From assembly GCA_963816185.1 (NCBI GenBank), contig CAWFJJ010000024.1, positions 64,001-128,000 of the forward strand: DNA of 64,000 nt. Direction: 5' to 3'. How positions within the stretch are numbered: position 1 is the stretch's first letter; every line of letters starts with the position of its first letter. The translations under genes were made by a program, and so were the position numbers. Shown piece by piece: positions 1 to 64,000 of this stretch. Under the pieces are notes generated by a model, which was given only the letters and a program-made list of their open reading frames with translations, searched no databases and was not told the origin of the DNA. The DNA is from Thermoanaerobaculia bacterium. GTDB taxonomy: Bacteria; Acidobacteriota; Thermoanaerobaculia; UBA5066.

Positions 1-2276
1 GGCGTGCCGGAGAGGACGCCCGCGGCCGACAGGGTCAGCCCGGCCGGGAGCGTCGAGGATGTCGTGAACGTCGCCGGCGTGTGCGTGCCGACGCCGGCCT
101 GGGTGAACGTCTGGCTGAACGGCGCGTCGACGGTGCCCGTCGTCGTTCCGGGGTTCGAGACCGTGATCGTCTGGCAGGAGATCACGAGCGTGTAGGTCGC
201 GCCCGTGCCCGTGCAGCCGTTCGCGTCCGTCACCTTGACGACGATCGGGAACGTGCCGTTCTGTCCCGGCGTGCCCGAGAGCGTTCCGTCCGCCGCGAGC
301 GTCAGGCCGCCCGGGAGCGTCGAGGACGTCGTGAACGTCGCCGTGCCGGCCGCGCCGGTCTGCGTGAACGTCTGGTTGAAGGGGGCGTCGACCGTGCCCG
401 TCGTCACGCCCGGGTTCGTGATCGTGATCGTCGGGCAGACGGTCACGAGGCTGTACGAGGTCGCGCCCGAGCAGCCGGCGGCGTCGGTCGCGGTGACGAC
501 GATCGGGAAGGTGCCGCCCTGCGTCGGCGTGCCCGAGAGAACGCCGGCCGAGAAGGTCATCCCGGCGGGCAAGGCGCCCGTCTCCGTGAGCGTGTAGGGC
601 GACGTCCCGCCGCTCGCCGTGAACGTCACGGGGCCGTACGGCGAGCCGACGGGGCCCGAGGCGAGCGTCGGGGGCGCGACGGTGATCGTGACGCCGTTAC
701 ACGTCACGGTGACCACGTAGTCCTGGCTCCCGACGCAGCCGCCGACCGAATCGGTCGCCGAGATCGTGATCGGGAACGTCCCGGTCTGGGTGGGCGTCCC
801 GTCGAGAGTGGCGCCGGTGAAATTCATGCCCGTCGGCAAGGAGCCGGCCTCGGCGAACGTGTAGGGCCCCGTTCCGCCGCTCGCCGTGAACGTCGTACTC
901 GGGAAGGGTGAGCCGGCCAGGACGGTCGGCAGCGAGCTCGGCGAAAGCGTTATGGACGTCCCCGAGCAGGCCACGACCACGAGGTAGTCGCGGCTCGCCG
1001 TGCAGCCGTTCGAATCCGTGACGGTGACCGTGATCGGGAAGCTCCCGGTCTCGGTCGGCGTGCCCGCGAGCGTGTCGATCGAGAAGCTCATCCCGTTCGG
1101 GAGGGCGCCCGTCTCGGAGAACGTGACGGAGCCGATGCCGCCTGTCTGCGTGAACGTCGTCGCGGGGTACGGGGTGCCGGTCGTTCCCTGCGGGAGCGTC
1201 GCGGGAGACAGGGTGATCGACTGGCAGCTCACGACGAGCGTGTACGTCGCGCTCGTCCCCGTGCAGCCGTTCGCGTCCGTGACGGTGACGCCGATCGGGA
1301 ACGAGCCGGTCTGACCGGGCGTGCCCGACAGCGTCCCGTTCGCCGCGAGGGACATTCCCGACGGGAGCGTCGACGCCGTCGTGAACGTCGCGCCGCCGAT
1401 CGCGCCCGTCTGCGTGAAGGTCTGGCTGAACGCGGTGCCGATGGTCGCGGTCGCCGTCGCGGGGTTCGTGACGACGATCGTCTGGCAGCCGATCGAGAGG
1501 TTGTAAGTCGAGCTCGTGCCCGTGCAGAGGTTCGCGTCCGTGACCGTCACGACGATCGGGAAGAGGCCGGTCTGGGTCGGCGTTCCCGCGAGGACGCCGT
1601 TCACGGCGAGATTCAGCCCGGCCGGAAGCGTCGACGCGGTCGTGAATGTCGCCGATCCGATCGCGCCGGCCTGCGTGAACGTCTGGCTGAACGCCGTACC
1701 GGCCGTTCCGGCGGCCACGGCCGGGTTCGTCACCGTGATCGTCTGGCAGGCGATGACGAGGTGGTACGTCGCGCCGCTGCCCGTGCAGCCGTTCGCGTCG
1801 GTCGCCGTCACGAGGATGTCGAAGCCGCCCGCCTGCGTCGGCGTGCCCGAGAGGACGCCGTTCGCCGCGAGCGTCATGCCGATCGGAAGGGCGCTCGCCG
1901 TCGTGAACGTCGTCGCCCCGACGCCACCCGCCTGCGTGAACGTCTGGCTGAAGAAGACGTTTGCCGTGCCCGTCGCCGTCACGGGGTTCGTCACGGTGAT
2001 GGTCTGGCAGGAGATCACGAGCGTGTACGTCGCGCCCGTCCCCGTGCAACCGCTCGCGTCGGTCGCGGTCACGGTGATCGGGAAGGTGCCCGGCTGGGTC
2101 GGCGTGCCCGAGAGCGTCCCGTTCGGAGCGAGCGTCAGGCCGGCGGGCAGCGGCGACGCCGTCGTGTACGTCTTCGTCCCCGTGCCGCCGGAGGACGTGA
2201 AGGTCTGGCTGAACGGCACGTTGACCGTGCCCGACGCCGTCAAGGGGTTCGTCACCGTGATCGTGCTCGTGCACGC
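1..2276 (-). repeat. Intragenic tandem repeats, ~261-bp period (Ig-like domains)
   Basis: Repeat starts near 2274, 2010, 1749, 1488, 1227, 968, 702, 438 and 177; recurring DNA words such as gtgcagccgttcgcgtc and gtgaacgtctggctgaa. Confidence 0.85.
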
Positions 2277-2756
2277 CGGGACCCAGTAGCCCGAGATGTC
2301 GATGATGAAGTCGGCCGCCCCCGCCGAGACGTTCGCGAGCGCGACGGTACCCGTGTTGTCGCTCGCAAGGGCCACGATCGTGTTGCTCGCGCGGGTCTTG
2401 CCCGCCGAGAAAGCCAGGACCAGCGTCGGGGGTGCCGCCGCATCGCCCGCATAGAGCTGCGCGTAGCCCATTTCCGCCGGCGAGACGACGGTGAGGTTGA
2501 CGGCCAGGCCTAGGGCGGTCGGCGGCACGCCGCAGGCTCCCGTGAGCGTGAAGAGACGTGTCTCGTTCGGATTCAGGGCGGGGCCTCCCAGAGGGTCTGC
2601 CGGGTTCCGCGTGTCGACCGCTCGGCAGGGAGAGATCGTCATGAGGGCTTGGCCCCCGGCCGCGGAGAGAGGGAGCGGCAGGGAAAGCAGCGCCAGCGCG
2701 ACGACGAGAAATCCCGGACGGGGAAGTGAACGGTCCTCGCGGTCGAGCAGTCTCAT
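1..2756 (-). CDS. Large secreted/surface protein (partial, runs off the window) with an N-terminal acidobacterial 'PCRxxDTR...GPAL...CGVP' domain and at least 9 tandem ~87-aa putative Ig (He_PIG-like) repeats
   Basis: Not in the ORF track because it has no stop in the window. Manual translation from ATG 2756 (RBS AGGAAAGGG) gives a signal peptide, then PCRAVDTR..GPAL..CGVPPTA, then repeats of CQTITVTNP..FSQTFTQ..GG..LP.GxTL..NGxLSGTPTQ.G.FPI.VTATDANGCTG. The frame at 2756 matches the frame at position 20. Confidence 0.85.
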   Translation of the reverse strand, partial: MRLLDREDRSLPRPGFLVVALALLSLPLPLSAAGGQALMTISPCRAVDTRNPADPLGGPALNPNETRLFTLTGACGVPPTALGLAVNLTVVSPAEMGYAQLYAGDAAAPPTLVLAFSAGKTRASNTIVALASDNTGTVALANVSAGAADFIIDISGYWVPACTSTITVTNPLTASGTVNVPFSQTFTSSGGTGTKTYTTASPLPAGLTLAPNGTLSGTPTQPGTFPITVTATDASGCTGTGATYTLVISCQTITVTNPVTATGTANVFFSQTFTQAGGVGATTFTTASALPIGMTLAANGVLSGTPTQAGGFDILVTATDANGCTGSGATYHLVIACQTITVTNPAVAAGTAGTAFSQTFTQAGAIGSATFTTASTLPAGLNLAVNGVLAGTPTQTGLFPIVVTVTDANLCTGTSSTYNLSIGCQTIVVTNPATATATIGTAFSQTFTQTGAIGGATFTTASTLPSGMSLAANGTLSGTPGQTGSFPIGVTVTDANGCTGTSATYTLVVSCQSITLSPATLPQGTTGTPYPATTFTQTGGIGSVTFSETGALPNGMSFSIDTLAGTPTETGSFPITVTVTDSNGCTASRDYLVVVACSGTSITLSPSSLPTVLAGSPFPSTTFTASGGTGPYTFAEAGSLPTGMNFTGATLDGTPTQTGTFPITISATDSVGGCVGSQDYVVTVTCNGVTITVAPPTLASGPVGSPYGPVTFTASGGTSPYTLTETGALPAGMTFSAGVLSGTPTQGGTFPIVVTATDAAGCSGATSYSLVTVCPTITITNPGVTTGTVDAPFNQTFTQTGAAGTATFTTSSTLPGGLTLAADGTLSGTPGQNGTFPIVVKVTDANGCTGTGATYTLVISCQTITVSNPGTTTGTVDAPFSQTFTQAGVGTHTPATFTTSSTLPAGLTLSAAGVLSGT

Positions 2757-3002
2757 CAGGTGGAGCCCTTTCCTCGTCGAGCCTCGACGTCGTACGGGAT
2801 CTGTGTGCCGAATCGGAACCGTGAGCCGAGCTCCACGTCGCGATCGACTTCTTCTCCCTCTCGCTTCGGATTACCGGCGAGATCCTATCTCAAGTCGGGA
2901 TTCTCGACGAGCCCTTTGAACTCCCTCTCCAGCGGGACCTGATTCATTTGCGGCATACCGCCGGAACCGGCCGGCCGGTACCTTGACACTGGAGGTTCCC
3001 GC

Positions 3003-4394
3003 ATGCCGACCGCACTCAGGGAACGCCCCAAACCCTTCCTCTTACCCGAGTTCTGCAAAGGCTGCGGCCGATGCATCGACTCCTGCGCGAAGGACTGCAT
3101 CGAGGCAGGCCACGAGATCGACCCGCGCACGGGCCTCGTGCCCGTCACGCTGAATCTCGAGGCGTGCAACGGCTGCGGCCTGTGCTTCGACGCGTGCCCC
3201 GAGCCGTACGGCCTCAGGCCGCGGCCGGAGGGCGATTTCGAGCTTCAGGACCCGGAGAAACTGTTCGGAACACGGACGGCCCCGCCCCGGCCGGCGCCTA
3301 TTCCGCCTCGTGCGATTCCCCTGCCGCCCGTCGCGCCGCTCATCGTGAAAGGCAACTATGCCGCCGCGATCGGAGCGCTTCTCGCGGGCTGCCGGCACGT
3401 CTTCGGCTATCCGATCACACCCTCCACCGAAGGCGCCGAGCTGATGGCGAAGATCCTGCCGAAGCTGGACGGCATCTTCCTGCAGGCCGTGAGCGAGGTC
3501 GCGACCGTCAACATCATGTACGGCTGCGGCGGCGCGGGTCTTCCCTGCATGACCTTCACCTCCTCGCCCGGCTTCAGTCTCATGCTCGAAGGCATCTCGT
3601 ACATGATCGGCGCCGAGGTGCCGGGCGTGTTCGTGAACGTCATGCGCGGCGGGCCGGGCCTCGGAAACATCGCCCCGGAGCAGGCCGACGTGAAGCTCGC
3701 GTGCCGCGGCCTCGGCCACGGCAACACGCACGCGATCGTCCTCGCGCCCTCGACGCCGCAGGAGATGCTCGACCTCACGAGGCTCGCGTTCGAATTGTCG
3801 TTCCGCTACCGGAATCCGGTCGTCATCGTCGCGGACGGGTACCTCGGACAGATGACGGGCAAGGTCGTGCTCCCGGACACGATGATCGAGCCCGGCCTTC
3901 CGGACTGGGCGGTCTTCGGAGACGGAGCGCACCGCGGCAACCTCATCAACTCGATCTTCCTCGACGAGAAAGACCTCGAGAGCCACAACACACGCTTGAA
4001 CGAGAAATACCGGCGCATGGAGACCGAACAGCTCTCCGACGCCTTCGCCTGCTCGGATGCGACGACGATCGTCGTCGCCTTCGGCACGCCGGCGCGGATG
4101 GCCAAGGGCGCGGTCGAGACGCTGCGCCGAGAGGGCCTCCGCGTCGGTCTCTTCCGGCCGCTCACGCTGTGGCCGTTCCCCGTCGCCGCATTGAAATCGT
4201 TCCTGCCGAAGGCGAAGAGGATCCTCGTCGTCGAGGCCAGCAACGGGCAGCTCGAGGACGAGCTTCGCCTCGCGCTTTCGAAGTCCGGCGTGGCGCCGCC
4301 GCCGATCGAGAGCGTCCGGCACGGGGGCGGCATCCTGCCGCAGGCGGCCGAGATCGCGGCTGCGATCCGGGCTTCTCAGGAGGTTCTGGCATGA
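3003..4394 (+). CDS. 2-oxoacid:ferredoxin oxidoreductase alpha subunit fused to an N-terminal 2x[4Fe-4S] ferredoxin (delta) domain; Vor/Kor-like
   Basis: CKGCGRCIDSC and CNGCGLCFDACP; GYPITPSTE, TSSPGFSLM and RGGPGLG motifs; RBS GGAGG. Confidence 0.9.
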   Translation: MPTALRERPKPFLLPEFCKGCGRCIDSCAKDCIEAGHEIDPRTGLVPVTLNLEACNGCGLCFDACPEPYGLRPRPEGDFELQDPEKLFGTRTAPPRPAPIPPRAIPLPPVAPLIVKGNYAAAIGALLAGCRHVFGYPITPSTEGAELMAKILPKLDGIFLQAVSEVATVNIMYGCGGAGLPCMTFTSSPGFSLMLEGISYMIGAEVPGVFVNVMRGGPGLGNIAPEQADVKLACRGLGHGNTHAIVLAPSTPQEMLDLTRLAFELSFRYRNPVVIVADGYLGQMTGKVVLPDTMIEPGLPDWAVFGDGAHRGNLINSIFLDEKDLESHNTRLNEKYRRMETEQLSDAFACSDATTIVVAFGTPARMAKGAVETLRREGLRVGLFRPLTLWPFPVAALKSFLPKAKRILVVEASNGQLEDELRLALSKSGVAPPPIESVRHGGGILPQAAEIAAAIRASQEVLA

Positions 4395-5812
4395 GCGTCT
4401 TCTACGAGAAGTTCGAGCGCCACGCGGGCGGCGAAGGGCTGAAGGGCCACGCGACTCACTATTGCCCGGGCTGCGGCCACGGCCTCGTGCACAAGTACCT
4501 CGCAGAGGCGATCGAGGAGCTCGGCATCCGGGACCGCACGGTCGCGATCTCGCCGGTCGGCTGCTCGGTCTTTCTCTATTACTACTTCGACGTCGGGAAC
4601 TCTCAGGCCGCGCACGGTCGCGCGCCTGCGGTGGCGCTCGGCCACAAGTACGCGAATCCGGATTCCATCGTGATCAGCTATCAGGGCGACGGCGATCTCG
4701 CCTCCATCGGACTCGCGGAGATCGTCTGGGCGGCGCAGCTCGGCACGCCGATCACGGTGATCTTCGTGAACAACGCGATCTACGGCATGACGGGAGGCCA
4801 GATGGCGCCCACGACGCTCATCGGCCAGAAGAGCGCCACGAGCCCCACCGGCCGCACGGAGATGATGGGTCTGCCGATGAAGATGGCCGAGCTCGTCTCA
4901 GGGCTCGACGGGCCGGTCTACGTCGAGCGTGTCGCTCTCTACGACGCGAAGCAGCGCATGAAGGCGAAGAAGGCCGTCCTGAAGGCGGTGAAGATGCAGG
5001 TCGAGAACCGGGGTTTCGCGTTCGTCGAGGTGCTCGCCGAATGCCCGACGCATCTCGGGATGACGCCCGAGGAGACGGAAGCCTGGGTGAAGGAGAAGAT
5101 GCTCCCGGTCTTCCCGCTCGGCGTGAAGAAAGACTCCGCGCGCGAACCCTGGTTCCACCGCGAGAAGCCCCGGTTCGACGCCGAGAGCCTCGTCGCGGCG
5201 ATCGGGGCGTCCGCCGAGCGCCCTCCGCGCTTCGCGGCCGGCTTCCCCGCGCACCTCGGCGGCACGGACATCGCGCTGAAGCTCGCGGGCGCGGGAGGCG
5301 ACGGCGCGCAGACGGCGGCCATGCTCCTCACGCGCGCCGCCATCCACGAAGGCTACGACGCGACGCACATCCCCAGCTACGGACCCGAGTCGCGCGGCGG
5401 GACGTCGTACGCCGACGTCCACGTGAGCGCCGACGAGGTTCTCTCGCCGGCCTCGCCGCATCCGGCGATCCTGGTCGCGTTCAACGCCCCGAGCCTCGTG
5501 AAATTTGCGCCGGATGTGCCGGTGGGCGGCACCATCCTGTACGACAGCTCCGTCATCAAAGATCCGCCGCCGTTCCAGGCCGGCGTGCACGTGTTCGGCG
5601 TGCCCTTCACGGAGATCGCCGTGGATCTCGGCAAGGCGATGGTGAAGAACATCGTCGCGCTCGGAGCTCTGCAGGCCGCGACGAAGCTCTTCCCCGAGGA
5701 GTCGTTGCGCACCGCCATCCGCCTCGCCCTGAAGGACAAATGCGCGCTCATTCCCCTGAACGAGGAGGCTTTCTCGTGGGGGATGCGCGCCGTCACGCCG
5801 GCTCCGAACTGA
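4391..5812 (+). CDS. 2-oxoacid:ferredoxin oxidoreductase beta-gamma fusion subunit
   Basis: ATGA overlap with the alpha gene; YCPGCGHG, TPP motif GDGD..NN.IYGMTGGQ, then gamma-type GAGGDG and SYGPESRGG. Confidence 0.9.
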   Translation: MSVFYEKFERHAGGEGLKGHATHYCPGCGHGLVHKYLAEAIEELGIRDRTVAISPVGCSVFLYYYFDVGNSQAAHGRAPAVALGHKYANPDSIVISYQGDGDLASIGLAEIVWAAQLGTPITVIFVNNAIYGMTGGQMAPTTLIGQKSATSPTGRTEMMGLPMKMAELVSGLDGPVYVERVALYDAKQRMKAKKAVLKAVKMQVENRGFAFVEVLAECPTHLGMTPEETEAWVKEKMLPVFPLGVKKDSAREPWFHREKPRFDAESLVAAIGASAERPPRFAAGFPAHLGGTDIALKLAGAGGDGAQTAAMLLTRAAIHEGYDATHIPSYGPESRGGTSYADVHVSADEVLSPASPHPAILVAFNAPSLVKFAPDVPVGGTILYDSSVIKDPPPFQAGVHVFGVPFTEIAVDLGKAMVKNIVALGALQAATKLFPEESLRTAIRLALKDKCALIPLNEEAFSWGMRAVTPAPN

Positions 5813-5826
5813 TCGCGGAGGACACC

Positions 5827-6102
5827 ATGAATCAGGACCTGATCCCCGTCTCCCTGACCCCTGCCGAGTACCGCCTGCTCATGGGCCTGCGCGACGTGCC
5901 GGAGTCCTCGCTGAAGACGCGCGTGAAGGCGCTCATCGAAGCCCTCTTCCGGATGGCCCGCGAGCCGCGCTGCCCCGAGCACCAGCCGGACGGCGTGCCG
6001 TGCGCGAGCGTGCACGCGAACTGCGACCAGTGCGTCGAGGTCACGCGCATGCTCGACGGCCTCGAGGCCATGGAGCTTCAGATCCGCGGCTTCCCGGGAT
6101 GA
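5827..6102 (+). CDS. Small hypothetical protein with four C-terminal Cys (possible metal site)
   Basis: RBS GGAGG; 91 aa; C-x9-C-x6-C-x2-C; stop overlaps the next ATG. Confidence 0.65.
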   Translation: MNQDLIPVSLTPAEYRLLMGLRDVPESSLKTRVKALIEALFRMAREPRCPEHQPDGVPCASVHANCDQCVEVTRMLDGLEAMELQIRGFPG

Positions 6103-8375
6103 AGGGAGCCGTCGCGGCGACGATCACGGGACCCGCCGAGATCGTTCCGTGCGGCGCGCGCGAGCGGCCGCACGACGCTTCTCGAGCACGAGGTCTACGC
6201 GCTGCTCGGCGCGGCGGGCTTCGACGTGCCGCGACACGTCTTCTGGAACGGCGCGCCGGAGCTGGTGCCGACGGAGGTTGAAGATTTCTTGGAAGGGTTG
6301 AGAGGGGACGACGTCGTCCTCAAGATCGTCTCGCCGGATCTCGCCCATAAGTCCGACGTCGGCGGATTCTCATTTTCAAAGAAATCTCCTGCGTCGGTCA
6401 TCGCTGCGGCGAGGACGACGTGGGAAGACGTCTCCCGCCGAGCGCCCGCAGCCCAGCGCCTCGGGATCCTCGTCGTCGAGAAGCTCGTTCCCGCCTCCGG
6501 GAGGTCCCGGCAGCCGAGGCGCTCGTCTCGTTCAAGCAGGACGCGGCCTTCGGCCCCGTCCTCCTCTTCGGCCTCGGCGGCGTCCTGACCGAGTGGTACG
6601 GCGCGAATGGCGCCTGGTGCGACGACGGCGATCCTGCAGCCCGGGAGAGGTGAAGCAGGGCCTCGAGGCCGCGAGTCGAAAAGAGGCCGGCGCTGAAGAT
6701 CTTCTTTGAAAGGAACAGGGCGCAAGCGCAGGCGCCGCTCGTGCTCGACGAGGTGGCGGCCAAGCTCGAATCACTTTCTAAGAATCTCTCTCCCTATTCT
6801 CCCGAGAATTCTCTTGGGTTACCGACTCTCGAAGAGCTCGAGGTCAACCCGGTCCTTCTGACGGCGGACGGGCGCTGGGTCGTGGCCGACGGGAAGGCTT
6901 CGTTCTCGGACCGCAGGGCCGTTCCCGTTCGGAGGCCTCTCGAGAAGATCGAGAAGCTTCTCGCGCCGCGAAGCGCCGTGGTCTTCGGCGCGTCCGCCCG
7001 CGAATCGAATCCAGGCCGGATCATCCTCAACAATCTGAAAGCCTCCGAGACCGTCGTATACGGCCATTTGCATGCGGTTCACCCGCGGGCGGACACGATC
7101 GATGGCGTGCCCTGCGTGCGCTCCGCCTCCGACCTGCCGTCGCCCGTGGACCTCGCGGTCGTGGCGATCCCCGCCGCCGGCGCGCGGGACGCCATCCGGG
7201 ATCTCTGCGCGGGCGATCTCGCGCGCGCGATCATCCTCATTCCGGGAGGGTTCTCGGAGACGGGAAACCGCGGGCTCGAGGACGACATCCGTGCGGCCCT
7301 CGCGTCCTCGCGAGCTCTTCCCTCGGGAGGCCCCGTTCTCGTGGGCGGCAACTGCCTGGGCGTCGTCTCCAAGCACGCCTACAACACGTTCTTCCTTCCG
7401 CAGTACAAGCTGCCGTTCCACGACGCGCCGGGCGACCGCCTCGTCGCGGTGAGTCAAAGCGGCGCGTACCTCGTGTCGCTCACGAGCAACCTGGACGGCA
7501 TCATCTTTCCGCGCGCGTCGATCTCTTACGGCAATCAGATCGACCTGACCGCGGCGGATTTTCTCGAGTACTTCGAGAGGGATCCGTCCGTGCGCGTCCT
7601 CGCGTTCTACGTCGAGGGCTTCGCGCCCCTGGATGGCGCGCGTTTCGCAGCGATCGCGCGGCGCGTCGTGGCGTCGGGCCGGCACGTCCTCGTCTACAAG
7701 GCCGGCCGAACGGCGCTCGGCGCGATGGCCGCGCGGAGCCATACGGCGGCTCTCGCCGGCGACTGGGAGACAGCGCGGGCGCTCCTCGAAGGCGCGGGCG
7801 CGATCGTCGCGGTCACCCTCGACATGTTCGAGGACTACGTGAAGATCTTCACGATGCTCGCGGATCGCCTGCCGTCGGGGCGGCGGCTCGCGGTCCTCTC
7901 GAACGCGGGCTTCGAGTGCGGGGCGGTCCTGGACCGGCTCTACGCCCTGACGCCAGCCGTGCTCGCCCCTGCGACGAGAGCAGGTCTTCGGGCCTGCCTC
8001 CCGGCGATCGCCCACGCCGACAATCCCGTCGATGCCACGCCGATGGCGGGTACCGCCGACTTCGTCGCCGCGGCGAAAGCGCTCCTCGCGGATCCTGGAG
8101 TGGACGCGCTCCTCGTCTCGCCGATCCCGGTCACTCCGGCGCTCGACGACCTCGCGCCCGACCTTTCGGGCGCGCACGCGGAGAACATCTTCTCGCCGGG
8201 CTCGCTCGCGCAGGAGCTCCTGCGTCTTTTTCGCGAGACCGCAAAGCCGCTCGTCGTGAACGTCGACTCCGGGCGCCTGTACGACGATTTCGTCGGCGTT
8301 CTTCAGCGCGGCGGAATCCCCGTCTACCGGAAGATCGACCGGGCTTCCCGGGCCCTCTCCGCGCTCTGCGCCTGA
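6099..8375 (+). CDS. ADP-forming acetate/acyl-CoA ligase, ATP-grasp domain first, then CoA-binding and ligase domains; 5' part frameshifted
   Basis: ATP-grasp motifs spread over three frames (LLEHEVYALL, VVLKIVSPDLAHKSDVGG, QDAAFGPVLLFGLGG, LEVNPV); then GGNCLG, SQSGA, phospho-His motif SHTAALAG and NPVDAT. Frameshifts near 6160, 6500 and 6640. Confidence 0.8.
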
Positions 8376-8384
8376 AGGCGCTCT

Positions 8385-8612
8385 TCAGGAGTTATTCGGG
8401 TTGTCGGTCGTGCGCAGGTAGTAGTAAAGGCGTTTCGCCGGATCCTGCGGGAAGGCGTTCACCCTGAGGACGCGATAGGTCGCCTCGCGCTCGCCCTCGA
8501 AGACGAATCGCGTGTCGACATGGGCGGCCCCTTCGGGGAGGAGGAGGTTGCCCCAGCGCTCCGCCGTCTTCCCGCAGCGGCTCTTCGGGTCGAACGAAGC
8601 GACCTCCGTCAA
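8385..8612 (-). CDS. Small hypothetical protein (75 aa)
   Basis: TTG start overlaps the pyrG stop (TTGA); fills the gap to the convergent ligase gene. Confidence 0.45.
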
Positions 8613-10300
8613 GCCGACTGGCCGTTCGGAGTAGGAAGGTTCGCGGGCGCGACGACGGCGGGCACGAGCTCGGCGCTCTTCTTGTCGACGCCCTCCTGCC
8701 GCGCGTGCTTGTGGGCGCGGGCGGCACGGATGAAGTCCTTGAAGAGCGGGTGCGGCGCGGTGGGCTTGCTCTTGAACTCCGGGTGGAATTGGCAGCCGAG
8801 GAACCACGGGTGGTCGGACAGCTCGATCATCTCCACGAACTTCCGGTCGGGCGACATGCCGCAGAACGTCATCCCGGCGTCGCGCAGGACCGGCAGATAC
8901 TCCTGGTTCACCTCGTAGCGGTGGCGGTGGCGCTCCCAGATCTGCGCCTCGCCGTAGGCGCGCCGCGCGAGGGTGCCCTCCGCGAGGTCGCACGGGTACT
9001 TGCCGAGCCGCATCGTCCCGCCGAGGGCCTCGACGCCGAGGAGGTCGCGCAGCATGAAGATGACCTTGTGCGGCGGGTTCGGCTCGAACTCCGTCGAGTT
9101 CGCGTCTTTGAGCCCGCAGACGTTCCGCGCGAACTCGATGACGGCGCACTGCAGGCCGAGGCAGATTCCGAAGAACGGGACCCTCGTCTCGCGCGCGAGG
9201 CGGATCGCCTTCAGCTTGCCTTCGATGCCGCGGCGTCCGAAACCGGGTCCCACGAGGATCGCGTCCGCGCGGGCGAGCGTCTCGGGGAAGCCGGCCGTCT
9301 CCAGCTCCTCGGAGTCCACGAACGAGATCCTGACCTTCACGTTGTTCGCGATGCCTCCGTGATGGAGCGCCTCGTTCAGGGATTTGTAGCTGTCGCCGAG
9401 CTGCACGTACTTGCCGACGAAGGCGATCGTGACCTCTTCCTGGGGATTCTTGACGCGGTTGACGATCGAGTCCCACTTCGCGAGATCGCGGTCGTAGTGA
9501 GGAAGGGAGAGGTAGTCGAGGAGGATCTCGTCGAGGCCCTCGCGTGCGAACGCGAGCGGCACTTCGTAGATCGTCGGGACGTCACGTGCCGTGATGACCG
9601 CCCGCTCCTCCACGTTGCAGAAGAGCGCCATCTTCTTCTTCATCTCCTCGGGAATCGAGCGGTCGGCACGGCAGAGGAGGATGTCCGGCTGGATTCCGAT
9701 CGAGAGAAGCTCCTTGACGGAGTGCTGCGTGGGCTTCGTCTTCAGCTCGTCGGACGCCGCGATGTGAGGCACGAGGGTCAGGTGCACGTTGATCGCGTTG
9801 CCGCGGCCCACGTCCTGCCGGAACTGGCGGATCGCTTCGAGAAACGGGAGCGACTCGATGTCGCCGACGGTGCCGCCGATCTCCACGAGGACGACGTCGT
9901 TGTCGCCGGCCACGCGGCGCATGCAGTCCTTGATCTCGTCCGTGATGTGCGGGATGACCTGAACGGTCTTCCCGAGGAAGTCTCCGCGGCGCTCCTTTTC
10001 GATGACAGACAGATAGATTTTTCCGGTCGTTATGCTGTTCGCCTTGCCCGTGATGGCGGAGGTGAAGCGCTCGTAATGCCCGAGGTCGAGATCGGTCTCG
10101 GCCCCGTCGTCGGTCACGAAGACCTCGCCGTGCTGAAACGGCGACATCGTGCCGGGGTCCACGTTCAGGTACGGGTCGAACTTCATGAGGGTGACGCGGA
10201 ACCCCCGCGCTTCCAACAGCGCGCCCATGGACGCCGCGGCGATGCCTTTGCCGAGGCCGGAGACCACGCCGCCGGTGATGAAAATGTATTTGGTTCCCAC
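8609..10300 (-). CDS. pyrG: CTP synthase
   Basis: [53 protein letters not shown]; GTG start with GGAGG. Confidence 0.97.
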
Positions 10301-10301
10301 G

Positions 10302-11276
10302 CTACACCTCCCGTACGGCCAAGAAGTTGCTGGTTCGGTTCGTGTCAGGCTGTTTGAGTTTCTTCTCATATGCGGCGGCCCCTGTTGCGGCCGCCGATAG
10401 AAGGAATTTCTTTCCCGGCTGTCCGACGTCAAGGGCGCTCTTTGCGCGCCGCGCAGCGGTCTTTGACCCTTGACTTCGGGCAGCCGGGGAATATCCGATT
10501 CTCTTCTTGCCTTCCTCTTTCTCTCTCTTTCTAAGAATCTCTTCCACTCTTCGAGCGTCCTCGATCGTGTCGACGCCGATGGAGTCGCTCGCGGCATCCA
10601 GCACGGCCATCGCCATCCCCGCCGCGAGCGCGCGGAGCTGCTCGAGGCTCTCGGCGCGCTCGAGCGGATGGGGCGGCAGGCTCGTCCAGCGCCGAAGCGC
10701 GTCCTTGCGGTAGCCGTAGAGGCCGAGGTGCTTGAGCGTCGGGAGGGAAGGCTCGGGTCTCCGGCGGTAGGGAAGCGCCGCACGCGAAAAGTAGAGGGCT
10801 CGCCCGTCGTCGCCGCGCACGACCTTGACGTTGTTCGGATTCGCGATCTCGGCCGGATCGTCGATGGCGAGAGCGACCGTCGCGAGCGGAAACTCGGGAT
10901 GCTCGAGCAGGAATCCCGCCACGCGGTCGAGGTTCTCGGGATCCATGAGCGGCTCGTCGCCTTGCACGTTCAGGACGACGTCCACGTCGAGGTCCCTCAC
11001 GGCCGCGAAGACCCGATCCGTTCCGGACGGAAGCGCCGGGTCCGTCAGGACCGCCCGTCCCCCCGCCGTTTCGACCGTGCGGGCGATCCGCGCGTCGTCG
11101 GTCGCCACGAGCACGAGCGAGACGCGCTTCGCCTGAAGGGCCCGCTCGAGAACCCGTACGACCATGGGGGTTCCGGCGATCGGATGGAGAGGTTTCCCCG
11201 GGAAGCGCTCCGCCCGATAGCGGGAGGGGATGACGGCGACGACGTGAAGCGGGGAGGGGGTCGCCAGCCGGGGCAC
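10302..11276 (-). CDS. kdsB: 3-deoxy-manno-octulosonate cytidylyltransferase with an ~80-aa C-terminal extension
   Basis: [52 protein letters not shown]. Start uncertain (GTG 11276 or ATG 11291). Confidence 0.92.
10368..10490. repeat. Structured palindromic element, copy 1
   Basis: Hairpin cggcggcc/ggccgccg plus a long stem closing gTCAAGGG...CCCTTGAc; 82/107 ungapped identity (manual count) to 58965-59071. Confidence 0.85.
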
Positions 11277-11386
11277 GTTCGATCTTAACATCGCCTCGCG
11301 TGGGCGCGTCAACGTCGTCACCGGCCCGCGCTCGCGGGTCGATGACGACTTAAACAGGATGGAAGAAAGGGATTCGGGGGAGCCCG

Positions 11387-11821
11387 CTATCCGGCTACGT
11401 TGTGGGCGCGGCCGCTGGTGTCTTCGCTGGATTCGTCCTCGTCCATGAGCTCGTGGAGGGGGAGAACGGCCGTGTCGATCGCTCCCTCCAGCTCGCGGAT
11501 GCCTTCGCGGGCCGCGACGGCATAGGAGTTCGACTCGTCGTATCCGGACGCGGCGACGACTTTCTCGTACGTGAGAAGGGCCTTCGTCGGCTCGTTCAGG
11601 GCGTAGTGGTACGTGTGGGCGACCGTCATGCGGGCCTGCAGATCGTACGGGTTGAGCCGCAGGATCTTCGCCAGGAACACGAGCGAGTCGTTGTAGCGTT
11701 CCTCTTCGAGCGCGACCTCCGCGCGGTGGCGGTAGAGCGCGACCTCTTCCTCGAGCGTGAAATCTTCGCGGGATGCTGCGCTAAAGGGCGATCGGAAGGA
11801 CCGGAACAGCTTTTCGATCAT
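11387..11821 (-). CDS. TPR-like helical protein with an acidic tail
   Basis: AEVALEEERYNDSLVFLAKILRLNPYD and ALLTYEKVV TPR-like pattern; RBS AGGAG. Confidence 0.7.
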   Translation of the reverse strand: MIEKLFRSFRSPFSAASREDFTLEEEVALYRHRAEVALEEERYNDSLVFLAKILRLNPYDLQARMTVAHTYHYALNEPTKALLTYEKVVAASGYDESNSYAVAAREGIRELEGAIDTAVLPLHELMDEDESSEDTSGRAHNVAG

Positions 11822-12062
11822 TCGCTCTCCTGACCGTTCCTGGGTTGTGGGAGCTGATCTGTGACCCACGATATGTTGGGGAGAGCTTAGAACCTGAAAT
11901 CTCGGAAATCAAGTGAGAATCCAGAAAAAAGAAGGATTCCTAGAAGGAGTGCCTTATTAAATTAGGGCGAGACCTGAACACTGCACAGCAACCTAGCAGG
12001 CATTAGACGGCGCTGGCCGAAAGCCTATTTTCATTCGAAGACATTAAATTATTTGTTCTTAA

Positions 12063-13121
12063 TTACTTACGCCGATTTGCGGCGTATTCGGCGGCGAGAA
12101 GGAAGCCTTCCCGGGAAGCTGTCTCGGGGAAGAGCGACGCGATCTCGCGCGCCCTCTCCGCGTGGATCTCGACCATTTCGTGGGCGCGGTCCAGGGCGCC
12201 GAGGCGTTGGACGATCCCGAGGATCTGTTCGGGCGTGACGGATGCGAACCCTTGCTCGGCCACGACCGTCTCGACGAGCTTGCGCTCGGCACGCGTCGCG
12301 TGCGGCAGACAGAGGATCAGGGGCAGCGTGAGCTTGCCCTCCCTCAGGTCGGAGAGAACCGGCTTGCCGAGGTCCGCTTCCTTGGCGGTGTAATCCAGCA
12401 GGTCGTCCTGGAGCTGGAACGCGATCCCGAGCGACATTCCATAATCCCAGAGGCGCTCGCCCCAGGCTTCACGGCTTTCACCGAACGCCTCCGTCACCAG
12501 GAACGACGGAATCTTGCAGGCTCCCGCGAAGAGCAGAGCCGTCTTGCGGCGCACGATGTCGAGATAGCCGTCGAGGGTGAGGTCGAGGAGCCCGCGCCGC
12601 TCGGCGCCGATGATCTCGCCTTCCGTCATCCGGAGCGTCACGTCCGAGAGGAGGCGCAAGACCCTGAGATCCCCCTCCTCCAGGGCGATCTCCATGGACT
12701 TCATGTAGAGGAAGTCGCCGAACAGGACAGTCAGCTCGTTGCCCCACCGCCGGTTCACGCTCGGCCGGCCGCGGCGAAGCTCGGCGTCGTCGATGATGTC
12801 GTCGTGCACCAGCGTCGCCGTGTGAATGAACTCGATCATCGCGGCGTAGCTCACGTCCCGGTCGCCCTCGCACCCGAGAAGATGCGAAGAGAGAAGGAGG
12901 AGCGCCGGCCGGATGCGCTTGCCGCCGCCCTCGACCAGGTAGTCGCCGATGAGGGAGATCGTCGGGATGCCCGAACGCGTCCGCTCCTGGAGGCGGGCCT
13001 CGACGAGCTTCAGCTTGCTTTCGATCGGCGAGAGAGCCGAGAGGAGGCGTCGCCCGTTCTCCCGCTCATCCGCGGGGAGCGTGGCGACGAGCAGCCGGTC
13101 TTTCAGCGAGGTCTGGCTCAT
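12063..13121 (-). CDS. ispB: Polyprenyl diphosphate synthase (IspB/HepT family)
   Basis: GGKRIRP, first Asp-rich motif HDDIIDDAELRRG, second motif FQLQDDLLD, DLREGKLTLP. Confidence 0.9.
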   Translation of the reverse strand: MSQTSLKDRLLVATLPADERENGRRLLSALSPIESKLKLVEARLQERTRSGIPTISLIGDYLVEGGGKRIRPALLLLSSHLLGCEGDRDVSYAAMIEFIHTATLVHDDIIDDAELRRGRPSVNRRWGNELTVLFGDFLYMKSMEIALEEGDLRVLRLLSDVTLRMTEGEIIGAERRGLLDLTLDGYLDIVRRKTALLFAGACKIPSFLVTEAFGESREAWGERLWDYGMSLGIAFQLQDDLLDYTAKEADLGKPVLSDLREGKLTLPLILCLPHATRAERKLVETVVAEQGFASVTPEQILGIVQRLGALDRAHEMVEIHAERAREIASLFPETASREGFLLAAEYAANRRK

Positions 13122-13144
13122 CTCGGCGGTGCATCTTACCGCCC

Positions 13145-13636
13145 TCAGCCGCGGAAATTCGTGAACTGAAGAGGGATCCCGAAGTCCGCGCTTCGCAGGA
13201 GGGCGATGGCGGCCTGCAGGTCGTCCTTCTTCTTGCCCGAGACGCGCAGCTGCTCGCCCTGAATCGCGACCTGCACCTTCAGCTTGCTGTCCTTGACGGC
13301 CTTTACGATCTCCCGCGCCTTCTCGGAGGGGATGCCCTGACGGATCGTCACGACCTGTCGCACGGTCCCCTTGGACGCGGGCTCGATCGTGCCGTAGTCG
13401 AAAGCCTTCAGAGACACGCCCCGCTTCGCGAGCTTCGTCTGGAGCAGGTCCGTCACGGCCTTCAGGCCGAACTCGTCGTTCGCCGTGAGCGTGAGCTCTC
13501 GGTCCTTCTGCTCGATTCCGGCCGCGGTGCCCTTCAGGTCGAAGCGCTGTGCGACTTCCTTCCGGGCCTGAGAGACCGCGTTCGCGACCTCGGGGAGGTT
13601 GACTTCGGAGACGACGTCGAATGTGGGTTCGGCCAT
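13145..13636 (-). CDS. yajQ: YajQ family nucleotide/c-di-GMP-binding protein
   Basis: PTFDVVSEV..NAV, RFDLKG, KVQVAIQGEQLRVSGKKKDDLQ, LQFTNFR. Confidence 0.93.
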   Translation of the reverse strand: MAEPTFDVVSEVNLPEVANAVSQARKEVAQRFDLKGTAAGIEQKDRELTLTANDEFGLKAVTDLLQTKLAKRGVSLKAFDYGTIEPASKGTVRQVVTIRQGIPSEKAREIVKAVKDSKLKVQVAIQGEQLRVSGKKKDDLQAAIALLRSADFGIPLQFTNFRG

Positions 13637-13640
13637 GGAA

Positions 13641-14390
13641 TCACTCCGAGAGGATCTTCGTGCCTTCCGGCGGGACGAGCGCGAAGTCCGAGTCAGGGCG
13701 CTTCGGCCCGGACATCTTCTGCGTGAACGTAAACGTCGTGCGGTTGCCCCCGGCATCCACGAGAATCAGCCTCTTCACCTCGCCCGAGGCTGCCGCGACG
13801 AGCGTGACGGACTTCGGATCCCCGCCGGCGCGAGGGGTCAGCGTGAGCTCGGTCAGGCCGGCGTCCCGTGCGGCGGCGCGCGCCGCATAGCGCGAGAGGA
13901 GCGAGTCGGTCGACTCCAGAAACACGATCGGCAGGCGCGCGATCTCCGCGGGGCTCAGCGTGCGGACGACGAGCTGCCGGTCCGCCGCGACGAACTGGCG
14001 GCCGGCCCTGCCGTCGAACGTGAACACTTTCCCTTCGGGTCCGTCGTAGTCGAAACGCACGCGGTCCGGTGACTGGAGGATCAGTCGCCCGGTCTCCGGC
14101 GCGGTTTCCGCGAAACCTGCCGGCGCGTACGTCTGCACGAACGTGCAGCTCACGGAGGGGGAGGACGAATAAGCTGTTCGGATGCTCGTGAGAAGCGCTC
14201 GCGCGTCGAGCGACGCGACAGCCGGCGGCGCTGGCGTCGCGGCCGGCTTCGCCGGCCGTGCCTCGAAGGGAAAGAAGAATAGGAGGAAAAAAACGAAGAC
14301 TGCGGCGCGCTGCGCGCGCCGTGCTTCGAAAGGAAGAAGGACCGGCGATTCGGCTTGGCGCCGGCAGCGCCTGAGGGCGGGTGCGTTCAC
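13641..14390 (-). CDS. Outer-membrane lipoprotein carrier, LolA-like
   Basis: Signal peptide; FVQTY..ETGRLILQSPDRVRFDY..FDG; DAGGNRTTFTF; FALVPPEG. Start uncertain. Confidence 0.75.
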   Translation of the reverse strand: MNAPALRRCRRQAESPVLLPFEARRAQRAAVFVFFLLFFFPFEARPAKPAATPAPPAVASLDARALLTSIRTAYSSSPSVSCTFVQTYAPAGFAETAPETGRLILQSPDRVRFDYDGPEGKVFTFDGRAGRQFVAADRQLVVRTLSPAEIARLPIVFLESTDSLLSRYAARAAARDAGLTELTLTPRAGGDPKSVTLVAAASGEVKRLILVDAGGNRTTFTFTQKMSGPKRPDSDFALVPPEGTKILSE

Positions 14391-14427
14391 TTTCTAAGAA
14401 TCTTCTCTTTCTTTCTCTCGTCTCTTC

Positions 14428-15972
14428 TCAATGTCTAAAGTGCCTCTTGCCCGTGAACACCATTGCGATTCCCGCGGCATCGGCCGCGGCGATGACGGCG
14501 GGGTCCCTCACGGAGCCGCCGGGCTGGATGACGGCCGTGACGCCCGCGACCGCGAGCACCTCGAGACCGTCCGGGAACGGAAAGAAGGCGTCCGACGCCG
14601 CGACCGCGCCTTTTGCGCGCGTTCCCGCCTTGCCGGCGGCGTCGCGGCACGCGTCCACGCGGCTCGTGCGCCCGCCGCCGATGCCGTACGTCGCGCTCTC
14701 GCCCGCCACGACGATGGCGTTGGAGACGACGCCGCGCAGGACTCGGTTTGCGAAGCCGAGCGCGCGCCGCTCGGCTTCGCCCGGCGCCCGCTTCGTCACG
14801 ACTTTCCATTCCGATGCGTCGTCGGGAGCGAGGTCGCCTTCTTGAACGAGCAGGCCCCCGTCGATGCCCCGGACCTCGAGGCGCGGGCGGGAATCCCGCT
14901 CCGGCGCGACGGTCAGGACGCGCAGGTTTGGCTTCTTCGCGAGAATCGGCTTTGCGTCGTTCGTCACGTCGTGCACGACGATCACCTCGAGAAAGCGCGA
15001 CGTGAGCACCCCTGCCGCTGCGGCGTCCAGCAAACCCGTGTACGCGACGACGCCGCCGTAGCTCGAGACGGGGTCGGAAGCCCACGCCGCCTCGAACGCC
15101 TCCGCCATCGCATGCTCCGTGGCCACGCCCGAGGGAACGCGGTGCTTCACGATCGTGAGGGCGTTCCGGCCCACGACGCGCGACGTGTAGAGAGCCGAGT
15201 CCGCATCGAGGAGGTTGGTGTACGAGAGCTCTTTTCCCTGCACGAAGCGGTAACGCGAGAGCGCGGGAGGCGCGGCGGCGGCGTCCACATAGAGAGAGGC
15301 CTTCTGGTGCGGGTTCTCGCCGTAGCGCAGCGGTGCGGCGAGCGAGAAGGAGAGCGACAGGCGCTCCGGAAACGTCTCGCCTGCCTCTCCCGAGAACCAC
15401 CGCGCGATCGCAGAGTCGTAGGCCGCCGTGCGCCGGAACGCCTTCGCGGCCAGACGCCGGCGCGTCGCGTCGCTGAGTGTGCCGCCGCTCTTCGTGAGCT
15501 CGGAGGCGACGGCCGGGTAGTCCGCCGGATCGCACACGGCCGCGACGTGTGCGTGGTTCTTCGCCGCCGCGCGCAGGAGCGACGGGCCGCCGACGTCGAT
15601 CTTCTCGATGGCGTCGCCAAAGGCGACGTTCTCCCTCGCGACGGCCTCCTCGAACGGATAGAGATTCACGACGACGAGATCGATCGGCGAGGCGCCGCTC
15701 GCCGCCGCCTCGGCCCGATCGCGCTCCTCGGACCTGTCGAAGAGGATTCCGCCGAAAACCTTCGGGTGGAGCGTCTTCACGCGTCCGCCGAAGACCTCGG
15801 GACAGCCGGTGAGGTCCGAGACGCTCGTGACGGCGAGGCCGGCCGCCGCGAGATGTCCGGCGGTGCCGCCCGTCGAAACGAGTTCGAAGCCCAGCCCGGC
15901 CAGGGTGCGCGCGAATTCGACGAGGCCGGCGCGGTCGGAAACGGAGAGAAGAGCGAGGCGCGTGTCACTCAC
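14428..15972 (-). CDS. purH: Bifunctional AICAR transformylase/IMP cyclohydrolase
   Basis: ALLSVSDR, STGGTA, GGRVKTLHP, VVNLYPF, IDVGGP, LRYGENPHQ, SDAFFPF, QPGGSVRD, RHFRH. Confidence 0.95.
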   Translation of the reverse strand: MSDTRLALLSVSDRAGLVEFARTLAGLGFELVSTGGTAGHLAAAGLAVTSVSDLTGCPEVFGGRVKTLHPKVFGGILFDRSEERDRAEAAASGASPIDLVVVNLYPFEEAVARENVAFGDAIEKIDVGGPSLLRAAAKNHAHVAAVCDPADYPAVASELTKSGGTLSDATRRRLAAKAFRRTAAYDSAIARWFSGEAGETFPERLSLSFSLAAPLRYGENPHQKASLYVDAAAAPPALSRYRFVQGKELSYTNLLDADSALYTSRVVGRNALTIVKHRVPSGVATEHAMAEAFEAAWASDPVSSYGGVVAYTGLLDAAAAGVLTSRFLEVIVVHDVTNDAKPILAKKPNLRVLTVAPERDSRPRLEVRGIDGGLLVQEGDLAPDDASEWKVVTKRAPGEAERRALGFANRVLRGVVSNAIVVAGESATYGIGGGRTSRVDACRDAAGKAGTRAKGAVAASDAFFPFPDGLEVLAVAGVTAVIQPGGSVRDPAVIAAADAAGIAMVFTGKRHFRH

Positions 15973-16579
15973 GGACGGGGTAGGGTCCTTTCGAGACGGG
16001 GTACTGCGCGACCAAGAAAACGTCTCCTCCGGCGGTTTTCCAGATCCAGGCGAGGAGCCGCGTCGTGAGCGTGATGGAGGCGTCGTAACACTCCCGGCGC
16101 GTGCCGGACGGCAGCGCCGCCGCCGCGAGCTTCTCGGGCGCGGCGAACGGCTCCGGCGAAAAGCCCAGGAAACGGGCGCCCGCCGACGTGTCCGCGGCGG
16201 GTCCGGCGGCCGGCGGGAACGCCATCGCGAACTCGTGGACGATCCCGCCTGCCTGGTAGGAGATCCCGTCGAAAGGCGTGTGGCGGCGGATCGACTCCGC
16301 CAGAGCGCGCGCGCCGCGGGCCGCGGCGGCGCGATGCGCGGCCGCGTCGCGAGTGCCGGCCTCGGCGGCGGCCGCGTCGCGCACGCCCTGCATGAGGCGC
16401 CGCGAGTGTTTCGCGAGCTGACGCTTGAAATCCGGCGGCGCAAAGGAGGCCGCGTCGGCCGCCATCCTCGCTTCCTCGGCGACGCCCCAGCGCACCGGCT
16501 CGGCGGTGCGGGCGGGAGCGGTAGAGAGCACGAGCGCAAACACGGCGGCGAGTGAACCGGGAGGCAAGCGGCAGCGCAT
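15965..16579 (-). CDS. Secreted hypothetical protein, possibly a degenerate phospholipase C/S1-P1 nuclease-like helical fold
   Basis: Signal peptide followed by WG; an 'AGGIVHE' segment; TACAAT 9 nt upstream. The fold call is weak inference. Confidence 0.55.
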   Translation of the reverse strand: MRCRLPPGSLAAVFALVLSTAPARTAEPVRWGVAEEARMAADAASFAPPDFKRQLAKHSRRLMQGVRDAAAAEAGTRDAAAHRAAAARGARALAESIRRHTPFDGISYQAGGIVHEFAMAFPPAAGPAADTSAGARFLGFSPEPFAAPEKLAAAALPSGTRRECYDASITLTTRLLAWIWKTAGGDVFLVAQYPVSKGPYPVRE

Positions 16580-16637
16580 CGCGCCGCGATTGTACGGGTC
16601 GCGGCGTAGACTCCGCTTACGTACGGAGTTGGACGGG

Positions 16638-18119
16638 ATGAAGAAACACCGCGTCGCGGTTGTCGGGACTCTTGCAGTCCTCGCGGTCGCCGCGCTCGCC
16701 GTCTTCCTCGCGTCGAGGCCCGTCGCGCCGTCGTCGCGCTTCAAGCCGGTCGAGGTCGCCGGGCAGGACCTCGTCCTTCTGCCGGAGGCGGCAAGGCCGT
16801 TCACGCGAGTCGTGATCGGCCTCCGCCCCCACGGGGCGACCGGTAAGAACCCGCTGCGCGGCGCAACTGACCCGCGGGTCGTAGATCTCAGGCGCCGGCT
16901 CTATGCCCTGGACTTCGAGCTCCTCCAGGGCAAGAGCATGACGGCCGTGCCGTCGTATGCGACTTTCTACGTGGCCGTGCCCGACCCGGCGACGGTCCCC
17001 GAGGCCTCGGGCGAGGAAGAGGCCGACTTCCGCGCGTATCTCGCGACGCGACTCGGCTGGTCGGAGGAGACGATCCGGACGCGAATCCGCGTCTTCCGCG
17101 TCTCGCGGCCCATCCTTTACCCGCAGGACATGGCGGAGATCCTCGGCCACGACCGCGCGGGGCGGCTCGTCCTCGGCGTAGGCCGCGACACGGACCCGGT
17201 CTATGCGGAGCCGGTCGAACGGATCGCGAGGGCTTTTCCCGACGACTTCACTGTGCGGCGGCTCCAGGGCGTCCACGTCGGCGACATCAACACGGAAGGC
17301 GGAGACCTCGCGCTGAGCTGGCTCCCCGACGGCAAGATCGGGCTCCTCGTGGGCCGCCATCGCGCGATCCGCTATCTCGAACGGCGGACCGGCGAATCCC
17401 TTTTGGGACACCCTCTCACCTCGGAACAGATCGAGGAGGTCCGGCGCGCGTTCTCGTCGGCCTTCTTCGGCGTCGAGGTGCTGATCGTCGGGGAGGAGGC
17501 GCTCCGCGACCCGTCGCGCGGCAGCGAGGAGCTGTTCCACGCGGACATGGCCGTCGCGGCAGTCCGGAACGCCACGGAAGCCCTCGCGTTCGTCCCGACG
17601 TACGAGAATCCTCCCGTCGACGCGAACTCCCGGGCCCTCCTTCCGGTGACGTTCGTCCGCGACGTTCAGAAGGAGTACGACCTCGTCGCGGGGCAGATGG
17701 AGGCGCGGGGTTACCGCGTCGTACGTCTTCCTTTCGAGGACCACCCGGTCCGCTCGCCGGTGAACGTGAGCAAGTTCGTCGACGCGACCTCGGGCAAGCC
17801 CGTCGTCCTCCTCGCACGCTACCCGGAGCACCGGTCTCCGTCCCCGGGAGTCGAAAGCGCGATGGGGCAGCTGCAGGACGCGGTGCTCGCGCTGCAGGCA
17901 AGTCTCGACGCATGGGAGGCGGCGCCGACGGAGGCGGCGTTCGTTCGGCTCGACGCGAGCCTCGCAAACGCGTGGCGCGAGCTCGACGAGGCGGTCGCGA
18001 GCCCGAACCCGCTCTTCGACCGGCAGCGCGCGCTCTACGAGGCGAACGGGCTGTCGGTCATACCCCTCCCGCTCTTCCCGAGCGGCGAGGGCGGCGTTCA
18101 CTGCCTGCTCCTGCGCTAG
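16638..18119 (+). CDS. Membrane-anchored/secreted pentein superfamily enzyme (amidinotransferase/deiminase-like)
   Basis: N-terminal hydrophobic anchor; YPQD, TEGGD, FHAD, PVN and C-terminal GEGGVHC motifs. Confidence 0.7.
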   Translation: MKKHRVAVVGTLAVLAVAALAVFLASRPVAPSSRFKPVEVAGQDLVLLPEAARPFTRVVIGLRPHGATGKNPLRGATDPRVVDLRRRLYALDFELLQGKSMTAVPSYATFYVAVPDPATVPEASGEEEADFRAYLATRLGWSEETIRTRIRVFRVSRPILYPQDMAEILGHDRAGRLVLGVGRDTDPVYAEPVERIARAFPDDFTVRRLQGVHVGDINTEGGDLALSWLPDGKIGLLVGRHRAIRYLERRTGESLLGHPLTSEQIEEVRRAFSSAFFGVEVLIVGEEALRDPSRGSEELFHADMAVAAVRNATEALAFVPTYENPPVDANSRALLPVTFVRDVQKEYDLVAGQMEARGYRVVRLPFEDHPVRSPVNVSKFVDATSGKPVVLLARYPEHRSPSPGVESAMGQLQDAVLALQASLDAWEAAPTEAAFVRLDASLANAWRELDEAVASPNPLFDRQRALYEANGLSVIPLPLFPSGEGGVHCLLLR

Positions 18120-21100
18120 AAGATTTTCAGGAACGTGAGGCTCAGGACGACGCCCGTCTGGCCGCGGTTCCGGCCCGCGACGGGCGTGCCCGCGTCGAAA
18201 CGTACGAGCGTGGACCACGGGCCCGGCAGCTCGCCGGAGAGGCCCGCGCCGCTGAAGTAGGCCCAATCGAGCGAGGATCCGGGGTCCTTGACACGCGCGT
18301 CCTCGTAGATGACCTCGAGGCGGAAGGCATCTCCGAAGACGTAGCCGTAGGCGAACTTCGAAGCGATGGCCTCCTCGGCCCGGAGGGCACCGGAGCGAAA
18401 GCCGCGCAGGGAGGTTCCGCCGAAGAACCCGAAGGTGTACTTCGAGAAGCGGTCCGTGTTGTCCGAGCCGAAATAGGCGAGCGACGACCGGATGCGCTGG
18501 AAGTGCGGGAAGTGAAAGTCCTTCTGGAGCTCGAGCGAATAGGTCCGGTACTCGTCCTTGCCTCTGTCGTAGTCCGGATTGCCGGCGAAGCCCCACGGAT
18601 CCCACCGCGAGCGCTTGTGCCATCCGTACCGACCCGAGAGCGCCCACCCGCGGAAGTCCCAGGTGGCCTGCCCCTCGAGGCTCGTGACCCAGTGGTCGGA
18701 CGGAACGACGAACGCGGACGACGTCTCCGTACTGTCGGCCGCGAAATCGCGATGAGTCTCGCCCAGGGTCGTCGAGAGCTTCACGTGCCGGCCGAGGGGA
18801 ATGCCGGCCTTGAAATTCCCCGCGAACGAGCGCGACTTCACGCGCTGGGACCTGTCCTCGGTCCCGTTCACGTAGAGCGAATCGTTTCCGCGGATCGCGA
18901 TGCCGAAGACGTCGACGCCCGCGTCGATGGCCGTCCCGAAGAGGCGCGGCTGGTTGTACGAGGCCGCGAGAAGGACCCCGCCGAAGAAGACCTGAAGCTG
19001 CTCGTGCCGCTTTTGGACGTCGAGGTCGACGTAGTACACGCCGAGCAGGGGGAGCGGATAGTCGAACGAGCTGTCGTAGAAGACGCCGCCGAGACCGAAC
19101 AGATGCCCGTGCTTCGTGTCGGCGGTGACGACGCGTCCGCCGTCCTTCGTCTTCTCGAGATAGCGCACGCCTTTTTCCGTGTCTCTCACCATGACGTCCG
19201 GCGAGGCGAAAGCAGCCTGTCGCTCGGCGACGAAATCCGGCGGGTCGAGCCTCACGTCCGAGAGCGTGCTCTCGCGTTCGATCACCGTCGTCCGCGAGAA
19301 CGTCTTGAGGATCCACTGTCCGGTCGTGTGCGTGGGAAGGCGGAGGGGAGGGCCGCCGTCGGGCGCGGGAACCTCGCCGAAATCCGAGACTTCGTCCACG
19401 GCCTGAATCTCCGCCGTGAGGTTGAGCTGGCGCGTACGCGTCCTGATCGCCGCGAAATCGCCCTTCGCGACCCAGACCCTGCCGGCATAGAGAGGCTTGT
19501 CGGAAGCCGCGGCGCGAGGTGTGAAGTCGAGCGCCCAGCAGGGGACCCCGTTCACGGTGTCGTCGCCCGCGAGCGTGTAGACATAAGCGTCGTCGAAGGT
19601 CAGGGCGAGCGGCATGTCCGAGACCTTCTCGGGCTGCAGGAGCGGCAGCTCCGGAATCTTCTTTCCCTTCCACCGCACGCCGTTGAAGTACGCCTCGCTC
19701 CAGGCCCAGTCGTAGCCGCCGCCCTTCTCGTAGAAGAACGGGCCCGCAAGCGCGAGGTCGAGCGTGTTGTTCAGCTCGGCGAAACGAAAGCGCATCGAGA
19801 TCGTGTTCCGCGCCGTCAGGGTCTTCCACCGCGCGTCGCGCGCCGCGCGCCACGCCTGGTGCTTCGCGAGAATCTCGTCGGCCGTGAGGCCACGTGTCAC
19901 GGCGACGCCGACGGCGGCCTTCGCGGCCTCCGAAGGGAGCGGTTCCCGCGCGACGAGCCGTATGCCGAGCGGCCCGTCCGCAAGCGAGAGCGAGAGACGC
20001 GCGGGAACGGCCCGGGCGGGGATTTCGAACTTCTTCGAGGCGCCCGTCCCGAGCTCGGTGACCTCGGCCGAGAGGTATGCCGTGCCGTCGAGGGTCAGAG
20101 AGAAGGCTCCGGCCGAAGCGCGGCCCGAGATCGCCGTCCCCGGGATCAGGACGACGCCGCCGAGATCCGTTCGCGCGACGAATCGGAACGCCTCGAGCGG
20201 TTCGCCCTTCGCGGTCGAGGCCGTCGCAGCGCGGGAATCGGGCCCGAAATCTCCGTCGAGAAGGCGTGCGAAGCGCTCGAGGGCGCCGTCCTCGGCCGGA
20301 GGCCATCCGGGCGTCGCGGCGACGAAGGGGGCGTTCTCCGAAGCGAGGCGCGCGGCGGCGGAGAGGAGCTCGGCGGGAGAGCGGACGCCGGAGAAATCGA
20401 GATCGACGAGCGCGGGCTTCCCGAACGACAGGTCATCGACCGCGACGCGGACCTGGCCGGGAGCCGATCGGGCCGAAGGGGTCACGCCGACGAAGTCGAC
20501 ATACGCGGCATTCTCTTCCGAGAAGAGCTGCTTGACCTCCCGCGGCGCGAGCTCTCCTTGCGCGACGGGTCCGGCCGCGAAGGCGATTCGGGCTTGCGGC
20601 GCAGCGGCGCGCGCGCCCGCAGCCGCCTTTCTAAGCAAATATGATCTTGCCTTCGAATCGAACGTGCCTTCCTGGGGACGCCCGAAATCATGAATTCCCG
20701 GTACGCGCGTGACAGGGAACCCGATCCTCACGAGATCCGCCTCTTTCGAGTCCCTGAGGATGTCTCCGAGCCCGGGCCACAGGTCCTCTACCGTCGCCGC
20801 TTCGGCGGCACGTACGTCCACCGGAATCTTGGCGTCCGGCAGCTCGAGATCGAGGCCCCAACGCCAGCCCGCGCGATGCGCGTCCTTCGCAAGCGCGCGA
20901 ACCGCCTCCCGCGCGGGGGCGTCTCCCGCCTTCCAAGCCGGCGGGTTGAGCTTCAGGAGCAGCCCCGGAGCGTTCGGCGAAAGCGATTCAACCGCTCTTG
21001 ACGCGAGGCGCCCGATGCGGGCGTCTCCCGGAGCGATCTTCAGCCAGGGAGAGAGCGTGGGAGCCGGAGAAGCGGCTCGGGCGGGGCTCGAGAGGGCCGT

Positions 21101-21157
21101 TCCCGCTGCGATCGGCAGGAGCCGGAGAAGGAGAGAGAACGCCCGGCCCCGCCGCAT
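18116..21157 (-). CDS. Large putative outer-membrane protein (N-terminal soluble domain, LolA/MucB-like middle domain, C-terminal beta-barrel)
   Basis: Signal peptide; 'LTADEILAK' start of the middle domain; amphipathic beta-strands ending LSLTFLKIF with a terminal Phe. Confidence 0.7.
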   Translation of the reverse strand: MRRGRAFSLLLRLLPIAAGTALSSPARAASPAPTLSPWLKIAPGDARIGRLASRAVESLSPNAPGLLLKLNPPAWKAGDAPAREAVRALAKDAHRAGWRWGLDLELPDAKIPVDVRAAEAATVEDLWPGLGDILRDSKEADLVRIGFPVTRVPGIHDFGRPQEGTFDSKARSYLLRKAAAGARAAAPQARIAFAAGPVAQGELAPREVKQLFSEENAAYVDFVGVTPSARSAPGQVRVAVDDLSFGKPALVDLDFSGVRSPAELLSAAARLASENAPFVAATPGWPPAEDGALERFARLLDGDFGPDSRAATASTAKGEPLEAFRFVARTDLGGVVLIPGTAISGRASAGAFSLTLDGTAYLSAEVTELGTGASKKFEIPARAVPARLSLSLADGPLGIRLVAREPLPSEAAKAAVGVAVTRGLTADEILAKHQAWRAARDARWKTLTARNTISMRFRFAELNNTLDLALAGPFFYEKGGGYDWAWSEAYFNGVRWKGKKIPELPLLQPEKVSDMPLALTFDDAYVYTLAGDDTVNGVPCWALDFTPRAAASDKPLYAGRVWVAKGDFAAIRTRTRQLNLTAEIQAVDEVSDFGEVPAPDGGPPLRLPTHTTGQWILKTFSRTTVIERESTLSDVRLDPPDFVAERQAAFASPDVMVRDTEKGVRYLEKTKDGGRVVTADTKHGHLFGLGGVFYDSSFDYPLPLLGVYYVDLDVQKRHEQLQVFFGGVLLAASYNQPRLFGTAIDAGVDVFGIAIRGNDSLYVNGTEDRSQRVKSRSFAGNFKAGIPLGRHVKLSTTLGETHRDFAADSTETSSAFVVPSDHWVTSLEGQATWDFRGWALSGRYGWHKRSRWDPWGFAGNPDYDRGKDEYRTYSLELQKDFHFPHFQRIRSSLAYFGSDNTDRFSKYTFGFFGGTSLRGFRSGALRAEEAIASKFAYGYVFGDAFRLEVIYEDARVKDPGSSLDWAYFSGAGLSGELPGPWSTLVRFDAGTPVAGRNRGQTGVVLSLTFLKIF

Positions 21158-21242
21158 CAGCATGGATTCTACGGGCGCCGCGCTCGCAATGTCGGATCAG
21201 GGAAGCGTCTCGGGGCTCGGAGTCGAGGCGGCCGGAAAGGGT

Positions 21243-22337
21243 TCACCTCTTTCTTTCGCCTGCGACGGCGGGCTTCGCGGGTTTCGGCTCGGGCGCGGCC
21301 GGCCCGGCAGCCGGTGCCGGGGCACCGAGGACGTCGCCCGTGGGGAGCCCGAGATTCGCCCGGATCTTTCGCTCGACTTCGGCCGCCACATCCGGGTTCT
21401 CGCGGAAAAACTGCTTCGTGTTCTCCCGGCCCTGGCCGATCCGCAGGTCGCCGTAGCTGAACCACGCGCCGGACTTCTCGAGGATCTTCATCTCGACGCC
21501 GATGTCGACCAGCTCGCCGGTCTTCGAGATCCCTTCGCCGTACCCGATGTCGAACTCGGCGATGCGGAACGGGGGCGCAACCTTGTTCTTGACGACCTTG
21601 ACTTTCGTGCGGCTGCCGACGACGACCTCGCCGTCCTTGATCGCGTTGATGCGCCGGATGTCGATGCGCACGGACGAATAGAACTTCAGGGCGCGGCCGC
21701 CGGTCGTCGTCTCGGGATTCCCGAACATGACGCCGATCTTCTCGCGGATCTGGTTGATGAAGATGAGCGTGGTCTTCGACTTCGAGACGACGGCCGTGAG
21801 TTTGCGGAGCGCCTGCGACATGAGGCGGGCCTGCAGGCCCATCGACGCGTCGCCCATCTCGCCCTCGAGCTCGGCTTTCGGAACGAGCGCGGCGACGGAA
21901 TCGATGACGACGACGTCGATCGCGGCCGAGCGGACGAGCGCCTCGGCGATCTCGAGGGCCTGCTCGCCGGAGTCGGGTTGCGACACCATGAGGTTGTCGA
22001 CGTCGACGCCGAGCTTCCGGGCGTAATCGGGGTCGAGCGCGTGCTCGGCGTCGATGAACGCCGCGAGGCCGCCGTGCTTCTGCGCTTCCGCGATGATGTG
22101 GAGGGTCAGGGTGGTCTTGCCCGAGGACTCGGGCCCGAAGACTTCGATGACGCGGCCCCGGGGGATGCCCCCGATCCCGAGCGCGGCGTCCACGCCAATC
22201 GAGCCGCTGGAGATGGATTGGATGACCTCGTGCGGCTTGTCGCCGAGGCGGACGAGCGCGCCCTTCCCGAACTGCTTGTCGATCTGCTGGACGGCCTGCT
22301 CGAGCGCCTTGAGCTTTTCCTTGTTCACTTCGACCAT
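21243..22337 (-). CDS. recA: Recombinase A
   Basis: [57 protein letters not shown]; RBS AAGGAG. Confidence 0.98.
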
Positions 22338-22359
22338 TTGGTCTCCTTCAAGCGTTGCG

Positions 22360-22365
22360 ATTATA
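22360..22365 (-). promoter_or_regulatory. Candidate -10 element (TATAAT) of recA
   Basis: Perfect TATAAT 22 nt upstream of the recA ATG; no good -35 hexamer. Confidence 0.6.
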
Positions 22366-22491
22366 GGTATCGGGGGAGGAAGAGATTTCTGCGAATACGG
22401 CGCACGTCGCACCGGCGCTGTTCACCCTTCTAAGAAAATCCGGAGATTCGGCGAATCGGCCTACGATGGCGTCGCCGCGCGGAAGGAACGA

Positions 22492-23046
22492 ATGGAAGGT
22501 AGTCCCCGGGCTTCCGAAAATCAAGCGACTCCCGGCTCTCTTCGCCCCTGGCCCGAGGTTTTCGCGGCGTCGCGCGTGACGACGCTCGTCGCGACCTGGT
22601 TCGGAACGGGTTTCCTTCCGATAGCGCCGGGGACGTGGGGCAGCCTCGTCGCGATTCTCATCGCGCATCTCGTGGTGCTCTTCTCGGGCGCTTGGGGCCT
22701 CGGGGGCTTCGCGCTCGGGGTCGCCGTGATCGGCGTTCACGCCTCGGGCGAGACGGCACGCCTGCGCGGCGTCGGAGATCCGCCGGAGATCGTCGTCGAC
22801 GAAGTCGCGGGCCAGTCCATCGCGCTCCTACCGGTGTATGCGCTCGTGCCGGCCGGAGCGACGCTCCTCCGGATCGGCGCTGCGCTCTCGGCGTTCTTTC
22901 TCTTTCGTGTCCTGGACGTCTGGAAGCCGGGCCCCATCGGCGCGCTCGAGCGCCTGCCGCGCGGCTGGGGAATCATGGCGGACGACGTCCTCGCCGGAGC
23001 GGTCGCCGGGGTGTTCGTTCTCGCGGCCCTTCTCGTGACCCGATGA
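22492..23046 (+). CDS. pgpA: Phosphatidylglycerophosphatase A
   Basis: FGTGFLPIAPGTWGS, DPPEIVVDEVAG, FRVLDVWKP, GWGIMADDVLAG. Confidence 0.93.
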   Translation: MEGSPRASENQATPGSLRPWPEVFAASRVTTLVATWFGTGFLPIAPGTWGSLVAILIAHLVVLFSGAWGLGGFALGVAVIGVHASGETARLRGVGDPPEIVVDEVAGQSIALLPVYALVPAGATLLRIGAALSAFFLFRVLDVWKPGPIGALERLPRGWGIMADDVLAGAVAGVFVLAALLVTR

Positions 23047-23927
23047 TCGAGAAAGCGCTGCGCGGATTTCGCGCGGTCGTGCGCGAGAACGTTCCGCTCT
23101 CCGGGCGGACGACGCTGAAGATCGGCGGGCCTGCGCGGTTTCTCGTGGAAGTCCATGATGAGAACGCGCTTGCCGCGCTCCTCGGCGCGAGCCGGAAGGA
23201 AGGACTTCCCGTCCTCGCGCTCGGGAAGGGGTCGAACATGCTCGTGCCGGATTCAGGCTTCCCCGGGGTCGTCTTCACGCTCGCCGGCGACTTTCTGGCA
23301 ACACGGATCGAGCCGCCGGACGTCGTCGCGGGCGGCGGCGTATCGCTCATGTCGCTTGCCGTCGCGACGCAGAAGGCCGGCTTGTCCGGACTCGAGAATC
23401 TTTCGGGCATCCCGTCGTCGCTCGGCGGAGCCGTGCGGATCAACGCGGGGTCGTACGGTTCCGAGATCTTCGAGGTTCTCGTCGCGGTCGACCTCGTCTC
23501 GGCTCAGGGCGTGCGCCGGACGCTGCCCGCCGCCGAAATCCCGCATGGCTACCGCTGGACCGCCCTCTCGGAAACGGACGACGTCGTCTCAGGCTCCGCG
23601 CTGCGCCTCGTGTCGAAACCGGCGGAGCAAATTGCAGCGCGTATCGCCGAGGTGACCGCGAAGAGAAGGGGGGCCCTTCCGAAAAAGCCGAACGCGGGGT
23701 CCATCTTCAAGAATCCGCCCGGACTCTTTGCGGGCAAGCTCCTCGAGGAGTGCGGTCTCAAGGGGCGGCGCGTCGGAGGCGCGGAGATCTCTCCCGTTCA
23801 TGCGAACGTAATCGTCAACCTGGGCGGCGCAACAGCGAAAGACGTTGAGGCGCTGATGAACGAGATGAAGACGGCCGTACACGAGAAGTTCGGCATCCAC
23901 CTGGTTCCTGAGATTAAAGTGCTCTGA
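23043..23927 (+). CDS. murB: UDP-N-acetylenolpyruvoylglucosamine reductase
   Basis: TTLKIGGPA, LGKGSN, GIPSSLGGAVRINAG, PNAGSIFKNP, HANVIVN. Confidence 0.95.
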   Translation: MIEKALRGFRAVVRENVPLSGRTTLKIGGPARFLVEVHDENALAALLGASRKEGLPVLALGKGSNMLVPDSGFPGVVFTLAGDFLATRIEPPDVVAGGGVSLMSLAVATQKAGLSGLENLSGIPSSLGGAVRINAGSYGSEIFEVLVAVDLVSAQGVRRTLPAAEIPHGYRWTALSETDDVVSGSALRLVSKPAEQIAARIAEVTAKRRGALPKKPNAGSIFKNPPGLFAGKLLEECGLKGRRVGGAEISPVHANVIVNLGGATAKDVEALMNEMKTAVHEKFGIHLVPEIKVL

Positions 23928-23938
23928 AGGACACATCC

Positions 23939-25084
23939 ATGAAAAGACATCTCACCTTCACCTTCCTCCTCCTCATCGGCGCGGCGACGTTCTGGGCCTG
24001 CGGAAAGAAAGAGCTTCCTGACGTGACCGTCGGCGTGATCGCCGAGCTGAGCGGCGACATTCCGGCCGTCGGCGCCTCGTGCAAGAACGCGGCTGAAATG
24101 GCCGTGGCCGACATCAACGAAGACGGCGTGAAGGTCGCCGGCAAGGTCCATCGACTGCGGCTCATGATCGAGGACAGCATGGGCACCGCGAGCGAAGCCG
24201 TCGAGGCCGCGAAGCGCCTCGTGAAGGAAGACCAGGTCCTGGCCATCGTGGGTCCGAACGCCAGTCTCGGCGCCGTCCCCGCCTCGCAGGTGGCCGAGGA
24301 TGCGAAGGTTCCCATGATCTCGCCTTGGTCCACGAACCCACGAACGACCGCGGGAAAGAGATGGGTCTTTCGGGCCTGCTTCACCGACGCCTTCGAGGGA
24401 CACGTTCTCGCGAAGTTCGCCACAGGCTACGTGCGCGCCACGAAGGCGGCCGTTCTCTACGACCCCGGCTCTGAAGCGCCGAAGAGCCAGGCCGAGCTCT
24501 TCAAGAAGCAGTTCGAGGAGGAGGGCGGCAAGGTCGTTGCTTTCGAGACGTACAAGACCGGAGACAAGGACTTCACGGCGCAGCTTGGCCGGATCAAAGC
24601 CGCTTCTCCAGACCTCATCTTCCTGCCCAGCTATTACAACGAGGTCCCGCTGCAGCTCCAGCAGGCGCACAAGCTCGGGATCAAGGTCGCTTTCCTGGGC
24701 AGTGACAACTGGAGCAGCCCGGAGCTCGTCAAGCTGAGCGGACCCGACGCAGAGGGCGCGACGTACTGCAACCACTATGCGCCGGAAGCGCGCGTGGACG
24801 CCGTGGCGAAGTTCGTAACGCGGTACAGGAACAAGTACGGGCAGACGCCGGACGACGTGGCAGCCTTGACGTACGACTCCTTCATGCTCCTCGCGAAGGC
24901 TCTCTCGGGCGCGACGAAGGTGGATCGCGAGGCGATCCGCGACTCTCTCGCGAGGGTCCGCGAGTTCCAAGGCGTCACCGGCAAGATGACGTTCAAGGAA
25001 GGCTCGGGGGACCCGGTGAAGAGCGCCGTGATGATGAAGGTCGAAGGCGGCAAGCCGACCTTCATCACCAACATCGATCCATGA
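23939..25084 (+). CDS. Branched-chain amino acid-type (LivK-like) ABC substrate-binding lipoprotein
   Basis: Lipobox FWAC; VFRACFTD, DKDFTAQL, AALTYD, FQGVTG; no permease genes adjacent. Confidence 0.88.
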   Translation: MKRHLTFTFLLLIGAATFWACGKKELPDVTVGVIAELSGDIPAVGASCKNAAEMAVADINEDGVKVAGKVHRLRLMIEDSMGTASEAVEAAKRLVKEDQVLAIVGPNASLGAVPASQVAEDAKVPMISPWSTNPRTTAGKRWVFRACFTDAFEGHVLAKFATGYVRATKAAVLYDPGSEAPKSQAELFKKQFEEEGGKVVAFETYKTGDKDFTAQLGRIKAASPDLIFLPSYYNEVPLQLQQAHKLGIKVAFLGSDNWSSPELVKLSGPDAEGATYCNHYAPEARVDAVAKFVTRYRNKYGQTPDDVAALTYDSFMLLAKALSGATKVDREAIRDSLARVREFQGVTGKMTFKEGSGDPVKSAVMMKVEGGKPTFITNIDP

Positions 25085-25094
25085 GGAGGGGGGT

Positions 25095-25136
25095 CCGGGG
25101 GGAACCATAGGATGGTTCCCCCCGGCTATGTTTTTC
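25095..25136 (+). terminator. Rho-independent terminator-like hairpin
   Basis: Perfect 14-bp stem ccggggggaaccat/atggttccccccgg, 3-nt loop, followed by a T-rich tract, between convergent genes. Confidence 0.75.
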
Positions 25137-25146
25137 TCTGCTGCCG

Positions 25147-26646
25147 CTAGGGCTGTACCGCCGCAGTGAAAACCTCCTCCATCGTGAGTTTGGTCCGGCA
25201 GCCCATTGCCGGAGCCTGGTTGTTCACGGCTGTCCGTCCAGATCGGGTGCGCGGTGCCGCCGAACGAGACGAGCCCCTCGTAGTCGCCCTGCTGGTTCCC
25301 GTAGTCGATCGCCGCGCAGGGAAAGACGCCCGCGCAGTCGTGCTCGTTGGACCTGGCCGTCGTCACCCGCGTGTTGGGGCCGAACGAAACGCCGCCGTCC
25401 GTGCGACCGCGCGAGGTAGACGTCCGTTTCGTAGCGGAAACCCGTCGTGTCGTTGCGCGTGTCGTAGAAGGAGACGTCGACGCCGCCCGTCATCGGATCC
25501 ACGGACAGCCAGTGGTTGAACCGGTCGATCGAACCGTGCACATCCGTCACGCTCGCCGGAGCCGACCAGCTCTTCCCCCCGTCGTCGGAGAAGGTCAGGA
25601 AGATGTCCGTGTTGCCCGCAGGCGTCAGATCCATGTAGGAGCAGTACAGGCGGCCTCGATTCGGGCCTGTCGAGCGGTCCGCGTCGCAGGCCGGATAGAC
25701 GAGAGCGCCGCGGAAAGACTCGGCCGGAATCGCGATGTCGAACGGAATCCTCTTTTTCGCGACCACGCCCTGCCGGCCCCACGTCACGCCGCCGTCGGTG
25801 GAACGGTTGAACGCGATCGTGTTCGCGGCGAAGTCGTTCCAGGCGACGAAGAGGTCGCCGTTCGGGCCCACGAAGGGCACGGCTCCGATTGCGCGCCCGG
25901 GGCCTTTCGGGTCGTCGGCGCGGTTCACCGTGAACGTCGCGCCCTGGTCGGTCGAGCGGCCGACGCGGATCCCACCGCTCACCGACCCGCCGCTCGCGGC
26001 GTCCCAGGCGACGTAGACGTTGTCCTTGAAGGGGCTGGCGGCGTTCGTGTCCGCCGTGATCATGGGTTTGTCGTTGAAATGGTTCTGGCCGCCGTCGAAG
26101 GAGAAGAGGGACGCGGACGGGTACGTTGCCCCGCCGTCCGTAGACCGCGCGACCATCATCGCGGTGCCGTTGATGCCATTGCCCCTGCTGAAGTACACGA
26201 CGATGTAGCTGTAGAAGACGTTCCCCTGTGTGTCGAAGGCGAGGCTCGGGTCAGAACCGAAGTCGATGCCGTTCGTCCCGATGGCCGGCGGGAGCGGCAG
26301 ATCCACACCGCCCCACGTCAGGCCCCCGTCCTTCGAGGAATAGCCGCGCATCGGCAGGCGGAACGATCTCGTTCGAGCCGCCCGCGAGCATGCTCGAGTC
26401 GGTCGGGTTGAGGGTGACGTACGTCTCGCTCTGTGGCCCACACTCGTTCGAGACGTCCACGTTTCCGCCGACCGTCAGGGACGTCGGACCACCTCCCGCG
26501 CTCGGTCCGTTGTGGAGGATGTACTGATACTTGTCCCACCACAGCGGGTTCTTGGGGTCTTTCTGGGCGGCTGCCGGGAAAGAGGCGGCCAGCGAAAGGG
26601 CGGCGACGGACGCGAGGACAACGATCTTCCGGATGTACGTTCTCAT
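25147..26646 (-). CDS. Secreted BNR/Asp-box beta-propeller (sialidase-like) protein, frameshifted
   Basis: Signal peptide; repeated S.DGG.TW boxes; SDPSLAFD, DKP.I..D, FYDTRND, GDYEGL. Pieces lie in several frames (shifts near 26365, 25405, 25225). Confidence 0.75.
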
Positions 26647-26773
26647 GTCGTGCCTCCGGCCGGGCAGGCCGCGGAGAGCCGTCCCGGGCCGGGCGGGATT
26701 TTATTCCGACAGTTTCGCAATGTTGAAGTGAGTCTCGGTCGCGAGGGCCCCCGGCCCCGTACAATCTCTCTCG

Positions 26774-27931
26774 ATGTCGAATGCCGGCCTCCGCGCGCTC
26801 ATCCTCGCCGGAGGCAGCGGCACGCGGCTTTGGCCGCGTTCCACGAACGAACGGCCGAAGCCCTTTCTCGCCCTGACGGGCGGCGAGTCGCTCCTTCGAG
26901 AGACGTTCCGGCGCGCGACCGCGCTCGCCGGGGCCGGGAACGTCTTCGTCTCGGGACGCGCGGCGCACGCGCCGCTGCTTGCCGCCGAGCTGCCCGAGGT
27001 GCACCGGTCGCGCTTCGTTCTCGAGCCGGTGCGGCGCAACACCGCGCCCGCGATCGCCCTCTCGGCGCTTGCCGCTTCGGAGGACGCTCCGGACACCGTC
27101 CTCGCCGTCCTGCCGTCCGATCAGGCCGTGCGCGACGAAGCGGCGTTTCTCGCCGCCCTCCGCTCGGCGGCGGAGGCGGCCCGGACGCAAGACGCGTTCG
27201 TCACGCTCGGGATCCCGCCCACGCGGCCCGAGACCGGATTCGGGTACATGGAAGTCGAAGAACAAGAAGAGATTTCTGCTGAAGACGAAGAAGAGAAAGA
27301 GGAGATTTCTCCGAATGGGAAGAGGGGAAACGAGAAGGGGACCGGGGAATCGAAGATTTCTGAGAATGGAAACAGGGAAGGGAGAGCCGCGGCCTTGCGC
27401 GTGGTGCGCTTCGTGGAAAAGCCGACGCTTGCGCGAGCCCAGGAGTTTCTAGCCTCCGGCCGCTTCTTCTGGAACGCCGGCATCTTCGTGTTCCGGACCT
27501 CATACCTTTTCGAAGAAATGGAGAGAGCCTGTCCCGACATCCTGAACATCGCACGCCGCGCGTATGCGGCTCGAAAAGAGGGGGAATTCACAGAAATCTT
27601 CTCTTCGTCCCCTTCCGTGTCCTTCGACGTCGCGGTCATGGAGAAGGCGAGGCGGGTAATCACCGTCCCGTGCGCGTGCGGGTGGAGCGACCTGGGCTCG
27701 TGGGAAGCCGTTTTCGAATTCCGGGGCGGCGCTCCCGGCACAAACGTGCTCGAGGGACCCGCGGCTGCGGTCGAGGGATCCGGCAACCTCGTTCTGGCCG
27801 AAGGACGGCCGGTGCGCGTCGTCGGCCTTTCCGACGTCGCGGTCGTGGACTCCAAGGACGGCGTTCTCGTCATGCGCCGCGGCGCGTCCGACGCGCTCCG
27901 GAGGAGCGTGGAGGAGGGCCTGTCGCGATGA
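26774..27931 (+). CDS. manC: Mannose-1-phosphate guanylyltransferase with an internal ~40-aa E/K-rich insertion
   Basis: ILAGGSGTRLWP.S, EPVRRNTAPA, PSDQ, TLGIPPTRPETGFGY, FVEKP, WNAGIF, WSDLGSW. Confidence 0.9.
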   Translation: MSNAGLRALILAGGSGTRLWPRSTNERPKPFLALTGGESLLRETFRRATALAGAGNVFVSGRAAHAPLLAAELPEVHRSRFVLEPVRRNTAPAIALSALAASEDAPDTVLAVLPSDQAVRDEAAFLAALRSAAEAARTQDAFVTLGIPPTRPETGFGYMEVEEQEEISAEDEEEKEEISPNGKRGNEKGTGESKISENGNREGRAAALRVVRFVEKPTLARAQEFLASGRFFWNAGIFVFRTSYLFEEMERACPDILNIARRAYAARKEGEFTEIFSSSPSVSFDVAVMEKARRVITVPCACGWSDLGSWEAVFEFRGGAPGTNVLEGPAAAVEGSGNLVLAEGRPVRVVGLSDVAVVDSKDGVLVMRRGASDALRRSVEEGLSR

Positions 27932-28914
27932 CGGACGCACGGGCGCCGTCCGCGGCGAACGCGCCCACGGCGACGATCCTCGCGTCCCTCGCGCGGCTCG
28001 TCGCGACCGTGCGCACGGCCTACCGCGGGCCTGCGACGGCAGTGGAGGACGCGGTCGTGTGCCTCCTCGCGCGGGGCCACCTCCTGATCGAGGACGTCCC
28101 CGGCGTGGGCAAGACGACGCTCGCCTCGGCTCTCGGCAAGGCGCTCGGCGTCGGCGTCCACCGCATGCAGTTCACGCCGGACACGTTGCCCTCCGACATC
28201 CTCGGCCTCACGGTCTTCAACGTGCGGACGCAGGAGTTCGAGTTCCATCCGGGCCCCGTGTTCACGCCGGTGCTTCTGGCCGACGAGATCAACCGCGCGA
28301 CGCCGAAGACGCAGGCGGCGCTCCTGCAGGCGATGAGCGAGCGGGCCGTTTCGTCCGACGGCGTCACCCGGCCGCTGCCCGAGCCGTTCCTCGTCCTCGC
28401 GACGCAGAATCCCGTGGAGTATCTCGGCACCTACCCGCTCCCCGAGTCGCAGCTCGATCGCTTTCTCATGCGCATTTCGCTGGGCTATCCCGTCCCGGAG
28501 GACGAGAGGCGCCTTCTGCTCTCGGGCGGCGCCGACCGCGTCCTGGCAGCGCTCACCCCCGCGCTCACTCTCGAGGAGCTGGCTTCGGCACAAGCGGCGA
28601 CCGAGCGCGTCACCGTGGCGGACAAGCTCTTGGATTACGTGCTCGCGATCGTTACGCGCACGCGGAGCGGCAAGGACCTGCTCCTCGGCGTCTCGCCTCG
28701 CGGCTCGCAGGGCTTTTTCCGCGCGGTGCAGGCGCGCGCGCTCGTCTCGGGCCGACCCTACGCCACGCCCGACGACGTCAAGCGGGTCGCGGTCGCCACG
28801 CTCGCGCACCGGGTTCTCGCCTCGCAGCCGGGGGCGTGGGACGGCGGGGGGAGCGGACGCCGCGAGCGCGACGCGATCCAGCGCATCCTCGACGAAACGC
28901 CCGTTCCGCTGTGA
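27928..28914 (+). CDS. moxR: MoxR family AAA+ ATPase
   Basis: GHLLIEDVPGVGKT, QFTPDTLPSD, LLADEINRA, ATQNP.EY.GTYPLPESQLDRF. Confidence 0.93.
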   Translation: MTDARAPSAANAPTATILASLARLVATVRTAYRGPATAVEDAVVCLLARGHLLIEDVPGVGKTTLASALGKALGVGVHRMQFTPDTLPSDILGLTVFNVRTQEFEFHPGPVFTPVLLADEINRATPKTQAALLQAMSERAVSSDGVTRPLPEPFLVLATQNPVEYLGTYPLPESQLDRFLMRISLGYPVPEDERRLLLSGGADRVLAALTPALTLEELASAQAATERVTVADKLLDYVLAIVTRTRSGKDLLLGVSPRGSQGFFRAVQARALVSGRPYATPDDVKRVAVATLAHRVLASQPGAWDGGGSGRRERDAIQRILDETPVPL

Positions 28915-28918
28915 GCCC

Positions 28919-29941
28919 GTGGTCCTCACCGCGCGCCTGAAGAAGCTCCTCCACCCGGGCATCCTCGTCCGGGTCACGAACCTGGGGTTGGGTTTCATCC
29001 TCCTGACGCTCGTCGTCGCCGTGGCCGCGACGAACACGGGCAACAACGGCCTCTACATCCTCGTGTCGCTCTTCCTCGCGGCGTTGGTCGTCTCGGGCAT
29101 CGTCTCGCGCCGGAACGTGGAGAACGTCGTCGTGGAGCTCGAGGGTCCGGCGGAGATTTTCGCCGGCGTGCCGGTGCGTTTCACGCTCCGGCTCACGAAT
29201 CTCGGGCGCCTGCCGCGGCGCGGCCTCCTCGTGAAGATCTCCAGCGCTTCGGCGCCGATCCTGTTCGGCCGCCTCGAGCCGGGGAGAGGCGTGGAGCGTG
29301 GAGTAGACCTCGTCTTCCCGAAGCGTGGCCGGCGGTCCATCGAGTCGCTTCTCCTTTACAGCGGTTACCCGATCGGCCTGTTCCGGAAAGGCCGCGTGCA
29401 TCCGCTCGAAGACGAACGCGTCGTCTACCCGGCGCCTGCAGACGTGCCGTACCTCCCTCCCGATCCGCGGGAAGCCGAGGGCGGCGATCCCCGCGATCGG
29501 CGGAGGGGACGCGGGGCGGAGATCCGCAATCTGCGCGAGGCGGGTTTCGGCGACGATCCGCGCGACGTTCACTGGCCCCAGACGGCGCGACAGGGGAAGT
29601 TCATCGTGAAGGAGCGCGCCTCCGAGGAGGGCCGCGACGCGCTCGTCGCGCTCGACACGACTCGCCCGCAAGGCGCGGACGCCGCCTGGAACGAGGTCTT
29701 CGAACACTCGGTCTCCGAGGCTGCGGGCCTCGCACTACGCCTCCTCGCGCGCGGAAGCCGCGTCGGCCTCCTGCTCGGAGGCTCCGTCGTTCCGCCCGGC
29801 TCCGGCCCGGCGCACCGCCGGGGCCTGCTGCGCGCTCTCGCCCTCGTCGAGCCCGTCCGCGACCCGGCGCGGCCTCCCTCGGCCATTCCCGCCTCGGTGG
29901 CCGTGTACCGCGCCGGACGCGGTCCGGAGAGAGCCGCGTGA
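28919..29941 (+). CDS. DUF58 domain protein (VWA-like MoxR partner)
   Basis: N-terminal TM with NTGNN.LY; YPIGLF, LRE..GDD.R.VHW..TAR, LD.T. Confidence 0.85.
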   Translation: MVLTARLKKLLHPGILVRVTNLGLGFILLTLVVAVAATNTGNNGLYILVSLFLAALVVSGIVSRRNVENVVVELEGPAEIFAGVPVRFTLRLTNLGRLPRRGLLVKISSASAPILFGRLEPGRGVERGVDLVFPKRGRRSIESLLLYSGYPIGLFRKGRVHPLEDERVVYPAPADVPYLPPDPREAEGGDPRDRRRGRGAEIRNLREAGFGDDPRDVHWPQTARQGKFIVKERASEEGRDALVALDTTRPQGADAAWNEVFEHSVSEAAGLALRLLARGSRVGLLLGGSVVPPGSGPAHRRGLLRALALVEPVRDPARPPSAIPASVAVYRAGRGPERAA

Positions 29942-32064
29942 GCGCACGTGGGTCCCTTCCCGCGCCGACAGGGGAGCCGGTCCCGTTTCTCAGGGAGCGC
30001 CTTCTTGCGCTCGGGTCGCTGGCGTTCCTGGCTCCCGTCCCTCTTTTCTTCAGCAACGCCCTCGAGCTCGCCGTGCTCCTCGTCTATCTCGGCGTCGTCG
30101 CGGTATTTCTCCTGCGCGTGAGAGGGGGCCGCGTTCCGCGCCTTGGAAACCGCGCCCTGAATCTCGCCGGACTCCTCTATCTTCCCGTGATCGTCGTCGA
30201 CGTGCGCTTCGGCAGCCAGACGCTCCTGAAGACGATGCTCCACCTTCTCCTGTTCACGACGCTCTTCAAGCTCGCGGCGATTCGGAAGGAGCGCGACCTC
30301 TCGCTCGCCCTCGCCCTGTCGGGCGTGCTGTTCGTGGCCTCCGTCTCGACTTCTTTCCACTACACGATTCTGCTTTACGTTCTTCTCGTCGCCTTCGTCG
30401 GCTGGGCGGTCCTCGTGAAGTGGGCGCTGTGGCGCGATCTTGCGGCGGCCCCGGAAGAGTGGAGCCGTGACCGCGCCGCGCGCGAGCTGCCGGGCGGCGG
30501 ACCGCTTTTCACGTCGGTGCTGTCCACGGTGCTGATCGCCGTGCCGCTCTTTCTCTTCCTTCCGCGTCTCAAGACCCCATATGTCAAGGGTGCCGAGGCC
30601 GGGCGCGAGATCACGACGGGCTTCTCGGAGAACGTGGACCCAAACCTTTTCGGCGAGCTGAAGCAGAACGACCGGGTCTTTCTGAGGATCACGAGCGAGG
30701 AGCCGCTCGGCGAAGGCTCGGCGGCCATCCTCAGACTGCGGACGCTCGCTCTCTCGCGCTGGGAGGACGGCGTCTGGAAGAAGCCGCTCGAGCGCAGTGT
30801 CACCCTCTCGCCTGCGAGGAGCGGCATGCTCATCCCTCTCGCCGCGCGAGGCCGTGCGGTGCCGGGGGGCTCGGCGATGACGATCGACCTCACGCCGATC
30901 GAGACTCGGACCCTTCCGTATCCGCTCCAGGGCACCGCGCTGCGCCTCTCGGAAGGTTCGTTCCGCAGTCCCAATCTCGCATACGTCGAAAGGGACGCGG
31001 TGCGCAACGTGCGCCTGCCGTTCGAGCCCGAGCGCACGATCCAGTACACGGTGTTTTACGGGATCCGTTCGCTCCCCGACCTCGAGCCAGGCGACGCGGT
31101 CGAGGCCGGAAAGGGCGCCGGCTCGAAAACGCTGCGCGCGTTCGCGCTCGACACGCTGGCGGGCATCGATCCGGCGACCGATCCCGAGGCCGCGGCCGAA
31201 AGAATCGAAGCGGCTCTCAGGAGGTGGACGTACGAGCTGGACCTCAAGCCGCACGGGCCGAACGCCGTCGAGGACTTCGTGGCCAATCGGCGCAGAGGCC
31301 ATTGCCAGACGTTCGCGACCGCGATGGCGCTTCTCCTTCGCGAAGTGGGCGTTCCGACCCGGTTCGTGACGGGCTTTCTGGGCGGCGAGATCGGAGCGTT
31401 CGGACGATACGTTCTCGTGCGAGGTCAGAACGTCCACGCCTGGGTCGAGGTCTGGTGTGGACCGTCGAAAGGCTGGCTCACGTTCGATCCAACGCCCCTT
31501 GCAGGTCAGCCGGGCCTCGAGCGCGTGCCCGTGTCGCGGCGTCTGAGGCAGGTGACGGATGGGCTGGAGTTCTTCTACGACCGCTTCATCCTCTCGTTCG
31601 GCCAGGGCGACCAGGTCGAGCTTCTGCGGAAGATCCGCGAAGCGGCCCGGAGCGCGCTTGGAGTCCTTCGGCGTCCTCGCGCGGGGAAGGGCTTGCCGCT
31701 GAGCCCCGTGGCCAGCGTCGGAGCCGCGGCGCTCCTCCTCGCCGCGCTCGTCCTCCTCGGACGACGCCTGCGCGTTGCGCGCTGGAGAACGAGCGGTCTC
31801 GCGCCGGCCTCGGCCGCGTATCGCCGACTCCAGAAGGCGCTCCATCGGGCCGGTGCGCCGCTCACTCCCGCGTCCGTCCCGGGCGAGACTCTTGCCGCGG
31901 CTGCTGCGCTCGGCCCTCGTGCCGCGCTCCCCGCGCAGGCGATCGTCCGCGCCTACATCCGGGAGTCTTTTGGAGGGCTCGCGGCTCCGGACGGAGAGGA
32001 CGTCAGGCTGCGAGGCCTTCTCGACGAGTTCCGCCAGGCCGCGAAACGGCGTCGGGCGCAATGA
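29938..32064 (+). CDS. Membrane transglutaminase-like protein (TgpA/DUF3488 type)
   Basis: Multiple TMs; FLFLPR, TGFSE.V; catalytic GHCQTFATAM, HAWVEV, W.TFDPTP. Confidence 0.9.
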   Translation: MSARGSLPAPTGEPVPFLRERLLALGSLAFLAPVPLFFSNALELAVLLVYLGVVAVFLLRVRGGRVPRLGNRALNLAGLLYLPVIVVDVRFGSQTLLKTMLHLLLFTTLFKLAAIRKERDLSLALALSGVLFVASVSTSFHYTILLYVLLVAFVGWAVLVKWALWRDLAAAPEEWSRDRAARELPGGGPLFTSVLSTVLIAVPLFLFLPRLKTPYVKGAEAGREITTGFSENVDPNLFGELKQNDRVFLRITSEEPLGEGSAAILRLRTLALSRWEDGVWKKPLERSVTLSPARSGMLIPLAARGRAVPGGSAMTIDLTPIETRTLPYPLQGTALRLSEGSFRSPNLAYVERDAVRNVRLPFEPERTIQYTVFYGIRSLPDLEPGDAVEAGKGAGSKTLRAFALDTLAGIDPATDPEAAAERIEAALRRWTYELDLKPHGPNAVEDFVANRRRGHCQTFATAMALLLREVGVPTRFVTGFLGGEIGAFGRYVLVRGQNVHAWVEVWCGPSKGWLTFDPTPLAGQPGLERVPVSRRLRQVTDGLEFFYDRFILSFGQGDQVELLRKIREAARSALGVLRRPRAGKGLPLSPVASVGAAALLLAALVLLGRRLRVARWRTSGLAPASAAYRRLQKALHRAGAPLTPASVPGETLAAAAALGPRAALPAQAIVRAYIRESFGGLAAPDGEDVRLRGLLDEFRQAAKRRRAQ

Positions 32065-32128
32065 TTCAGATTGGGGATATCCTTCGCGTCTCGGTGAAGA
32101 TCTTCTGCGACGACACTGGAGGAACGAG

Positions 32129-32476
32129 ATGAAGAAGACGACAGTGGCTGTTTCTGCTTTCCTTGCGTTCTGCGTCGGCACGACGCTGCTCGCGAACCTC
32201 GACAACCAGAAAGCCTTCGTGACGAAGTATCCCGACGCCAAGGCCAAGCTGGGCAAGTGCTCGACGTGTCACGTGAAGCCTCTTCCGAAGAAGGAAGACC
32301 ATGTGCTGAACCCGTATGGGAAGGACGTCCTGACGAAGGCGGCCGACGACCCGAAGGCCGTGAAGAAGACATTCAAATTCGAGAAGATCGAGGGGCTCGA
32401 CAGCGACGGCGACGGCGTGAAGAACATCGACGAGATCAAGGCCGGCACGAACCCCGGCGACTCGAAATCCAAGTAG
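32129..32476 (+). CDS. Small periplasmic monoheme cytochrome c with a DSDGDG Ca-binding-like tail
   Basis: RBS GGAGG; signal peptide; CSTCH; NPYG; DSDGDGVKNIDEIKAGTNPGD. Confidence 0.8.
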   Translation: MKKTTVAVSAFLAFCVGTTLLANLDNQKAFVTKYPDAKAKLGKCSTCHVKPLPKKEDHVLNPYGKDVLTKAADDPKAVKKTFKFEKIEGLDSDGDGVKNIDEIKAGTNPGDSKSK

Positions 32477-32480
32477 GCTG

Positions 32481-32936
32481 ATGGGTTCGGAGCCCGTCAC
32501 GCGGCGTCGCTGGATCGACGTCCTGCTCGGTACCAGCTTCGCCGCGTGGATGGGGGCCGTCGTCTATCCGGTCCTCAAGTACCTCACGCCGCTCAAGGAC
32601 GGAGGCGGCTCGAACAAGGCCACGCTCAACGACGCCCAGAAGAACGAGCTCTCGAGCAACGGGTTCCTGATCGCCCGCGTCGGCACGGACCGCGTGCTGC
32701 TCTTCAAGGACAAGAAGCAGAAGCTGAAGGCTCTTTCGGCCAAGTGCACGCACGAGGGCTGCACGGTCCAGTTCGTGCCGGCCGACGGCATCATCTGGTG
32801 CGCCTGCCACAACGGGAAGTTCTCCCTCGACGGCCGCGTCATCTCGGGGCCGCCGCCCCGGCCGCTGGCGGCCTTCACGGTGGAAGGCGACCTCAAGGGA
32901 GTCGTGACCGTGATCAAGCCGGGGAGCACCGCATGA
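32481..32936 (+). CDS. Rieske [2Fe-2S] subunit of a Rieske/cytochrome b complex
   Basis: Tat-like TRRRW plus TM; CTHEGC and CACHNG boxes; GPPPRPL. Confidence 0.92.
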   Translation: MGSEPVTRRRWIDVLLGTSFAAWMGAVVYPVLKYLTPLKDGGGSNKATLNDAQKNELSSNGFLIARVGTDRVLLFKDKKQKLKALSAKCTHEGCTVQFVPADGIIWCACHNGKFSLDGRVISGPPPRPLAAFTVEGDLKGVVTVIKPGSTA

Positions 32937-35900
32937 GCGACGAGCGCGATTCCGCGCCTGCCCCGGCTTCCGCTCCCGCGCGGATCTGGCGAATGCTGGA
33001 CGAGCGGTTTCAGCTCTCGGGCCTCGTCACGTTCCTCGGCCACAAGGAAGTGCCCGTCGGCTCGCACTCGATGGTCTGGTATTACCTCGGCGGCGTCTCG
33101 CTTTTCTTCTTCGTCGTCCAGATCGCCACCGGAATCCTCCTCCTCATGAACTATCAGGTGGGGGAGAACACGTCCTACGAGAGCATGAAGAACCTCGTGG
33201 GCCGTGTGCCGTTCGGCTGGCTCATCCGCTCGATCCATTGCTGGTCGGCACACCTCATGAGCCTCGCGGTCCTCGCGCATCTCTTCAGCGTTCTCTTCCT
33301 GAAGGCCTATCGCAAGCCGCGCGAGCTGACCTGGTACACGGGCTTCGCGATGCTCGGGATCGTCCTGGGTTTCGGGTTCTCCGGCTACCTGCTTCCGTGG
33401 AACGAGCTCAGTTATTTCGCGACCGCCGTGGGGACCGACTCGGTGAAGTCCGTTCCTCTCGTCGGGCCCTGGATGCTCCGCGTCCTCAGGGGAGGCGAAG
33501 AGGTGTCGGTCCAGACGCTGTACCGGTTCTTCGCGCTCCACGTCTGCATCCTTCCGCTCGTCATGGGGGCGTTCATAGGCGCCCACCTGCTTTTCATCCA
33601 GAGGCAGGGGATGGCCCAGCCGCTCGAAGAAGGGCCTTCGCGCGAGACGAAGCCGCGGCCGCGCGGCATGCCGTTCTTCCCGAATTTCGCGATGCGCGAC
33701 CTGCTCCTGTGGGTGATCTGCCTGAACATCCTCGCGCTCCTCGCGGTCGCCCTTCCGTTCGGACCGAAGATCCCGGGGATGGAATGGGAGCTCGGGGCGA
33801 AGGCGAACCCGCTGAAACCGGCGTATCCGGGCATCAAGCCCGAGTGGTACTTCCTGTCCGTCTATCAGATGCTTCGGGAATTCCCGGCGCATCTTCTCGG
33901 GATGGAAGGGCCGCAGGCCTGCCTGCTCCTCGCGAGCATCCTCGGGGCGATCGCGTTCGCGATCCCGCTCCTCGACCGGAACGCGGCGAAGGGAAAGCCG
34001 AGCCCGCTCTTCACGGATCTTGGCGTCGCCGGACTCCTCTTCCTCGGGTTTCTCACCCTCAAGGCGTGGGACGTGGGCGTCCATGTACCGCACGGAAAGG
34101 ACCCGGCAGGCGACCCCGCGATGGCCGTGACGATCGCGCGGACCGCGGCGATCTGGATCATCGGGATCGGGCTCGCCGCGATGGCGCTCCGGCGCCTGAA
34201 ATGGGGACACTCCGCGTTCTCCTTCACCGCCGCCGTCCTCCTGCAGGCGGCGCTGAACGGATTCACGCGTCTGAGCTGGCTCGCGAGCGGGGGAGTCGCC
34301 CTCGCCGTCCTCGCCGTGCTGCTCGTCGCCGGGCGGGCTCGCCGCGGTGCGTCCGCCGCGGTGCTCTTGGTTGTCGCCTTCGCCGCGCCTTCGCGGGCGC
34401 GTGCGGACGAGAAAACAGCCGCGCCCGCGCCGGCAACCGCGTCGGTGCCGGGGCACATCGTCGAGGAAGCCTGGCCCGCCGAGTTTCAGAAGCTCTTCAC
34501 GGAAGAGGACAAGAAGACGGGCCCGGTCCTGAACGAGAAGGCGAAAGCCCGATTCCGAAGCCTGCCCAGCCACGCGCAGGAGCTGTTCTTCGCGGCCGCG
34601 AAGGACGGAAGGCTCGCGTCCGGAGCCCACCTCGCGACGCTCCTCGCGCTGGACATCGACGACCGCAAGGTCGAGCTGATCATGGGCGACAACTGCGTCC
34701 TCTGCCACTCGAACCCGGACCTGCCGGACGAGATTCTCTTCAAGCCGCGCGAGAAAGGCGATCCGAACGCCCACCTCGATCTCCGCGAGATCGTGAGCGA
34801 CGTCCACTTCCGCGGCGGGCTCATGTGCGCGGGCTGCCACGGGGGAAAGCCCACCGACACCGAGATGTCGGCGGAGATCGCCAAGCGCTGGCCCGCGTCG
34901 GAGATCCGGCACAAGGACCGCTCGTGGATCCCGGAATTCTGCGCCCGCTGCCACTCGTCGAGCGAGTTCATGCGGGGCTACAACCCGTCCCTTCCCGTGG
35001 ACCAGCTCGTCAAGTACCGGACGAGCAAGCACGGGCAGCTCCTCCTCGGGAAGAAGGACTCGAAGGCCGCGCAGTGCGTGAGCTGCCACGGCGTGCACGG
35101 GATCCGGCCGCCCGACAGCACGAACTCTCTCGTCTATCGCGAGAACATCCCGGCGACCTGCGGCAAGTGCCACGCGGACGCGGCCTACATGAAGGGCTAC
35201 ACGCTCGACGACGGGGTGACGCCGATCCCGACGAATCAGCTCGAGCAGTACAAGAAGAGCGTGCACGGCCTCGCGCTCCTCGGAAAGCACGACGCGGGCG
35301 CGCCCGCGTGCAACGGCTGCCACGGGAACCACGCGGCGCTTCCGCCGCAGGTTGCTTTCGTGTCACAGGTCTGCCGGACCTGCCATGCCGCGAACGGGAG
35401 TCTCTTCGACGGAAGCCCGCACAAGAAGGCGTTCCAGGCGCACGGCTGGCCCGAGTGCGAAACGTGCCACGGAAAGCACGACATCGCGACCCCCACCGAC
35501 GAGATGCTCCGCGACGCGCCCGCAGGCCCTCTGCCACTCGTGTCACGCGAAGTTCGGCAAGCCGATATGCGACGAGACGGCGCGGTTCTTCTATGCGTCC
35601 ATCACGTCCCTTCGCGAGTCGCACGAAGCCCTCGGGAAGGACATCGACCGGCTTGCGGAGCGCGGCTTCGACGTCGACGAGCTGCGATTCCAGTCGAGCG
35701 CCGTGACCGACGCGCTCCGCAAGACGCGCCTCGGCATCCACACGTTCGACCGGAGCGACTTCATTCGCAACTCCGAGGCGACGTCCGCGGCCGAGACGAC
35801 CCTCCGAAACGCCGCGGCCGCCGTCTGGGCCGAGTACCGCTTCCGCCGGAACGGCCTCATCCTCGCGAGCGGCCTCATTTCGGCGTTCGCGGTCCTCCTC

Positions 35901-35945
35901 TACCTGAAGATCCGGCAGGTCGACCGCAACTCGCACCCTGAATAG
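32933..35945 (+). CDS. Cytochrome b (b6 plus subunit IV type) fused to a nine-heme cytochrome c with a C-terminal TM; one frameshift near 35520
   Basis: Heme b ligands in RSIHCW..LAHL and ALHV..GAHL; GYLLPW; PEWY; CxxCH motifs CVLCH, CAGCH, CARCH, CVSCH, CGKCH, CNGCH, CRTCH, CETCH, then CHSCH in the shifted frame ending at 35945. Confidence 0.85.
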
Positions 35946-35980
35946 GGCGTTTGGATCATCAAATAGGGCGTCTGAATCAT
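35941..35980. promoter_or_regulatory. 19-bp direct repeat with a 21-bp period, candidate operator
   Basis: aatagggcgtttggatcat (35941-35959) and aatagggcgtctgaatcat (35962-35980). Confidence 0.5.
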
Positions 35981-36017
35981 TGGCGGAGGTCCGCCCGCGG
36001 CCCATCGTCCCCTGATC

Positions 36018-36489
36018 ATGAATAGGTTCCTGAAGGACAAGGAACATCTCGTCCGCATGGCGGCGCTGTTCGCCGCGGGCGTGGTTCTCTTCCTGATCCT
36101 CCAGGCGGTGCTCGTGCCGAAGGGATTCGGCGTCTATGGCCACTACCGTGCCGGGGCTCTCGCGGACAACCGCGCGCGCGCGCCGCGCTTCGCGGGCCGA
36201 GCCGCCTGCATCGAATGCCACACGGACGAGCGGGACGCGCTGAAGGGCGGCAAGCACGCTGGCCTCGGCTGCGAGGCCTGCCACGGGGCCCTCGCAAAGC
36301 ACGCCGAGGATCCCTCCGCGGGCAATGCGTTCAAGCCCGACCCGAAGGACGATCTGCTTCACCTGCCACCTCGTGAACGTCGCGAAGCCGAGGAAGTTCC
36401 CCCAGATCGACCCGAAGAGCCACTTCGACGGCGGGGCCTGCAACGGCTGCCACTCTCCGCACGCCCCGGACAAGGAGCCCGCGAAATGA
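36018..36489 (+). CDS. Membrane-anchored tetraheme cytochrome c; frameshift near 36345
   Basis: N-terminal TM; CIECH and CEACH, then in the shifted frame CFTCH and CNGCH; TGA 36487-36489 overlaps the next ATG. Confidence 0.78.
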
Positions 36490-37247
36490 GTTCCGACCGC
36501 CGCGACTTCGTGCTCACGGCCGGAAAGCTCCTCGTGCTGACGGCACCGGCGGCCGCCTACCTCGAGGCCGTGGAGACCGGCAAGGCGGAAGAGCCCGCCT
36601 ACAAGATGGCCGAGCACTACTGGGGAATGATCGTCGACGTCGAGAAGTGCATCGGCTGCGGCAATTGCGTGAGGGCCTGCAAGACCGAGAACGACGTGCC
36701 TCTCGAGCCCACCTTCTTCCGCACGTGGGTGGAGCGGTATCACGTCGCAGGCACGGCGGAGGAGCATCCCGACGTCGACTCGCCCGACGGCGGCTACAAC
36801 GGTTTCCCCGAGAAATACGCGGCCGGAGACGGCGCCAAGAGCTTCTTCGTGCCGAAGCTCTGCAATCAATGCGCGCACTCGCCCTGCACCCAGGTGTGCC
36901 CCGTGGGCGCCACGTTCGAAAGTCCCGACGGCGCGGTCCTCGTGGACAAGACCTATTGTCTCGGCTGCCGCTACTGTGTGCAGGCCTGCCCGTACGGGTG
37001 CCGGTTCATCGATCCGCGCACGAAGACGGTCGATAAGTGCAACCTGTGCTACCACCGCATCACGAAGGGCCTCACGACGGCTTGCTGCGAGAGCTGTCCC
37101 ACGGGCGCGCGGCAGCTCGTCGACCTCAAGGACCCGAAGGACCCGGTCCACGAGTTCCTGAGGACGCACAAGATCCAGGTCCTGAAGCCGCAGATGGCCA
37201 CCGGGGCGAAGGTCTTCTACAACGGCCTCGACGGGTCGGTGAGGTAG
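36486..37247 (+). CDS. Tat-exported 4x[4Fe-4S] protein (NrfC/DmsB/PsrB family)
   Basis: DRRDFV signal; CIGCGNCVRAC, CNQC..PC..VCP, CLGCRYCVQACP, KCNLC..CCESCPTGAR. Confidence 0.9.
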   Translation: MSSDRRDFVLTAGKLLVLTAPAAAYLEAVETGKAEEPAYKMAEHYWGMIVDVEKCIGCGNCVRACKTENDVPLEPTFFRTWVERYHVAGTAEEHPDVDSPDGGYNGFPEKYAAGDGAKSFFVPKLCNQCAHSPCTQVCPVGATFESPDGAVLVDKTYCLGCRYCVQACPYGCRFIDPRTKTVDKCNLCYHRITKGLTTACCESCPTGARQLVDLKDPKDPVHEFLRTHKIQVLKPQMATGAKVFYNGLDGSVR

Positions 37248-37251
37248 CGCC

Positions 37252-38430
37252 ATGGAAGAAGGGCTTCGCCACGCGGTTCAGGGTTTCATGTACCCCAACG
37301 AGGTCGAGCTCCAGTGGAGCATCCTGATCGTCCTTTACCCGTTCACGACCGGACTCGTCGCCGGCGCCTTCATCCTCGCGTCGCTCGAGCGCGTCTTCAA
37401 CGTGGCGGCGGTCAAGCCGACGTACCGGCTCGCGCTCCTGTCCGCGCTCGCGTTCCTCCTCGTGGCGCCGCTGCCGCTGCAGCTTCATCTCGGCCACCCC
37501 GAGCGCTCCCTCGAGATGTACCTCACGCCGCACACGAGCTCGGCGATGGCGATGTTCGGGTTCATCTATCTCTGGTATCTCATGGCGGTTCTCGTCCTCG
37601 AGATCTGGCTCGACTACCGGAAGGACATGGTCCTCCTGGCTCGTTCCGAGACCGGCTGGAAAAGAACGCTCTACCGGGTTCTCACCCTCGGCGTGGACAA
37701 CATCAGCGAGGAGTCCCTCCGCATCGACGACAAGCTGGGACGTTTCATCACGATCGTGGGCATCCCCTCGGCCTTCCTCCTCCACGGGTACGTCGGGTTC
37801 ATCTTCGGCTCCGTCAAAGCGAACCCCTGGTGGTCCACGCCCGTGATGCCGATCGTGTTCCTCTTCTCGGCCATCGTGTCGGGCATCGCCCTCGTGCTCC
37901 TCATGTACATGCTCGTCTGCTTCCTGAAGGGCATTCCCATCGACATCCCGTGCGTGGACACGATCGCCCGCTACCTGATGTACGCGTTCCTGATCGACTT
38001 CTCGCTCGAGATGCTCGATCTGATCCACCGCATCTACGAGGCGGATGAATCGTTCAAGAGCCTCGACTTCATGGTTCACACGCGGCTCTACACCTCGCAG
38101 ATCCTCGTGCAGATCATCTTCGGCACGATCGTCCCGATCTCCATGCTGGCCTTCATTCAGGTCGTGAAGCTGAGCGAAGCGGCCCGAAAGGGCATCTACG
38201 TCCTCGCCGGCCTGCTCACGCTCATGGGAATCTTCGCGATGCGGTGGAACGTGGTCATCGGAGGTCAGCTCTTCTCGAAGAGCTTCCTCGGGTACACGAC
38301 GTACAAGATGGCGTTCGCCACGAGGGAGGGGCTGCTCCCGGCGATCGTCCTGATGATCCTTCCGTTCGGAATCCTCTGGGTTCTCGTCAAGATCCTGCCG
38401 CCCTTCGAAGAGGAGAAGGCGGCCGTCTGA
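37252..38430 (+). CDS. NrfD/PsrC family quinone-interacting membrane subunit
   Basis: W..LIVLYPF.TGLVAG, LGHPER, SSAM, FLFSAIVSG, RWNVVIGGQ; about 10 TMs. Confidence 0.9.
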   Translation: MEEGLRHAVQGFMYPNEVELQWSILIVLYPFTTGLVAGAFILASLERVFNVAAVKPTYRLALLSALAFLLVAPLPLQLHLGHPERSLEMYLTPHTSSAMAMFGFIYLWYLMAVLVLEIWLDYRKDMVLLARSETGWKRTLYRVLTLGVDNISEESLRIDDKLGRFITIVGIPSAFLLHGYVGFIFGSVKANPWWSTPVMPIVFLFSAIVSGIALVLLMYMLVCFLKGIPIDIPCVDTIARYLMYAFLIDFSLEMLDLIHRIYEADESFKSLDFMVHTRLYTSQILVQIIFGTIVPISMLAFIQVVKLSEAARKGIYVLAGLLTLMGIFAMRWNVVIGGQLFSKSFLGYTTYKMAFATREGLLPAIVLMILPFGILWVLVKILPPFEEEKAAV

Positions 38431-38479
38431 GCTCCTGTCCGCAGGGGCGCGGGAAACGCGACATCAGGAGCTGACCGCC

Positions 38480-40027
38480 ATGGACGACCCGGTCTCCAGG
38501 CTCGAGAAGGAGGTCGCGGAGCTGGGCCGTTTGCTCCGGTCTGTGGAGGCGCGCGTGGCCGCGCTCGAGGGAAAGGGGGAGGCCTCGCCCGCTCCGGCCC
38601 TCGAACCTGTCCGTGTACTCCCCGCGGCGACGGAGCCGACAGGCCCCTCGATCGTCGCCCTCGCGGGCCGCTGCCTTTTCGTCCTGGCAGGGGCGTTCCT
38701 CATACGCGCTCTGACCGACTCGGGCGCGTTCCCGCGCGCTTTGGGGGTCGCGCTGGGTCTGGCGTACGCACTAACGTGGCTCATCCTCGCAGACCGATCC
38801 GGGCGGGCGGGCTCTGCCGCGGCCGCGACCGCGTGGGGCGCGACGGCGCTCGTCATCGCGTGTCCCCTCGTTTGGGAGGCCGCGACGCGCTTCGATGTGC
38901 TCCGGCCGACGGCTGCAGCAGCCGTGCTCTTCGCAGCGGGCGCCGCCGCCCTCGGCGCGTCCGTTCATCGCAACCTCCGCGCGCTGGCCTGGGTCTCCGT
39001 GCTCTTGGTTCTCCCGACCGCGTGCCTCCTCCTGGTCTCGACGCACGCCCTCGTCTCCTTCGGCGCGCTTCTGGTCGTCGTCGCCGCGGGAGCCGAGGCG
39101 GCCTCGGTCCGCCGTGACTGGCCCGGCCTCCCGTGGCTGCCGGCCGTCGTCGCGGATCTCGTCGTTCTCGAGGCCGTCTGGATCGCCGCGCGCCCTGAAG
39201 GGCTGCCCGAGGTGTACGCGGGCCTTTCCAGGGGCGCCGTCCTCGCGCTCGCTCTCGCGCTCTTCGCCGCTTCCCTCGCGGGAACGGCTCGGCGCGCGTT
39301 CGGCCGCACGGAGACGCCCGACGCCTTCGAGGCCGTTCAGCTCGGAGCGGCCCTGTTGCTCGTGGTCTTCGCGGTCTCGCGGCTCACCCCGTTGGCGGGC
39401 CTTCCGCCGTCTCTCGTCTGGGCCGTTGCCGGATTCGTGGCGGCCGTCGCGCCGGCCCGCGCCGTCGGCTCGACGGCTCCGGCGTACGGCGGTGTCATGC
39501 TTCTGACGGCGGTGATTGTCTCCGGACTGGCCGGGTTCGTCCGGGATGCTTTCGTCGGTTCGCCCGCCGCCGGGAGGCCGGCCACGAGCTCCCTCGTCGT
39601 TCTCGTCCTCTCCGCTGCTGCGACGGTGCTTCTCGCGGGGCGTCTGCGGGCAGGCTCCGGGGGAGCCGTCGTGCGCGGGGCGATGTTCACGCTCGCGTGC
39701 GTCTCGATCGCGGGGGCAGGCGCACTGGCCGTACTCGCCCTGGCTCTCCTCGTCGCTCCCGACGGGGAGCCGGGCCGTACCGCCGCGGCGCGTGGCGCCG
39801 TCCTGGCCGCCGCTTCGGTGCTGCTCGCCTCGCTCAGGCGCCTCCCGACTCTCGCCCCCCTCGCACGCCTCACCTACCCGGTACTCGCGGTTGCCGGGCT
39901 CAAGCTGCTGATCGACGATCTCCCGCATGGACGCCCGAGCACGCTCGTTGTGACTTTCGTCCTGTACGGCGCCGCCCTGATCGTCGTGCCCCGGATTCTG
40001 CGGGCGGCGCGCCGGCCGGCGGGCTGA
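38480..40027 (+). CDS. Polytopic membrane protein (DUF2339-like)
   Basis: N-terminal coiled coil (RLEKEVAEL..RVAALE), many TMs, GLKLLIDDL; RBS AGGAG. Confidence 0.7.
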   Translation: MDDPVSRLEKEVAELGRLLRSVEARVAALEGKGEASPAPALEPVRVLPAATEPTGPSIVALAGRCLFVLAGAFLIRALTDSGAFPRALGVALGLAYALTWLILADRSGRAGSAAAATAWGATALVIACPLVWEAATRFDVLRPTAAAAVLFAAGAAALGASVHRNLRALAWVSVLLVLPTACLLLVSTHALVSFGALLVVVAAGAEAASVRRDWPGLPWLPAVVADLVVLEAVWIAARPEGLPEVYAGLSRGAVLALALALFAASLAGTARRAFGRTETPDAFEAVQLGAALLLVVFAVSRLTPLAGLPPSLVWAVAGFVAAVAPARAVGSTAPAYGGVMLLTAVIVSGLAGFVRDAFVGSPAAGRPATSSLVVLVLSAAATVLLAGRLRAGSGGAVVRGAMFTLACVSIAGAGALAVLALALLVAPDGEPGRTAAARGAVLAAASVLLASLRRLPTLAPLARLTYPVLAVAGLKLLIDDLPHGRPSTLVVTFVLYGAALIVVPRILRAARRPAG

Positions 40028-40077
40028 TGGGTTTGCACCATAGCGGCCGGCGCCCGCGATCCGGAGAATCCGGGTCC

Positions 40078-43047
40078 GTGTATCAGATCGTGCGCCGCCA
40101 CCAGTTCTCAGAATCGACGTTCCTGTGGGACGTGTACGCGCCCGACGTGGCCCGTGCCGCCCGGCCGGGGCACTTCGTCATGCTGCGCTTGCGCGACGGG
40201 GGCGAGAGAATCCCCCTGACGGTGGCCGACTACGACCGCGAGTGGGGCACCGTGACGATCGTCATCCAGGCCATCGGGAAGACGACGCGCGAGATGATGG
40301 CCGCCTACCAGGAAGGCGACACGTTTCTCGACTTCGTCGGACCGCTCGGAATGCCGAGCCACGTGCACCAGGTCGGGCACGTCGTCCTCGTCGGCGGCGG
40401 CCTCGGGGTTGCGCCGGTGTTTCCCCAGCTCCGCGCCTTCAAGGAGGCCGGGAACCGCGTCACGGGAATCATCGGCTTCCGCTCGAAGGACCTCGTGTTC
40501 TGGGAGGACCGGTTCCAGAAGCAGTGCGACGACCTGATCGTCTGCACCGACGACGGGACCTACGGCCGGCCGGGATTCGTCACGGCCGCGCTCGAGGACG
40601 TCCTCTCGAAGGAGAAGGTCGACGAGGTCGTGGCGATCGGCCCCCTCCCGATGATGCGCGCCTGCGCGGAGGTCACGCGCCCGCGCGGCGTGCCGACGGC
40701 CGTGAGCCTGAACGCGATCATGGTGGACGGCACCGGGATGTGCGGCTCGTGCCGGGTCTCGGTGGACGGCGCGATCAAGTTCGCGTGCGTGGAGGGACCC
40801 GACTTCAACGCGCACAAGATCGACTTCGACGAGCTCATGCTGCGCCAGCAGCGCTTCAAGGCGCAGGAGACGCGCGCGAACGAGGACTTCGCACACACGT
40901 GCAAGATCGAGAAGGTTCTCTTCGAGGACGCGAAGCGCAACTACAAGAAGCTGAAGGACGTGGCGCCGCATGCCACGAAGATGGCCGAGCGGAACGCCGA
41001 AGAGCGCGCGCACAATTTTCTCGAGGTGAACCTCGGCTACACGATCGCCGACGCGCTCACGGAGGCCGAGCGCTGCATCCAGTGCCTGAGGCCCACCTGC
41101 GTCCAGGGCTGCCCGGTCGCCATCGACATCCCGCGCTTCATCCGGCACCTTCTCGTCCGCGACATCGCGGGCGCCGCGTCGGTCATTCGGGAGAACAACC
41201 ACTTCCCGTCCGTGTGCGGCCGCGTCTGCCCGCAGGAGAGCCAGTGCGAGGTGCAGTGCATCCTCGTCAAGAAGATGGAGCCGGTCGCCATCGGCCGGCT
41301 CGAGCGCTTCGTCGGCGACCATGCGCCCGTCACCGCGCCGCCCCCGCGCCCGGCGGAACCGATCGGCAAGGTCGCGGTCGTGGGGTCCGGCCCCGCGGGC
41401 CTCGCGTGCGCGGGCGACCTCGCGCGCGACGGCGCCCAGGTCACGATCTTCGAGGCGCTGCACGTCATCGGGGGAGTCCTGCGCTACGGGATTCCGTCCT
41501 TCCGCCTGCCGCGCAACATCATCGACCGTGAAGTGAAGCAGCTCGAGGACATGGGCGTCCGCTTCGAGACGAACAAGGTCATCGGCAAGACATTCACGAT
41601 CCCCGAGCTCCTCAAAGAGCACGGCTTCGACGCCGTCTTCGTCGGGACCGGGGCGGGCGCTCCGGCCTTTCTCGGCATTCCGGGCGAGTTCGCCGGCCAG
41701 GTCTACAGCGCGAACGAGTTCCTCACGCGCGTGAACCTCATGGGGGGCGACAAGTTCCCCTACGAGGACACGCCGGTAACGCTCGGCCGCAGCATCGTCG
41801 TCATCGGCGCGGGCAACACGGCAATGGACTGCCTGCGCGTCTCCAAGCGCCTCGGAGCCGAGCTGGTCCGCTGCGTCTACCGCCGCACGAAGGCGGAAGC
41901 CCCCGCACGCGTCGAAGAGCTTCGCCACGCCGAGGAAGAAGGCATCACGTTCCACTGGCTGCGCGGCCCGACCGAGATCGTCACCGACGACAAGGGCGGC
42001 GTGAAGGCCCTCGTCTGCCAGAAGATGGAGCTGGGCCCACCGGACGCTTCCGGCCGCCGGCGCCCCGTCCCCGTCCCAGGCGAGACGGAGACTTTCGAGT
42101 GCGACACCGTCATCTACGCGCTCGGTACGCGCGCGAACCCGGTCATCGCGCGGTCCACGCCGGGCCTCGACATCCGCGGCGAGGGATACATCAACGTCGA
42201 CGAGACGACGCAGGCCGCGAACCTGCCGGGCATCTTCGCGGGCGGCGATATCGTCTCGGGCGCCGCCACCGTGATCCTCGCGCTCGGCGCCGGCCGAAGA
42301 GCGGCCCGTGCGATCACGTCGTACCTGAAGAACCGCGTCTGGCCTCCCGAAGTGCGCGCGGAGTCGAAGATCCCGGCCGTCACGGCGCCCGCCGAGTCCG
42401 TGTGCAAGAGGTGCAGGCGCCCGATCGAGGCGGGCGAGGATTACGTCTGCTGCGCGGGCGAGCGCCGCGCATTCCAGTGCACTTCATGTCTCAAGGTCTC
42501 TGAGGGTTTCGCGTTCCCGTACGGTCTGTGCCCGATCTGCGGCGGCGCGTTCGCGCCCCGCGAGGAGGTCTCGACCCCGGAAGGCGCTCTCGCCGAGGCC
42601 GTGCGGCGCGCCTACGAGATCGAGATCGGCGGAGTCCTCTTCTACGCCCGCGGGGCGGAGGAGATGGCGCGGGCCGGAGGCGACCCCGAGGTCGTCGAGC
42701 TCTTCAATCGGCTCTCTGGCATGGAGCGCGAGCACATGGAGCTGCTCGCGCGGCGCTATCACCTCGAGGCGCCGGATCTTTCGGGGAAGGGGCCGTCCCC
42801 CTCGCAGCTCGCCGTCTTCTCGGGTGTCGAGACCTCGAAGGACGCCGACGCCGTCGCGCTGCTGCGCCTCGCCGTCCATCTCGAGAAACGGGCAGGCCGG
42901 TTCTTCCTCGAGACCGGGCGGTCGTTCTCCGAGGCCTCGCCCGAGTGGCGGCTCTACCGCGAGCTGGAGGCCGAGGAGCGCGAGCACGCCGAGCTCCTCG
43001 AGGGGGCCGCAATGAGGCTCAAGGCGGGGCGCCCGCTCGTGATCTGA
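40078..43047 (+). CDS. Fused NfnA-NfnB (SudB-SudA/GltD-like) flavoprotein with C-terminal Cys-rich and ferritin/rubrerythrin-like domains
   Basis: GERIPLT, DGTGMCGSCRV..CVEGP; RCIQC..C..GCP, CGRVCPQESQC, GSGPAG, GAGNTAMD, YRR, AGGDI; CKRC, CC, CTSC, CPIC; two EREH motifs. Start GTG 40078 (MYQIV) or ATG 40027. Confidence 0.88.
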   Translation: MYQIVRRHQFSESTFLWDVYAPDVARAARPGHFVMLRLRDGGERIPLTVADYDREWGTVTIVIQAIGKTTREMMAAYQEGDTFLDFVGPLGMPSHVHQVGHVVLVGGGLGVAPVFPQLRAFKEAGNRVTGIIGFRSKDLVFWEDRFQKQCDDLIVCTDDGTYGRPGFVTAALEDVLSKEKVDEVVAIGPLPMMRACAEVTRPRGVPTAVSLNAIMVDGTGMCGSCRVSVDGAIKFACVEGPDFNAHKIDFDELMLRQQRFKAQETRANEDFAHTCKIEKVLFEDAKRNYKKLKDVAPHATKMAERNAEERAHNFLEVNLGYTIADALTEAERCIQCLRPTCVQGCPVAIDIPRFIRHLLVRDIAGAASVIRENNHFPSVCGRVCPQESQCEVQCILVKKMEPVAIGRLERFVGDHAPVTAPPPRPAEPIGKVAVVGSGPAGLACAGDLARDGAQVTIFEALHVIGGVLRYGIPSFRLPRNIIDREVKQLEDMGVRFETNKVIGKTFTIPELLKEHGFDAVFVGTGAGAPAFLGIPGEFAGQVYSANEFLTRVNLMGGDKFPYEDTPVTLGRSIVVIGAGNTAMDCLRVSKRLGAELVRCVYRRTKAEAPARVEELRHAEEEGITFHWLRGPTEIVTDDKGGVKALVCQKMELGPPDASGRRRPVPVPGETETFECDTVIYALGTRANPVIARSTPGLDIRGEGYINVDETTQAANLPGIFAGGDIVSGAATVILALGAGRRAARAITSYLKNRVWPPEVRAESKIPAVTAPAESVCKRCRRPIEAGEDYVCCAGERRAFQCTSCLKVSEGFAFPYGLCPICGGAFAPREEVSTPEGALAEAVRRAYEIEIGGVLFYARGAEEMARAGGDPEVVELFNRLSGMEREHMELLARRYHLEAPDLSGKGPSPSQLAVFSGVETSKDADAVALLRLAVHLEKRAGRFFLETGRSFSEASPEWRLYRELEAEEREHAELLEGAAMRLKAGRPLVI

Positions 43048-43066
43048 GCGACGCGAGGCTCGGGCG

Positions 43067-44467
43067 TCAGTACGCGTTCTTGTGGGTGAATCCCCACTTG
43101 AGCGTGAGCCACAGGATCTTCACGTCGAGGCCGACCGACCAGTTCTCGATGTAGTAGAGGTCGTACTCGATCCGCTTGCTGAGGCTCGTGTTGCCGCGCC
43201 AGCCGTGGACCTGCGCCCAGCCCGTGATGCCCGCGCGTACGCGGTGGCGCAGCATGTATTGCGGGAGCTTCTCCTTGAAAGTGCTGACGAACTCGGGGCG
43301 CTCGGGGCGCGGCCCCACGAGGGACATCTCGCCCTTGAACACGTTGATGAGCTGCGGCAGCTCGTCGAGCGACGTCCGGCGCAGGAGGGTGCCCACCCAC
43401 GTGCGGCGCGGGTCGTTCTCCTCGGTCCAGCGAGCCCCTTCGTCCTCGGCATCGACGCGCATCGAGCGGAACTTGAGCATCCGGAAGAGCCGTCCGTCGA
43501 GGCCCATGCGCTCCTGCGCGTAGAAGATCGGCCCGCGATCCTCGAGCCAGATCGCGAGCGCGAGGATCGGGAAGAGAACGGCGAGCGCGACGAGGCCGAG
43601 CGCCGAGAGCGCGACGTCCATCGTGCGCTTCACGAGGGAGTTCCAGCCTTCGAGCGGCATCTGCGTCAGGTTGATGACGGGCAGCCCGTCGAAATCCTCG
43701 ACGCCGGCCTTGAACGTGACGTACTGGAAGAGGTCCGGCACGACCTTGAGGTCGACGATCTGGTTGCCGACCTCCTTGAGGATCGTGAGCATCGTGCGGT
43801 ACGCCTCGACGGGCAGCGCCAGGAACACCGTGTCGACTTCGTGCGCGCGGATGAGCGCCGTGACCTCCGAGGTCGTCCCGAGGACGGCGAGGCCGCGATA
43901 ATCCTCGACGCGCTTGAGCGGGTCGTCGTCGGCGAAGCCTACGGGCTTCAGGCCCGTCGCGGGGTGGTCGAGCAGCTTGTCGGCCAGCGCGCGGCCCGCG
44001 TGCCCCGCACCCACGATGAGCGTCCGCCGCACACCGGTGCCCGTGGACCACATCGTTTCGAGGTACTTGCGGATGCCGTAGCGCACGAGCGACACGAAGG
44101 AGACGTCCAGGAAGAGGAACAGGACGAGAAGCTGGCGGCTCGTGTACGTGAACCCACGCCAGAAAGAAAGGAGGCCCACGAGGAGGATCGTCCCGAGGGA
44201 CGCAGCCACGATCACGGCGAGCATGTCGTCGATCGTCGAGCGGTCGCGCCGGATCTGGTACAGCCGGTGGAAGTAGAAGACCACCGGCCAGATGACGACG
44301 AGGATCGGGATGAGCGGGGCGTAGTTCTCGAAAGGCTGCGCGCCCTTCGGAGTCGGCCACACCGACTCGAAGCGGATGAGCCACGCCGCGCCCAGCGCGA
44401 GCACGGTCGCGAGGACGTCGGCGGCCACGAACAGGGCCTGGAGGCGGCGGGTCTGGCGGCGGATCAC
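43067..44467 (-). CDS. Undecaprenyl-phosphate glucose phosphotransferase (WcaJ family priming transferase)
   Basis: N-terminal TMs; KRTMD, KFRSM, RRTSLDELPQL.NV.KGEMSLVGPRPE, GITGWAQV, DLYYIENWS. Confidence 0.93.
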   Translation of the reverse strand: MIRRQTRRLQALFVAADVLATVLALGAAWLIRFESVWPTPKGAQPFENYAPLIPILVVIWPVVFYFHRLYQIRRDRSTIDDMLAVIVAASLGTILLVGLLSFWRGFTYTSRQLLVLFLFLDVSFVSLVRYGIRKYLETMWSTGTGVRRTLIVGAGHAGRALADKLLDHPATGLKPVGFADDDPLKRVEDYRGLAVLGTTSEVTALIRAHEVDTVFLALPVEAYRTMLTILKEVGNQIVDLKVVPDLFQYVTFKAGVEDFDGLPVINLTQMPLEGWNSLVKRTMDVALSALGLVALAVLFPILALAIWLEDRGPIFYAQERMGLDGRLFRMLKFRSMRVDAEDEGARWTEENDPRRTWVGTLLRRTSLDELPQLINVFKGEMSLVGPRPERPEFVSTFKEKLPQYMLRHRVRAGITGWAQVHGWRGNTSLSKRIEYDLYYIENWSVGLDVKILWLTLKWGFTHKNAY

Positions 44468-45576
44468 AAAGACTCCGGACGGGGGATTCTAGCGTCCCGC
44501 GCCTTCTCGAGGGCGGCGCGGAAGCGGGCCTGGAAGACGTCCCGCGAGAAACGGGCGGCGTTGCGAGGCAGAGCCGCGGAGTCGAGCGTGAGGCCGAGGA
44601 GGCGGTCGAGCGCCGCGAGCAGGCCCGCGGCTCCCGGTTTGGCGTACAGGACGCCCGTCTCGCCGTCCCGCACCGTCTCGGTCGCCCCCCCGAGTCCGAG
44701 CGCGACGACCGGCGTGCCGCAGGCCTGCGCCTCCAGCGGCACGATGCCGAAATCCTCCTCGCCCGGCATCAGTACGGCCTCCGAGGCGCGGTACAGGTCG
44801 CGCAACATCTCGTCATTGGGAGTGTCGACAAATCGGATCGTCTCACCGGCCCGCTTCGCGAGGCGGGAGCGCTCAGGCCCGAACCCCGCGATCGTGAGGG
44901 GCAACCTACCGGCGTTCGCGGCGTCGATGGCGTCGTCGAGCCTCTTGTACGGGGCGAGCGCCGACACGACGAGGAAGCCGCGCCGGGGCGTTCCGGGAGG
45001 CGGCGGCGTGTAGAACTCCGTGTCGGCGGGTGGAAATACGACGGCCGCCTCGCGCCCCCACAGCCTGGCGATACGGCCTTTCACGTTCTCCGAATTCGCG
45101 AGAAAGGCGTCCACGCGGGGCATGGTCGAGCGGTCCCAGGCGCGAAGCGGGGTGCGCACGAGACGCGCCGCCGCCCGGGTCGCCGCGGAACGGTTCCGAA
45201 AGTAGTCGTCGAACTGGTCGTGCAGGTATCGCACGGGCGTGTGGCAGTAGCAGAGGTGGAAGGCTCCCGGTGCTTTCTTCGCGTTCTTGGCGACGCAGTG
45301 GGAGGACGAGATCACGAGGTCGAACCCGGAAAAGTCCCATGTCTCCGCGGCGACGAAGAAGAGAGGGAGGAGCTTCCGATAGTCGGCGCGCGGCGAGACG
45401 AGCTTCTGCAGGAACGTCGTCCGGATTTCCGCGGCCTCGATTTCGGGAGGCTGCGAGCCTGGGAAATGGAAGAGCGTGAAGACGGGCGCGCCCGGAAACA
45501 TCCGGACCAGCTCCAGCAGCACCTTCTCGCCGCCGCGCGTGCCCGTCAGCCAGTCGTGGACGAGGGCGACCCTCAC
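44464..45576 (-). CDS. Glycosyltransferase family 4
   Basis: VALVHDWLTG.RGGEKV, CYCHTP.RY, EEDFGIVPLEAQACGTPV. Confidence 0.9.
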   Translation of the reverse strand: MRVALVHDWLTGTRGGEKVLLELVRMFPGAPVFTLFHFPGSQPPEIEAAEIRTTFLQKLVSPRADYRKLLPLFFVAAETWDFSGFDLVISSSHCVAKNAKKAPGAFHLCYCHTPVRYLHDQFDDYFRNRSAATRAAARLVRTPLRAWDRSTMPRVDAFLANSENVKGRIARLWGREAAVVFPPADTEFYTPPPPGTPRRGFLVVSALAPYKRLDDAIDAANAGRLPLTIAGFGPERSRLAKRAGETIRFVDTPNDEMLRDLYRASEAVLMPGEEDFGIVPLEAQACGTPVVALGLGGATETVRDGETGVLYAKPGAAGLLAALDRLLGLTLDSAALPRNAARFSRDVFQARFRAALEKARDARIPRPESL

Positions 45577-46832
45577 TAGGAGGAATCCTTTGCTCCCTCT
45601 CGTGTCGAGTCGTGGCCCGGCTCATGAGAGGATGACATTTCTTCGAATGGGTGTGCGTTCGACACGCCCTCGAGTTGCACCGAGGCGGCACCCGCCGCCG
45701 TGACTCCACTCACCCCTCTAAGAAGATCTTCATACACCCTCGCGGTTCGCTCCGCCGCGCGCCGCCAAGTGAATTGCGCTGCCCGCTCCCGTCCCCTCTT
45801 TCTAAGAGATTCTCTCTTCTCTTCATCCCCGAGCAGCGCGTTCAGGGCTGTCGCGAGGGACGCGACGTCGTGCGGATCGAAGAACACCGCCGCGTCGCCC
45901 GCAGCCTCGCGGAGGGCGGGGAGGTCCGAGCACGCGACGGGCGTGCCTGCCGCCTGCGCCTCGAGGACCGGCAGCCCGAAGCCTTCCGCAAACGAGGGCA
46001 GAACGAGCGCTCGCGCGCCCGCGAGGAGCGGCGGCACGTCGGCGTCCGGCACGAAGCCGATGACCTTTGCGCCCTCGGGCAGCGTCCGCCCGGGTCCGAC
46101 ACCCGCGAGGACGAGAGAGAGCGATGGATTCGCCGCGCGCACGCGTGGCCACGCGAGAAGCAACCCGTCGAGGTTCTTGTGCGGTTTGTCGTTGCCGAGA
46201 AAGAGAAGATAAGGAAGATAAGAACGAAGATAAGGAGAAGATTCTTTGAAAGGAAGAACGGAAGACTGCACCTCGGCCACACGACGCGCGCCGGCGCTGC
46301 TTTCTTCCCCTTCTAAGAAGAATCTCTCCTCCACTCCATTTGGAATTACTTCGATCTTGAGGTTACGAGAGGGTCCGAAAGCAAGAATTTCCTTCTTCGT
46401 GGCTTCCGACACCGCGATCACTCGAGCGGAGAGGCGCAATGCGCGGCCGATCATCCAGCGCGCGTACACGCGCTTCGCTCTCGCCGCGTGCTCGGGCCGG
46501 GAAAGGTGCATGAGGTCGTGGATCGTGACGACCGTCGCGCGCGGCGGAAAGAGTGGAACGACGTAGTGCGGAGCATGGAAGAGGTCCGGCCGTGCTACAG
46601 AGATCGCCTGCCTGACCGCCACGAGCTCGCCGATCGAGTAATGTGCGGCCGCGCACGTCGTCGTCGTCACGGCTGCGGGCACGAGCGCCTCGTCGCCCGG
46701 AAGAACGAGCGCTTGGAGTTCGAAACGGTCCAGTCCCGCGAGGCCGCCGAGAAGGCCCCGGATATACGTGCCGATCCCGAAGTCGCGCGCCTTGCGCGCG
46801 TCCACGAGGATGAGCTTCCTTCGCTCCGTCAC
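45576..46832 (-). CDS. Glycosyltransferase family 4 with an internal insertion and C-terminal extension
   Basis: GTGA overlap; GIGTY, TIHDL, KPHKNL, PSFAEGFGLPVLEAQAAGTPV. Confidence 0.88.
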   Translation of the reverse strand: MTERRKLILVDARKARDFGIGTYIRGLLGGLAGLDRFELQALVLPGDEALVPAAVTTTTCAAAHYSIGELVAVRQAISVARPDLFHAPHYVVPLFPPRATVVTIHDLMHLSRPEHAARAKRVYARWMIGRALRLSARVIAVSEATKKEILAFGPSRNLKIEVIPNGVEERFFLEGEESSAGARRVAEVQSSVLPFKESSPYLRSYLPYLLFLGNDKPHKNLDGLLLAWPRVRAANPSLSLVLAGVGPGRTLPEGAKVIGFVPDADVPPLLAGARALVLPSFAEGFGLPVLEAQAAGTPVACSDLPALREAAGDAAVFFDPHDVASLATALNALLGDEEKRESLRKRGRERAAQFTWRRAAERTARVYEDLLRGVSGVTAAGAASVQLEGVSNAHPFEEMSSSHEPGHDSTREGAKDSS

Positions 46833-47914
46833 GAGAGCGCCTCGACGAACAGGGCGCGTGTTTTCGCCGCTGCGGCCGCCCACGTGAAGGTCCGCGCGCG
46901 TCGTGGGCCTTCCTTCGCCGCGTGGCGCCGGAAATCGTCGTCGTCGTTCGCCTTTTCCATCGCGGCCGCGATCTCGGGGACGTTCGCCGGATCGGGCAGG
47001 AGGCCGGCGTCGCCCATCACCTCCGGCAGCGACGACGCCGACGAGCCCACGACGGGCGTGCCCTGAGCCATCGCCTCGAGGGGCGGCAGGCCGAAGCCCT
47101 CGTAAAGGCTCGGATACGCGAAGACGCGCGCGCCTGCGAGCCAGCGCGCTCGCTCGCCGGAGCCGAGATACCCGAGACGCGCGACGCGCGCGGCATGGCG
47201 CGAGCAGGCGAGGCGTTCGGAGAACCCTTCCATCCCCCACCCGTCCCCGCCCGCGAGGACGAGGTCGGGAAAGTCCGGGCGGCGATCCCAGATCGACTCC
47301 ATCGCCGCGACGAGCCGCGCGATGTTCTTGCGCGGCTCGAGCGTTCCCACGTAAAGGACATAGGGCTTGCCACCGTGCGGCGCCGGGCCGGGAGCGGCCG
47401 GAGTCTCGGCCTCGACGCCGTTGTGCACGACGACCGTCTTCGGGGCGGCATCGGGGAACGCGGCGACGAGGTCGCGGCGCGTGGCGTCGGACACGGCGGC
47501 GATGCGCCGCGCGCGGCGGACGGTCGCGCCGATGAAGGGATTGAAACCAAGACGATTCTTCCGCGAGTGCCACTCGGGAAACAGAAACGGCGTGAGGTCG
47601 TGCACGGTCGCGACGCCCGGCAGTGAAGAAAAGAGGGGCAGGATGCCGAGGCTCCCGAAGAACGCGTCGGCGCCGGCTCGCCGGGCGACCCGCGCGGAGT
47701 CGACCTGCAGCCAGACCGTCCCGGGCAGCGGGGGAGAGCCCGCGACCTCCACGCGACCGGCGAGGCGCGCCGGCACGTGGACCCTGCGCGGCGAGAGCAG
47801 GACGAAAGAGTCCGAAGGCGTCTGGTCGAGCCAGGCGGAAAGGAGTCCTTCGAGATAGCGGCCGACGCCGGTCGGACGCTCCTCGAGCGGGCGCGCGTCG
47901 ACGGCGAGGCGCAT
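46829..47914 (-). CDS. Glycosyltransferase family 4
   Basis: TGVGRY, TVHDL, VGTLEPRKN, YPSLYEGFGLPPLEAMAQGTPV. Confidence 0.9.
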   Translation of the reverse strand: MRLAVDARPLEERPTGVGRYLEGLLSAWLDQTPSDSFVLLSPRRVHVPARLAGRVEVAGSPPLPGTVWLQVDSARVARRAGADAFFGSLGILPLFSSLPGVATVHDLTPFLFPEWHSRKNRLGFNPFIGATVRRARRIAAVSDATRRDLVAAFPDAAPKTVVVHNGVEAETPAAPGPAPHGGKPYVLYVGTLEPRKNIARLVAAMESIWDRRPDFPDLVLAGGDGWGMEGFSERLACSRHAARVARLGYLGSGERARWLAGARVFAYPSLYEGFGLPPLEAMAQGTPVVGSSASSLPEVMGDAGLLPDPANVPEIAAAMEKANDDDDFRRHAAKEGPRRARTFTWAAAAAKTRALFVEALS

Positions 47915-47967
47915 GCTTTCCATGTTATATTCCGCGGCTCCTCTTCGTTGCGGAGGAGCCTTTTCCC

Positions 47968-48552
47968 ATGGACCTGAACCTCGAAGCGGCTTTCGACGAG
48001 CCGGTTGATCTTTCTCATCAGTTCGACTTTCCGGCCGGGAGCCTGGCCCGCCCCGAGCTCGTGTCGCTCTCACCCGTGGATTTCACGGGTCGCCTCGAGC
48101 GCCAGGGGCCCGGCTTCGTCCTGAACGGCCGCGTCGTCTTCGACGGCGTCACATCGTGCGCGCGCTGCCTCGCCCCCGTCTCGTTCCGCCGTGCGAGCGA
48201 GGCGTTCTGGGTCTTTGCGCCGGCTCACGAAAAGCCGCGCGAGGGCAAGCCCGTCCCCAGGGCGGACCGGACCGAGAAGCGCGCGAAGCGCGAGGGGGAC
48301 GCGGAGGACGGCCTCGAGCTTAAGCCGGAGGATCTCGACGTCCTGTACTACGACGACCTCGTCGTCCCCTTCGACCCTCTCGTCGAAGAGCAGGTGCAGC
48401 TCGAGCTTCCCCTGAAGGCGCTCTGCCGGGACGACTGCCGCGGACTCTGTCCGATGTGCGGCGCCGACCGGAATGTCGCGCCGTGCGTCTGCAAGCCTCC
48501 GACGGACGAGCGCTGGAAATCGCTTCGAACGCTCCTCGAGCCCGGGAGCTGA
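47968..48552 (+). CDS. yceD: YceD/DUF177 family protein
   Basis: CARCL, LC..DCRGLCP.CG..N...C.C, DERW..L; directly upstream of rpmF. Confidence 0.9.
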   Translation: MDLNLEAAFDEPVDLSHQFDFPAGSLARPELVSLSPVDFTGRLERQGPGFVLNGRVVFDGVTSCARCLAPVSFRRASEAFWVFAPAHEKPREGKPVPRADRTEKRAKREGDAEDGLELKPEDLDVLYYDDLVVPFDPLVEEQVQLELPLKALCRDDCRGLCPMCGADRNVAPCVCKPPTDERWKSLRTLLEPGS

Positions 48553-48607
48553 CTCAAGACCTTTTTCGTCCTCGCCGCCGCGCGTCGGACCGTCACAGGA
48601 GACCGCC

Positions 48608-48793
48608 ATGCCGAATCCAAAGCACCGCCACAGCAAGACGCGCCGCGACCTGCGCCGCGCCCACGATTTCCTGAAGCCCAAGCAGACCTCGAACTGCCCG
48701 AATTGCGGCACGGAGAAGCTGCCGCACCGGGTGTGCCCGTCCTGCGGTCACTACAAGGGCCGGGAAGTCATGAGCGGAGCCGAGAAGGCCTGA
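48608..48793 (+). CDS. rpmF: 50S ribosomal protein L32 (Zn-ribbon type)
   Basis: MPNPKHRHSKTRRD.RR, CPNC..PHRVCPSCG.Y.G. Confidence 0.95.
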   Translation: MPNPKHRHSKTRRDLRRAHDFLKPKQTSNCPNCGTEKLPHRVCPSCGHYKGREVMSGAEKA

Positions 48794-48794
48794 C

Positions 48795-49805
48795 TTGACG
48801 ATCGCCGTCGACGCCATGGGGGGCGACCACGCCCCTCGCGTCAACGTGGAGGGCGCGGTCGCGGCGGCCGTGGATTTCGGTCTGGACACGCTCCTCGTCG
48901 GCCGGCGACGGGAGATCGAGTCCGAGCTCCGCAAGATCGCGTACAACGGCAGCCGTGTGGGCGTCGTCGATGCGGACGAGGTCGTCCTCTTCGACGAGCC
49001 CTCGATCACCCCCATTCGTAAGAAGCGCCGCGCGTCCATCCGGATCGCGGCCGAATGCGTGCGGGACGGACGCGCGAAGGGCATGTTCACCGCGGGGCAC
49101 ACGGGCGCCGGCATGGTCGTCGCCAAGATGATCATGGGCGTCGTCGAGGGAATCGACCGACCGGCCCTCGCGACGGTGCTGCCCGGGCTCGACCGCAAAC
49201 GCGTCCTCCTCGACGTCGGGGCGAACCTGACCTGCCGGCCGGAGCACTACCGCGAGTTCGCCATCATGGGCCACTTCTACGCGCAGGAAGTTCTCGGCAT
49301 CGAGAAGCCGAAAATCGGCCTGATGTCCGTGGGCGAGGAGGAAGGCAAAGGCACGGACACCGTGAAGGAGGTCTTCCGCCTCCTGAAAGAGTCCGGATTG
49401 CGCTTCATCGGCAACGTCGAGGGCCGCGACGTTTACGACGGCGACGTGGACGTCATCGTGACGGACGGGTTCACGGGCAACGTCATCCTCAAGGTCTCCG
49501 AGAGCCTCGCGCACCTCGTCGAGGAAGCCCTCAAGCAGGAGATCACGCGAAGCCTCCAGGCCTCGATGGGCTTTCTTCTCTCCAAGGACGCATTCCGGTC
49601 GTTCAAGAAGCGCCTCGACTACAGCGAGTACGGCGGCGCGCCGCTCCTCGGCGTGAACGGGGCGTGTCTGATCGGGCATGGACGCTCGAACGCGAAAGCG
49701 GTGCGTAACGCCATCCGCGCGGCGGACGATTTCGTGCGGCGTGGAATTCCAGAGAAAATCCGCGAGCGGGCGATCTTGTTCGCACCCCCCTCGCTCTCCC
49801 GGTAA
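48795..49805 (+). CDS. plsX: Phosphate acyltransferase
   Basis: IAVDAMGGDHAP, GIDRPAL, LDVGAN, FIGNVEG, DGFTGN, YGGAPLLG, HGRS. Confidence 0.95.
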   Translation: MTIAVDAMGGDHAPRVNVEGAVAAAVDFGLDTLLVGRRREIESELRKIAYNGSRVGVVDADEVVLFDEPSITPIRKKRRASIRIAAECVRDGRAKGMFTAGHTGAGMVVAKMIMGVVEGIDRPALATVLPGLDRKRVLLDVGANLTCRPEHYREFAIMGHFYAQEVLGIEKPKIGLMSVGEEEGKGTDTVKEVFRLLKESGLRFIGNVEGRDVYDGDVDVIVTDGFTGNVILKVSESLAHLVEEALKQEITRSLQASMGFLLSKDAFRSFKKRLDYSEYGGAPLLGVNGACLIGHGRSNAKAVRNAIRAADDFVRRGIPEKIRERAILFAPPSLSR

Positions 49806-49836
49806 CATCCCGGGCTCACGTTCGCACGGAGGAACG

Positions 49837-50820
49837 ATGTTTCACGCCACGATCGCCGGCACGGGCCGGGCCGTTCCGGACCGGATCCTGACGAACGCGG
49901 ATCTCGCGACGATGGTCGAGACCTCCGATGAATGGATCACGTCCCGCACGGGCATTCGCGAGCGCCGCATCGTCAGCGAGGGAGACGTGCTTTCGGACTT
50001 CTGCGTGCGCGCGGCGCTGCCTGCTCTCGCCGACGCCGGAGTCGCGGCCGCCGATCTCGACACGGTCATCCTGTCGACCTGCACTCCCGATCACTTGATC
50101 CCCGGCGCCGCGCCGGTCGTGCAGCACAAGCTGGGCGCGAAGAAGGCCGCCGCGTTCGACCTGAACGCCGCCTGCTCGGGCTGGCTCTACGGGCTTCACG
50201 TGGCGGACGGGCTCATTCAATCGGGCAAGGCGAGGAACATCCTTCTCGTCGGCGCCGAGTTCCTGACGCGCTTCGTGGATTACACCGACCGAAACACGTG
50301 CGTCCTCTTCGGAGACGGCGCGGGCGCCACCGTCCTCAAGGCGACGAAGGCCGACCACGGCGTTCTCTCGACGTCGATCCACTCGGACGGAGAGGGCGCT
50401 CCCTTCATCTCGATGCCTGGCGGCGGCTCCACGTTCCCGCCAAATCGTCCCGAGACGCTCGAGAAGAAGCTTCCGTTCATTCAGATGAAGGGCGGCGAGA
50501 CGTTCAAGGTCGCGATCCGATCGATGGTAGAGGTCAGCAAGTTCGTCCTCGCCGAGAGCGGCTTCACGACCGCCGACGTGGACTGGCTCCTCCCGCACCA
50601 GGCGAACGAGCGGATCCTCACGGCCACGGCCGACAGGCTCCAGGTTCCGCCCGAGCGCTGCATGAACAACATCGGGCGCTACGGGAACACGAGCTCGGCC
50701 TCGATTCCGATCGCGCTCGACGAGTACGCGCGTGATGGGCGCCTGAAGCGCGGAGACCTCATCCTGATCACCGCGTTCGGCGGCGGGCTCACGTGGGGTG
50801 CCGCGCTCGTCCGCTGGTGA
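49837..50820 (+). CDS. fabH: 3-oxoacyl-ACP synthase III
   Basis: WITSRTGI.ERR, AACSG, LFGDGAGA, PHQAN, YGNTSSAS, GGGLTWG. Confidence 0.95.
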   Translation: MFHATIAGTGRAVPDRILTNADLATMVETSDEWITSRTGIRERRIVSEGDVLSDFCVRAALPALADAGVAAADLDTVILSTCTPDHLIPGAAPVVQHKLGAKKAAAFDLNAACSGWLYGLHVADGLIQSGKARNILLVGAEFLTRFVDYTDRNTCVLFGDGAGATVLKATKADHGVLSTSIHSDGEGAPFISMPGGGSTFPPNRPETLEKKLPFIQMKGGETFKVAIRSMVEVSKFVLAESGFTTADVDWLLPHQANERILTATADRLQVPPERCMNNIGRYGNTSSASIPIALDEYARDGRLKRGDLILITAFGGGLTWGAALVRW

Positions 50821-50824
50821 GAAG

Positions 50825-51754
50825 GTGAGCCTCGCGTTCCTCTTCCCGGGCCAGGGCTCGCAGTTCGCCGGCATGGGGCGGGACCTCGCGGCCTCCTTTC
50901 CGGAGGCTCGACACGTCTACGAGCGGGCGGACGCGGCGCTCGAGCCGCTCGGCCTGTCCGTTTCGAAGGTCTCCTTCGAAGGCAGCGACGAGGATCTGAA
51001 GCAGACCGCGGTCACGCAGCCCGCGATCCTCACGCACGCCGTGGCGGTGCTCGAGGTCCTGAAGGCGAAGGGAGTCACGCCGTCGGTCGCGGCCGGCCAC
51101 TCGCTCGGCGAATATGCCGCGCTCGTCGCCGCGGGTGCGCTTGCGCTCGAGGACGCGGTCGTTCTCGTCCGGCGCCGCGGCCTCTTCATGCAGGAAGCCG
51201 TCCCGCCGGGAGAGGGCGCCATGTCGGCGGTCATCGGCCTTGCCCCCGAGGTCGTCGCCGAGGCGTGCGCAGAAGCGGCCTCCGCGACGGGCGAGATCTG
51301 CTCGCCTGCGAATTTCAACTCGCCGGAGCAGACCGTCATCGCGGGGAGCGCCGCAGGCGTCGCGAAGGCCGCGGAGGTCCTGAAGAAGAAGGGCGCCAAG
51401 CGCGTCCTTCCGCTCCCGGTCTCCGCGCCGTTTCACTGCGCGCTCATGAAGCCTGCCGAGAAGAAGCTCGTGCCGTTTCTCGCGACGGCGGCGTTTCGTC
51501 CGCTCGCGATTCCGGTCGTCACGAACGTGGACGCCCGCGAGACCACGGATCCCGAAGCCGCGCGCGACTCGCTTCGGCGCCAGATCTGCTCACCCGTGCG
51601 CTGGGTCGAATCCGTGCAGCGCCTCGCGAGCCTCGCCCCGTCGGCGGTCGAGGTCGGGCCGGGGACGGTCCTCGCGGGCCTCGCGAAGCGAATCGCGAAG
51701 GACTGGCCCGTGAAGACGACGTCCACTGCCGTGGCGCTTGCGACGTTCGCCTGA
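50825..51754 (+). CDS. fabD: Malonyl-CoA:ACP transacylase
   Basis: FPGQGSQ, TQPA, GHSLGE, VSAPFHC, PVRW. Confidence 0.95.
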   Translation: MSLAFLFPGQGSQFAGMGRDLAASFPEARHVYERADAALEPLGLSVSKVSFEGSDEDLKQTAVTQPAILTHAVAVLEVLKAKGVTPSVAAGHSLGEYAALVAAGALALEDAVVLVRRRGLFMQEAVPPGEGAMSAVIGLAPEVVAEACAEAASATGEICSPANFNSPEQTVIAGSAAGVAKAAEVLKKKGAKRVLPLPVSAPFHCALMKPAEKKLVPFLATAAFRPLAIPVVTNVDARETTDPEAARDSLRRQICSPVRWVESVQRLASLAPSAVEVGPGTVLAGLAKRIAKDWPVKTTSTAVALATFA

Positions 51755-51773
51755 CGGAGAAAGGAAGCTCGGA

Positions 51774-52532
51774 ATGGCTCTTTCGTTCTCGCTCGAGGGA
51801 AAGGTCGCGCTCGTCACCGGCGGCTCGCAAGGCATCGGGGAGTCGATCGCGCACGCGCTCGGTGCGGCGGGCGCGCACGTCGTCGTCGCCGCCCGCAGTG
51901 AAGACAAGGCGGCCGCCGTCGTGCAGGCGATCACCTCGTCGGGCGGCCGGGCCGAAGCCCTGCGCCTCGACGTCACCGACCCCGGGTCCGTCTCTCAGGC
52001 GTTCAAGGCGGTCGTGGAGAAGCATGGAAGGCTCGACGTCCTCGTGAACAACGCGGGCATCACGGACGACGGCCTCATCCTCCGGATGTCGAAGGAGTCC
52101 TGGGACAAGGTCGTCGCGACCGACCTCACGGGGGTCTTCCTGTGCGCCCAGGAGGCCGCGAAGGTCATGCTGAAGAAACGGGTTCCGGGGCGCATCGTGA
52201 ACATCACGTCCGTCGTGGGGCTCATGGGGAACCCGGGCCAGACGAACTACGCCGCGGCCAAGGCCGGCGTCGTCGGGTTCACGAAAGCGCTCGCGCGCGA
52301 GATCGGCTCGCGGGGAATCACCGTGAACGCCGTCGCTCCGGGCTACATCGAGACGTCCATGACGGGTGTGCTGAACGAGGACCAGAAGAAGGCGCTCGTC
52401 GGCCAGATCGTCCTCGGGCGGCTCGGAACGGGAACCGACGTCGCGGGCGCCGTCCTCTACCTCGCCTCCGACGCGGCCGCTTACGTGACCGGGACCTGTC
52501 TCAACGTGAGCGGCGGGCTCTACATCGGATAG
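51774..52532 (+). CDS. fabG: 3-oxoacyl-ACP reductase
   Basis: [34 protein letters not shown]. Confidence 0.95.
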
Positions 52533-52612
52533 ACTCCGCACTCTTGAATTCGGGTCCCGGCAGCCCTCAGAATGCCGGTCTTTCAGACGACGAAGATTTT
52601 CGGAGGATCGCG

Positions 52613-52858
52613 ATGGCGAATTCGGTGGAAGACAAGGTCAAGGGCATCATCGTGGAGCAGCTCGGCGTCCAGGCGGACGAGGTGAAGCCCGAGGCCTCTT
52701 TCGTGGACGACCTCGGCGCGGACTCTCTCGACACGGTCGAGCTGGTCATGGCCTTCGAGGAGGCGTTCGGCATCGAGATCCCGGACGAGGACGCCGAGAA
52801 GATCCAGAAGGTCAAGGACGCGGTCGCTTACATCGAGTCACACGCGAAGCCGGCCTGA
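52613..52858 (+). CDS. acpP: Acyl carrier protein
   Basis: [30 protein letters not shown]. Confidence 0.96.
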
Positions 52859-52877
52859 TCCGGGGCTGCCTCGACGC

Positions 52878-54149
52878 GTGTCCGCGATTCCAGCTCCCCT
52901 CCTCGACGGCCGCGGCCGGCGGCGCGTGGCCGTGACGGGCGTCGGCCTCATATCCCCGGTCGGCCTCACGGCGAAGGAGAACTGGGCCAGCCTGACGGCG
53001 GGCGTCTCCGGCATCGGGATGATCACCCGCTTCGATGCCACGGACTACGCGTGCCGGATCGCCGGCGAGGTGAAGGGGTTCGACCCCTCCGCGTTCCTCG
53101 AGAAGAAGGAAGTCAAGAAGTTCGATACGTTCATTCACTTTGCCGTCGCGGCGGCGAAAGAGGCGATGACCGACTCGGGCCTCGTGGTCACGCCCGGGAA
53201 CGCCGAGCGCGTGGGCGTGTGCATCGGCTCGGGAATCGGCGGCCTGCCGCTCATCGAGGAGACGCACAAGATCGTCCTCCAGAAAGGGCCCCGGCGGATC
53301 AGCCCGTTTTTCATTCCGGGTCTCATCGTGAACATGTGCTCGGGCCTCGTCTCGATCCAGACGGGTGCCAAAGGACCGAATTCCGCCACGGCCACCGCGT
53401 GCGCGACGTCGGCCCATGCGGTCGGCGACGCGGCGAACGCCATCCGTCGCGGAGACGCCGACGCGATGATCGCGGGCGGCTCGGAGGCCGTCATCACGAC
53501 GCTGGCGGTCGGCGGCTTCTCGGCGATGCGCGCTCTCTCGACGCGCAACGACGATCCGAAAGGAGCGTCGCGGCCGTGGGACAAGGACCGCGACGGCTTC
53601 GTCCTCGGTGAAGGGGCGGGCATCGTCGTACTCGAGGACCTGGCCCAGGCGAAGGCGCGCGGCGCCTCGATTTACGCGGAACTCGCGGGCTACGGCATGT
53701 CCGGCGACGCGTTCCACATCTCGGCGCCTTCCGAGGACGGCGACGGCCCGTTTCGCGTCATGCGCAACACGCTTCTCGACGCGGGCGTGAACCCGGACGA
53801 AGTCGTCTACATCAACGCACACGGCACGTCCACGCCGCACGGTGACCGCATCGAGACGATCGCCATCAAGCGGGTCTTCGGCGACCACGCACGGAAGCTC
53901 GCCGTTTCGTCCACGAAGTCCATGACGGGGCATCTTCTGGGCGCGGCGGGGGGGCTCGAGGCCGGCATCATGGCGCTCGCGATGCGCCACGGCGTGGTCC
54001 CGCCCACGATCAACTACGCGACTCCCGACCCCGAGTGCGACCTCGACTACACGCCGAACACGGCGCGTGCGCTCAAGCTCCCCGTCGCCTTGTCGAACTC
54101 CTTCGGATTTGGCGGGACGAACGCCAGTCTCCTCATGCGGGCGGTCTGA
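52878..54149 (+). CDS. fabF: 3-oxoacyl-ACP synthase II
   Basis: [48 protein letters not shown]. Confidence 0.96.
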
Positions 54150-54228
54150 CGGGGCGCTGCTAACATGAGAGCGCCAAACGGAGGACACCGAGATTCGACG
54201 CGTCACCGTCATCGCGGCCGCCGTCGCG

Positions 54229-56247
54229 ATGCTCGCGATCTTCGGAATTGGATTCGTCTTCGTCCGTACGCGGAGGCCCTTTCTCGCGCGGTTCCGTCCT
54301 GACGTCGACGAGCTCGTGTCGCCCGAGAGGATCGGCGAGACGCTCGAAACCCTCGCGAAGAGCCCGCACCGGGCGGGCACGCCCGCGAACGCCGCGGTCG
54401 CGGACGAGATCGCGCGCCGGCTCGCGAACGCCGGCCTGAAGACCTGGAGCGACGTACACGAGGTCGAGCTGTGGGAGCCCGAGACGCTCTCGCTCGCGCT
54501 CACGAAGCCCGTATCGCGCGCCTTCGACCTGCACGAGCGCGCCCTCGCCGAGGATCCGGCAACGGCCGTCGCGAAGGACGAGCTGCCTTTTCTCGCGTAC
54601 GCGCCGGATGCCGATCTCGAAGCGCCGGTCGTGTATGCGGGCTTCGGGGGACCCGAGAACTTCGAGGCTCTGCGCAAAACGGGTGTCGACGTGCGCGGAA
54701 AGATCGCCCTCGTCAAGGCGCAGGGCGTCTGCCGCGGGATGAAGATCCTCGCGGCCGAGCGCGCGGGAGTCGCGGGGCTTCTCGTCTACGTCGAGCCGCG
54801 CGACCAGGGCATCGTCAAGCCGCCTTATCCCCAGGGCCCGTCCACGAACCGATGGGCCGTCTCGCGCGGCACGCTCCTGAAGTACTTTCTCCGGCCGGGC
54901 GATCCCGCGCGTGCGAAGGCGATGGGCGTCGACACGCTGCCGAAGATCCCCGCGCTCGCGATCTCGGGCGAAGTCGCCGAGGCGCTGCTTCGCGAAATGG
55001 CGGGCCCGGCGTGCCCGCCGGACTGGAAAGGTCTCCTCGATGCGCCGTACGCGCTCGGTCCGGGGCCGGCGCGCGTGCGGATGACGGTGCGGGGGAAGAG
55101 GGTGCGTGCCTCTCTCCGCAACGTCCTTGCGACGATTCCCGGCGCCGACCCTCTGGCATCGCCCGTGATCGTCGGCAACCATTCCGACGCCTGGGTTTAC
55201 GGAGCGGTCGATCCCTCGTCCGGCACGGCGGCCGTGCTCGAGACGGCTACCGTTCTCGCTCACCTGGCCAGGCACGGCTGGAAGCCTTCGCGTCCCGTCG
55301 TCTTCGCGTTTTTCGACGGCGAAGAGCCCGGGATGCTCGGCTCCACGCTTTGGCTCGAGGAGCGCCTCGCGAGCGGAGACATCCCCGCTCTCGCCTTCGT
55401 CAACGTGGATTCCGCCGTCCGCGCGAACGACCTCTACACGAGCGCGACGCCGGGCCTCCGCGGTCTCCTCGCCGACCTGTTGCGGGTCGTACGCGACCCG
55501 GCCTCGGGCAGGACGCTCGCGGAAACCTCCGGTAAGCCCGATCTGCCGGGCTTCTCCAGCGACACGGCGCCGTTTCTCGGCTTCTCCGCAACACCCGTCG
55601 CCGAGCTGGGGTTCGGCCGCTGGTACGGGAGCTACCACACGCTCTACGACACGGTGACCTGGGTGAAGCGCTTCGGCGATCCCGGCTACGCGCGAAACGC
55701 GACGCTCAGCCGCGTCCTCGCTCTTTACGCGGGAATGCTCGCGACCCCGAGGCTTTTCCCCTTGCGTTTCAGCGAGATCGCCGATTTTGCGGGCCGCAAG
55801 ATTCGTGAAATGCAGGCGCGTCATCCTTCGTCGATCGGATGGATGACGCAGATCGCGCGGCCGCTCTCGAGCCAGCTCGATCTTTTCGAGTCCGAGGCGC
55901 ACGCGTGGGACGCCCGGGTGAACGCCGCGCACCGCCCGGCAAAGGATGCGGGCAGGTTCGATCGGCTCGTCTCGGTCGCGCTCGGCGCGTTCACCGCACC
56001 CGGCGCGCCGTTCGGACGAGCGTGCCGTCTCTGGGGGCCTTCGCTCGAGACGGGGTGCGGCGCCGCGGCGCTCCCGACGCTCGAAGAGGCCGTCGGACGC
56101 AACGACCGCGTGGCCGCGGCGAAGGAGATCGGACGCCTCGCGGGTGCGTTCTCCCGCGCACGCGACGAGCTCGTCCTGGCGAATCGGATGGCCGAAGGCA
56201 GCGGCCGTCCCCCGCGGCCGACGCCCGGGATCTCGCGCAAGCAGTGA
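54229..56247 (+). CDS. M28 family peptidase (glutamate carboxypeptidase II-like, PA domain), membrane-anchored
   Basis: PHRAG, GNHSDAW, GAVDP.SG, FDGEE, NVDS, YHTLYD. Start uncertain: the in-frame hydrophobic stretch begins upstream. Confidence 0.85.
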   Translation: MLAIFGIGFVFVRTRRPFLARFRPDVDELVSPERIGETLETLAKSPHRAGTPANAAVADEIARRLANAGLKTWSDVHEVELWEPETLSLALTKPVSRAFDLHERALAEDPATAVAKDELPFLAYAPDADLEAPVVYAGFGGPENFEALRKTGVDVRGKIALVKAQGVCRGMKILAAERAGVAGLLVYVEPRDQGIVKPPYPQGPSTNRWAVSRGTLLKYFLRPGDPARAKAMGVDTLPKIPALAISGEVAEALLREMAGPACPPDWKGLLDAPYALGPGPARVRMTVRGKRVRASLRNVLATIPGADPLASPVIVGNHSDAWVYGAVDPSSGTAAVLETATVLAHLARHGWKPSRPVVFAFFDGEEPGMLGSTLWLEERLASGDIPALAFVNVDSAVRANDLYTSATPGLRGLLADLLRVVRDPASGRTLAETSGKPDLPGFSSDTAPFLGFSATPVAELGFGRWYGSYHTLYDTVTWVKRFGDPGYARNATLSRVLALYAGMLATPRLFPLRFSEIADFAGRKIREMQARHPSSIGWMTQIARPLSSQLDLFESEAHAWDARVNAAHRPAKDAGRFDRLVSVALGAFTAPGAPFGRACRLWGPSLETGCGAAALPTLEEAVGRNDRVAAAKEIGRLAGAFSRARDELVLANRMAEGSGRPPRPTPGISRKQ

Positions 56248-58226
56248 CGCGCCGCCCGAGCGCCGCCGTCTTTCTGGCTCTGGTCTCGCTCGCGGCCTGT
56301 TCCGGCCGCGACCCGCTCGCGAGGCGCGCGACGCGTCTCGAGTCGCTCGTGGACGCCTCGCGAATGAAGAGAAACGTGGAAACCCTCGCGCGCGTCCCGC
56401 ACCGTGCGGGAAGCCCGGCGCAGCGCGTCGTCGTCGAGACGACCGCTGAATTCCTCCGAGCCGCGGGCCTCGAGCCGGTGATCTCCGAGCACGCCGTGGA
56501 CATTCCCGAGCCCGTCGAAGCCTCGCTCGCGGTCGAAGGGCCTTCCGGGCGCACGTTCGATCTCGCCGAGCGAGAGCTCGCCGGCGATCCATACTCGGCG
56601 ACCGCGCCGGCGGAGACGCCGTTCTTCGCGTGGACGCCCGATGGCGACGTCTCGGCCCGGGTCGTTTATGCGAATCACGGCGCGCGAGAAGACTACGACG
56701 TTCTGCGCCGGGCCGGCGTCTCGGTGAAAGGAGCGATCGTCCTCGCGCGGGCTCAGGGCGTCTGCCGCTCCATGAAGTCCCTTCTCGCGGAGGAAGCGGG
56801 CGCCGCCGGCCTCCTCCTTTATCCCGAGCGCCGCGATCTGGGGATCGTCAAGCCGGATTTTCCAGCCGGGCCGTACCTGAACCGGTGGACCGTGCAGCGC
56901 GGCTCGATGCTGCGCTATTTCCTGCGGCCGGGCGATCCGGATTGCGCGGCATGCCGTGCCCTGCCTCGACTTCGTCCGGCGCTGCCCGCGCTGCCCGTGT
57001 CGGAGAGCGTCGCGAAGGATCTGCTGGGACGCATGGAGGGGCCGCTGGCGCCCGAAGAGTGGATCGGGTGGCTCGGAGTTCCGTATCGACTCGGCGCGAC
57101 CCGGGAGAACGTCCGGCTGCACACGCGTTCGCGTACCGTGAGGCGCGTGCTCCGCAACGTCACCGCGGTGGTCGCGGGGCGTAGGCGCGAGGCCGGCGCC
57201 GTCGTCGTCGGCGCACACACAGACGCCTGGGTGAACGGCGCCGTGGACCCTGTCTCGGGCGCTGCCTCCGTCCTGGAGACCGCGGCGGCCCTTTCGGCCC
57301 TCGCCCGCGACGGCTGGAAGCCGGAACGCGACATTGTCTTCACGCTGTTCGACGGCGAGGAGTACGGGATGCTCGGCTCGACGCTCTGGGTCGAAGAGCG
57401 CCTGGCCGCGCGCGCCCCGCCGATGGCGGCGTTCCTCTTCGTCGACTCTTCCGTGCGTGCCCTCGACTTCATGGCCGACGTTTCGCCGGGCATGAGGGAC
57501 GCGCTCGACGAGGTCCTCGGGCAGATCACCGATCCGGTCTCCGGTCACATTCTTCTGTCCGTGCGCGGGGTGCCTCAGCTTCCCGGCTTCAGCGGCGACA
57601 CGTCGCCCTTCCTCGGTCTCGGCGGCGTCCCGTCGGCTGAGTTCGGGTTCGGGCGGCGCACGTATCCGCAATACCACTCGGCATATGACGATCCGTATCT
57701 GCTCGGTCGGATCCTCGATCCGGGCTATCGCGTCAGCGCGACGCTCGCGCGCATCCTGGCGCTCTTCACGTCGGTGCTTGCGGAGTCGCCCGAGCCGCCG
57801 TGGCGCTTCTCCGAGGTCGCGGCGTTCCTGGACGACGAGCTTTCGAAGCTCGGGAAAGACCCGTCCTCCTCCCGTCTCGCACGCCGGAGCGACCTTTTCG
57901 TGGCGACGGTACGGTTGCGGCTCGCGGCCCGGGAGTGGGAGTCGCTCGACACGGCGCGCCGCCGGCTCGCCGCGGAAAAAGCCGAGCCTCTCCTTCTCGA
58001 CGCCATGGCCGCATTTCACGACGCGGCCGCGCCCGAGTTCGCGCGCCGCAATCTCCTCCTCGGGCCGTCGGCCGAAACCGGCTGCGGCACGGAGACGCTG
58101 CCCGGCCTTCGGCGGGCGCTGCACGGCGACGGCTCGGTCGATGCCGAGGCCGCGCGGCTGGTGCGCGCTCTCACGACGGCGGCCTCGAAGGTGCGCGAGG
58201 CCGTACGAATCGCAGCGGCAAGCTGA
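56244..58226 (+). CDS. M28 family peptidase paralog, lipoprotein
   Basis: GTGA overlap; lipobox LAAC; GAHTDAW, GAVDP.SG, FDGEEYG, FVDS, YHSAYD. Confidence 0.85.
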   Translation: MTRRPSAAVFLALVSLAACSGRDPLARRATRLESLVDASRMKRNVETLARVPHRAGSPAQRVVVETTAEFLRAAGLEPVISEHAVDIPEPVEASLAVEGPSGRTFDLAERELAGDPYSATAPAETPFFAWTPDGDVSARVVYANHGAREDYDVLRRAGVSVKGAIVLARAQGVCRSMKSLLAEEAGAAGLLLYPERRDLGIVKPDFPAGPYLNRWTVQRGSMLRYFLRPGDPDCAACRALPRLRPALPALPVSESVAKDLLGRMEGPLAPEEWIGWLGVPYRLGATRENVRLHTRSRTVRRVLRNVTAVVAGRRREAGAVVVGAHTDAWVNGAVDPVSGAASVLETAAALSALARDGWKPERDIVFTLFDGEEYGMLGSTLWVEERLAARAPPMAAFLFVDSSVRALDFMADVSPGMRDALDEVLGQITDPVSGHILLSVRGVPQLPGFSGDTSPFLGLGGVPSAEFGFGRRTYPQYHSAYDDPYLLGRILDPGYRVSATLARILALFTSVLAESPEPPWRFSEVAAFLDDELSKLGKDPSSSRLARRSDLFVATVRLRLAAREWESLDTARRRLAAEKAEPLLLDAMAAFHDAAAPEFARRNLLLGPSAETGCGTETLPGLRRALHGDGSVDAEAARLVRALTTAASKVREAVRIAAAS

Positions 58227-58235
58227 CGCGGGGCT

Positions 58236-61200
58236 TCACCGGAAGTCGTGGCTGGGAAGATCGGGCAGCGAGGGAAGCGGCCAGAACCGCTCGGCCCTCA
58301 CCGAGACGTTTCCGCCTTCCTTCTGGAGCTTTCCTTCCACGACGAGGCCTCCCGAGCCCACGATGACCGATCGATGCTTCCGGAAGAGGTCGGGGCGCAC
58401 GATGGCTTGCACGATGCCGCTTTCGTCCTCGAGCGACAGGAAGACGAAGCCCTTCGCCGTGCCCGGCCTCTGCCTCACGATGACGGCGCCCGCGGTTTTC
58501 ACCCGTTCGCCCTCGGGCACGTTCCGGAGCTCCCCGGCCGACAGGATCGACCGCGCCGCGAGCGCCGGACGCAGATGCTCGAGGAGGTGCGGGCCAGCCG
58601 TCATGTCCGTCGCGCGATAGTCGGCGGTCGTCTCCTGAATGGCTGACATCTCGGGAAGAGGAGATTTCTGCGAAGAGGAAGAAAGAGGGAGAGATTCATA
58701 GAGGGTGCCGAGGGGATGGGAGATCTCCGCGACTTGCCAGAGGGCCGTGCGGCGGGAGACGCCGAGGGACAAGAGGGAACCGGAGTAGGCGATCAAGGTC
58801 ATCTCGTCGGGACGGAGCCGGCAGCGGCGCTGAAAGTCCGCCACATCCCGGAACGGTCCTCCGCGCGTTCTTTCGGCTTCGATGGCTTCTCCCGTCGTCT
58901 GCTTCAGCCCCTTGATGAAACGCATGCCGAGACGCACGGAGAGAGGACCATGATTTGGTTGCTTATATGCGTCGGCCGCTGATGCGGCCGACGACAGGGG
59001 CGAATCTGTCCCCGGCGGGCCGCTTTCAAGGGCGCGCTTCGCGCGCCGTGCAGCGGTCGAAGACCCTTGACAGCGCTCCGCCGTCGGACGCCTGGCCGCC
59101 GGGATACCCCGCTCCTTCGCGCGTGAACTCGCTTCGCTCAGACAGCACGCGCGTGCGTCGCGAGGTACCCCGGCGTCCCGCGCCCTATTCATATTCGAAG
59201 AAAAATCTTCTTCTTTCTCTTCCTCTCTCTCTACCCGGCAATCCCATCCCGAAAAGTTCACGTCGATCGGCAGGACCGCAGTGCCCTTGCGCTGGATGTC
59301 CTTCAGGATCGTCGCGGGGTGGTAGAAGCCCATCGGCCACGCGTTCAGGAGGCACGCCGTGAACGCCGCCGGGTGGTGCGCCTTCAGCCACGCGCTCGCG
59401 TACGCGATGAGCGCGAAGCTGGCCGCGTGCGACTCGGGGAAGCCGTAGAGCGCGAACGACGTGATGGACTTGACGATCTGGTCCTGCGCGGGCCCCGTGA
59501 TGCCTTTTTTCGCCATGCCCGAGCGCAGCCGCTCTTCAATCGCGCCCATGCGCTCCTCGGAGCGCTTGAAGCCCATCGCGCGGCGCAGCTCTTCCGCCTC
59601 GCCGCCCGTGAAGCCCGCGGCCACCATCGCGATCCTGAGGAGCTGCTCCTGGAAGAGCGGTACGCCGAGCGTGCGCTTCAGGATCGGCTCGAGGCACGGG
59701 TGCGGATACTCGACCGGCGCCTTGCCCTGCCGCCGGTCGAAGAACGGGTGCACCATCCCGCCCACGATCGGCCCCGGCCGGATGATCGCGACCTGCACGA
59801 CGATGTCGTAGAAGACCTTCGGCGCGTGGCGCGGGCAGCGAAGCCATCTGCGCGCGGCTCTCGACCTGGAAGAGGCCGATCGTGTCGGCTGCGCGGAGCA
59901 GCTCGTACACCTTCGGGTCGTCCGCGGGCAGGTGCGCGAGGTCCACGTCCACGCCCTCGTGCGCCTTGATCAGGGGCAGCATCTTCTCGATCGCGCCCAG
60001 CATCCCGAGGCCGAGGAGATCCACCTTCACGATGCCGAGGTCCGCGCAGTCGTCCTTGTCCCACTGGATGACGACGCGCCCTTCCATCGCCGCGGGCTCG
60101 AGCGGCACGACCTCGGACAGCTTTCCCATCGCCACGACCATCCCGCCCGAGTGCTGTCCGAGGTGGCGCGGCAGGCTCTGGACGCGCATGAAAAGCTTCC
60201 CGAAGTGCGCGACGCGCGGGTGTGCGGGGTCGAAGCCGGCGGCCGCCATCTCCTTCGCGAGATCGGCCGCGCCGTCGCGGTACTCGCCGAAGCTCCACGC
60301 CCCGAGGTGCTTCGCGATCGTGTCCACCTGCTCCGGCGAGAAGCCCAGGGCCTTCGCCATCTCGCGCGCGGCCGAACGGTCGCGGTACGTGATGACGTTC
60401 GCCGTCATCGCCGCGCCGTCGGCGCCGTACGTTTTGTAGACGTGCTGGATCACCTTCTCGCGCGGGTCGCCCGAGGGCAGGTCGAGGTCGATGTCGGGCC
60501 ACTCCCCGCGCTCCTCCGAGAGGAAGCGCTCGAAGAGAAGCTCCATCTTCACGGGATCCACCGCCGTGATCGAGAGCGCGTAGCACACGGCGCTGTTCGC
60601 GGCCGAGCCGCGCCCCTGCACGAGGATGTGCTCCTTCTTGCAGAAGTTCACGATGTCCCAGACGATGAGGAAGTAGCCCGCGAGGTCCAGCTTCGCGATG
60701 AGGTCGAGCTCCCGCTGGATCTGCGCCTGCGCCTTTCCCGTGAGCGGCCGGAAGCGCGAGCGCGCGCCTTCCCACGTGACGTGCCTGAGGAACGACGACG
60801 GCGTCTCGCCCGGTGGCAGCGGGTACGCGGGGAAGCGGTAGCCGAGGTCCGCGAGCGTGAAGGAAAGGCGCCCGCGCGAGCTCGGCGCTCCTTTCGAGGA
60901 CGCCCGGCAGATCCGCGAAGAGGGCCTCCATGTCGGCCGCGGACTTCAGGTGGCGCTCGCGCCCCGCGTGCAGCTTCGTGCCGGCCGCGTCGAGGTGCGT
61001 GTGGTGGCGGATGCACGTGAGAGCGTCGAAGAGGTCCTTGTCCTTCCGCGCCGCGTAGCGCGCGCCGTTCGTCGCGAGGACCGGCAGGCGCGCGGCGAGA
61101 GCGAGATCGAGGAGCGCGCGATTCAGGTGCTCCTCCGCGCGCAGGAAGTGGCGCTGCAGCTCCACGTGAAGGCGCCCCGGGAAGAGCGCCGTGAGGCGGT

Positions 61201-61963
61201 CCAGCTCGCGGCGCGCCGCGTCGAAACCGCCCGTATCGCGCGACGTCAGCGCGCGCGTCACGACGCTCTCCTCGCCGCCCGTCAGGACGTGCAGCCCTTC
61301 CGCGTGCGCGGCGACCTCCTCCCACGTCGCGGCCGCCTGCCCCTTCGGCTTCCCTGCGGCGGCGGCGGTGAGAAGCGAGCAGAGGTTCCGGTAGCCCTTC
61401 TGGTTCTCGGCGAGCAGCGTCAGACGGGGATAAGAAATTCCTGCTGGGAGGGGAGGGGGAACGATTCCGAGAGGACCGGGAAGATTTTCTTCGAATGAGT
61501 GTGTGGGCGATTCGCCGCTTCTGCCCTCTTCCTCTTTACCTTTCAAAGAAATCTTGTTGCTCCATCCCCCGACGAGAGCCGGATGCGGAGCAAGAACGAC
61601 CTCCGCCCCGACGAGCGCTTTCACCCCCGCCGCCTTCGCTGCCTTCCAGAAGCGCGGGGCGCCGGAGAGGCCGTTCGTGTCCACGAGCGCCATCGCGGGA
61701 AGGCCGAGCGCCGCCGCACGCGCGACGAGGTCTTCCGGCAGAGACGACCCGTTCAGGAACGAGAACGCCGAGGCGACGCGCAGCTCGGCATACGGCCTCG
61801 CGCGCTTTGCGGGAGCGGGCGGCCGCGCGAACGCCCGCACGCGCGCTTTCTCCTTGCGTGCGCCGGGAGACGTGTACGCGCCGGGCTGCCCGGGTTTGAC
61901 GATCGGCCCGAGCATGTCGCGTCCCGGCGGCCCGCCGTGCTTCCCGCTGCCGCGCCCGTCCAT
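58236..61963 (-). CDS. dnaE2: Error-prone DNA polymerase DnaE2, split by two frameshifts (near 60870 and 59835), with two in-frame insertions
   Basis: YAEL..S.FSFL.G, QGRGSAANS.VCY, FERF, PDIDLD, PRHLGQHSGG, QVESRAQM, YGFPESH, PMGFY, RQRPGTAKG, terminal SHDFR. Confidence 0.88.
58965..59083. repeat. Structured palindromic element, copy 2 (inside dnaE2)
   Basis: Hairpin cgtcggccgc/gcggccgacg and TCAAGGG...CCCTTGA stem with the same spacing as copy 1. Confidence 0.85.
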
Positions 61964-61973
61964 GGGACGTGGA

Positions 61974-62002
61974 ATGTTAGACGTAAGTTAGACGTAAGTC
62001 AA
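61974..62002 (-). promoter_or_regulatory. Sigma70-type promoter of dnaE2 overlapped by an 11-bp tandem repeat
   Basis: TTGACT (62002-61997), 17 nt, TAACAT (61979-61974); gttagacgtaa twice at 61976-61997. Confidence 0.75.
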
Positions 62003-62032
62003 GAGCCAAAAGTCATCCTTCCGGGGCTCGCG

Positions 62033-62557
62033 TCAAGCGCCGACGCCGTACTTTTCCCGGAGGACGGCTAGGTGATGGCGGACGTGGCCGACGAGGATGT
62101 AAGCGAGCGCGCGCGGCGTGACGGGGAGCGCGTTCGCCAAGCCCACACGCACCCAGCCCGCGTCGTCGACGTGTCGCAGCATCAGGACGTGGCTCGCGCG
62201 GAGGCTCGTGAACTCTGCCGCGAGCGACGCGAGCGTGCGGAGGTCGGACCCAGCGTTTGCGGCGTAGTCGTTCTCCTCGAAGGGAGGCAGCGAGGCCTTG
62301 TCGCCGCGCGCGACGCAAAGCGCGCGATAGCCGAAGACACGTTCGGCGTCGAGCATGTGGCCGACGACGCCTCGGATCGTCCACTTGCCAGGCGCGTATC
62401 GGTACTCTTCACGTTCCGACGGGACGGACGCGAGGGCGGCGGTCAGCTCGGCCGGCTGGCTCTCGAGCGCAGCGAGGATGTCCGTCTCCGGGACGCGCGA
62501 AACGTAGCGCTCGAAAGCGACGTCGTATTCGTCAGGGCGCGGCCGGGAGCTCTTCAT
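62033..62557 (-). CDS. DinB/YfiT family (DUF664-like) protein
   Basis: YRYAPGKWTI..VVGH..DAER.F.YRAL, ILVGHVRHH; ATGA overlap with the upstream gene. Confidence 0.88.
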   Translation of the reverse strand: MKSSRPRPDEYDVAFERYVSRVPETDILAALESQPAELTAALASVPSEREEYRYAPGKWTIRGVVGHMLDAERVFGYRALCVARGDKASLPPFEENDYAANAGSDLRTLASLAAEFTSLRASHVLMLRHVDDAGWVRVGLANALPVTPRALAYILVGHVRHHLAVLREKYGVGA

Positions 62558-63252
62558 GGCGGCATTTTGCCCCGGAAGGGCCGGGCGCGTCGCCTCCTGT
62601 CCGGCCGCTTGGACCGCTCGGGCGCACGCTCGAGCGCGGTGAGCCTGGGGGCGAGGTCCGAGGCGGCCCAGAACCCGAGGCCGCACTCCAACAGGCCCGT
62701 CTTGCGAAACTTCCGGCGATACCACGACGCGCGGCGCATCTTGAAACCCACGAGGTCTCCCTCGATTCCCGTCTCGAGGTCGTCGTCGGCCGAGAGGAAG
62801 TCGAGGTACGCGACGCCGGCCACGAGCTCCGGCAGCACCTCGAGGCCTGCCACGACCTCGGAGGCTCGCACGTAGTGGAGCGTGTCCGAGCACACGACGA
62901 GGTCGAACGGGTCGTCGAAGCGCAGCTCCGAGAGCTGGCCCCAGGAGCCCCGACGCACGTTGCGCGAGCGGCCGAAGCGCCGCACGGCGTAGTCGCTCGT
63001 GTCGAGGCCCAGATAGCGCACCCTCGGGCGTAGCGCGCGAAGGAGCGGGAACCACGCGCCCTCGCCGCAGCCCACGTCGAGCACCGAGTTGATCCGCCGG
63101 CCCAGCACGTGCTCCGCGACGCCTACGGCCATCGCGACCTTCCGCGCCACGCCTTCACGGCGCACGAGGCGCTTCTTCGGGTCGCGATACCACTTCCGGA
63201 AGTACGCCTCGTCGTAGAGCTTTCCCGTCAGACGAGGCCTTCCTTCTTCCAC
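62554..63252 (-). CDS. Class I SAM-dependent methyltransferase
   Basis: VLDVGCGEG, GLDTS, FDLVVCSDTLHY. Confidence 0.85.
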   Translation of the reverse strand: MEEGRPRLTGKLYDEAYFRKWYRDPKKRLVRREGVARKVAMAVGVAEHVLGRRINSVLDVGCGEGAWFPLLRALRPRVRYLGLDTSDYAVRRFGRSRNVRRGSWGQLSELRFDDPFDLVVCSDTLHYVRASEVVAGLEVLPELVAGVAYLDFLSADDDLETGIEGDLVGFKMRRASWYRRKFRKTGLLECGLGFWAASDLAPRLTALERAPERSKRPDRRRRARPFRGKMPP

Positions 63253-63315
63253 CGTTCGTGGGCGAGGTCCGCCTTTTTCATTCGAGCCTCCGCCGGAATG
63301 CCGGTCGGTCCTGCG

Positions 63316-63642
63316 TCACGCCTTGACCATGACCAGGATCATCTTGAACGGTGTGATCGCTTTCAAGGCATGCGGCTCGTTCGCGGGGAGGCGAAGCAGA
63401 TCGCCGACCTTGACGCGGTGGGGGACCTTCGAGATCGAGACCTCGGCCTCGCCTTCGACCCCGAGGACGAGCGCGTCGAAGGGCGCGGAGTGCTCTGAGA
63501 GCGCCTCCCCCGTGTCGAACGCGAAGGCCGTCACCGTGCCGCCCGGCGCTTTGACGAGCGTGCGACTCACGACGGCGCCGGGTTGAAGCGCAACGAGCTC
63601 GGACTGGGGAACCGGAGTTGACGGAAGGGCCGGTGTTGGCAT
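63316..63642 (-). CDS. Cupin domain protein
   Basis: VVSRTL, FAFD.GE.LSEHSAPFDA, PANEPHAL.A..FKM; RBS AAGGAG. Confidence 0.9.
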   Translation of the reverse strand: MPTPALPSTPVPQSELVALQPGAVVSRTLVKAPGGTVTAFAFDTGEALSEHSAPFDALVLGVEGEAEVSISKVPHRVKVGDLLRLPANEPHALKAITPFKMILVMVKA

Positions 63643-63695
63643 GAACGCTCCTTGCGATCCAACGATAGCGCCCTCTGGGAGCGCACGGGGAACGC

Positions 63696-64000
63696 CTACG
63701 GCGACGACGAAAGCTCCAGCTTCCTCAGGCGCGGTCCGACGAGCGTCCCGATGCGCGCGCCGGTGTCGAACAGGACGAGCCCGAAGAGCACGAGAGCGAC
63801 CGTGAAGGCGAGGAGCGCCCAATGATGCCGGCTTTCGAAGCGCTCGAGCGACGGCGCGAAGGCGACGAGCGCGAGGCTGGCGGCGACGACGATGACGGCG
63901 TCCACGCTCGCGCGCTGCCAGTAGCTTCCGCCGAGGTGCAGCCACATGCCGAACTCGTCGAACGTCAAGCCCATCGCGATGCCGTATGCCCACGCGGCGA
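63696..64000 (-). CDS. Integral membrane protein (partial; 5' end outside the window)
   Basis: Open to the window edge: AYGIAMGLTFDEFGMWLHLGGSYWQRASVDAV plus TM segments. Confidence 0.7.
   Translation of the reverse strand, partial: AAWAYGIAMGLTFDEFGMWLHLGGSYWQRASVDAVIVVAASLALVAFAPSLERFESRHHWALLAFTVALVLFGLVLFDTGARIGTLVGPRLRKLELSSSP

What the first reader, a model, noticed from the sequence alone, without database searches (positions are those of the whole stretch)
6282..61554. Dispersed AT-rich motif AGAT(T)TTCnnnGAA written into coding sequence, often as inverted pairs
Seen: in a roughly 70% GC background there are sharp purine/pyrimidine-skewed AT-rich patches, each centred on the same word. 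Plus-strand copies: 6282, 6697, 11934, 22383, 22444, 27270, 27303, 27354, 45635, 46239, 58662, 61482. Minus-strand copies: 6375, 6776, 10529, 14392, 22428, 27509, 27587, 45716, 45800, 46311, 59194, 61542. The 9-mer TTCTAAGAA occurs exactly at 6776, 10529, 14392, 22428 and 46311. Many copies form a plus-then-minus pair 45-95 bp apart (6282/6375, 6697/6776, 22383/22428, 45635/45716, 46239/46311, 61482/61542). Most lie inside unrelated genes and use AT-rich codons atypical of those genes. The 6282/6375 pair brackets a conserved ATP-grasp motif, so these are not simply transposon ends. Inference: selected binding sites for a dimeric DNA-binding protein (palindromic TTC-N3-GAA core), functionally analogous to matS, SlmA or uptake sequences. 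I do not recognise this motif from any described bacterial system.
Basis: partly seen in the sequence, partly recalled or inferred. Interest (0 to 1): 0.85.

Follow-up and report, generated by a model that had tools for sequence, protein, structure and literature searches.

The report
Paired DNA marks written into genes
A soil acidobacterium and its close relatives carry about 650 copies of a 28-letter DNA word, mostly as facing pairs and often spelled straight into essential genes by changing codons, which points to an unknown system that reads this word.

Summary
The unit is an asymmetric ~28-nt "arm" (C/T-rich flank, TTCACC, core TTCnAAGAA, ATCTYC). There are about 650 arms at 20 bits or more in the 5.09-Mb genome, against 88 in a reversed-sequence control. 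In coding sequence there are 362, against 16 after synonymous-codon shuffling. About 75% sit in polar, convergent pairs 40-250 bp apart: 223 in that configuration against 10 in the opposite one. The DNA between paired arms is mostly unrelated from pair to pair.

In a Ser/Thr kinase, aspartyl-tRNA synthetase and the window's ATP-grasp gene, the arms are not insertions. They overlay native residues and were made in place by substitutions, including GC-to-AT synonymous changes.

The motif is confined to one genus and its sister genus. About two thirds of the window's arms are kept at orthologous places in five related species, with gains and losses.

Not supported: a classic MITE or Rickettsia-type element, REPIN/RAYT, a base-pairing-selected hairpin, ribosome-binding sites, or an assembly artefact.

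Best reading (0.42): recognition sites for a lineage-specific DNA-reading factor, kept by selection or drive. The function is untested.

The parts
6279..6306 (-). Arm (core 6286, reads GATTTCTTGGAAGGG on + strand), left arm of pair 1 inside the ATP-grasp domain of an acyl-CoA synthetase-like gene
   Evidence: 26.6 bits. Codons EDFLEG. Present in 8 of 12 genus genomes and 0 of 18 outside the genus, with no length change (part 2b).
6363..6390 (+). Arm (core 6375, TTCAAAGAA), right arm of pair 1
   Evidence: 22.9 bits. Codons FSFSKKSP replace VA(F/I)APxEP of relatives. At 18 bits or more in 8 of 12 genus genomes, 0 of 18 outside (part 2b).
6695..6722 (-). Arm (core 6702, TTCTTTGAA), left arm of pair 2, same gene
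   Evidence: 25.6 bits. Scores 25, 31, 32 and 14 bits at the orthologous place in G003, G007, G011 and G008 (part 3).
6764..6791 (+). Arm (core 6776, TTCTAAGAA), right arm of pair 2
   Evidence: 28.6 bits. Codons LSKNLS. Orthologous scores 13, 26, 19 and 6 (part 3).
10356..10500 (.). Copy of a second, ~135-nt dispersed repeat ('B') lying next to arm 10529
   Evidence: 48 loci in the genome. 34 have an arm within 150 nt, against 4.9% of random places (part 6).
10517..10544 (+). Arm (core 10529, TTCTAAGAA), single, beside the B repeat, downstream of the cytidylyltransferase domain
   Evidence: 31.0 bits. PF02348 ends upstream of it. 28 bits in G008; no anchors in the other four genomes (part 3).
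14380..14407 (+). Arm (core 14392, TTCTAAGAA), intergenic between the purH and lolA homologues
   Evidence: 26.7 bits. Gene families. Present in G007 (30 bits); the place is shorter and arm-free in G011 and G008 (part 3).
22416..22443 (+). Arm (core 22428, TTCTAAGAA) in the region upstream of recA
Evidence: 27.5 bits. recA is 21243-22337 on the minus strand. Scores 25-38 bits in 5 of 5 syntenic genomes (part 3).
27300..27378 (-). Two same-sense arms (cores 27307 and 27358; a third weak copy at 27270) inside a low-complexity insertion in a ManC-like nucleotidyl transferase gene
   Evidence: 21.4 and 24.1 bits. Sequence; PF00483. Orthologous stretch is 17-116 nt shorter and arm-free in G003 (part 3).
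45632..45731 (.). Pair 45639 (weak) / 45716 at the 3' end of a GT4 glycosyltransferase gene, at the junction with the next gene
   Evidence: 12.1 and 25.5 bits. Among 20 orthologous stretches the same anchors span 379-629 nt, showing empty sites, single arms and full pairs (part 4). A metagenome contig skips 45576-45711.
45788..45815 (+). Arm (core 45800, TTCTAAGAG) inside the GT4 gene
   Evidence: 25.0 bits. On the gene's strand it lies in GDEEKRESLRKRGRE, and arm-like sequence is at this column in all 20 orthologues.
46235..46326 (.). Pair 46242/46311 in the inter-domain linker of the GT4 gene
   Evidence: 23.4 and 33.3 bits. Right arm at 14 bits or more in 18 of 19 orthologous stretches, left arm in 12 of 19. 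Centre is 0 to ~150 nt and not alignable between clades (part 4). RNA fold z = -4.67.
58659..58686 (-). Arm (core 58666) inside dnaE (DNA polymerase III alpha), after the HhH domain
   Evidence: 20.6 bits. Only 3-16 bits at the same place in 5 genomes, with no length change (part 3). Domains.
58962..59071 (.). B repeat copy translated in frame inside dnaE
   Evidence: Orthologous alignments break at about 58947-59220.
59182..59209 (+). Arm (core 59194, TTCGAAGAA) at the edge of the dnaE insertion
   Evidence: 24.7 bits. Read on the gene's strand as EEDFSSNMN. Absent in G008; no anchors in four genomes (part 3).
61480..61557 (.). Pair 61487/61542 inside the PHP domain region of dnaE
   Evidence: 23.8 and 30.4 bits. 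PHP match spans 212 residues for a 164-position profile. Orthologous stretch is 37-115 nt longer. Arms present in 4 of 5 genomes (part 3).

Best explanation
The thing is a lineage-specific, asymmetric ~28-bp DNA word, here called an arm. It has a C/T-rich inner flank ending in TTCACC, the core TTCnAAGAA, and an outer flank ATCTYC followed by about 30 nt of C/T-rich sequence. It is present about 650 times per genome.

Its normal form is a polar pair. One arm reads GATTTCTTAGAAGGTGA and, 40-250 bp on, the other reads TCACCTTCTAAGAAATC. The TCACC sides of both arms (read as GGTGA in the first) face inward, and the pair brackets any kind of sequence.

I think the arms are most likely recognition sites read on double-stranded DNA by a sequence-specific factor found only in this lineage, and that two arms are read together.

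Shown:
- Sites are created in place by point substitutions, inside essential genes as well as between genes.
- They are then held against the genome's GC pressure, including at synonymous positions.
- The bracketed DNA changes length between related species and is the preferred landing place of a second repeat family (B).

Inferred:
- The two arms cooperate.
- The maintaining force is selection for the binding function, or a conversion-type drive linked to it.

What the binding achieves (chromosome structuring, self-marking, or recombination or repair control) is not known.
For: Abundance and information content.
- 651 arms at 20 bits or more against 88 in the reversed-sequence control; 483 against 33 at 24 bits or more.
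- TTCTAAGAA occurs 337 times against 5.6 expected under an order-3 Markov model.

Codon-aware null (20 synonymous shuffles within 4343 predicted genes).
- 362 arms in coding sequence against a mean of 16.1 (maximum 24).
- TTCTAAGAA|TTCTTAGAA occurs 159 times against 3.5 (part 1).

Polarity and pairing.
- Adjacent arms within 400 bp fall as 223 in the convergent arrangement, 10 in the opposite one and 35 + 37 direct.
- 492 of 653 arms have a partner.

Both strands and all frames are used.
- Where TAA or TAG would be in frame, arms still occur, with the free core letter changed. The crude ORFs cannot hold in-frame stops by construction, so the finding is that arms are still there, as TTCGAAGAA (48), TTCAAAGAA (11) or TTCTTCGAA (24).
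- This argues against a protein-level or translation-level cause.

Written in place.
- A kinase aligns to PknA with no gap at the left arm and a single-residue gap at the right.
- AspRS aligns to Thermus AspRS with 0 and 1-residue gaps at the arms.
- In AspRS, other genera read TGG AAC TCC AAC GCC AAG AAG CTC CTC. The arm-bearing genera read TGG AAT TCC AAT TCG AAG AAA ATC TTC.
- Both AspRS arms score 12 bits or more in 12 of 12 g1 and 5 of 5 g8 genomes, and <12 in 13 of 13 genomes of six other genera (part 2a).
- The ATP-grasp pair of the window is present as a pair in 8 of 12 genus genomes, absent in 3, half present in 1, and absent in 18 of 18 outside. There is no length change at either arm; a few genus genomes carry 1-4 extra codons just after the left arm (part 2b).

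Constraint at silent sites (AspRS).
- Arm codons have GC3 0.65 against 0.88 elsewhere.
- Third-position identity is 0.77 against 0.64. In the other genera the same columns give 0.69 against 0.67 (part 2a).

Conservation with turnover.
- Of 71 look-ups of window arms in five syntenic genomes, 48 score 18 bits or more, 6 are weak and 17 are absent (part 3).

Recognition of each arm rather than arm-arm complementarity.
- Partner arms are no more alike than permuted arms: 0.389 against 0.385 for inner flanks and 0.314 against 0.312 for outer flanks, n = 207.

DNA-level special status of the bracketed segment.
- 34 of 48 B repeats lie within 150 nt of an arm, against 4.9% of random places.
- 43 of 46 of those arms have the polarity of a pair enclosing B (part 6).
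Against: - No binding protein is identified, and no gene was found that co-occurs with the motif.
- Spacing of 40-250 bp without helical phasing is awkward for rigid cooperative binding.
- Density is uneven, 0.41 to 2.1 arms per 10 kb among contigs over 100 kb, with variance/mean about 3 in 20-kb bins. No functional pattern in host genes was seen.
- Some arms come with real length changes: the dnaE insertion, the ManC insertion, the GT4 linker, and empty sites at the GT4 3' end. A mobile-DNA component is therefore not excluded.
- In five of six window pairs the minimum-energy fold pairs the two arms, and one has z = -4.67, so a single-strand or RNA role is not excluded.
- The purine-rich strand holds AGAAGGTGA, one mismatch from a Shine-Dalgarno sequence.
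- The gene calls are my own crude caller. The conservation figures rest on two genes and one 64-kb syntenic block.
Confidence: 0.42

Rival explanations
1. A self-propagating motif kept by molecular drive rather than by a cellular function. The best-known model is DNA uptake sequences: competent cells take up motif-bearing DNA preferentially, so recombination spreads any mutation that improves a match, including in coding sequence.
For: - Hundreds of copies in both orientations, written into genes in several frames by substitution at weakly conserved residues. The abstract of Findlay & Redfield 2009 (PMC2817400) describes this pattern for Haemophilus and Neisseria.
- The motif is specific to one lineage.
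- Host genes show no functional pattern.
- ComEC and DprA homologues are present, though most bacteria have them.
Against: - 75% of arms are in tight polar pairs, 223 against 10. Uptake bias does not predict this.
- Density is uneven and five times higher per base in intergenic DNA.
- The motif is longer and rarer (1 per 7-8 kb) than known uptake sequences; the table headings seen list 765-1892 per genome of about 2 Mb.
- Competence has not been shown for this group, as far as I found (no paper holds both 'Acidobacteri' and 'uptake sequence' in a relevant sense).
Confidence: 0.15
2. An RNA-level element. Because of the pair's symmetry, any transcript crossing a pair in either direction carries first a purine-rich, Shine-Dalgarno-like arm (AGAAGGUGA) and then a pyrimidine-rich arm that copies the 16S rRNA tail (UCACCUUCU). 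The two can pair, or can engage ribosomes or rRNA-processing factors.
For: - AGAAGGTGA is one mismatch from AGGAGGTGA. The arm TCACC----TTCTAAGAAATCTC matches the genome's 16S 3' end plus spacer, TCACCTCCTTTCTAAGGGATCTC, at 17 of 19 positions with one 4-nt gap.
- That site is the only non-arm match to TCACC.{0,8}TTCTAAG..ATCTC in the genome: 9 matches, 8 of them arms (part 5).
- In 5 of 6 window pairs the minimum-energy RNA fold pairs the arms, with z down to -4.67.
- Unpaired arms show a slight excess of the purine strand in the sense direction, 85 against 56.
Against: - There is no covariation between partner arms.
- Four of six fold z-scores are weaker than -2.
- Arms are not placed as ribosome-binding sites.
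- The ATCTC part of the 16S resemblance holds only in the G000/G011 subclade, while arms are genus-wide. TTTCTAAG at the 16S-spacer junction is shared by g1 and g8 but counts as one phylogenetic event.
- A pairing function would not need one fixed sequence at 650 places.
- B repeats target the pairs at the DNA level.
Confidence: 0.12
3. Remnants of an old miniature transposable element, like MITEs or the in-frame Rickettsia palindromic elements. The arms are terminal inverted repeats still recognised by a transposase, and the interiors have decayed.
For: - Strict inverted-repeat polarity and a modal pair size of 74-79 nt.
- Presence/absence with length change at some orthologous sites (part 3).
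- In-frame insertions in dnaE and the ManC-like gene.
- 36 of 100 in-gene centres have non-coding-like codon scores.
- Association with another repeat family.
Against: - Centres are unrelated: 176 of 212 are singletons.
- Arms in the kinase, AspRS and ATP-grasp genes overlay native residues without insertion, and outgroups show the GC-rich ancestral codons.
- No target-site duplication was seen.
- No recurrent protein lies between long-range arm pairs.
- No Y1 transposase was found in 13 genus genomes. Other transposase families were not screened.
Confidence: 0.12
4. Recombination sites for programmed inversion or exchange of the bracketed segment (intragenic invertons or shufflon-like cassettes).
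For: - Inverted sites bracket short segments inside genes.
- Several pairs sit at the same places in 11 kinase paralogues.
- Centres change length between species.
Against: - Orthologous centres that align do so in the same orientation.
- No strand-changing joint was listed among metagenome contigs. Contigs cannot show rare forms, and 12 joints were not shown.
- Inverting the kinase or AspRS segments would destroy essential folds.
Confidence: 0.05

Closest known systems
DNA uptake signal sequences (USS of Pasteurellaceae, DUS of Neisseriaceae)
   Same: A lineage-specific short DNA word in hundreds of copies and both orientations. It is superimposed on coding sequence in several reading frames by substitution, preferentially where the protein tolerates it (abstract of PMC2817400; here).
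   Different: Here three quarters of copies are in polar pairs 40-250 bp apart. The word is longer (~28 nt), about five to ten times rarer, and unevenly spread. No uptake bias or competence is known for the group.
REP doublets / REPINs and BIMEs of Proteobacteria
   Same: Short repeats organised as inverted doublets with a less conserved spacer. Doublets are better kept than singlets (abstract of PMC3116915). Recalled, not read: other mobile elements target them (Tobes & Pareja 2006). Here a second repeat family lands inside the pairs.
   Different: REPINs are extragenic, fold as hairpins and go with a RAYT transposase. Here 55% of arms lie in genes, partner arms show no extra complementarity, and no Y1 transposase was found in 13 genus genomes while 6 of 8 outgroup genomes have one.
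Rickettsia palindromic elements (RPEs) and other MITEs inserted in frame
   Same: Palindromic repeats found inside protein-coding genes and translated as part of the protein. This is recalled from Ogata et al. 2000; only search listings of later Rickettsia genome papers were seen. Here dnaE, the ManC-like gene and the GT4 linker carry such translated inserts.
   Different: RPEs are insertions of a conserved 100-150-nt body. Here the interior is unrelated between copies, and in three genes there is no insertion at all.
Oriented or structural chromosome motifs (Chi, KOPS, matS, SlmA/Noc sites)
   Same: Over-represented words kept by weak selection across the chromosome, including in genes (recalled).
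   Different: Those are 8-16 nt single sites with replication-related orientation or regional restriction. Here the unit is a paired 28-nt word with no net strand bias: 38 forward and 42 reverse copies of the 13-mer. Regional restriction could not be tested.

Membership tests
DNA uptake sequences (USS/DUS) | Hundreds to thousands of copies of one short word, in both orientations, specific to a lineage | tested here: met
   About 650 arms. The 13-mer occurs 38 forward and 42 reverse. It is confined to genus g1 plus sister genus g8 among 301 genomes of the class.
DNA uptake sequences (USS/DUS) | Copies in coding sequence arise by substitution and sit at weakly conserved residues | tested here: met
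   Kinase, AspRS and ATP-grasp alignments.
DNA uptake sequences (USS/DUS) | Single sites suffice, with fairly even spacing along the genome | tested here: not met
   75% of arms are in polar pairs. Variance/mean is about 3 in 20-kb bins, and density differs five-fold between large contigs.
DNA uptake sequences (USS/DUS) | Preferential uptake of motif-bearing DNA by competent cells | not testable with these tools
   Only ComEC and DprA homologues could be shown, and these do not discriminate.
REPIN / REP-RAYT | Inverted doublets of a short repeat with a spacer | tested here: met
   223 convergent pairs against 10 divergent.
REPIN / REP-RAYT | Extragenic location | tested here: not met
   358 of 653 arms lie in predicted coding sequence, and 102 pairs lie wholly within one gene.
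REPIN / REP-RAYT | A RAYT (Y1, IS200-like) transposase gene in the genome | tested here: not met
   PF01797 gives 0 of 13 genus genomes and 6 of 8 outgroup genomes. The unpublished genome G013 is one of those 8.
REPIN / REP-RAYT | The doublet forms a hairpin beyond what the consensus gives | tested here: not met
   Partner and permuted arm identity are equal. Fold z-scores are -4.67 to +0.51, with four of six weaker than -2.
MITE / Rickettsia palindromic element | Copies share a conserved internal sequence | tested here: not met
   176 of 212 centres have no relative among the others.
MITE / Rickettsia palindromic element | Each copy is an insertion relative to the empty site, with a target-site duplication | tested here: not met
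   No insertion at the arms in the kinase, AspRS or ATP-grasp genes. Some other sites do differ in length, but no duplication was seen.
MITE / Rickettsia palindromic element | An autonomous partner with the same ends and a transposase | tested here: inconclusive
   14 long-range arm pairs hold no recurrent protein. Only the Y1 family was screened across genomes.
Intragenic invertons | Both orientations of the bracketed segment occur in a population or among relatives | tested here: inconclusive
   Alignable centres share orientation. No strand-changing joint was listed, but only assembled contigs were available.
matS / SlmA / Noc-type sites | Tens of single palindromic sites confined to, or excluded from, one chromosome region | tested here: not met
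   About 650 asymmetric sites, mostly paired. Regional restriction is not testable on 30 unordered contigs.

The most novel reading that the evidence does not exclude
This lineage has a directed, sequence-installing process. It writes a fixed 28-nt mark on both sides of arbitrary 40-250-bp DNA segments by short-patch conversion or biased repair, rather than by transposition, and it does so even inside dnaE, aspS and kinase genes. If so, the arms are the footprint of a new kind of self-propagating genome mark with its own reader or writer protein. The marked segments would be managed differently, for example as indel-prone landing pads for other repeats.
Probability: 0.2. Interest if true: 0.9.

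Novelty: new variant of a known kind. Interest (0 to 1): 0.78.

Why it matters
If the arms are read by a protein, this is a new genome-wide DNA signal in Acidobacteriota, an abundant and poorly studied soil phylum.

It is strong enough to override codon choice, and some amino acids, in essential genes such as the replicative polymerase, aspartyl-tRNA synthetase and protein kinases. So far only uptake sequences were known to reshape proteomes this way.

The obligate polar pairing is not a feature of any described system I could test it against. It also gives a directly testable handle: paired-arm probes for pull-down, and a clean phylogenetic contrast between two arm-bearing genera and arm-free sister genera for finding the responsible gene.

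For annotators it explains rare-codon patches, low-complexity inserts and length-variable linkers in these genomes.

Tried and rejected
- **Rfam:** no family in the window reaches its gathering score.
- **Chance or composition:** rejected by dinucleotide shuffles, an order-3 Markov model, a reversed-sequence control and synonymous-codon shuffles.
- **Assembly artefact:** rejected. The excess of poly-T words is one artefactual run on contig C10 and is unrelated.
- **Protein motif or rare-codon pausing:** rejected. All frames, both strands and intergenic DNA are used.
- **Ribosome-binding site:** arms show no preferred distance to start codons. The small peak at +1 comes from my caller choosing the GTG inside GGTGA.
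- **Terminator:** arms are least dense between convergent genes, 20 arms in 84 kb.
- **Helical phasing of pair spacing:** none found.
- **Autonomous element:** none found between long-range pairs.
- **REP-RAYT:** no Y1 transposase in the genus.
- **Regulon:** neighbouring and host genes are diverse. Only large paralogous families recur, namely kinases and ABC ATPases.
- **16S-tail mimicry:** kept as unexplained, not adopted.
- **Mirror-repeat / triplex (H-DNA) potential of the CCTTCT...TCTTCC layout:** noticed by eye, not tested.
- **Sequencing runs:** only assembled contigs of soil metagenomes with 32% or fewer of the sampled words were available. They show relatives with skipped or replaced centres but cannot show rare inversions, excision or RNA ends.
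- **First crude gene caller and GC3 flank test:** too weak to be useful, replaced.
- **Literature:** searches for the 9-mers returned only eukaryotic STAT/GAS sites and incidental sequences.

Full report

Yes. In the window, TTCNNNGAA occurs 35 times against 15.5 expected, and 0 of 100 shuffles reach 35. TTCTAAGAA occurs at the five stated places against 0.09 expected.

The window is contig C24:64001-128000 of a 5.09-Mb, 67% GC assembly of 30 contigs. Earlier notes of this scan call the organism a soil acidobacterium; I did not check that label.

Genome-wide, TTCTAAGAA and its complement occur 337 times against 5.6 expected from an order-3 Markov model. They head the list of enriched 9- and 10-mers, apart from one artefactual poly-T run on contig C10.

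- 21 carry an exact TTCNNNGAA.
- 18 score 12 bits or more with a weight matrix built from the 337 copies.
- All six named pairs exist.

**2. Anatomy**

Aligning the 337 copies gives an asymmetric word. It has a C/T-rich inner flank ending in TTCACC, the core TTCTAAGAA, then A(T/A)(T/C)(C/T)(T/C) and about 30 nt of pyrimidine-rich outer flank. I call this an arm.

- A matrix scan finds 729 arms at 18 bits or more (134 in a reversed-sequence control), 651 at 20 or more (88), and 483 at 24 or more (33).
- Within the core only the fourth letter is free. Partner arms agree there in 53% of pairs, against 89-100% at the other eight letters. The core is therefore TTCnAAGAA, not a free TTC-N3-GAA palindrome.
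- Arms are strongly polar with respect to each other. Among adjacent arms within 400 bp, 223 are in the order "GATTTCTTAGAAGGTGA ... TCACCTTCTAAGAAATC", 10 are in the opposite inverted order, and 35 + 37 are direct.
- With a relaxed partner threshold, 492 of 653 arms are paired.
- Core-to-core distances run from 40 to about 250 nt. There is a mode at 74-79 (34 of 212 pairs) and a spike at 93 (11 kinase paralogues). No helical phasing is seen.
- The DNA between the arms is 71% GC with a median of 70 nt (part 7). It is unrelated from pair to pair: 176 of 212 centres are singletons by blastn.
- Partner arms are no more complementary to each other than to arms of other pairs. Inner-flank identity is 0.389 against 0.385, and outer-flank identity is 0.314 against 0.312, for 207 pairs.

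**3. Where the arms lie**

My own codon-usage gene caller gives 4343 genes covering 87% of the genome. It is crude, and start codons are uncertain.

- 358 of 653 arms lie in coding sequence, 277 are intergenic and 18 straddle an edge. That is about five times denser per base between genes.
- Inside genes arms are spread evenly along the length. Between genes they follow the amount of DNA of each intergenic type and are least dense between convergent genes.
- 102 pairs lie wholly within one gene and 71 are wholly intergenic.
- Both strands and all frames are used. In frames where TAA or TAG would be a stop, arms still occur, with the free letter changed to give TTCGAAGAA (48), TTCAAAGAA (11) or TTCTTCGAA (24). 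The ORFs used there cannot contain stops by construction, so the finding is that arms are present at all.

In the window (families) the hosts are:
- the ATP-grasp part of an acyl-CoA-synthetase-like gene (four arms);
- a ManC-like nucleotidyl transferase;
- a GT4 glycosyltransferase (three arms in the gene and two at its 3' junction);
- dnaE (four arms).

Three arms are intergenic or of uncertain status:
- upstream of recA;
- between purH and lolA;
- beside a cytidylyltransferase gene.

**4. The arms are written in place**

This is the main result.

*Kinase.* A Ser/Thr kinase with two pairs aligns to M. tuberculosis PknA, with no gap at the left arm and one 1-residue gap at the right arm. EEFFEGEE lies over SEFSSDPE and HSFEEIPG over HDYGESQ. 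The second pair's left arm lies on the conserved VRRILRRCL segment.

*AspRS.* Aspartyl-tRNA synthetase aligns to the Thermus enzyme with no gap at the left arm and a 1-residue gap at the right. In a codon alignment of 30 genomes of the family:
- The arm-free genera read TGG AAC TCC AAC GCC AAG AAG CTC CTC GAC.
- The arm-bearing ones read TGG AAT TCC AAT TCG AAG AAA ATC TTC GAC. That is a run of synonymous GC-to-AT changes plus A>S and L>I/F.
- Both arms score 12 bits or more in 12 of 12 genomes of genus g1 and 5 of 5 of sister genus g8. They score <12 in 13 of 13 genomes of six other genera (part 2a).
- In g1+g8 the arm codons have GC3 0.65 against 0.88 for the rest of the fragment (0.96 against 0.95 in the other genera).
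- Arm codons are more conserved at third positions, 0.77 against 0.64 (0.69 against 0.67 in the other genera).

*ATP-grasp pair of the window (6286/6375).* This pair is younger.
- Both arms are present in 8 of 12 genus genomes.
- Neither arm is present in G009, G033 and G026, which keep GAC TTT CTC ACC GGC and GTG GGT TTC GCG CCT CGG.
- G004 has only the right arm.
- 18 of 18 genomes outside the genus have none.
- There is no length change at either arm; a few genus genomes carry 1-4 extra codons just after the left arm (part 2b).
- So the two arms of a pair appeared together around an unchanged, conserved segment.

*Codon-aware null.* Shuffling synonymous codons within each gene (20 times) leaves 16.1 arms at 20 bits or more in coding sequence (maximum 24), against 362 observed. 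It leaves 3.5 TTCTAAGAA|TTCTTAGAA against 159 (part 1).

**5. Distribution and turnover**

*Taxonomic range.*
- The 13-mer CCTTCTAAGAAAT occurs 19-110 times (both strands summed) in each of the genus genomes sampled: 12 of 12 and 16 of 16.
- It occurs 5 times in one genome of sister genus g8 (G175).
- It occurs once each in three of the remaining 283 genomes of the class. The backwards control pattern gives four single hits.
- 400 kb of G175, chosen around its five hits and so biased upwards, holds 26 arms with the same consensus, against 1 in the control.
- G013, an unpublished genome, is among the arm-free outgroups.

*Synteny.* The whole window is syntenic in five species of the genus at 73-93% identity.
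- At anchored orthologous places, 48 of 71 arm look-ups score 18 bits or more, 6 score 12-18 and 17 score <12.
- 12 of 55 site-genome combinations had no anchors.
- At the two sites with two same-strand arms, the best score in the interval was counted for both arms (part 3).
- Conversely, 44 of the 66 arms found in those five syntenic stretches are also arms (18 bits or more) in the window (part 3).

*Centres drift and change length.*
- Across 19 genomes, the GT4 linker pair keeps its right arm in 18 and its left arm in 12. The centre ranges from nothing to about 150 nt (part 4).
- At the GT4 3' junction the same anchors span 379-629 nt, showing empty sites, single arms and full pairs (part 4).
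- Soil-metagenome contigs show the same kinds of variants: 45576-45711 skipped, and 46207/46215-46303 replaced by 23 or 33 other letters. No strand-changing joint was listed, though only contigs were available and 12 joints were not shown.

*In-gene centres.* They form a continuum from native domain sequence to Ala/Gly/Pro/Arg-rich translations of non-coding-like DNA.
- The mean codon score of centres is 0.16 against 0.39 for the rest of the gene.
- 36 of 100 centres score at or below 0.

**6. A second repeat lands inside the pairs**

A ~135-nt repeat (B; window 10356-10500 and 58962-59071) has 48 loci in the genome.
- 34 of them have an arm within 150 nt, against 4.9% of random places.
- 43 of the 46 arms concerned have the polarity of a pair enclosing B.
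- The distances vary from 10 to 149 nt (part 6).

So B is not one unit with the arms. It prefers the bracketed DNA. This argues that pairs are special at the DNA level.

**7. What it is not**

- **A classic MITE or RPE:** no shared body, no insertion in three tested genes, no target duplication seen, and no recurrent protein between long-range pairs.
- **A REPIN:** half the arms are in genes, there is no extra arm-arm complementarity, and no Y1 transposase was found in 13 genus genomes while 6 of 8 outgroup genomes have one.
- **A hairpin selected for pairing:** the arms do pair in the minimum-energy RNA fold of 5 of 6 window pairs. The z-scores are -1.98, -0.24, -2.71, -4.67, -1.04 and +0.51, and there is no covariation.
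- **A ribosome-binding site or a terminator**.
- **A regulon:** host and neighbouring genes are diverse.

**8. Most likely mechanism**

*Shown.*
- A high-information asymmetric word.
- Strict polar pairing.
- Creation in place by substitution.
- Constraint at silent sites.
- Restriction to one lineage.
- Conservation with turnover.
- Preference of another repeat for the bracketed DNA.

*Inferred.*
- Each arm is recognised for its own sequence, on duplex DNA, by a factor of this lineage.
- Two arms are read together.
- The sites are kept by selection for that binding or by a conversion-type drive linked to it.

I give this reading 0.42. The rivals are:
- an uptake-sequence-like drive (0.15);
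- an RNA-level Shine-Dalgarno / anti-Shine-Dalgarno mimic (0.12);
- decayed transposon ends (0.12);
- inversion or exchange sites (0.05).

The remainder is for something not thought of.

*The 16S resemblance.* The arm reads TCACC----TTCTAAGAAATCTC and the 16S tail plus spacer reads TCACCTCCTTTCTAAGGGATCTC. That site is the only non-arm match to the gapped pattern in the genome (part 5). It is striking, but:
- its ATCTC part holds only in the G000/G011 subclade;
- TTTCTAAG at the 16S-spacer junction is shared by g1 and g8 as a single phylogenetic event.

I leave it as unexplained.

**9. Comparison and novelty**

The closest behaviour is that of uptake sequences, which are also written into genes at tolerant positions (abstract of PMC2817400). 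The closest layout is that of REP doublets (abstract of PMC3116915). The translated inserts recall Rickettsia palindromic elements (recalled; only listings seen). Each family fails on a defining feature that was tested here (see the membership table).

I found no description of the motif:
- in searches for the words themselves;
- for Acidobacteria with repeat terms;
- for Acidobacteria with "uptake sequence";
- in earlier notes of this scan.

Papers outside the held library, and supplements, were not seen.

I file it as a new variant of the known kind "genome-wide selected or driven DNA words". The open possibility is that the paired, in-place writing reflects a new mechanism.

**10. Limits**

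- Gene calls are my own.
- The conservation statistics rest on two gene fragments and one 64-kb syntenic block.
- Genomes of one genus are not independent.
- ori/ter could not be placed on the unordered contigs.
- No raw reads or RNA ends were available.

Noticed in passing
window 10356-10500 and 58962-59071; 48 loci in G000: A second dispersed repeat family ('B', ~135 nt). It has two GC-rich hairpin-like parts, CATATGCGGCGGC...GCCGCCGATAG and GTCAAGGG...CCCTTGAC. It also has dozens of copies in G007 and G008 and sits preferentially inside arm pairs.
   Followed up: partly
window 58236-61963, minus strand (dnaE): The DNA polymerase III alpha gene reads as two overlapping open frames, 59678-61963 and 58236-59798, implying a frameshift near 59700. 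It carries an in-frame ~90-residue insert made of an arm plus a B repeat between the finger and HhH domains. Relatives lack that stretch (about 58947-59220).
   Followed up: partly
window 6100-6740: The ATP-grasp / acyl-CoA synthetase-like gene is broken into several frames here. The open frame around the query is 161 residues in G000 and 314 in its closest relative G003, against about 840-870 in ten other genus genomes. This is either a shared pseudogene or shared errors.
   Followed up: no
G000 contig C10:1147-2239: A run of 1028 T followed by 65 A, almost certainly an assembly artefact. It caused the apparent genome-wide excess of poly-T words.
   Followed up: yes
G000 C1:445540-445575 (16S rRNA 3' end and spacer): The arm consensus matches the 16S tail plus the first spacer bases at 17 of 19 positions with one 4-nt gap. 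The purine strand of the arm is one mismatch from a Shine-Dalgarno sequence. TTTCTAAG at this junction is found in the two arm-bearing genera only.
   Followed up: partly
window 27260-27390: Three same-sense arm copies 33-51 nt apart form a ~45-residue acidic, low-complexity insert (EEQEEISAEDEEEKEEISPNGKRGNEKGTGESKISENGNRE) in a ManC-like gene. The stretch is 17-116 nt shorter in five relatives.
   Followed up: partly
L160 (G012:C100) 656-812: Three arms in tandem with a 69-nt period after a single opposite arm. They are translated as SPSKKSSE... repeats, so arms can be multiplied by local duplication.
   Followed up: partly
window 22380-22460: An arm lies in the region upstream of recA and scores 25-38 bits at the same place in 5 of 5 syntenic genomes, although the stretch length differs by -14 to +91 nt.
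   Followed up: no
G000 contigs C29, C25, C18, C6, C12: Arm density differs several-fold between contigs. C29 (467 kb) has 0.41 per 10 kb, C24 and C28 have about 2, and C18 (57 kb) has none. This could reflect islands, a replicon difference or binning contamination (3.4% by the tool's figure).
   Followed up: no

What the first reader, a model, noticed from the sequence alone, without database searches (positions are those of the whole stretch)
10368..10490. Palindromic element present twice and read in the same frame in KdsB and DnaE2
Seen: 10368-10474 aligns without gaps to 58965-59071 (82/107 identical by manual count). Both copies have ATATG, a GC hairpin with a compensatory change (cGGcggcc/ggccgCCg versus cGTcggcc/ggccgACg), and 56 nt later a TCAAGGG...CCCTTGA stem enclosing three mini-hairpins whose loops differ while the stems hold. 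The outer stems differ in sequence but still pair. On the minus strand both encode similar peptides: [34 protein letters not shown] in the KdsB tail and CQGSSTAARRAKRALESGPPG..LSSAASAADAYKQ in DnaE2. Established: Rickettsia palindromic elements insert in-frame into proteins. Inference: an analogous non-autonomous element or structured RNA in this lineage.
Basis: partly seen in the sequence, partly recalled or inferred. Interest (0 to 1): 0.8.

Follow-up and report, generated by a model that had tools for sequence, protein, structure and literature searches.

The report
Palindromic repeats read inside genes
A hairpin-forming DNA repeat of about 130 bases occurs roughly fifty times in the genome of an uncultured soil acidobacterium, mostly between genes, but several copies sit inside genes and stay in the reading frame, much like the selfish palindromic elements known from Rickettsia.

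Summary
In detail: 10368-10474 and 58965-59071 match 82/107 without gaps, while the next best gapless match in the window is 50/107. They are two of 52 loci of one repeat family (E1) in this 5.09-Mb genome. E1 has a 5' GC hairpin followed by a long covarying stem. That stem encloses a GC-rich core which is inverted in about a quarter of copies. E1 was found in only two genera of one Thermoanaerobaculia family: 13/27 genomes there and 0/273 in 20 other families. Most copies are intergenic. About eight are read through by ORFs, including the KdsB tail and a DnaE2 loop. Selection for frame is evident at the dnaE2 hotspot, where 13/14 congeners carry different inserts that are all multiples of three and stop-free. 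The kdsB copy reads through to the native stop, which overlaps the pyrG start. I found no Rfam match, no strand asymmetry, no RAYT and no parent transposon. The shared reading frame is weak evidence, because only two frames are usually open. The two dnaE2 frameshifts are most likely assembly indels. Verdict: a new RPE-like or REP-like coding-tolerant repeat family. Its means of spread is unknown. This scan has noted the same kind of element on other DNA.

The parts
10360..10492 (+). E1 copy A (element orientation: H1 then big hairpin), lying antisense inside the kdsB tail
   Evidence: nhmmer hit C24:74361-74491 = window 10361-10491, model positions 2-132; alignment with 46 other copies
10373..10396 (+). 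H1: 5' GC hairpin of copy A
   Evidence: DNA fold of 10364-10494, paired positions 10-33
10414..10488 (+). Big hairpin (BH) of copy A: covarying outer stem, NGTCAAGGG/CCCTTGACN inner stem, 31-nt GC-rich core
   Evidence: DNA fold -43.4 kcal/mol, z -6.4; stem statistics
10499..10545 (-). CT-rich tract with an E0-like arm (TTCTTAGAAAG on the minus strand), translated as [15 protein letters not shown] at the end of the KdsB domain
   Evidence: Sequence; junction comparison
10302..11321 (-). kdsB ORF, 339 aa: KdsB domain aa 27-267 (10521-11243), then a 72-aa tail (10305-10520) that reads through E1
   Evidence: ORF list; Pfam PF02348; NCBIfam NF003952 and TIGR00466
10298..10311 (-). GGAGGTGTAGCGTG: pyrG Shine-Dalgarno, kdsB native stop TAG (10302-10304) and pyrG GTG start (10298-10300)
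   Evidence: Sequence; the same junction is kept in 8 of 12 congeners compared
58957..59089 (+). E1 copy B, lying antisense inside dnaE2
   Evidence: nhmmer hit C24:122959-123079, model positions 3-123, extended to the model ends; alignment
58968..58996 (+). H1 hairpin of copy B (GCGTCGGCCGC/GCGGCCGACG, the compensatory variant)
   Evidence: DNA fold of 58961-59091; H1 variants
59008..59089 (+). Big hairpin of copy B
   Evidence: DNA fold -44.9 kcal/mol, z -3.9 on the + strand and z -5.0 on the - strand
59101..59173 (+). E2: second palindromic repeat family (14 loci in the genome), covarying outer stem around a conserved core
   Evidence: nhmmer census, C24:123101-123173; BLAST hits of copy B's flank
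59185..59232 (-). E0-like arm (TTTCTTCGAATATGAATAG) plus a polypurine tract, translated as EREEEKEEDFSSNMN
   Evidence: E0 motif scan; dnaE2 junction
58941..59228 (-). Composite in-frame insert (96 codons: E0 arm + E2 + E1) between WDCRVE and SVRLGMRF of DnaE2, just before the HhH motif
   Evidence: Junction comparison of 14 congeners; Pfam finger domain aa 45-156 and HHH_6 aa 342-409
58236..61963 (-). dnaE2 (error-prone polymerase), split over three frames by single extra bases at about 59832 and 60874
   Evidence: Frame profile; alignment to G003; contigs of 4 runs lack both bases; NCBIfam NF004225
61480..61555 (-). E0 inverted-repeat cassette read in frame in the N-terminal region of DnaE2 (…NKISLKGKEEEGRSGESPTHSFEENL…)
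   Evidence: Sequence; codon-score dip at 61520-61640; a related-strain contig replaces it with a net change of 84 nt

Best explanation
E1 is a lineage-specific, non-autonomous palindromic interspersed repeat. It behaves as selfish or neutral DNA and acts at the DNA level, not as an RNA gene. It is modular: a GC hairpin (H1) plus a long hairpin (BH). The stem of BH is kept complementary by paired changes. Its 31-nt core flips in place, probably by recombination or template switching between the stem arms. Copies arise at low-GC purine/pyrimidine sites, often next to or inside another inverted-repeat family (E0), by a mechanism not identified here. Most surviving copies are intergenic. Copies that land in permissive loops, linkers or tails of genes persist only if the whole insert keeps the frame and has no stop. 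They are then translated into Ala/Arg/Lys-rich linker peptides. In kdsB the frame is kept through to the native stop, which overlaps the pyrG ribosome-binding site and start. This probably preserves translational coupling and lets ribosomes melt the hairpin. Shown here: the family, its structure, covariation, core inversion, presence/absence at orthologous sites, and frame conservation. Inferred: mobility, translation of the inserts, and the coupling rationale.
For: 1. Family: 52 distinct loci, 47 near full length.
2. Patchy spread: found in 16 of 24 congeners with about 1 to 40 matches each, and in 0 of 16 genomes of other families of the order. Across the class: 11/16 in genus g1, 2/2 in genus g11, 0/9 in other genera of the family, and 0/273 in 20 other families.
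3. Filled versus empty orthologous sites:
 - kdsB: G011 is empty; G000, G012 and G008 are filled.
 - dnaE2: G003 is near-empty.
 - C24:129966 and C24:152016 are empty in G003 and/or G011.
 - PMT-family gene: E1 is present in G000 only.
4. Structure: Watson-Crick pairing is 0.86-0.94 at 12 of 15 outer-stem positions in 49 G000 copies and 0.90-0.99 at 13 of 15 in 84 copies from other genomes. Shifted controls give 0.13-0.33. Positions 3, 7, 9, 10, 11 and 14 alternate between pair types. H1 shows paired changes, including a matched 1-nt deletion in both arms in 11 copies. Fold z-scores are -3.9 to -10.3.
5. DNA level, not RNA: 21 G.T against 20 A.C mismatches; 9 G.U against 16 A.C on the transcribed strand in 35 copies; 16 sense against 13 antisense between co-directional genes; no Rfam match.
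6. Selection filter: E1 is embedded in codon-adapted ORFs at 3 of 52 loci, against 409 of 2000 random sites. At the dnaE2 hotspot 13 of 14 genomes have inserts that are multiples of 3 and stop-free, from 81 to 348 nt including anchors. Related-strain contigs differ there by net 273, 222 and 84 nt. The copy in the CHAT-domain gene is in frame in G000, G011, G012 and G003. Eight of 12 genomes read kdsB through to the TAG inside GGAGGTGTAGCGTG.
7. Core inversion between orthologous copies with identical outer stems: in the CHAT gene, G000 and G011 differ from G012 and G003; in kdsB, G000 and G012 differ from G008. Genome-wide, 25 copies are forward and 8 flipped in G000, and 44 forward and 23 flipped in other MAGs.
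Against: - No mobilising enzyme was found. PF01797 is absent from G000 and from every high-copy genome, and present in only 4 of 29 genus genomes. No H1-bounded unit contains a transposase. The one 3.5-kb candidate encodes FG-GAP proteins.
- No clean target-site duplication was seen. One locus has a 47-nt imperfect flanking duplication. Another gained a whole E0-E1-E0 composite.
- Copies within G000 are only about 75-93% identical to each other. I saw no identical copies at distinct loci apart from the redundant contig C14. Recent activity is therefore not shown, and loss from an E1-rich ancestor could explain part of the patchiness.
- Translation of the inserts is not shown. The only RNA run laid was contigs, and it may contain DNA.
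- Four of 12 congeners end kdsB early, and G006's E1-bearing kdsB tail has an in-frame TGA. Read-through to the native stop is therefore not obligatory.
Confidence: 0.65

Rival explanations
1. E1 is a functional structured RNA, or an RNA-level cis element (mRNA stabiliser, processing site, terminator), kept because of its fold.
For: The folds are very stable as RNA: -71 to -88 kcal/mol, z -4.8 to -10.1. The stems covary strongly. Many copies lie 8-130 nt from gene ends, as REPs do. The big hairpin is the same on either strand, so a lack of orientation bias does not rule out a simple hairpin role.
Against: There is no Rfam match. There is no G.U excess over A.C, neither overall (21 against 20; 28 against 21 in relatives) nor on the transcribed strand (9 against 16). 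Orientation is 16 sense against 13 antisense. No T-run follows the hairpin in either orientation (alignment). Copy number ranges from 0 to about 40 among congeners, which does not fit a needed RNA. The copies in kdsB and dnaE2 are read through by ORFs.
Confidence: 0.1
2. The copies do not spread by transposition. They arise and move by hairpin-driven replication errors, gene conversion or recombination among pre-existing low-GC inverted-repeat cassettes (E0), which act as fragile, insertion-prone sites.
For: E0 arms are abundant: 290 hits against 0-2 for scrambled motifs, with 38 convergent pairs. The kdsB, dnaE2 and PMT-gene hotspots are E0 cassettes that hold different central cargo in each species. 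One locus shows a 47-nt flanking duplication rather than a short target duplication. The core inverts in place. Both arms of H1 carry matched indels. No transposase was found.
Against: By a strict motif test, only 1 of 52 E1 loci lies inside a recognisable E0 pair, and about 15 of 52 have an E0 arm within 120 nt. Similar E1 copies occur at about 50 unlinked sites and in two genera. That requires some copy-and-paste step.
Confidence: 0.17
3. The encoded peptide is itself the selected unit: a mobile mini-domain that gives host proteins a useful Arg/Ala-rich segment.
For: Five of the six antisense read-through copies in G000 use the frame that gives ...[11 protein letters not shown]...-type peptides. 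The copy in the CHAT-domain gene is kept in frame in four species.
Against: About 37 of 47 near-full copies are intergenic. Copy lengths are spread evenly over the three classes mod 3: 15, 16 and 16. Codon-usage scores are negative across the inserts. G012 reads the orthologous kdsB copy partly in another frame. Core inversion swaps the peptide without consequence for the frame. The host proteins are unrelated.
Confidence: 0.05
4. The in-ORF state is an artefact: long open frames are common in 67% GC DNA, or the assembly is wrong, and the elements are really intergenic or lie in dead genes.
For: dnaE2 is split by two frameshifts in this assembly. Frames -1 and -2 are open in more than half of all copies by composition alone.
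Against: Both dnaE2 frameshifts are single extra bases that are missing from every covering contig in four runs. One of those contigs is a 588-nt piece with only 3 other differences. Congener dnaE2 genes are single ORFs of 1014-1339 aa. Thirteen of 14 hotspot inserts are multiples of 3. Codon-adapted sequence continues on both sides of the copies in the PMT-family and CHAT-domain genes. The kdsB stop is at the conserved position.
Confidence: 0.03

Closest known systems
Rickettsia palindromic elements (RPEs; Ogata et al. 2000, 2002, as summarised in PMC10969869, passages read)
   Same: Both are dispersed palindromic repeats of about 100-150 bp restricted to one lineage. Several families coexist. 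A fraction sits in frame inside unrelated genes and adds a hydrophilic peptide. No partner transposase is known.
   Different: There is no sequence relation or shared taxon: this is a free-living, high-GC soil Thermoanaerobaculia lineage, not an obligate intracellular alphaproteobacterium. A smaller share is in ORFs: about 8 of 50 loci, against nearly half of the 44 RPE insertions in R. conorii. E1 has a two-module build and a core that inverts in place.
CGTC/TGTC-tagged REP superfamily (Di Nocera, De Gregorio, Rocco 2013, PMC3733652; passages and supplementary file 3 read)
   Same: E1's big hairpin starts NGTC-AAGGG and ends CCCTT-GACN. N is T in about 28, A in 9 and C in 8 of 49 copies, and this position is mostly unpaired. 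The stem begins with two A.T pairs. The two tagged arms face each other like a head-to-head dimer. There is no dedicated transposase. That paper lists intragenic copies in dnaE2 of four species, at residues 934-971, 166-246, 128-157 and 175-203, and in R. conorii dnaE.
   Different: Those REPs are 20-40 bp, with stems of 8-9 bp, loops of 4-5 nt and a 3-nt tail. E1's hairpin has a stem of about 22 bp around a 31-nt structured core, plus a separate H1 module. CGTC repeats were not reported from Acidobacteria in the text I read.
Coxiella burnetii QMITEs (PMC5896051, passages read)
   Same: Small hairpin repeats whose insertion at a gene's 3' end supplies the C-terminal residues and the stop. In that paper an in-frame QMITE2 insertion at the 3' end of enhC provides 33 C-terminal residues. 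The KdsB, radical-SAM and cytochrome c tails here are of the same kind.
   Different: The paper describes bacterial MITEs as having terminal inverted repeats with TA termini. Most E1 copies have one H1 end only, and no TA duplication is evident.
E. coli BIMEs (mosaics of REPs) and mycobacterial MIRUs (both recalled from memory, not read here)
   Same: BIMEs are mosaic arrays of palindromic units in alternating orientation with other short motifs, like the E0/E1/E2 composites here. MIRUs sit between genes of operons and carry short ORFs whose ends overlap the flanking genes, which resembles the kdsB-pyrG coupling.
   Different: REPs go with RAYT transposases, which are absent here. MIRUs are tandem minisatellites, not palindromes.
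Small inversions of hairpin loops in chloroplast non-coding DNA and quasi-palindrome template switching (recalled); coding palindromes in Nematomorpha mitochondria (PMC6649704, abstract start seen in the listing)
   Same: A short segment between inverted repeats flips repeatedly and independently. Long inverted repeats are tolerated inside protein-coding genes.
   Different: Here the flip occurs inside translated bacterial genes and swaps one stop-free peptide for another.

Membership tests
Rickettsia palindromic elements (RPE) | Dispersed multi-copy palindromic repeat of about 100-150 bp that folds into a stable hairpin | tested here: met
   52 loci, 120-141 nt; fold z-scores -3.9 to -10.3
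Rickettsia palindromic elements (RPE) | Copies inserted in frame in unrelated protein-coding genes | tested here: met
   KdsB tail, DnaE2 loop, PMT-family transferase, DUF7379-CHAT protein, an unnamed 350-aa ORF, radical-SAM tail and cytochrome c tail. Share is about 8 of 50 loci, lower than for RPEs.
Rickettsia palindromic elements (RPE) | Sequence relatedness to an RPE family, or occurrence in Rickettsiales | not tested
   I held no RPE sequences. The hosts are Thermoanaerobaculia MAGs. I therefore file E1 as 'works like an RPE', not as an RPE.
MITE (miniature inverted-repeat transposable element) | Terminal inverted repeats at both ends | tested here: inconclusive
   Eight loci gave near-full hits on both strands, of which 5 were confirmed symmetric H1-BH-H1' with TTCTGnTAT...ATAnCAGAA ends. 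Most copies have H1 at one end only.
MITE (miniature inverted-repeat transposable element) | Short constant target-site duplication | tested here: inconclusive
   Filled/empty comparisons show a 47-nt imperfect duplication at one locus, a possible TTTCT at another, and replacement rather than simple insertion at the hotspots.
MITE (miniature inverted-repeat transposable element) | A related autonomous insertion sequence with the same ends | tested here: not met
   H1-only fragments have no transposase nearby. H1 scans of five genomes gave one pair at an IS-like distance, and it encloses FG-GAP genes. The genomes are incomplete.
GTAG REP / RAYT system | Palindrome of 20-40 bp tagged by unpaired GTAG | tested here: not met
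   The motif next to H1 is GATAG or ATAT, not GTAG. The element is 120-180 nt.
GTAG REP / RAYT system | IS200/IS605-type Y1 transposase (RAYT) in the genome, flanked by the repeats | tested here: not met
   PF01797 gave 0 hits in G000, and the search rang in 6 of 14 control genomes. It was found in 4 of 29 genus genomes, none of them a high-copy genome.
CGTC/TGTC-tagged REP superfamily | CGTC/TGTC/CCTC tag next to a stem whose first two pairs are A.T | tested here: met
   NGTC-AAGGG...CCCTT-GACN. The N position is paired in only 37-39% of copies (alignment).
CGTC/TGTC-tagged REP superfamily | Stem of 8-9 bp, loop of 4-5 nt, 3-nt tail (Table 1 of PMC3733652) | tested here: not met
   The stem is about 22 bp and the enclosed core is 31 nt. 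No CCA-type tail is seen.
Any Rfam RNA family | Covariance-model match at or near the gathering score | tested here: not met
   Only mir-138 (14.2 bits against 50) and RNaseP-T (12.5 against 60), at E 9.5 and 4.9, in window 10000-11000. Only copy A's region was scanned.
Intrinsic terminator | GC hairpin followed directly by a T/U run | tested here: not met
   The big hairpin is followed by GGGAAATA on one strand and AAGAAGATTT on the other. The terminator scan tool was not run.

The most novel reading that the evidence does not exclude
In this lineage, short low-GC inverted-repeat cassettes (E0) sit in permissive loops and tails of housekeeping genes and act as landing pads. They repeatedly accept, exchange and invert palindromic cargo (E1, E2 and others) while staying in frame. 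This would be a natural engine for swapping peptide segments inside proteins such as DnaE2, KdsB, a PMT-family transferase and a CHAT-domain protein. It would include a 31-nt invertible core that toggles between two stop-free peptides, and it would be driven by an enzyme or repair pathway not yet recognised.
Probability: 0.15. Interest if true: 0.8.

Novelty: new member of a known kind. Interest (0 to 1): 0.55.

Why it matters
Palindromic repeats read in frame inside genes were first presented as a peculiarity of Rickettsia, and a 2024 review (PMC10969869) still treats their wider occurrence as conjecture. This case shows the phenomenon in a free-living, high-GC, uncultured soil lineage, with at least three coexisting families. 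Unusually clean comparative evidence shows that selection keeps the inserts in frame: 13 of 14 species at one dnaE2 loop. The case also adds two features worth testing:
- a core that inverts in place inside translated genes;
- a copy kept open through to a stop codon that overlaps the next gene's start.

Practically, these elements inflate ORFs, create apparent C-terminal extensions and attract assembly errors, so annotators of Acidobacteriota MAGs need to know about them. The recurrence of such inserts in dnaE2 across phyla (PMC3733652) remains unexplained.

Tried and rejected
- Rfam scan of window 10000-11000 at E up to 10: only two chance-level hits.
- RAYT/Y1 transposase: none in G000. Found in 4 of 29 genus genomes, unrelated to E1 abundance.
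- Autonomous parent: H1-only fragments lie beside ordinary genes such as rpsT and a CtaA-like gene. Among H1 matches in five genomes, the only convergent pair at an IS-like distance (G008:C2, 3.5 kb) encloses FG-GAP/ASPIC genes.
- E1 always nested in an E0 pair: rejected. Only 1 of 52 loci by the strict motif test.
- E1 shared in the PMT-family gene by G003 and G012, as the full-length protein matches suggested: rejected on nucleotide inspection. Those genomes hold other cargo in the same cassette.
- Frame bias as evidence of design: rejected. Lengths are spread evenly mod 3, and two antisense frames are open by composition.
- RNA evidence: run X16 is contigs from an RNA library that may contain DNA, so transcription is not shown. 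No run held more than 0.30 of the sampled words. Cover over the E1 stretch itself may come from other copies of the repeat.
- Splicing or ribosomal bypass of the insert: considered and rejected as unnecessary. Removal would not require the inserts to be multiples of three and stop-free.
- Structure prediction of the tailed KdsB and a complex prediction: not run, because they would not decide between the readings.
- Earlier-notes look-up by sequence found nothing for this element.
Full report
**Observation.** Window 10368-10474 and 58965-59071 align without gaps at 82 of 107 positions. Against all other offsets of the window on both strands, the same 107-mer reaches at most 50 identities (mean 29.3, sd 4.6). 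Both copies begin with ATATG and a GC hairpin, and the two hairpins differ by a compensatory G>T / C>A pair. About 50 nt further on, a TCAAGGG...CCCTTGA stem encloses a GC-rich core, and that stem is itself enclosed by outer arms that differ in sequence between the copies yet still pair. On the minus strand both copies lie in long ORFs.
- The first ORF is KdsB. NF003952 scores 282.5 bits against a cut-off of 193, and TIGR00466 scores 193.7 against 155.2. The domain covers residues 27-267 of 339, so the last 72 residues are extra.
- The second is an error-prone DnaE2-type polymerase. NF004225 scores 519.6 and 479.4 bits on two pieces. Pfam finds the finger, HHH_6 and OB domains.

**A repeat family.** BLAST of copy A against the window's own 5.09-Mb, 30-contig assembly gave 52 matches. 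Three rounds of nhmmer gave 64, 100 and 102 hits, which collapse to 52 distinct loci, 47 of them near full length. Two loci lie on contig C14, which duplicates parts of C24 and is probably a redundant strain contig. I call the family E1.

In the orientation of the window's plus strand E1 reads as follows:
- TTCT-N-ATAT.
- Hairpin H1, typically GCGGCGGCTGC-TGAT-GCAGCCGCCG.
- GATAG and a short A/T-rich spacer.
- A big hairpin (BH). It has an outer stem of about 13 variable but complementary bases, then NGTCAAGGG, a 31-nt core, and CCCTTGACN followed by the other outer arm.

The core is built of three short GC stems with variable 3-nt loops. Eight loci gave near-full hits on both strands, and five of them were confirmed as symmetric H1-BH-H1' forms of 155-182 nt. 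Single strands fold far better than shuffled controls. As DNA the energies are -43 to -56 kcal/mol (z -3.9 to -10.3). As RNA they are -71 to -88 kcal/mol (z -4.8 to -10.1). Rfam has nothing: the best hits in window 10000-11000 are at E 4.9 and 9.5, far below the gathering scores.

**Covariation, and at what level it acts.** I anchored on the invariant inner stem and compared 15 outer-stem positions without gaps.
- Watson-Crick pairing is 0.86-0.94 at 12 of 15 positions in 49 unique G000 copies, and 0.90-0.99 at 13 of 15 positions in 84 unique copies from other genomes. Sliding the partner by one or two bases gives 0.13-0.33.
- Positions 3, 7, 9, 10, 11 and 14 alternate between two or three pair types. 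Position 2 is a conserved mismatch.
- H1 shows the same behaviour. Variants include CGGCGGCGGC/GCCGCCGCCG and CGATGGCCGC/GCGGCCATCG, and 11 copies carry a matched 1-nt deletion in both arms.
- Mismatches that would be G.U wobbles on the plus strand (21) equal those that would be wobbles on the minus strand (20). In relatives the counts are 28 and 21.
- When 35 copies are oriented by the strand of the surrounding genes, A.C mismatches (16) outnumber G.U (9).

There is thus no sign that one transcribed strand is the selected object. The palindrome is kept as DNA or on both strands.

**The core inverts.** Relative to H1, the core is forward in 25 and flipped in 8 asymmetric copies of G000. Five loci are symmetric and five were unclassified. 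In other MAGs the core is forward in 44 and flipped in 23. The flip also separates orthologous copies that share flanks and outer stems.
- In the CHAT-domain gene, G000 and G011 are forward while G012 and G003 are flipped.
- In kdsB, G000 and G012 differ from G008.

In-place inversion between the stem arms is the economical reading. In a gene it swaps ...SQGRASRAAQRLKTLD... for ...SQGSSTAARRAKRALD... without changing the frame.

**Distribution.**
- E1 was found in 16 of 24 congeners searched, with about 1 to 40 matches each, and in 0 of 16 genomes of two other families of the order. Those 16 include the unpublished genomes G025 and G030. Without them the count is 0 of 14.
- An even draw of 300 genomes of the class gave 11 of 16 in the window's genus, 2 of 2 in a sister genus, 0 of 9 in five other genera of the family, and 0 of 273 in 20 other families.
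- Public records holding the core pattern are titled Thermoanaerobaculia or Acidobacteriota MAGs, apart from one bin labelled Acidithiobacillales.

These are samples, so 'not found in those searched' is the correct wording.

**Where the copies lie.** Codon-usage scoring of 180-nt flanks gives values near 0 for most copies, against 0.45-0.66 for real genes. A crude gene call places about 37 of 47 near-full copies between genes, typically 8-130 nt from a gene end. Of these, 29 lie between co-directional genes (16 sense, 13 antisense), 3 between convergent genes and 4 between divergent genes. Under a strict test, which requires at least 390 nt of open, codon-adapted frame on both sides, 3 of 52 E1 loci are embedded, against 409 of 2000 random 130-nt windows. 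E1 is therefore depleted from gene interiors but not excluded.

ORFs read through the following copies:
- the KdsB tail;
- the DnaE2 loop;
- a 632-aa PMT-family glycosyltransferase, residues 211-255;
- a 626-aa DUF7379-CHAT protein, residues 186-230;
- an unnamed 350-aa ORF, in sense orientation, residues 71-114;
- the C-terminal tails of a radical-SAM protein and a cytochrome c;
- doubtfully, the start of a beta-lactamase-family protein;
- an H1-only fragment in a loop of a CtaA/COX15 protein.

All six clear antisense cases use one of the two antisense frames that are usually open. Those frames are open in 26 and 30 of 47 copies, and the third in only 2 of 47. Sense frames are open in 1, 18 and 18 of 47. 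Copy lengths fall evenly into the three classes mod 3, at 15, 16 and 16. The element is thus not built to be coding, and the two window copies sharing a frame is roughly a coin toss.

**kdsB-pyrG.** In this genus kdsB ends at a TAG inside GGAGGTGTAGCGTG, which also holds the Shine-Dalgarno sequence and the GTG start of pyrG (window 10298-10311). Between the end of the KdsB domain (...VEEILRK) and ...AEV* lies a hypervariable stretch.
- G011 has none of it (...EEILLAEV*).
- G013, G015 and G009 have 5-12 extra residues.
- G003 has 35.
- G000, G012 and G008 carry E1 there. G008 has two extra H1 units. G012 reads part of the element in the other open frame.

Eight of the 12 genomes compared keep the frame open to the native TAG, and four stop earlier. 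G006 also carries E1 there, but with an in-frame TGA, which I did not examine further. I infer that reading through to the native stop preserves translational coupling with pyrG and lets ribosomes unwind a hairpin of about -70 kcal/mol. This is inference, not shown.

**dnaE2.** The insert lies between WDCRVE and SVRLGMRF, just before the HhH motif. It is a composite of an E0-like arm, a copy of a second family (E2) and E1 (window 58941-59228). Outgroup families have essentially no insert there: their matches to query residues 41-248 and 344-577 abut (the outgroups include G025 and G030, and others such as G035, G033 and G029 show the same). In 14 congeners the segment between fixed anchors is 348, 300, 198, 237, 240, 81, 138, 96, 117, 226, 180, 186, 108 and 126 nt. 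Thirteen of the 14 are multiples of three and stop-free. Only G021 is broken. G008 has a symmetric E1 there.

Congener dnaE2 genes are single ORFs of 1014-1339 aa. In the window the gene is split into three frames by single extra bases near 60874 and 59832 relative to G003. In Logan contigs of three DNA runs and one RNA-library run, every contig covering those places lacks the extra base. One of them is a 588-nt piece that differs from the window at only 3 other letters. The same contigs show related strains whose hotspot differs by net 273 and 222 nt, and whose N-terminal cassette differs by net 84 nt. All three are multiples of three.

**Other empty sites and companion families.** G003's contig C4 and G011's contig C1 are collinear with the window's contig.
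- C24:129966 is empty in both. The G000 insert there is flanked by a 47-nt imperfect duplication.
- C24:152016 is empty in G011. The G000 insert there is a whole composite of an E0 arm, E1 and a degenerate E0 arm.

E0 (arm TTTCTTAGAAGGTGAAGAG) has 290 matches with up to 4 substitutions, against 0-2 for scrambled motifs, and forms 38 convergent pairs. Twenty-nine of the 290 arms pass the strict embedded test. The hotspots in kdsB, dnaE2 (both sites) and the PMT-family gene are E0 cassettes whose arms are translated. One arm encodes PLHLLRNSL in all six genomes compared. Their centres hold different cargo in each species, and only G000 has E1 in the PMT-gene cassette. E2 has 14 loci and is again a covarying stem around a conserved core.

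**No driver found.** PF01797 (Y1 transposase) has no hit in G000, and the same search rang in 6 of 14 control genomes. It occurs in 4 of 29 genus genomes (G014, G018, G020, G044), none of them E1-rich. H1-only fragments and all H1 matches in G000, G007, G012, G006 and G008 gave one convergent pair at an IS-like distance, and it encloses FG-GAP/ASPIC genes. No constant target duplication emerged. These genomes are incomplete (53-95% completeness), so a missing enzyme is not proof of absence.

**Comparison with what is known.** RPEs are the closest in behaviour (PMC10969869, passages read). QMITE-derived C-terminal extensions in Coxiella parallel the tails seen here (PMC5896051, passages read). 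The closest in form may be the CGTC/TGTC-tagged REP superfamily (PMC3733652; passages, Table 1 and supplementary file 3 read).
- That superfamily includes RPE-4 and RPE-6, has stems that begin with two A.T pairs, forms head-to-head dimers, and lacks a dedicated transposase.
- It is reported inside dnaE2 of four species, at residues 934-971 of 1116, 166-246 of 1196, 128-157 of 1153 and 175-203 of 1262.
- E1's big hairpin carries NGTC-AA...TT-GACN but fails the size criteria (stem 8-9 bp, loop 4-5 nt). I therefore record a resemblance, not membership.

Three literature searches found no description of this family or of such elements in Thermoanaerobaculia (listings only, apart from the papers named above). 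Earlier notes of this scan report RPE-like coding palindromes in other phyla. None matched E1 by sequence.

**Verdict.** E1 is a new family of a known kind of element. Three points are of interest:
- the clean evidence that selection keeps nested palindromic inserts in frame at defined hotspots;
- the core that inverts inside translated genes;
- the unknown means of spread.

Noticed in passing
window 59832 and 60874: Two single extra bases split dnaE2 into three frames. All covering contigs of four public runs lack them, so they look like assembly indels, not a pseudogene.
   Followed up: yes
genome-wide; in the window at 27306-27324, 46302-46320, 59185-59203, 10499-10545 and 61480-61555: A low-GC inverted-repeat family (E0, arm TTTCTTAGAAGGTGAAGAG with purine/pyrimidine flanks) has 290 arms in a 67% GC genome. 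It forms cassettes whose arms are translated inside genes and whose centres hold variable cargo.
   Followed up: partly
window 59101-59173 and 13 other loci of the genome: A third palindromic family (E2): a conserved core (…TTCGCGCGTGAACTCGCTTCGCTCAGACAGCACGCGCGTGCG…) inside a covarying outer stem. It is inverted in G017's dnaE2 relative to G012's.
   Followed up: partly
G000 contig C14 (32972-33104 and 41660-41791) against C24 (152016-152148 and 143337-143468): Contig C14 repeats C24 loci with the same flanks, one pair identical and one slightly different. It is probably a redundant strain contig, in line with the 3.4% contamination estimate.
   Followed up: no
window 14239-14334: Two adjacent 33-nt direct repeats (GCGGCGCGCTGCGCGCGCCGTGCTTCGAAAGGA-like) that resemble part of the E1 core. 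This may be a degenerate relative or another small repeat.
   Followed up: no
L044 (G008 kdsB-pyrG junction): Downstream of E1, G008 carries two further tandem H1-like units, all read in frame as …AAYEKSSSPRVAAPAAAEYEKPSSPRAAAPAAAAYEQ…. The H1 module can therefore multiply on its own.
   Followed up: no
L073, L080, L084 and others (record JBLMYG01…): One MAG labelled Acidithiobacillales holds at least 10 E1 cores, like the Thermoanaerobaculia MAGs. The label or the binning of that record is probably wrong.
   Followed up: no
window 1-2300: Tandem 261-267-nt repeats (families D1-D4) at the window's start.
   Followed up: no
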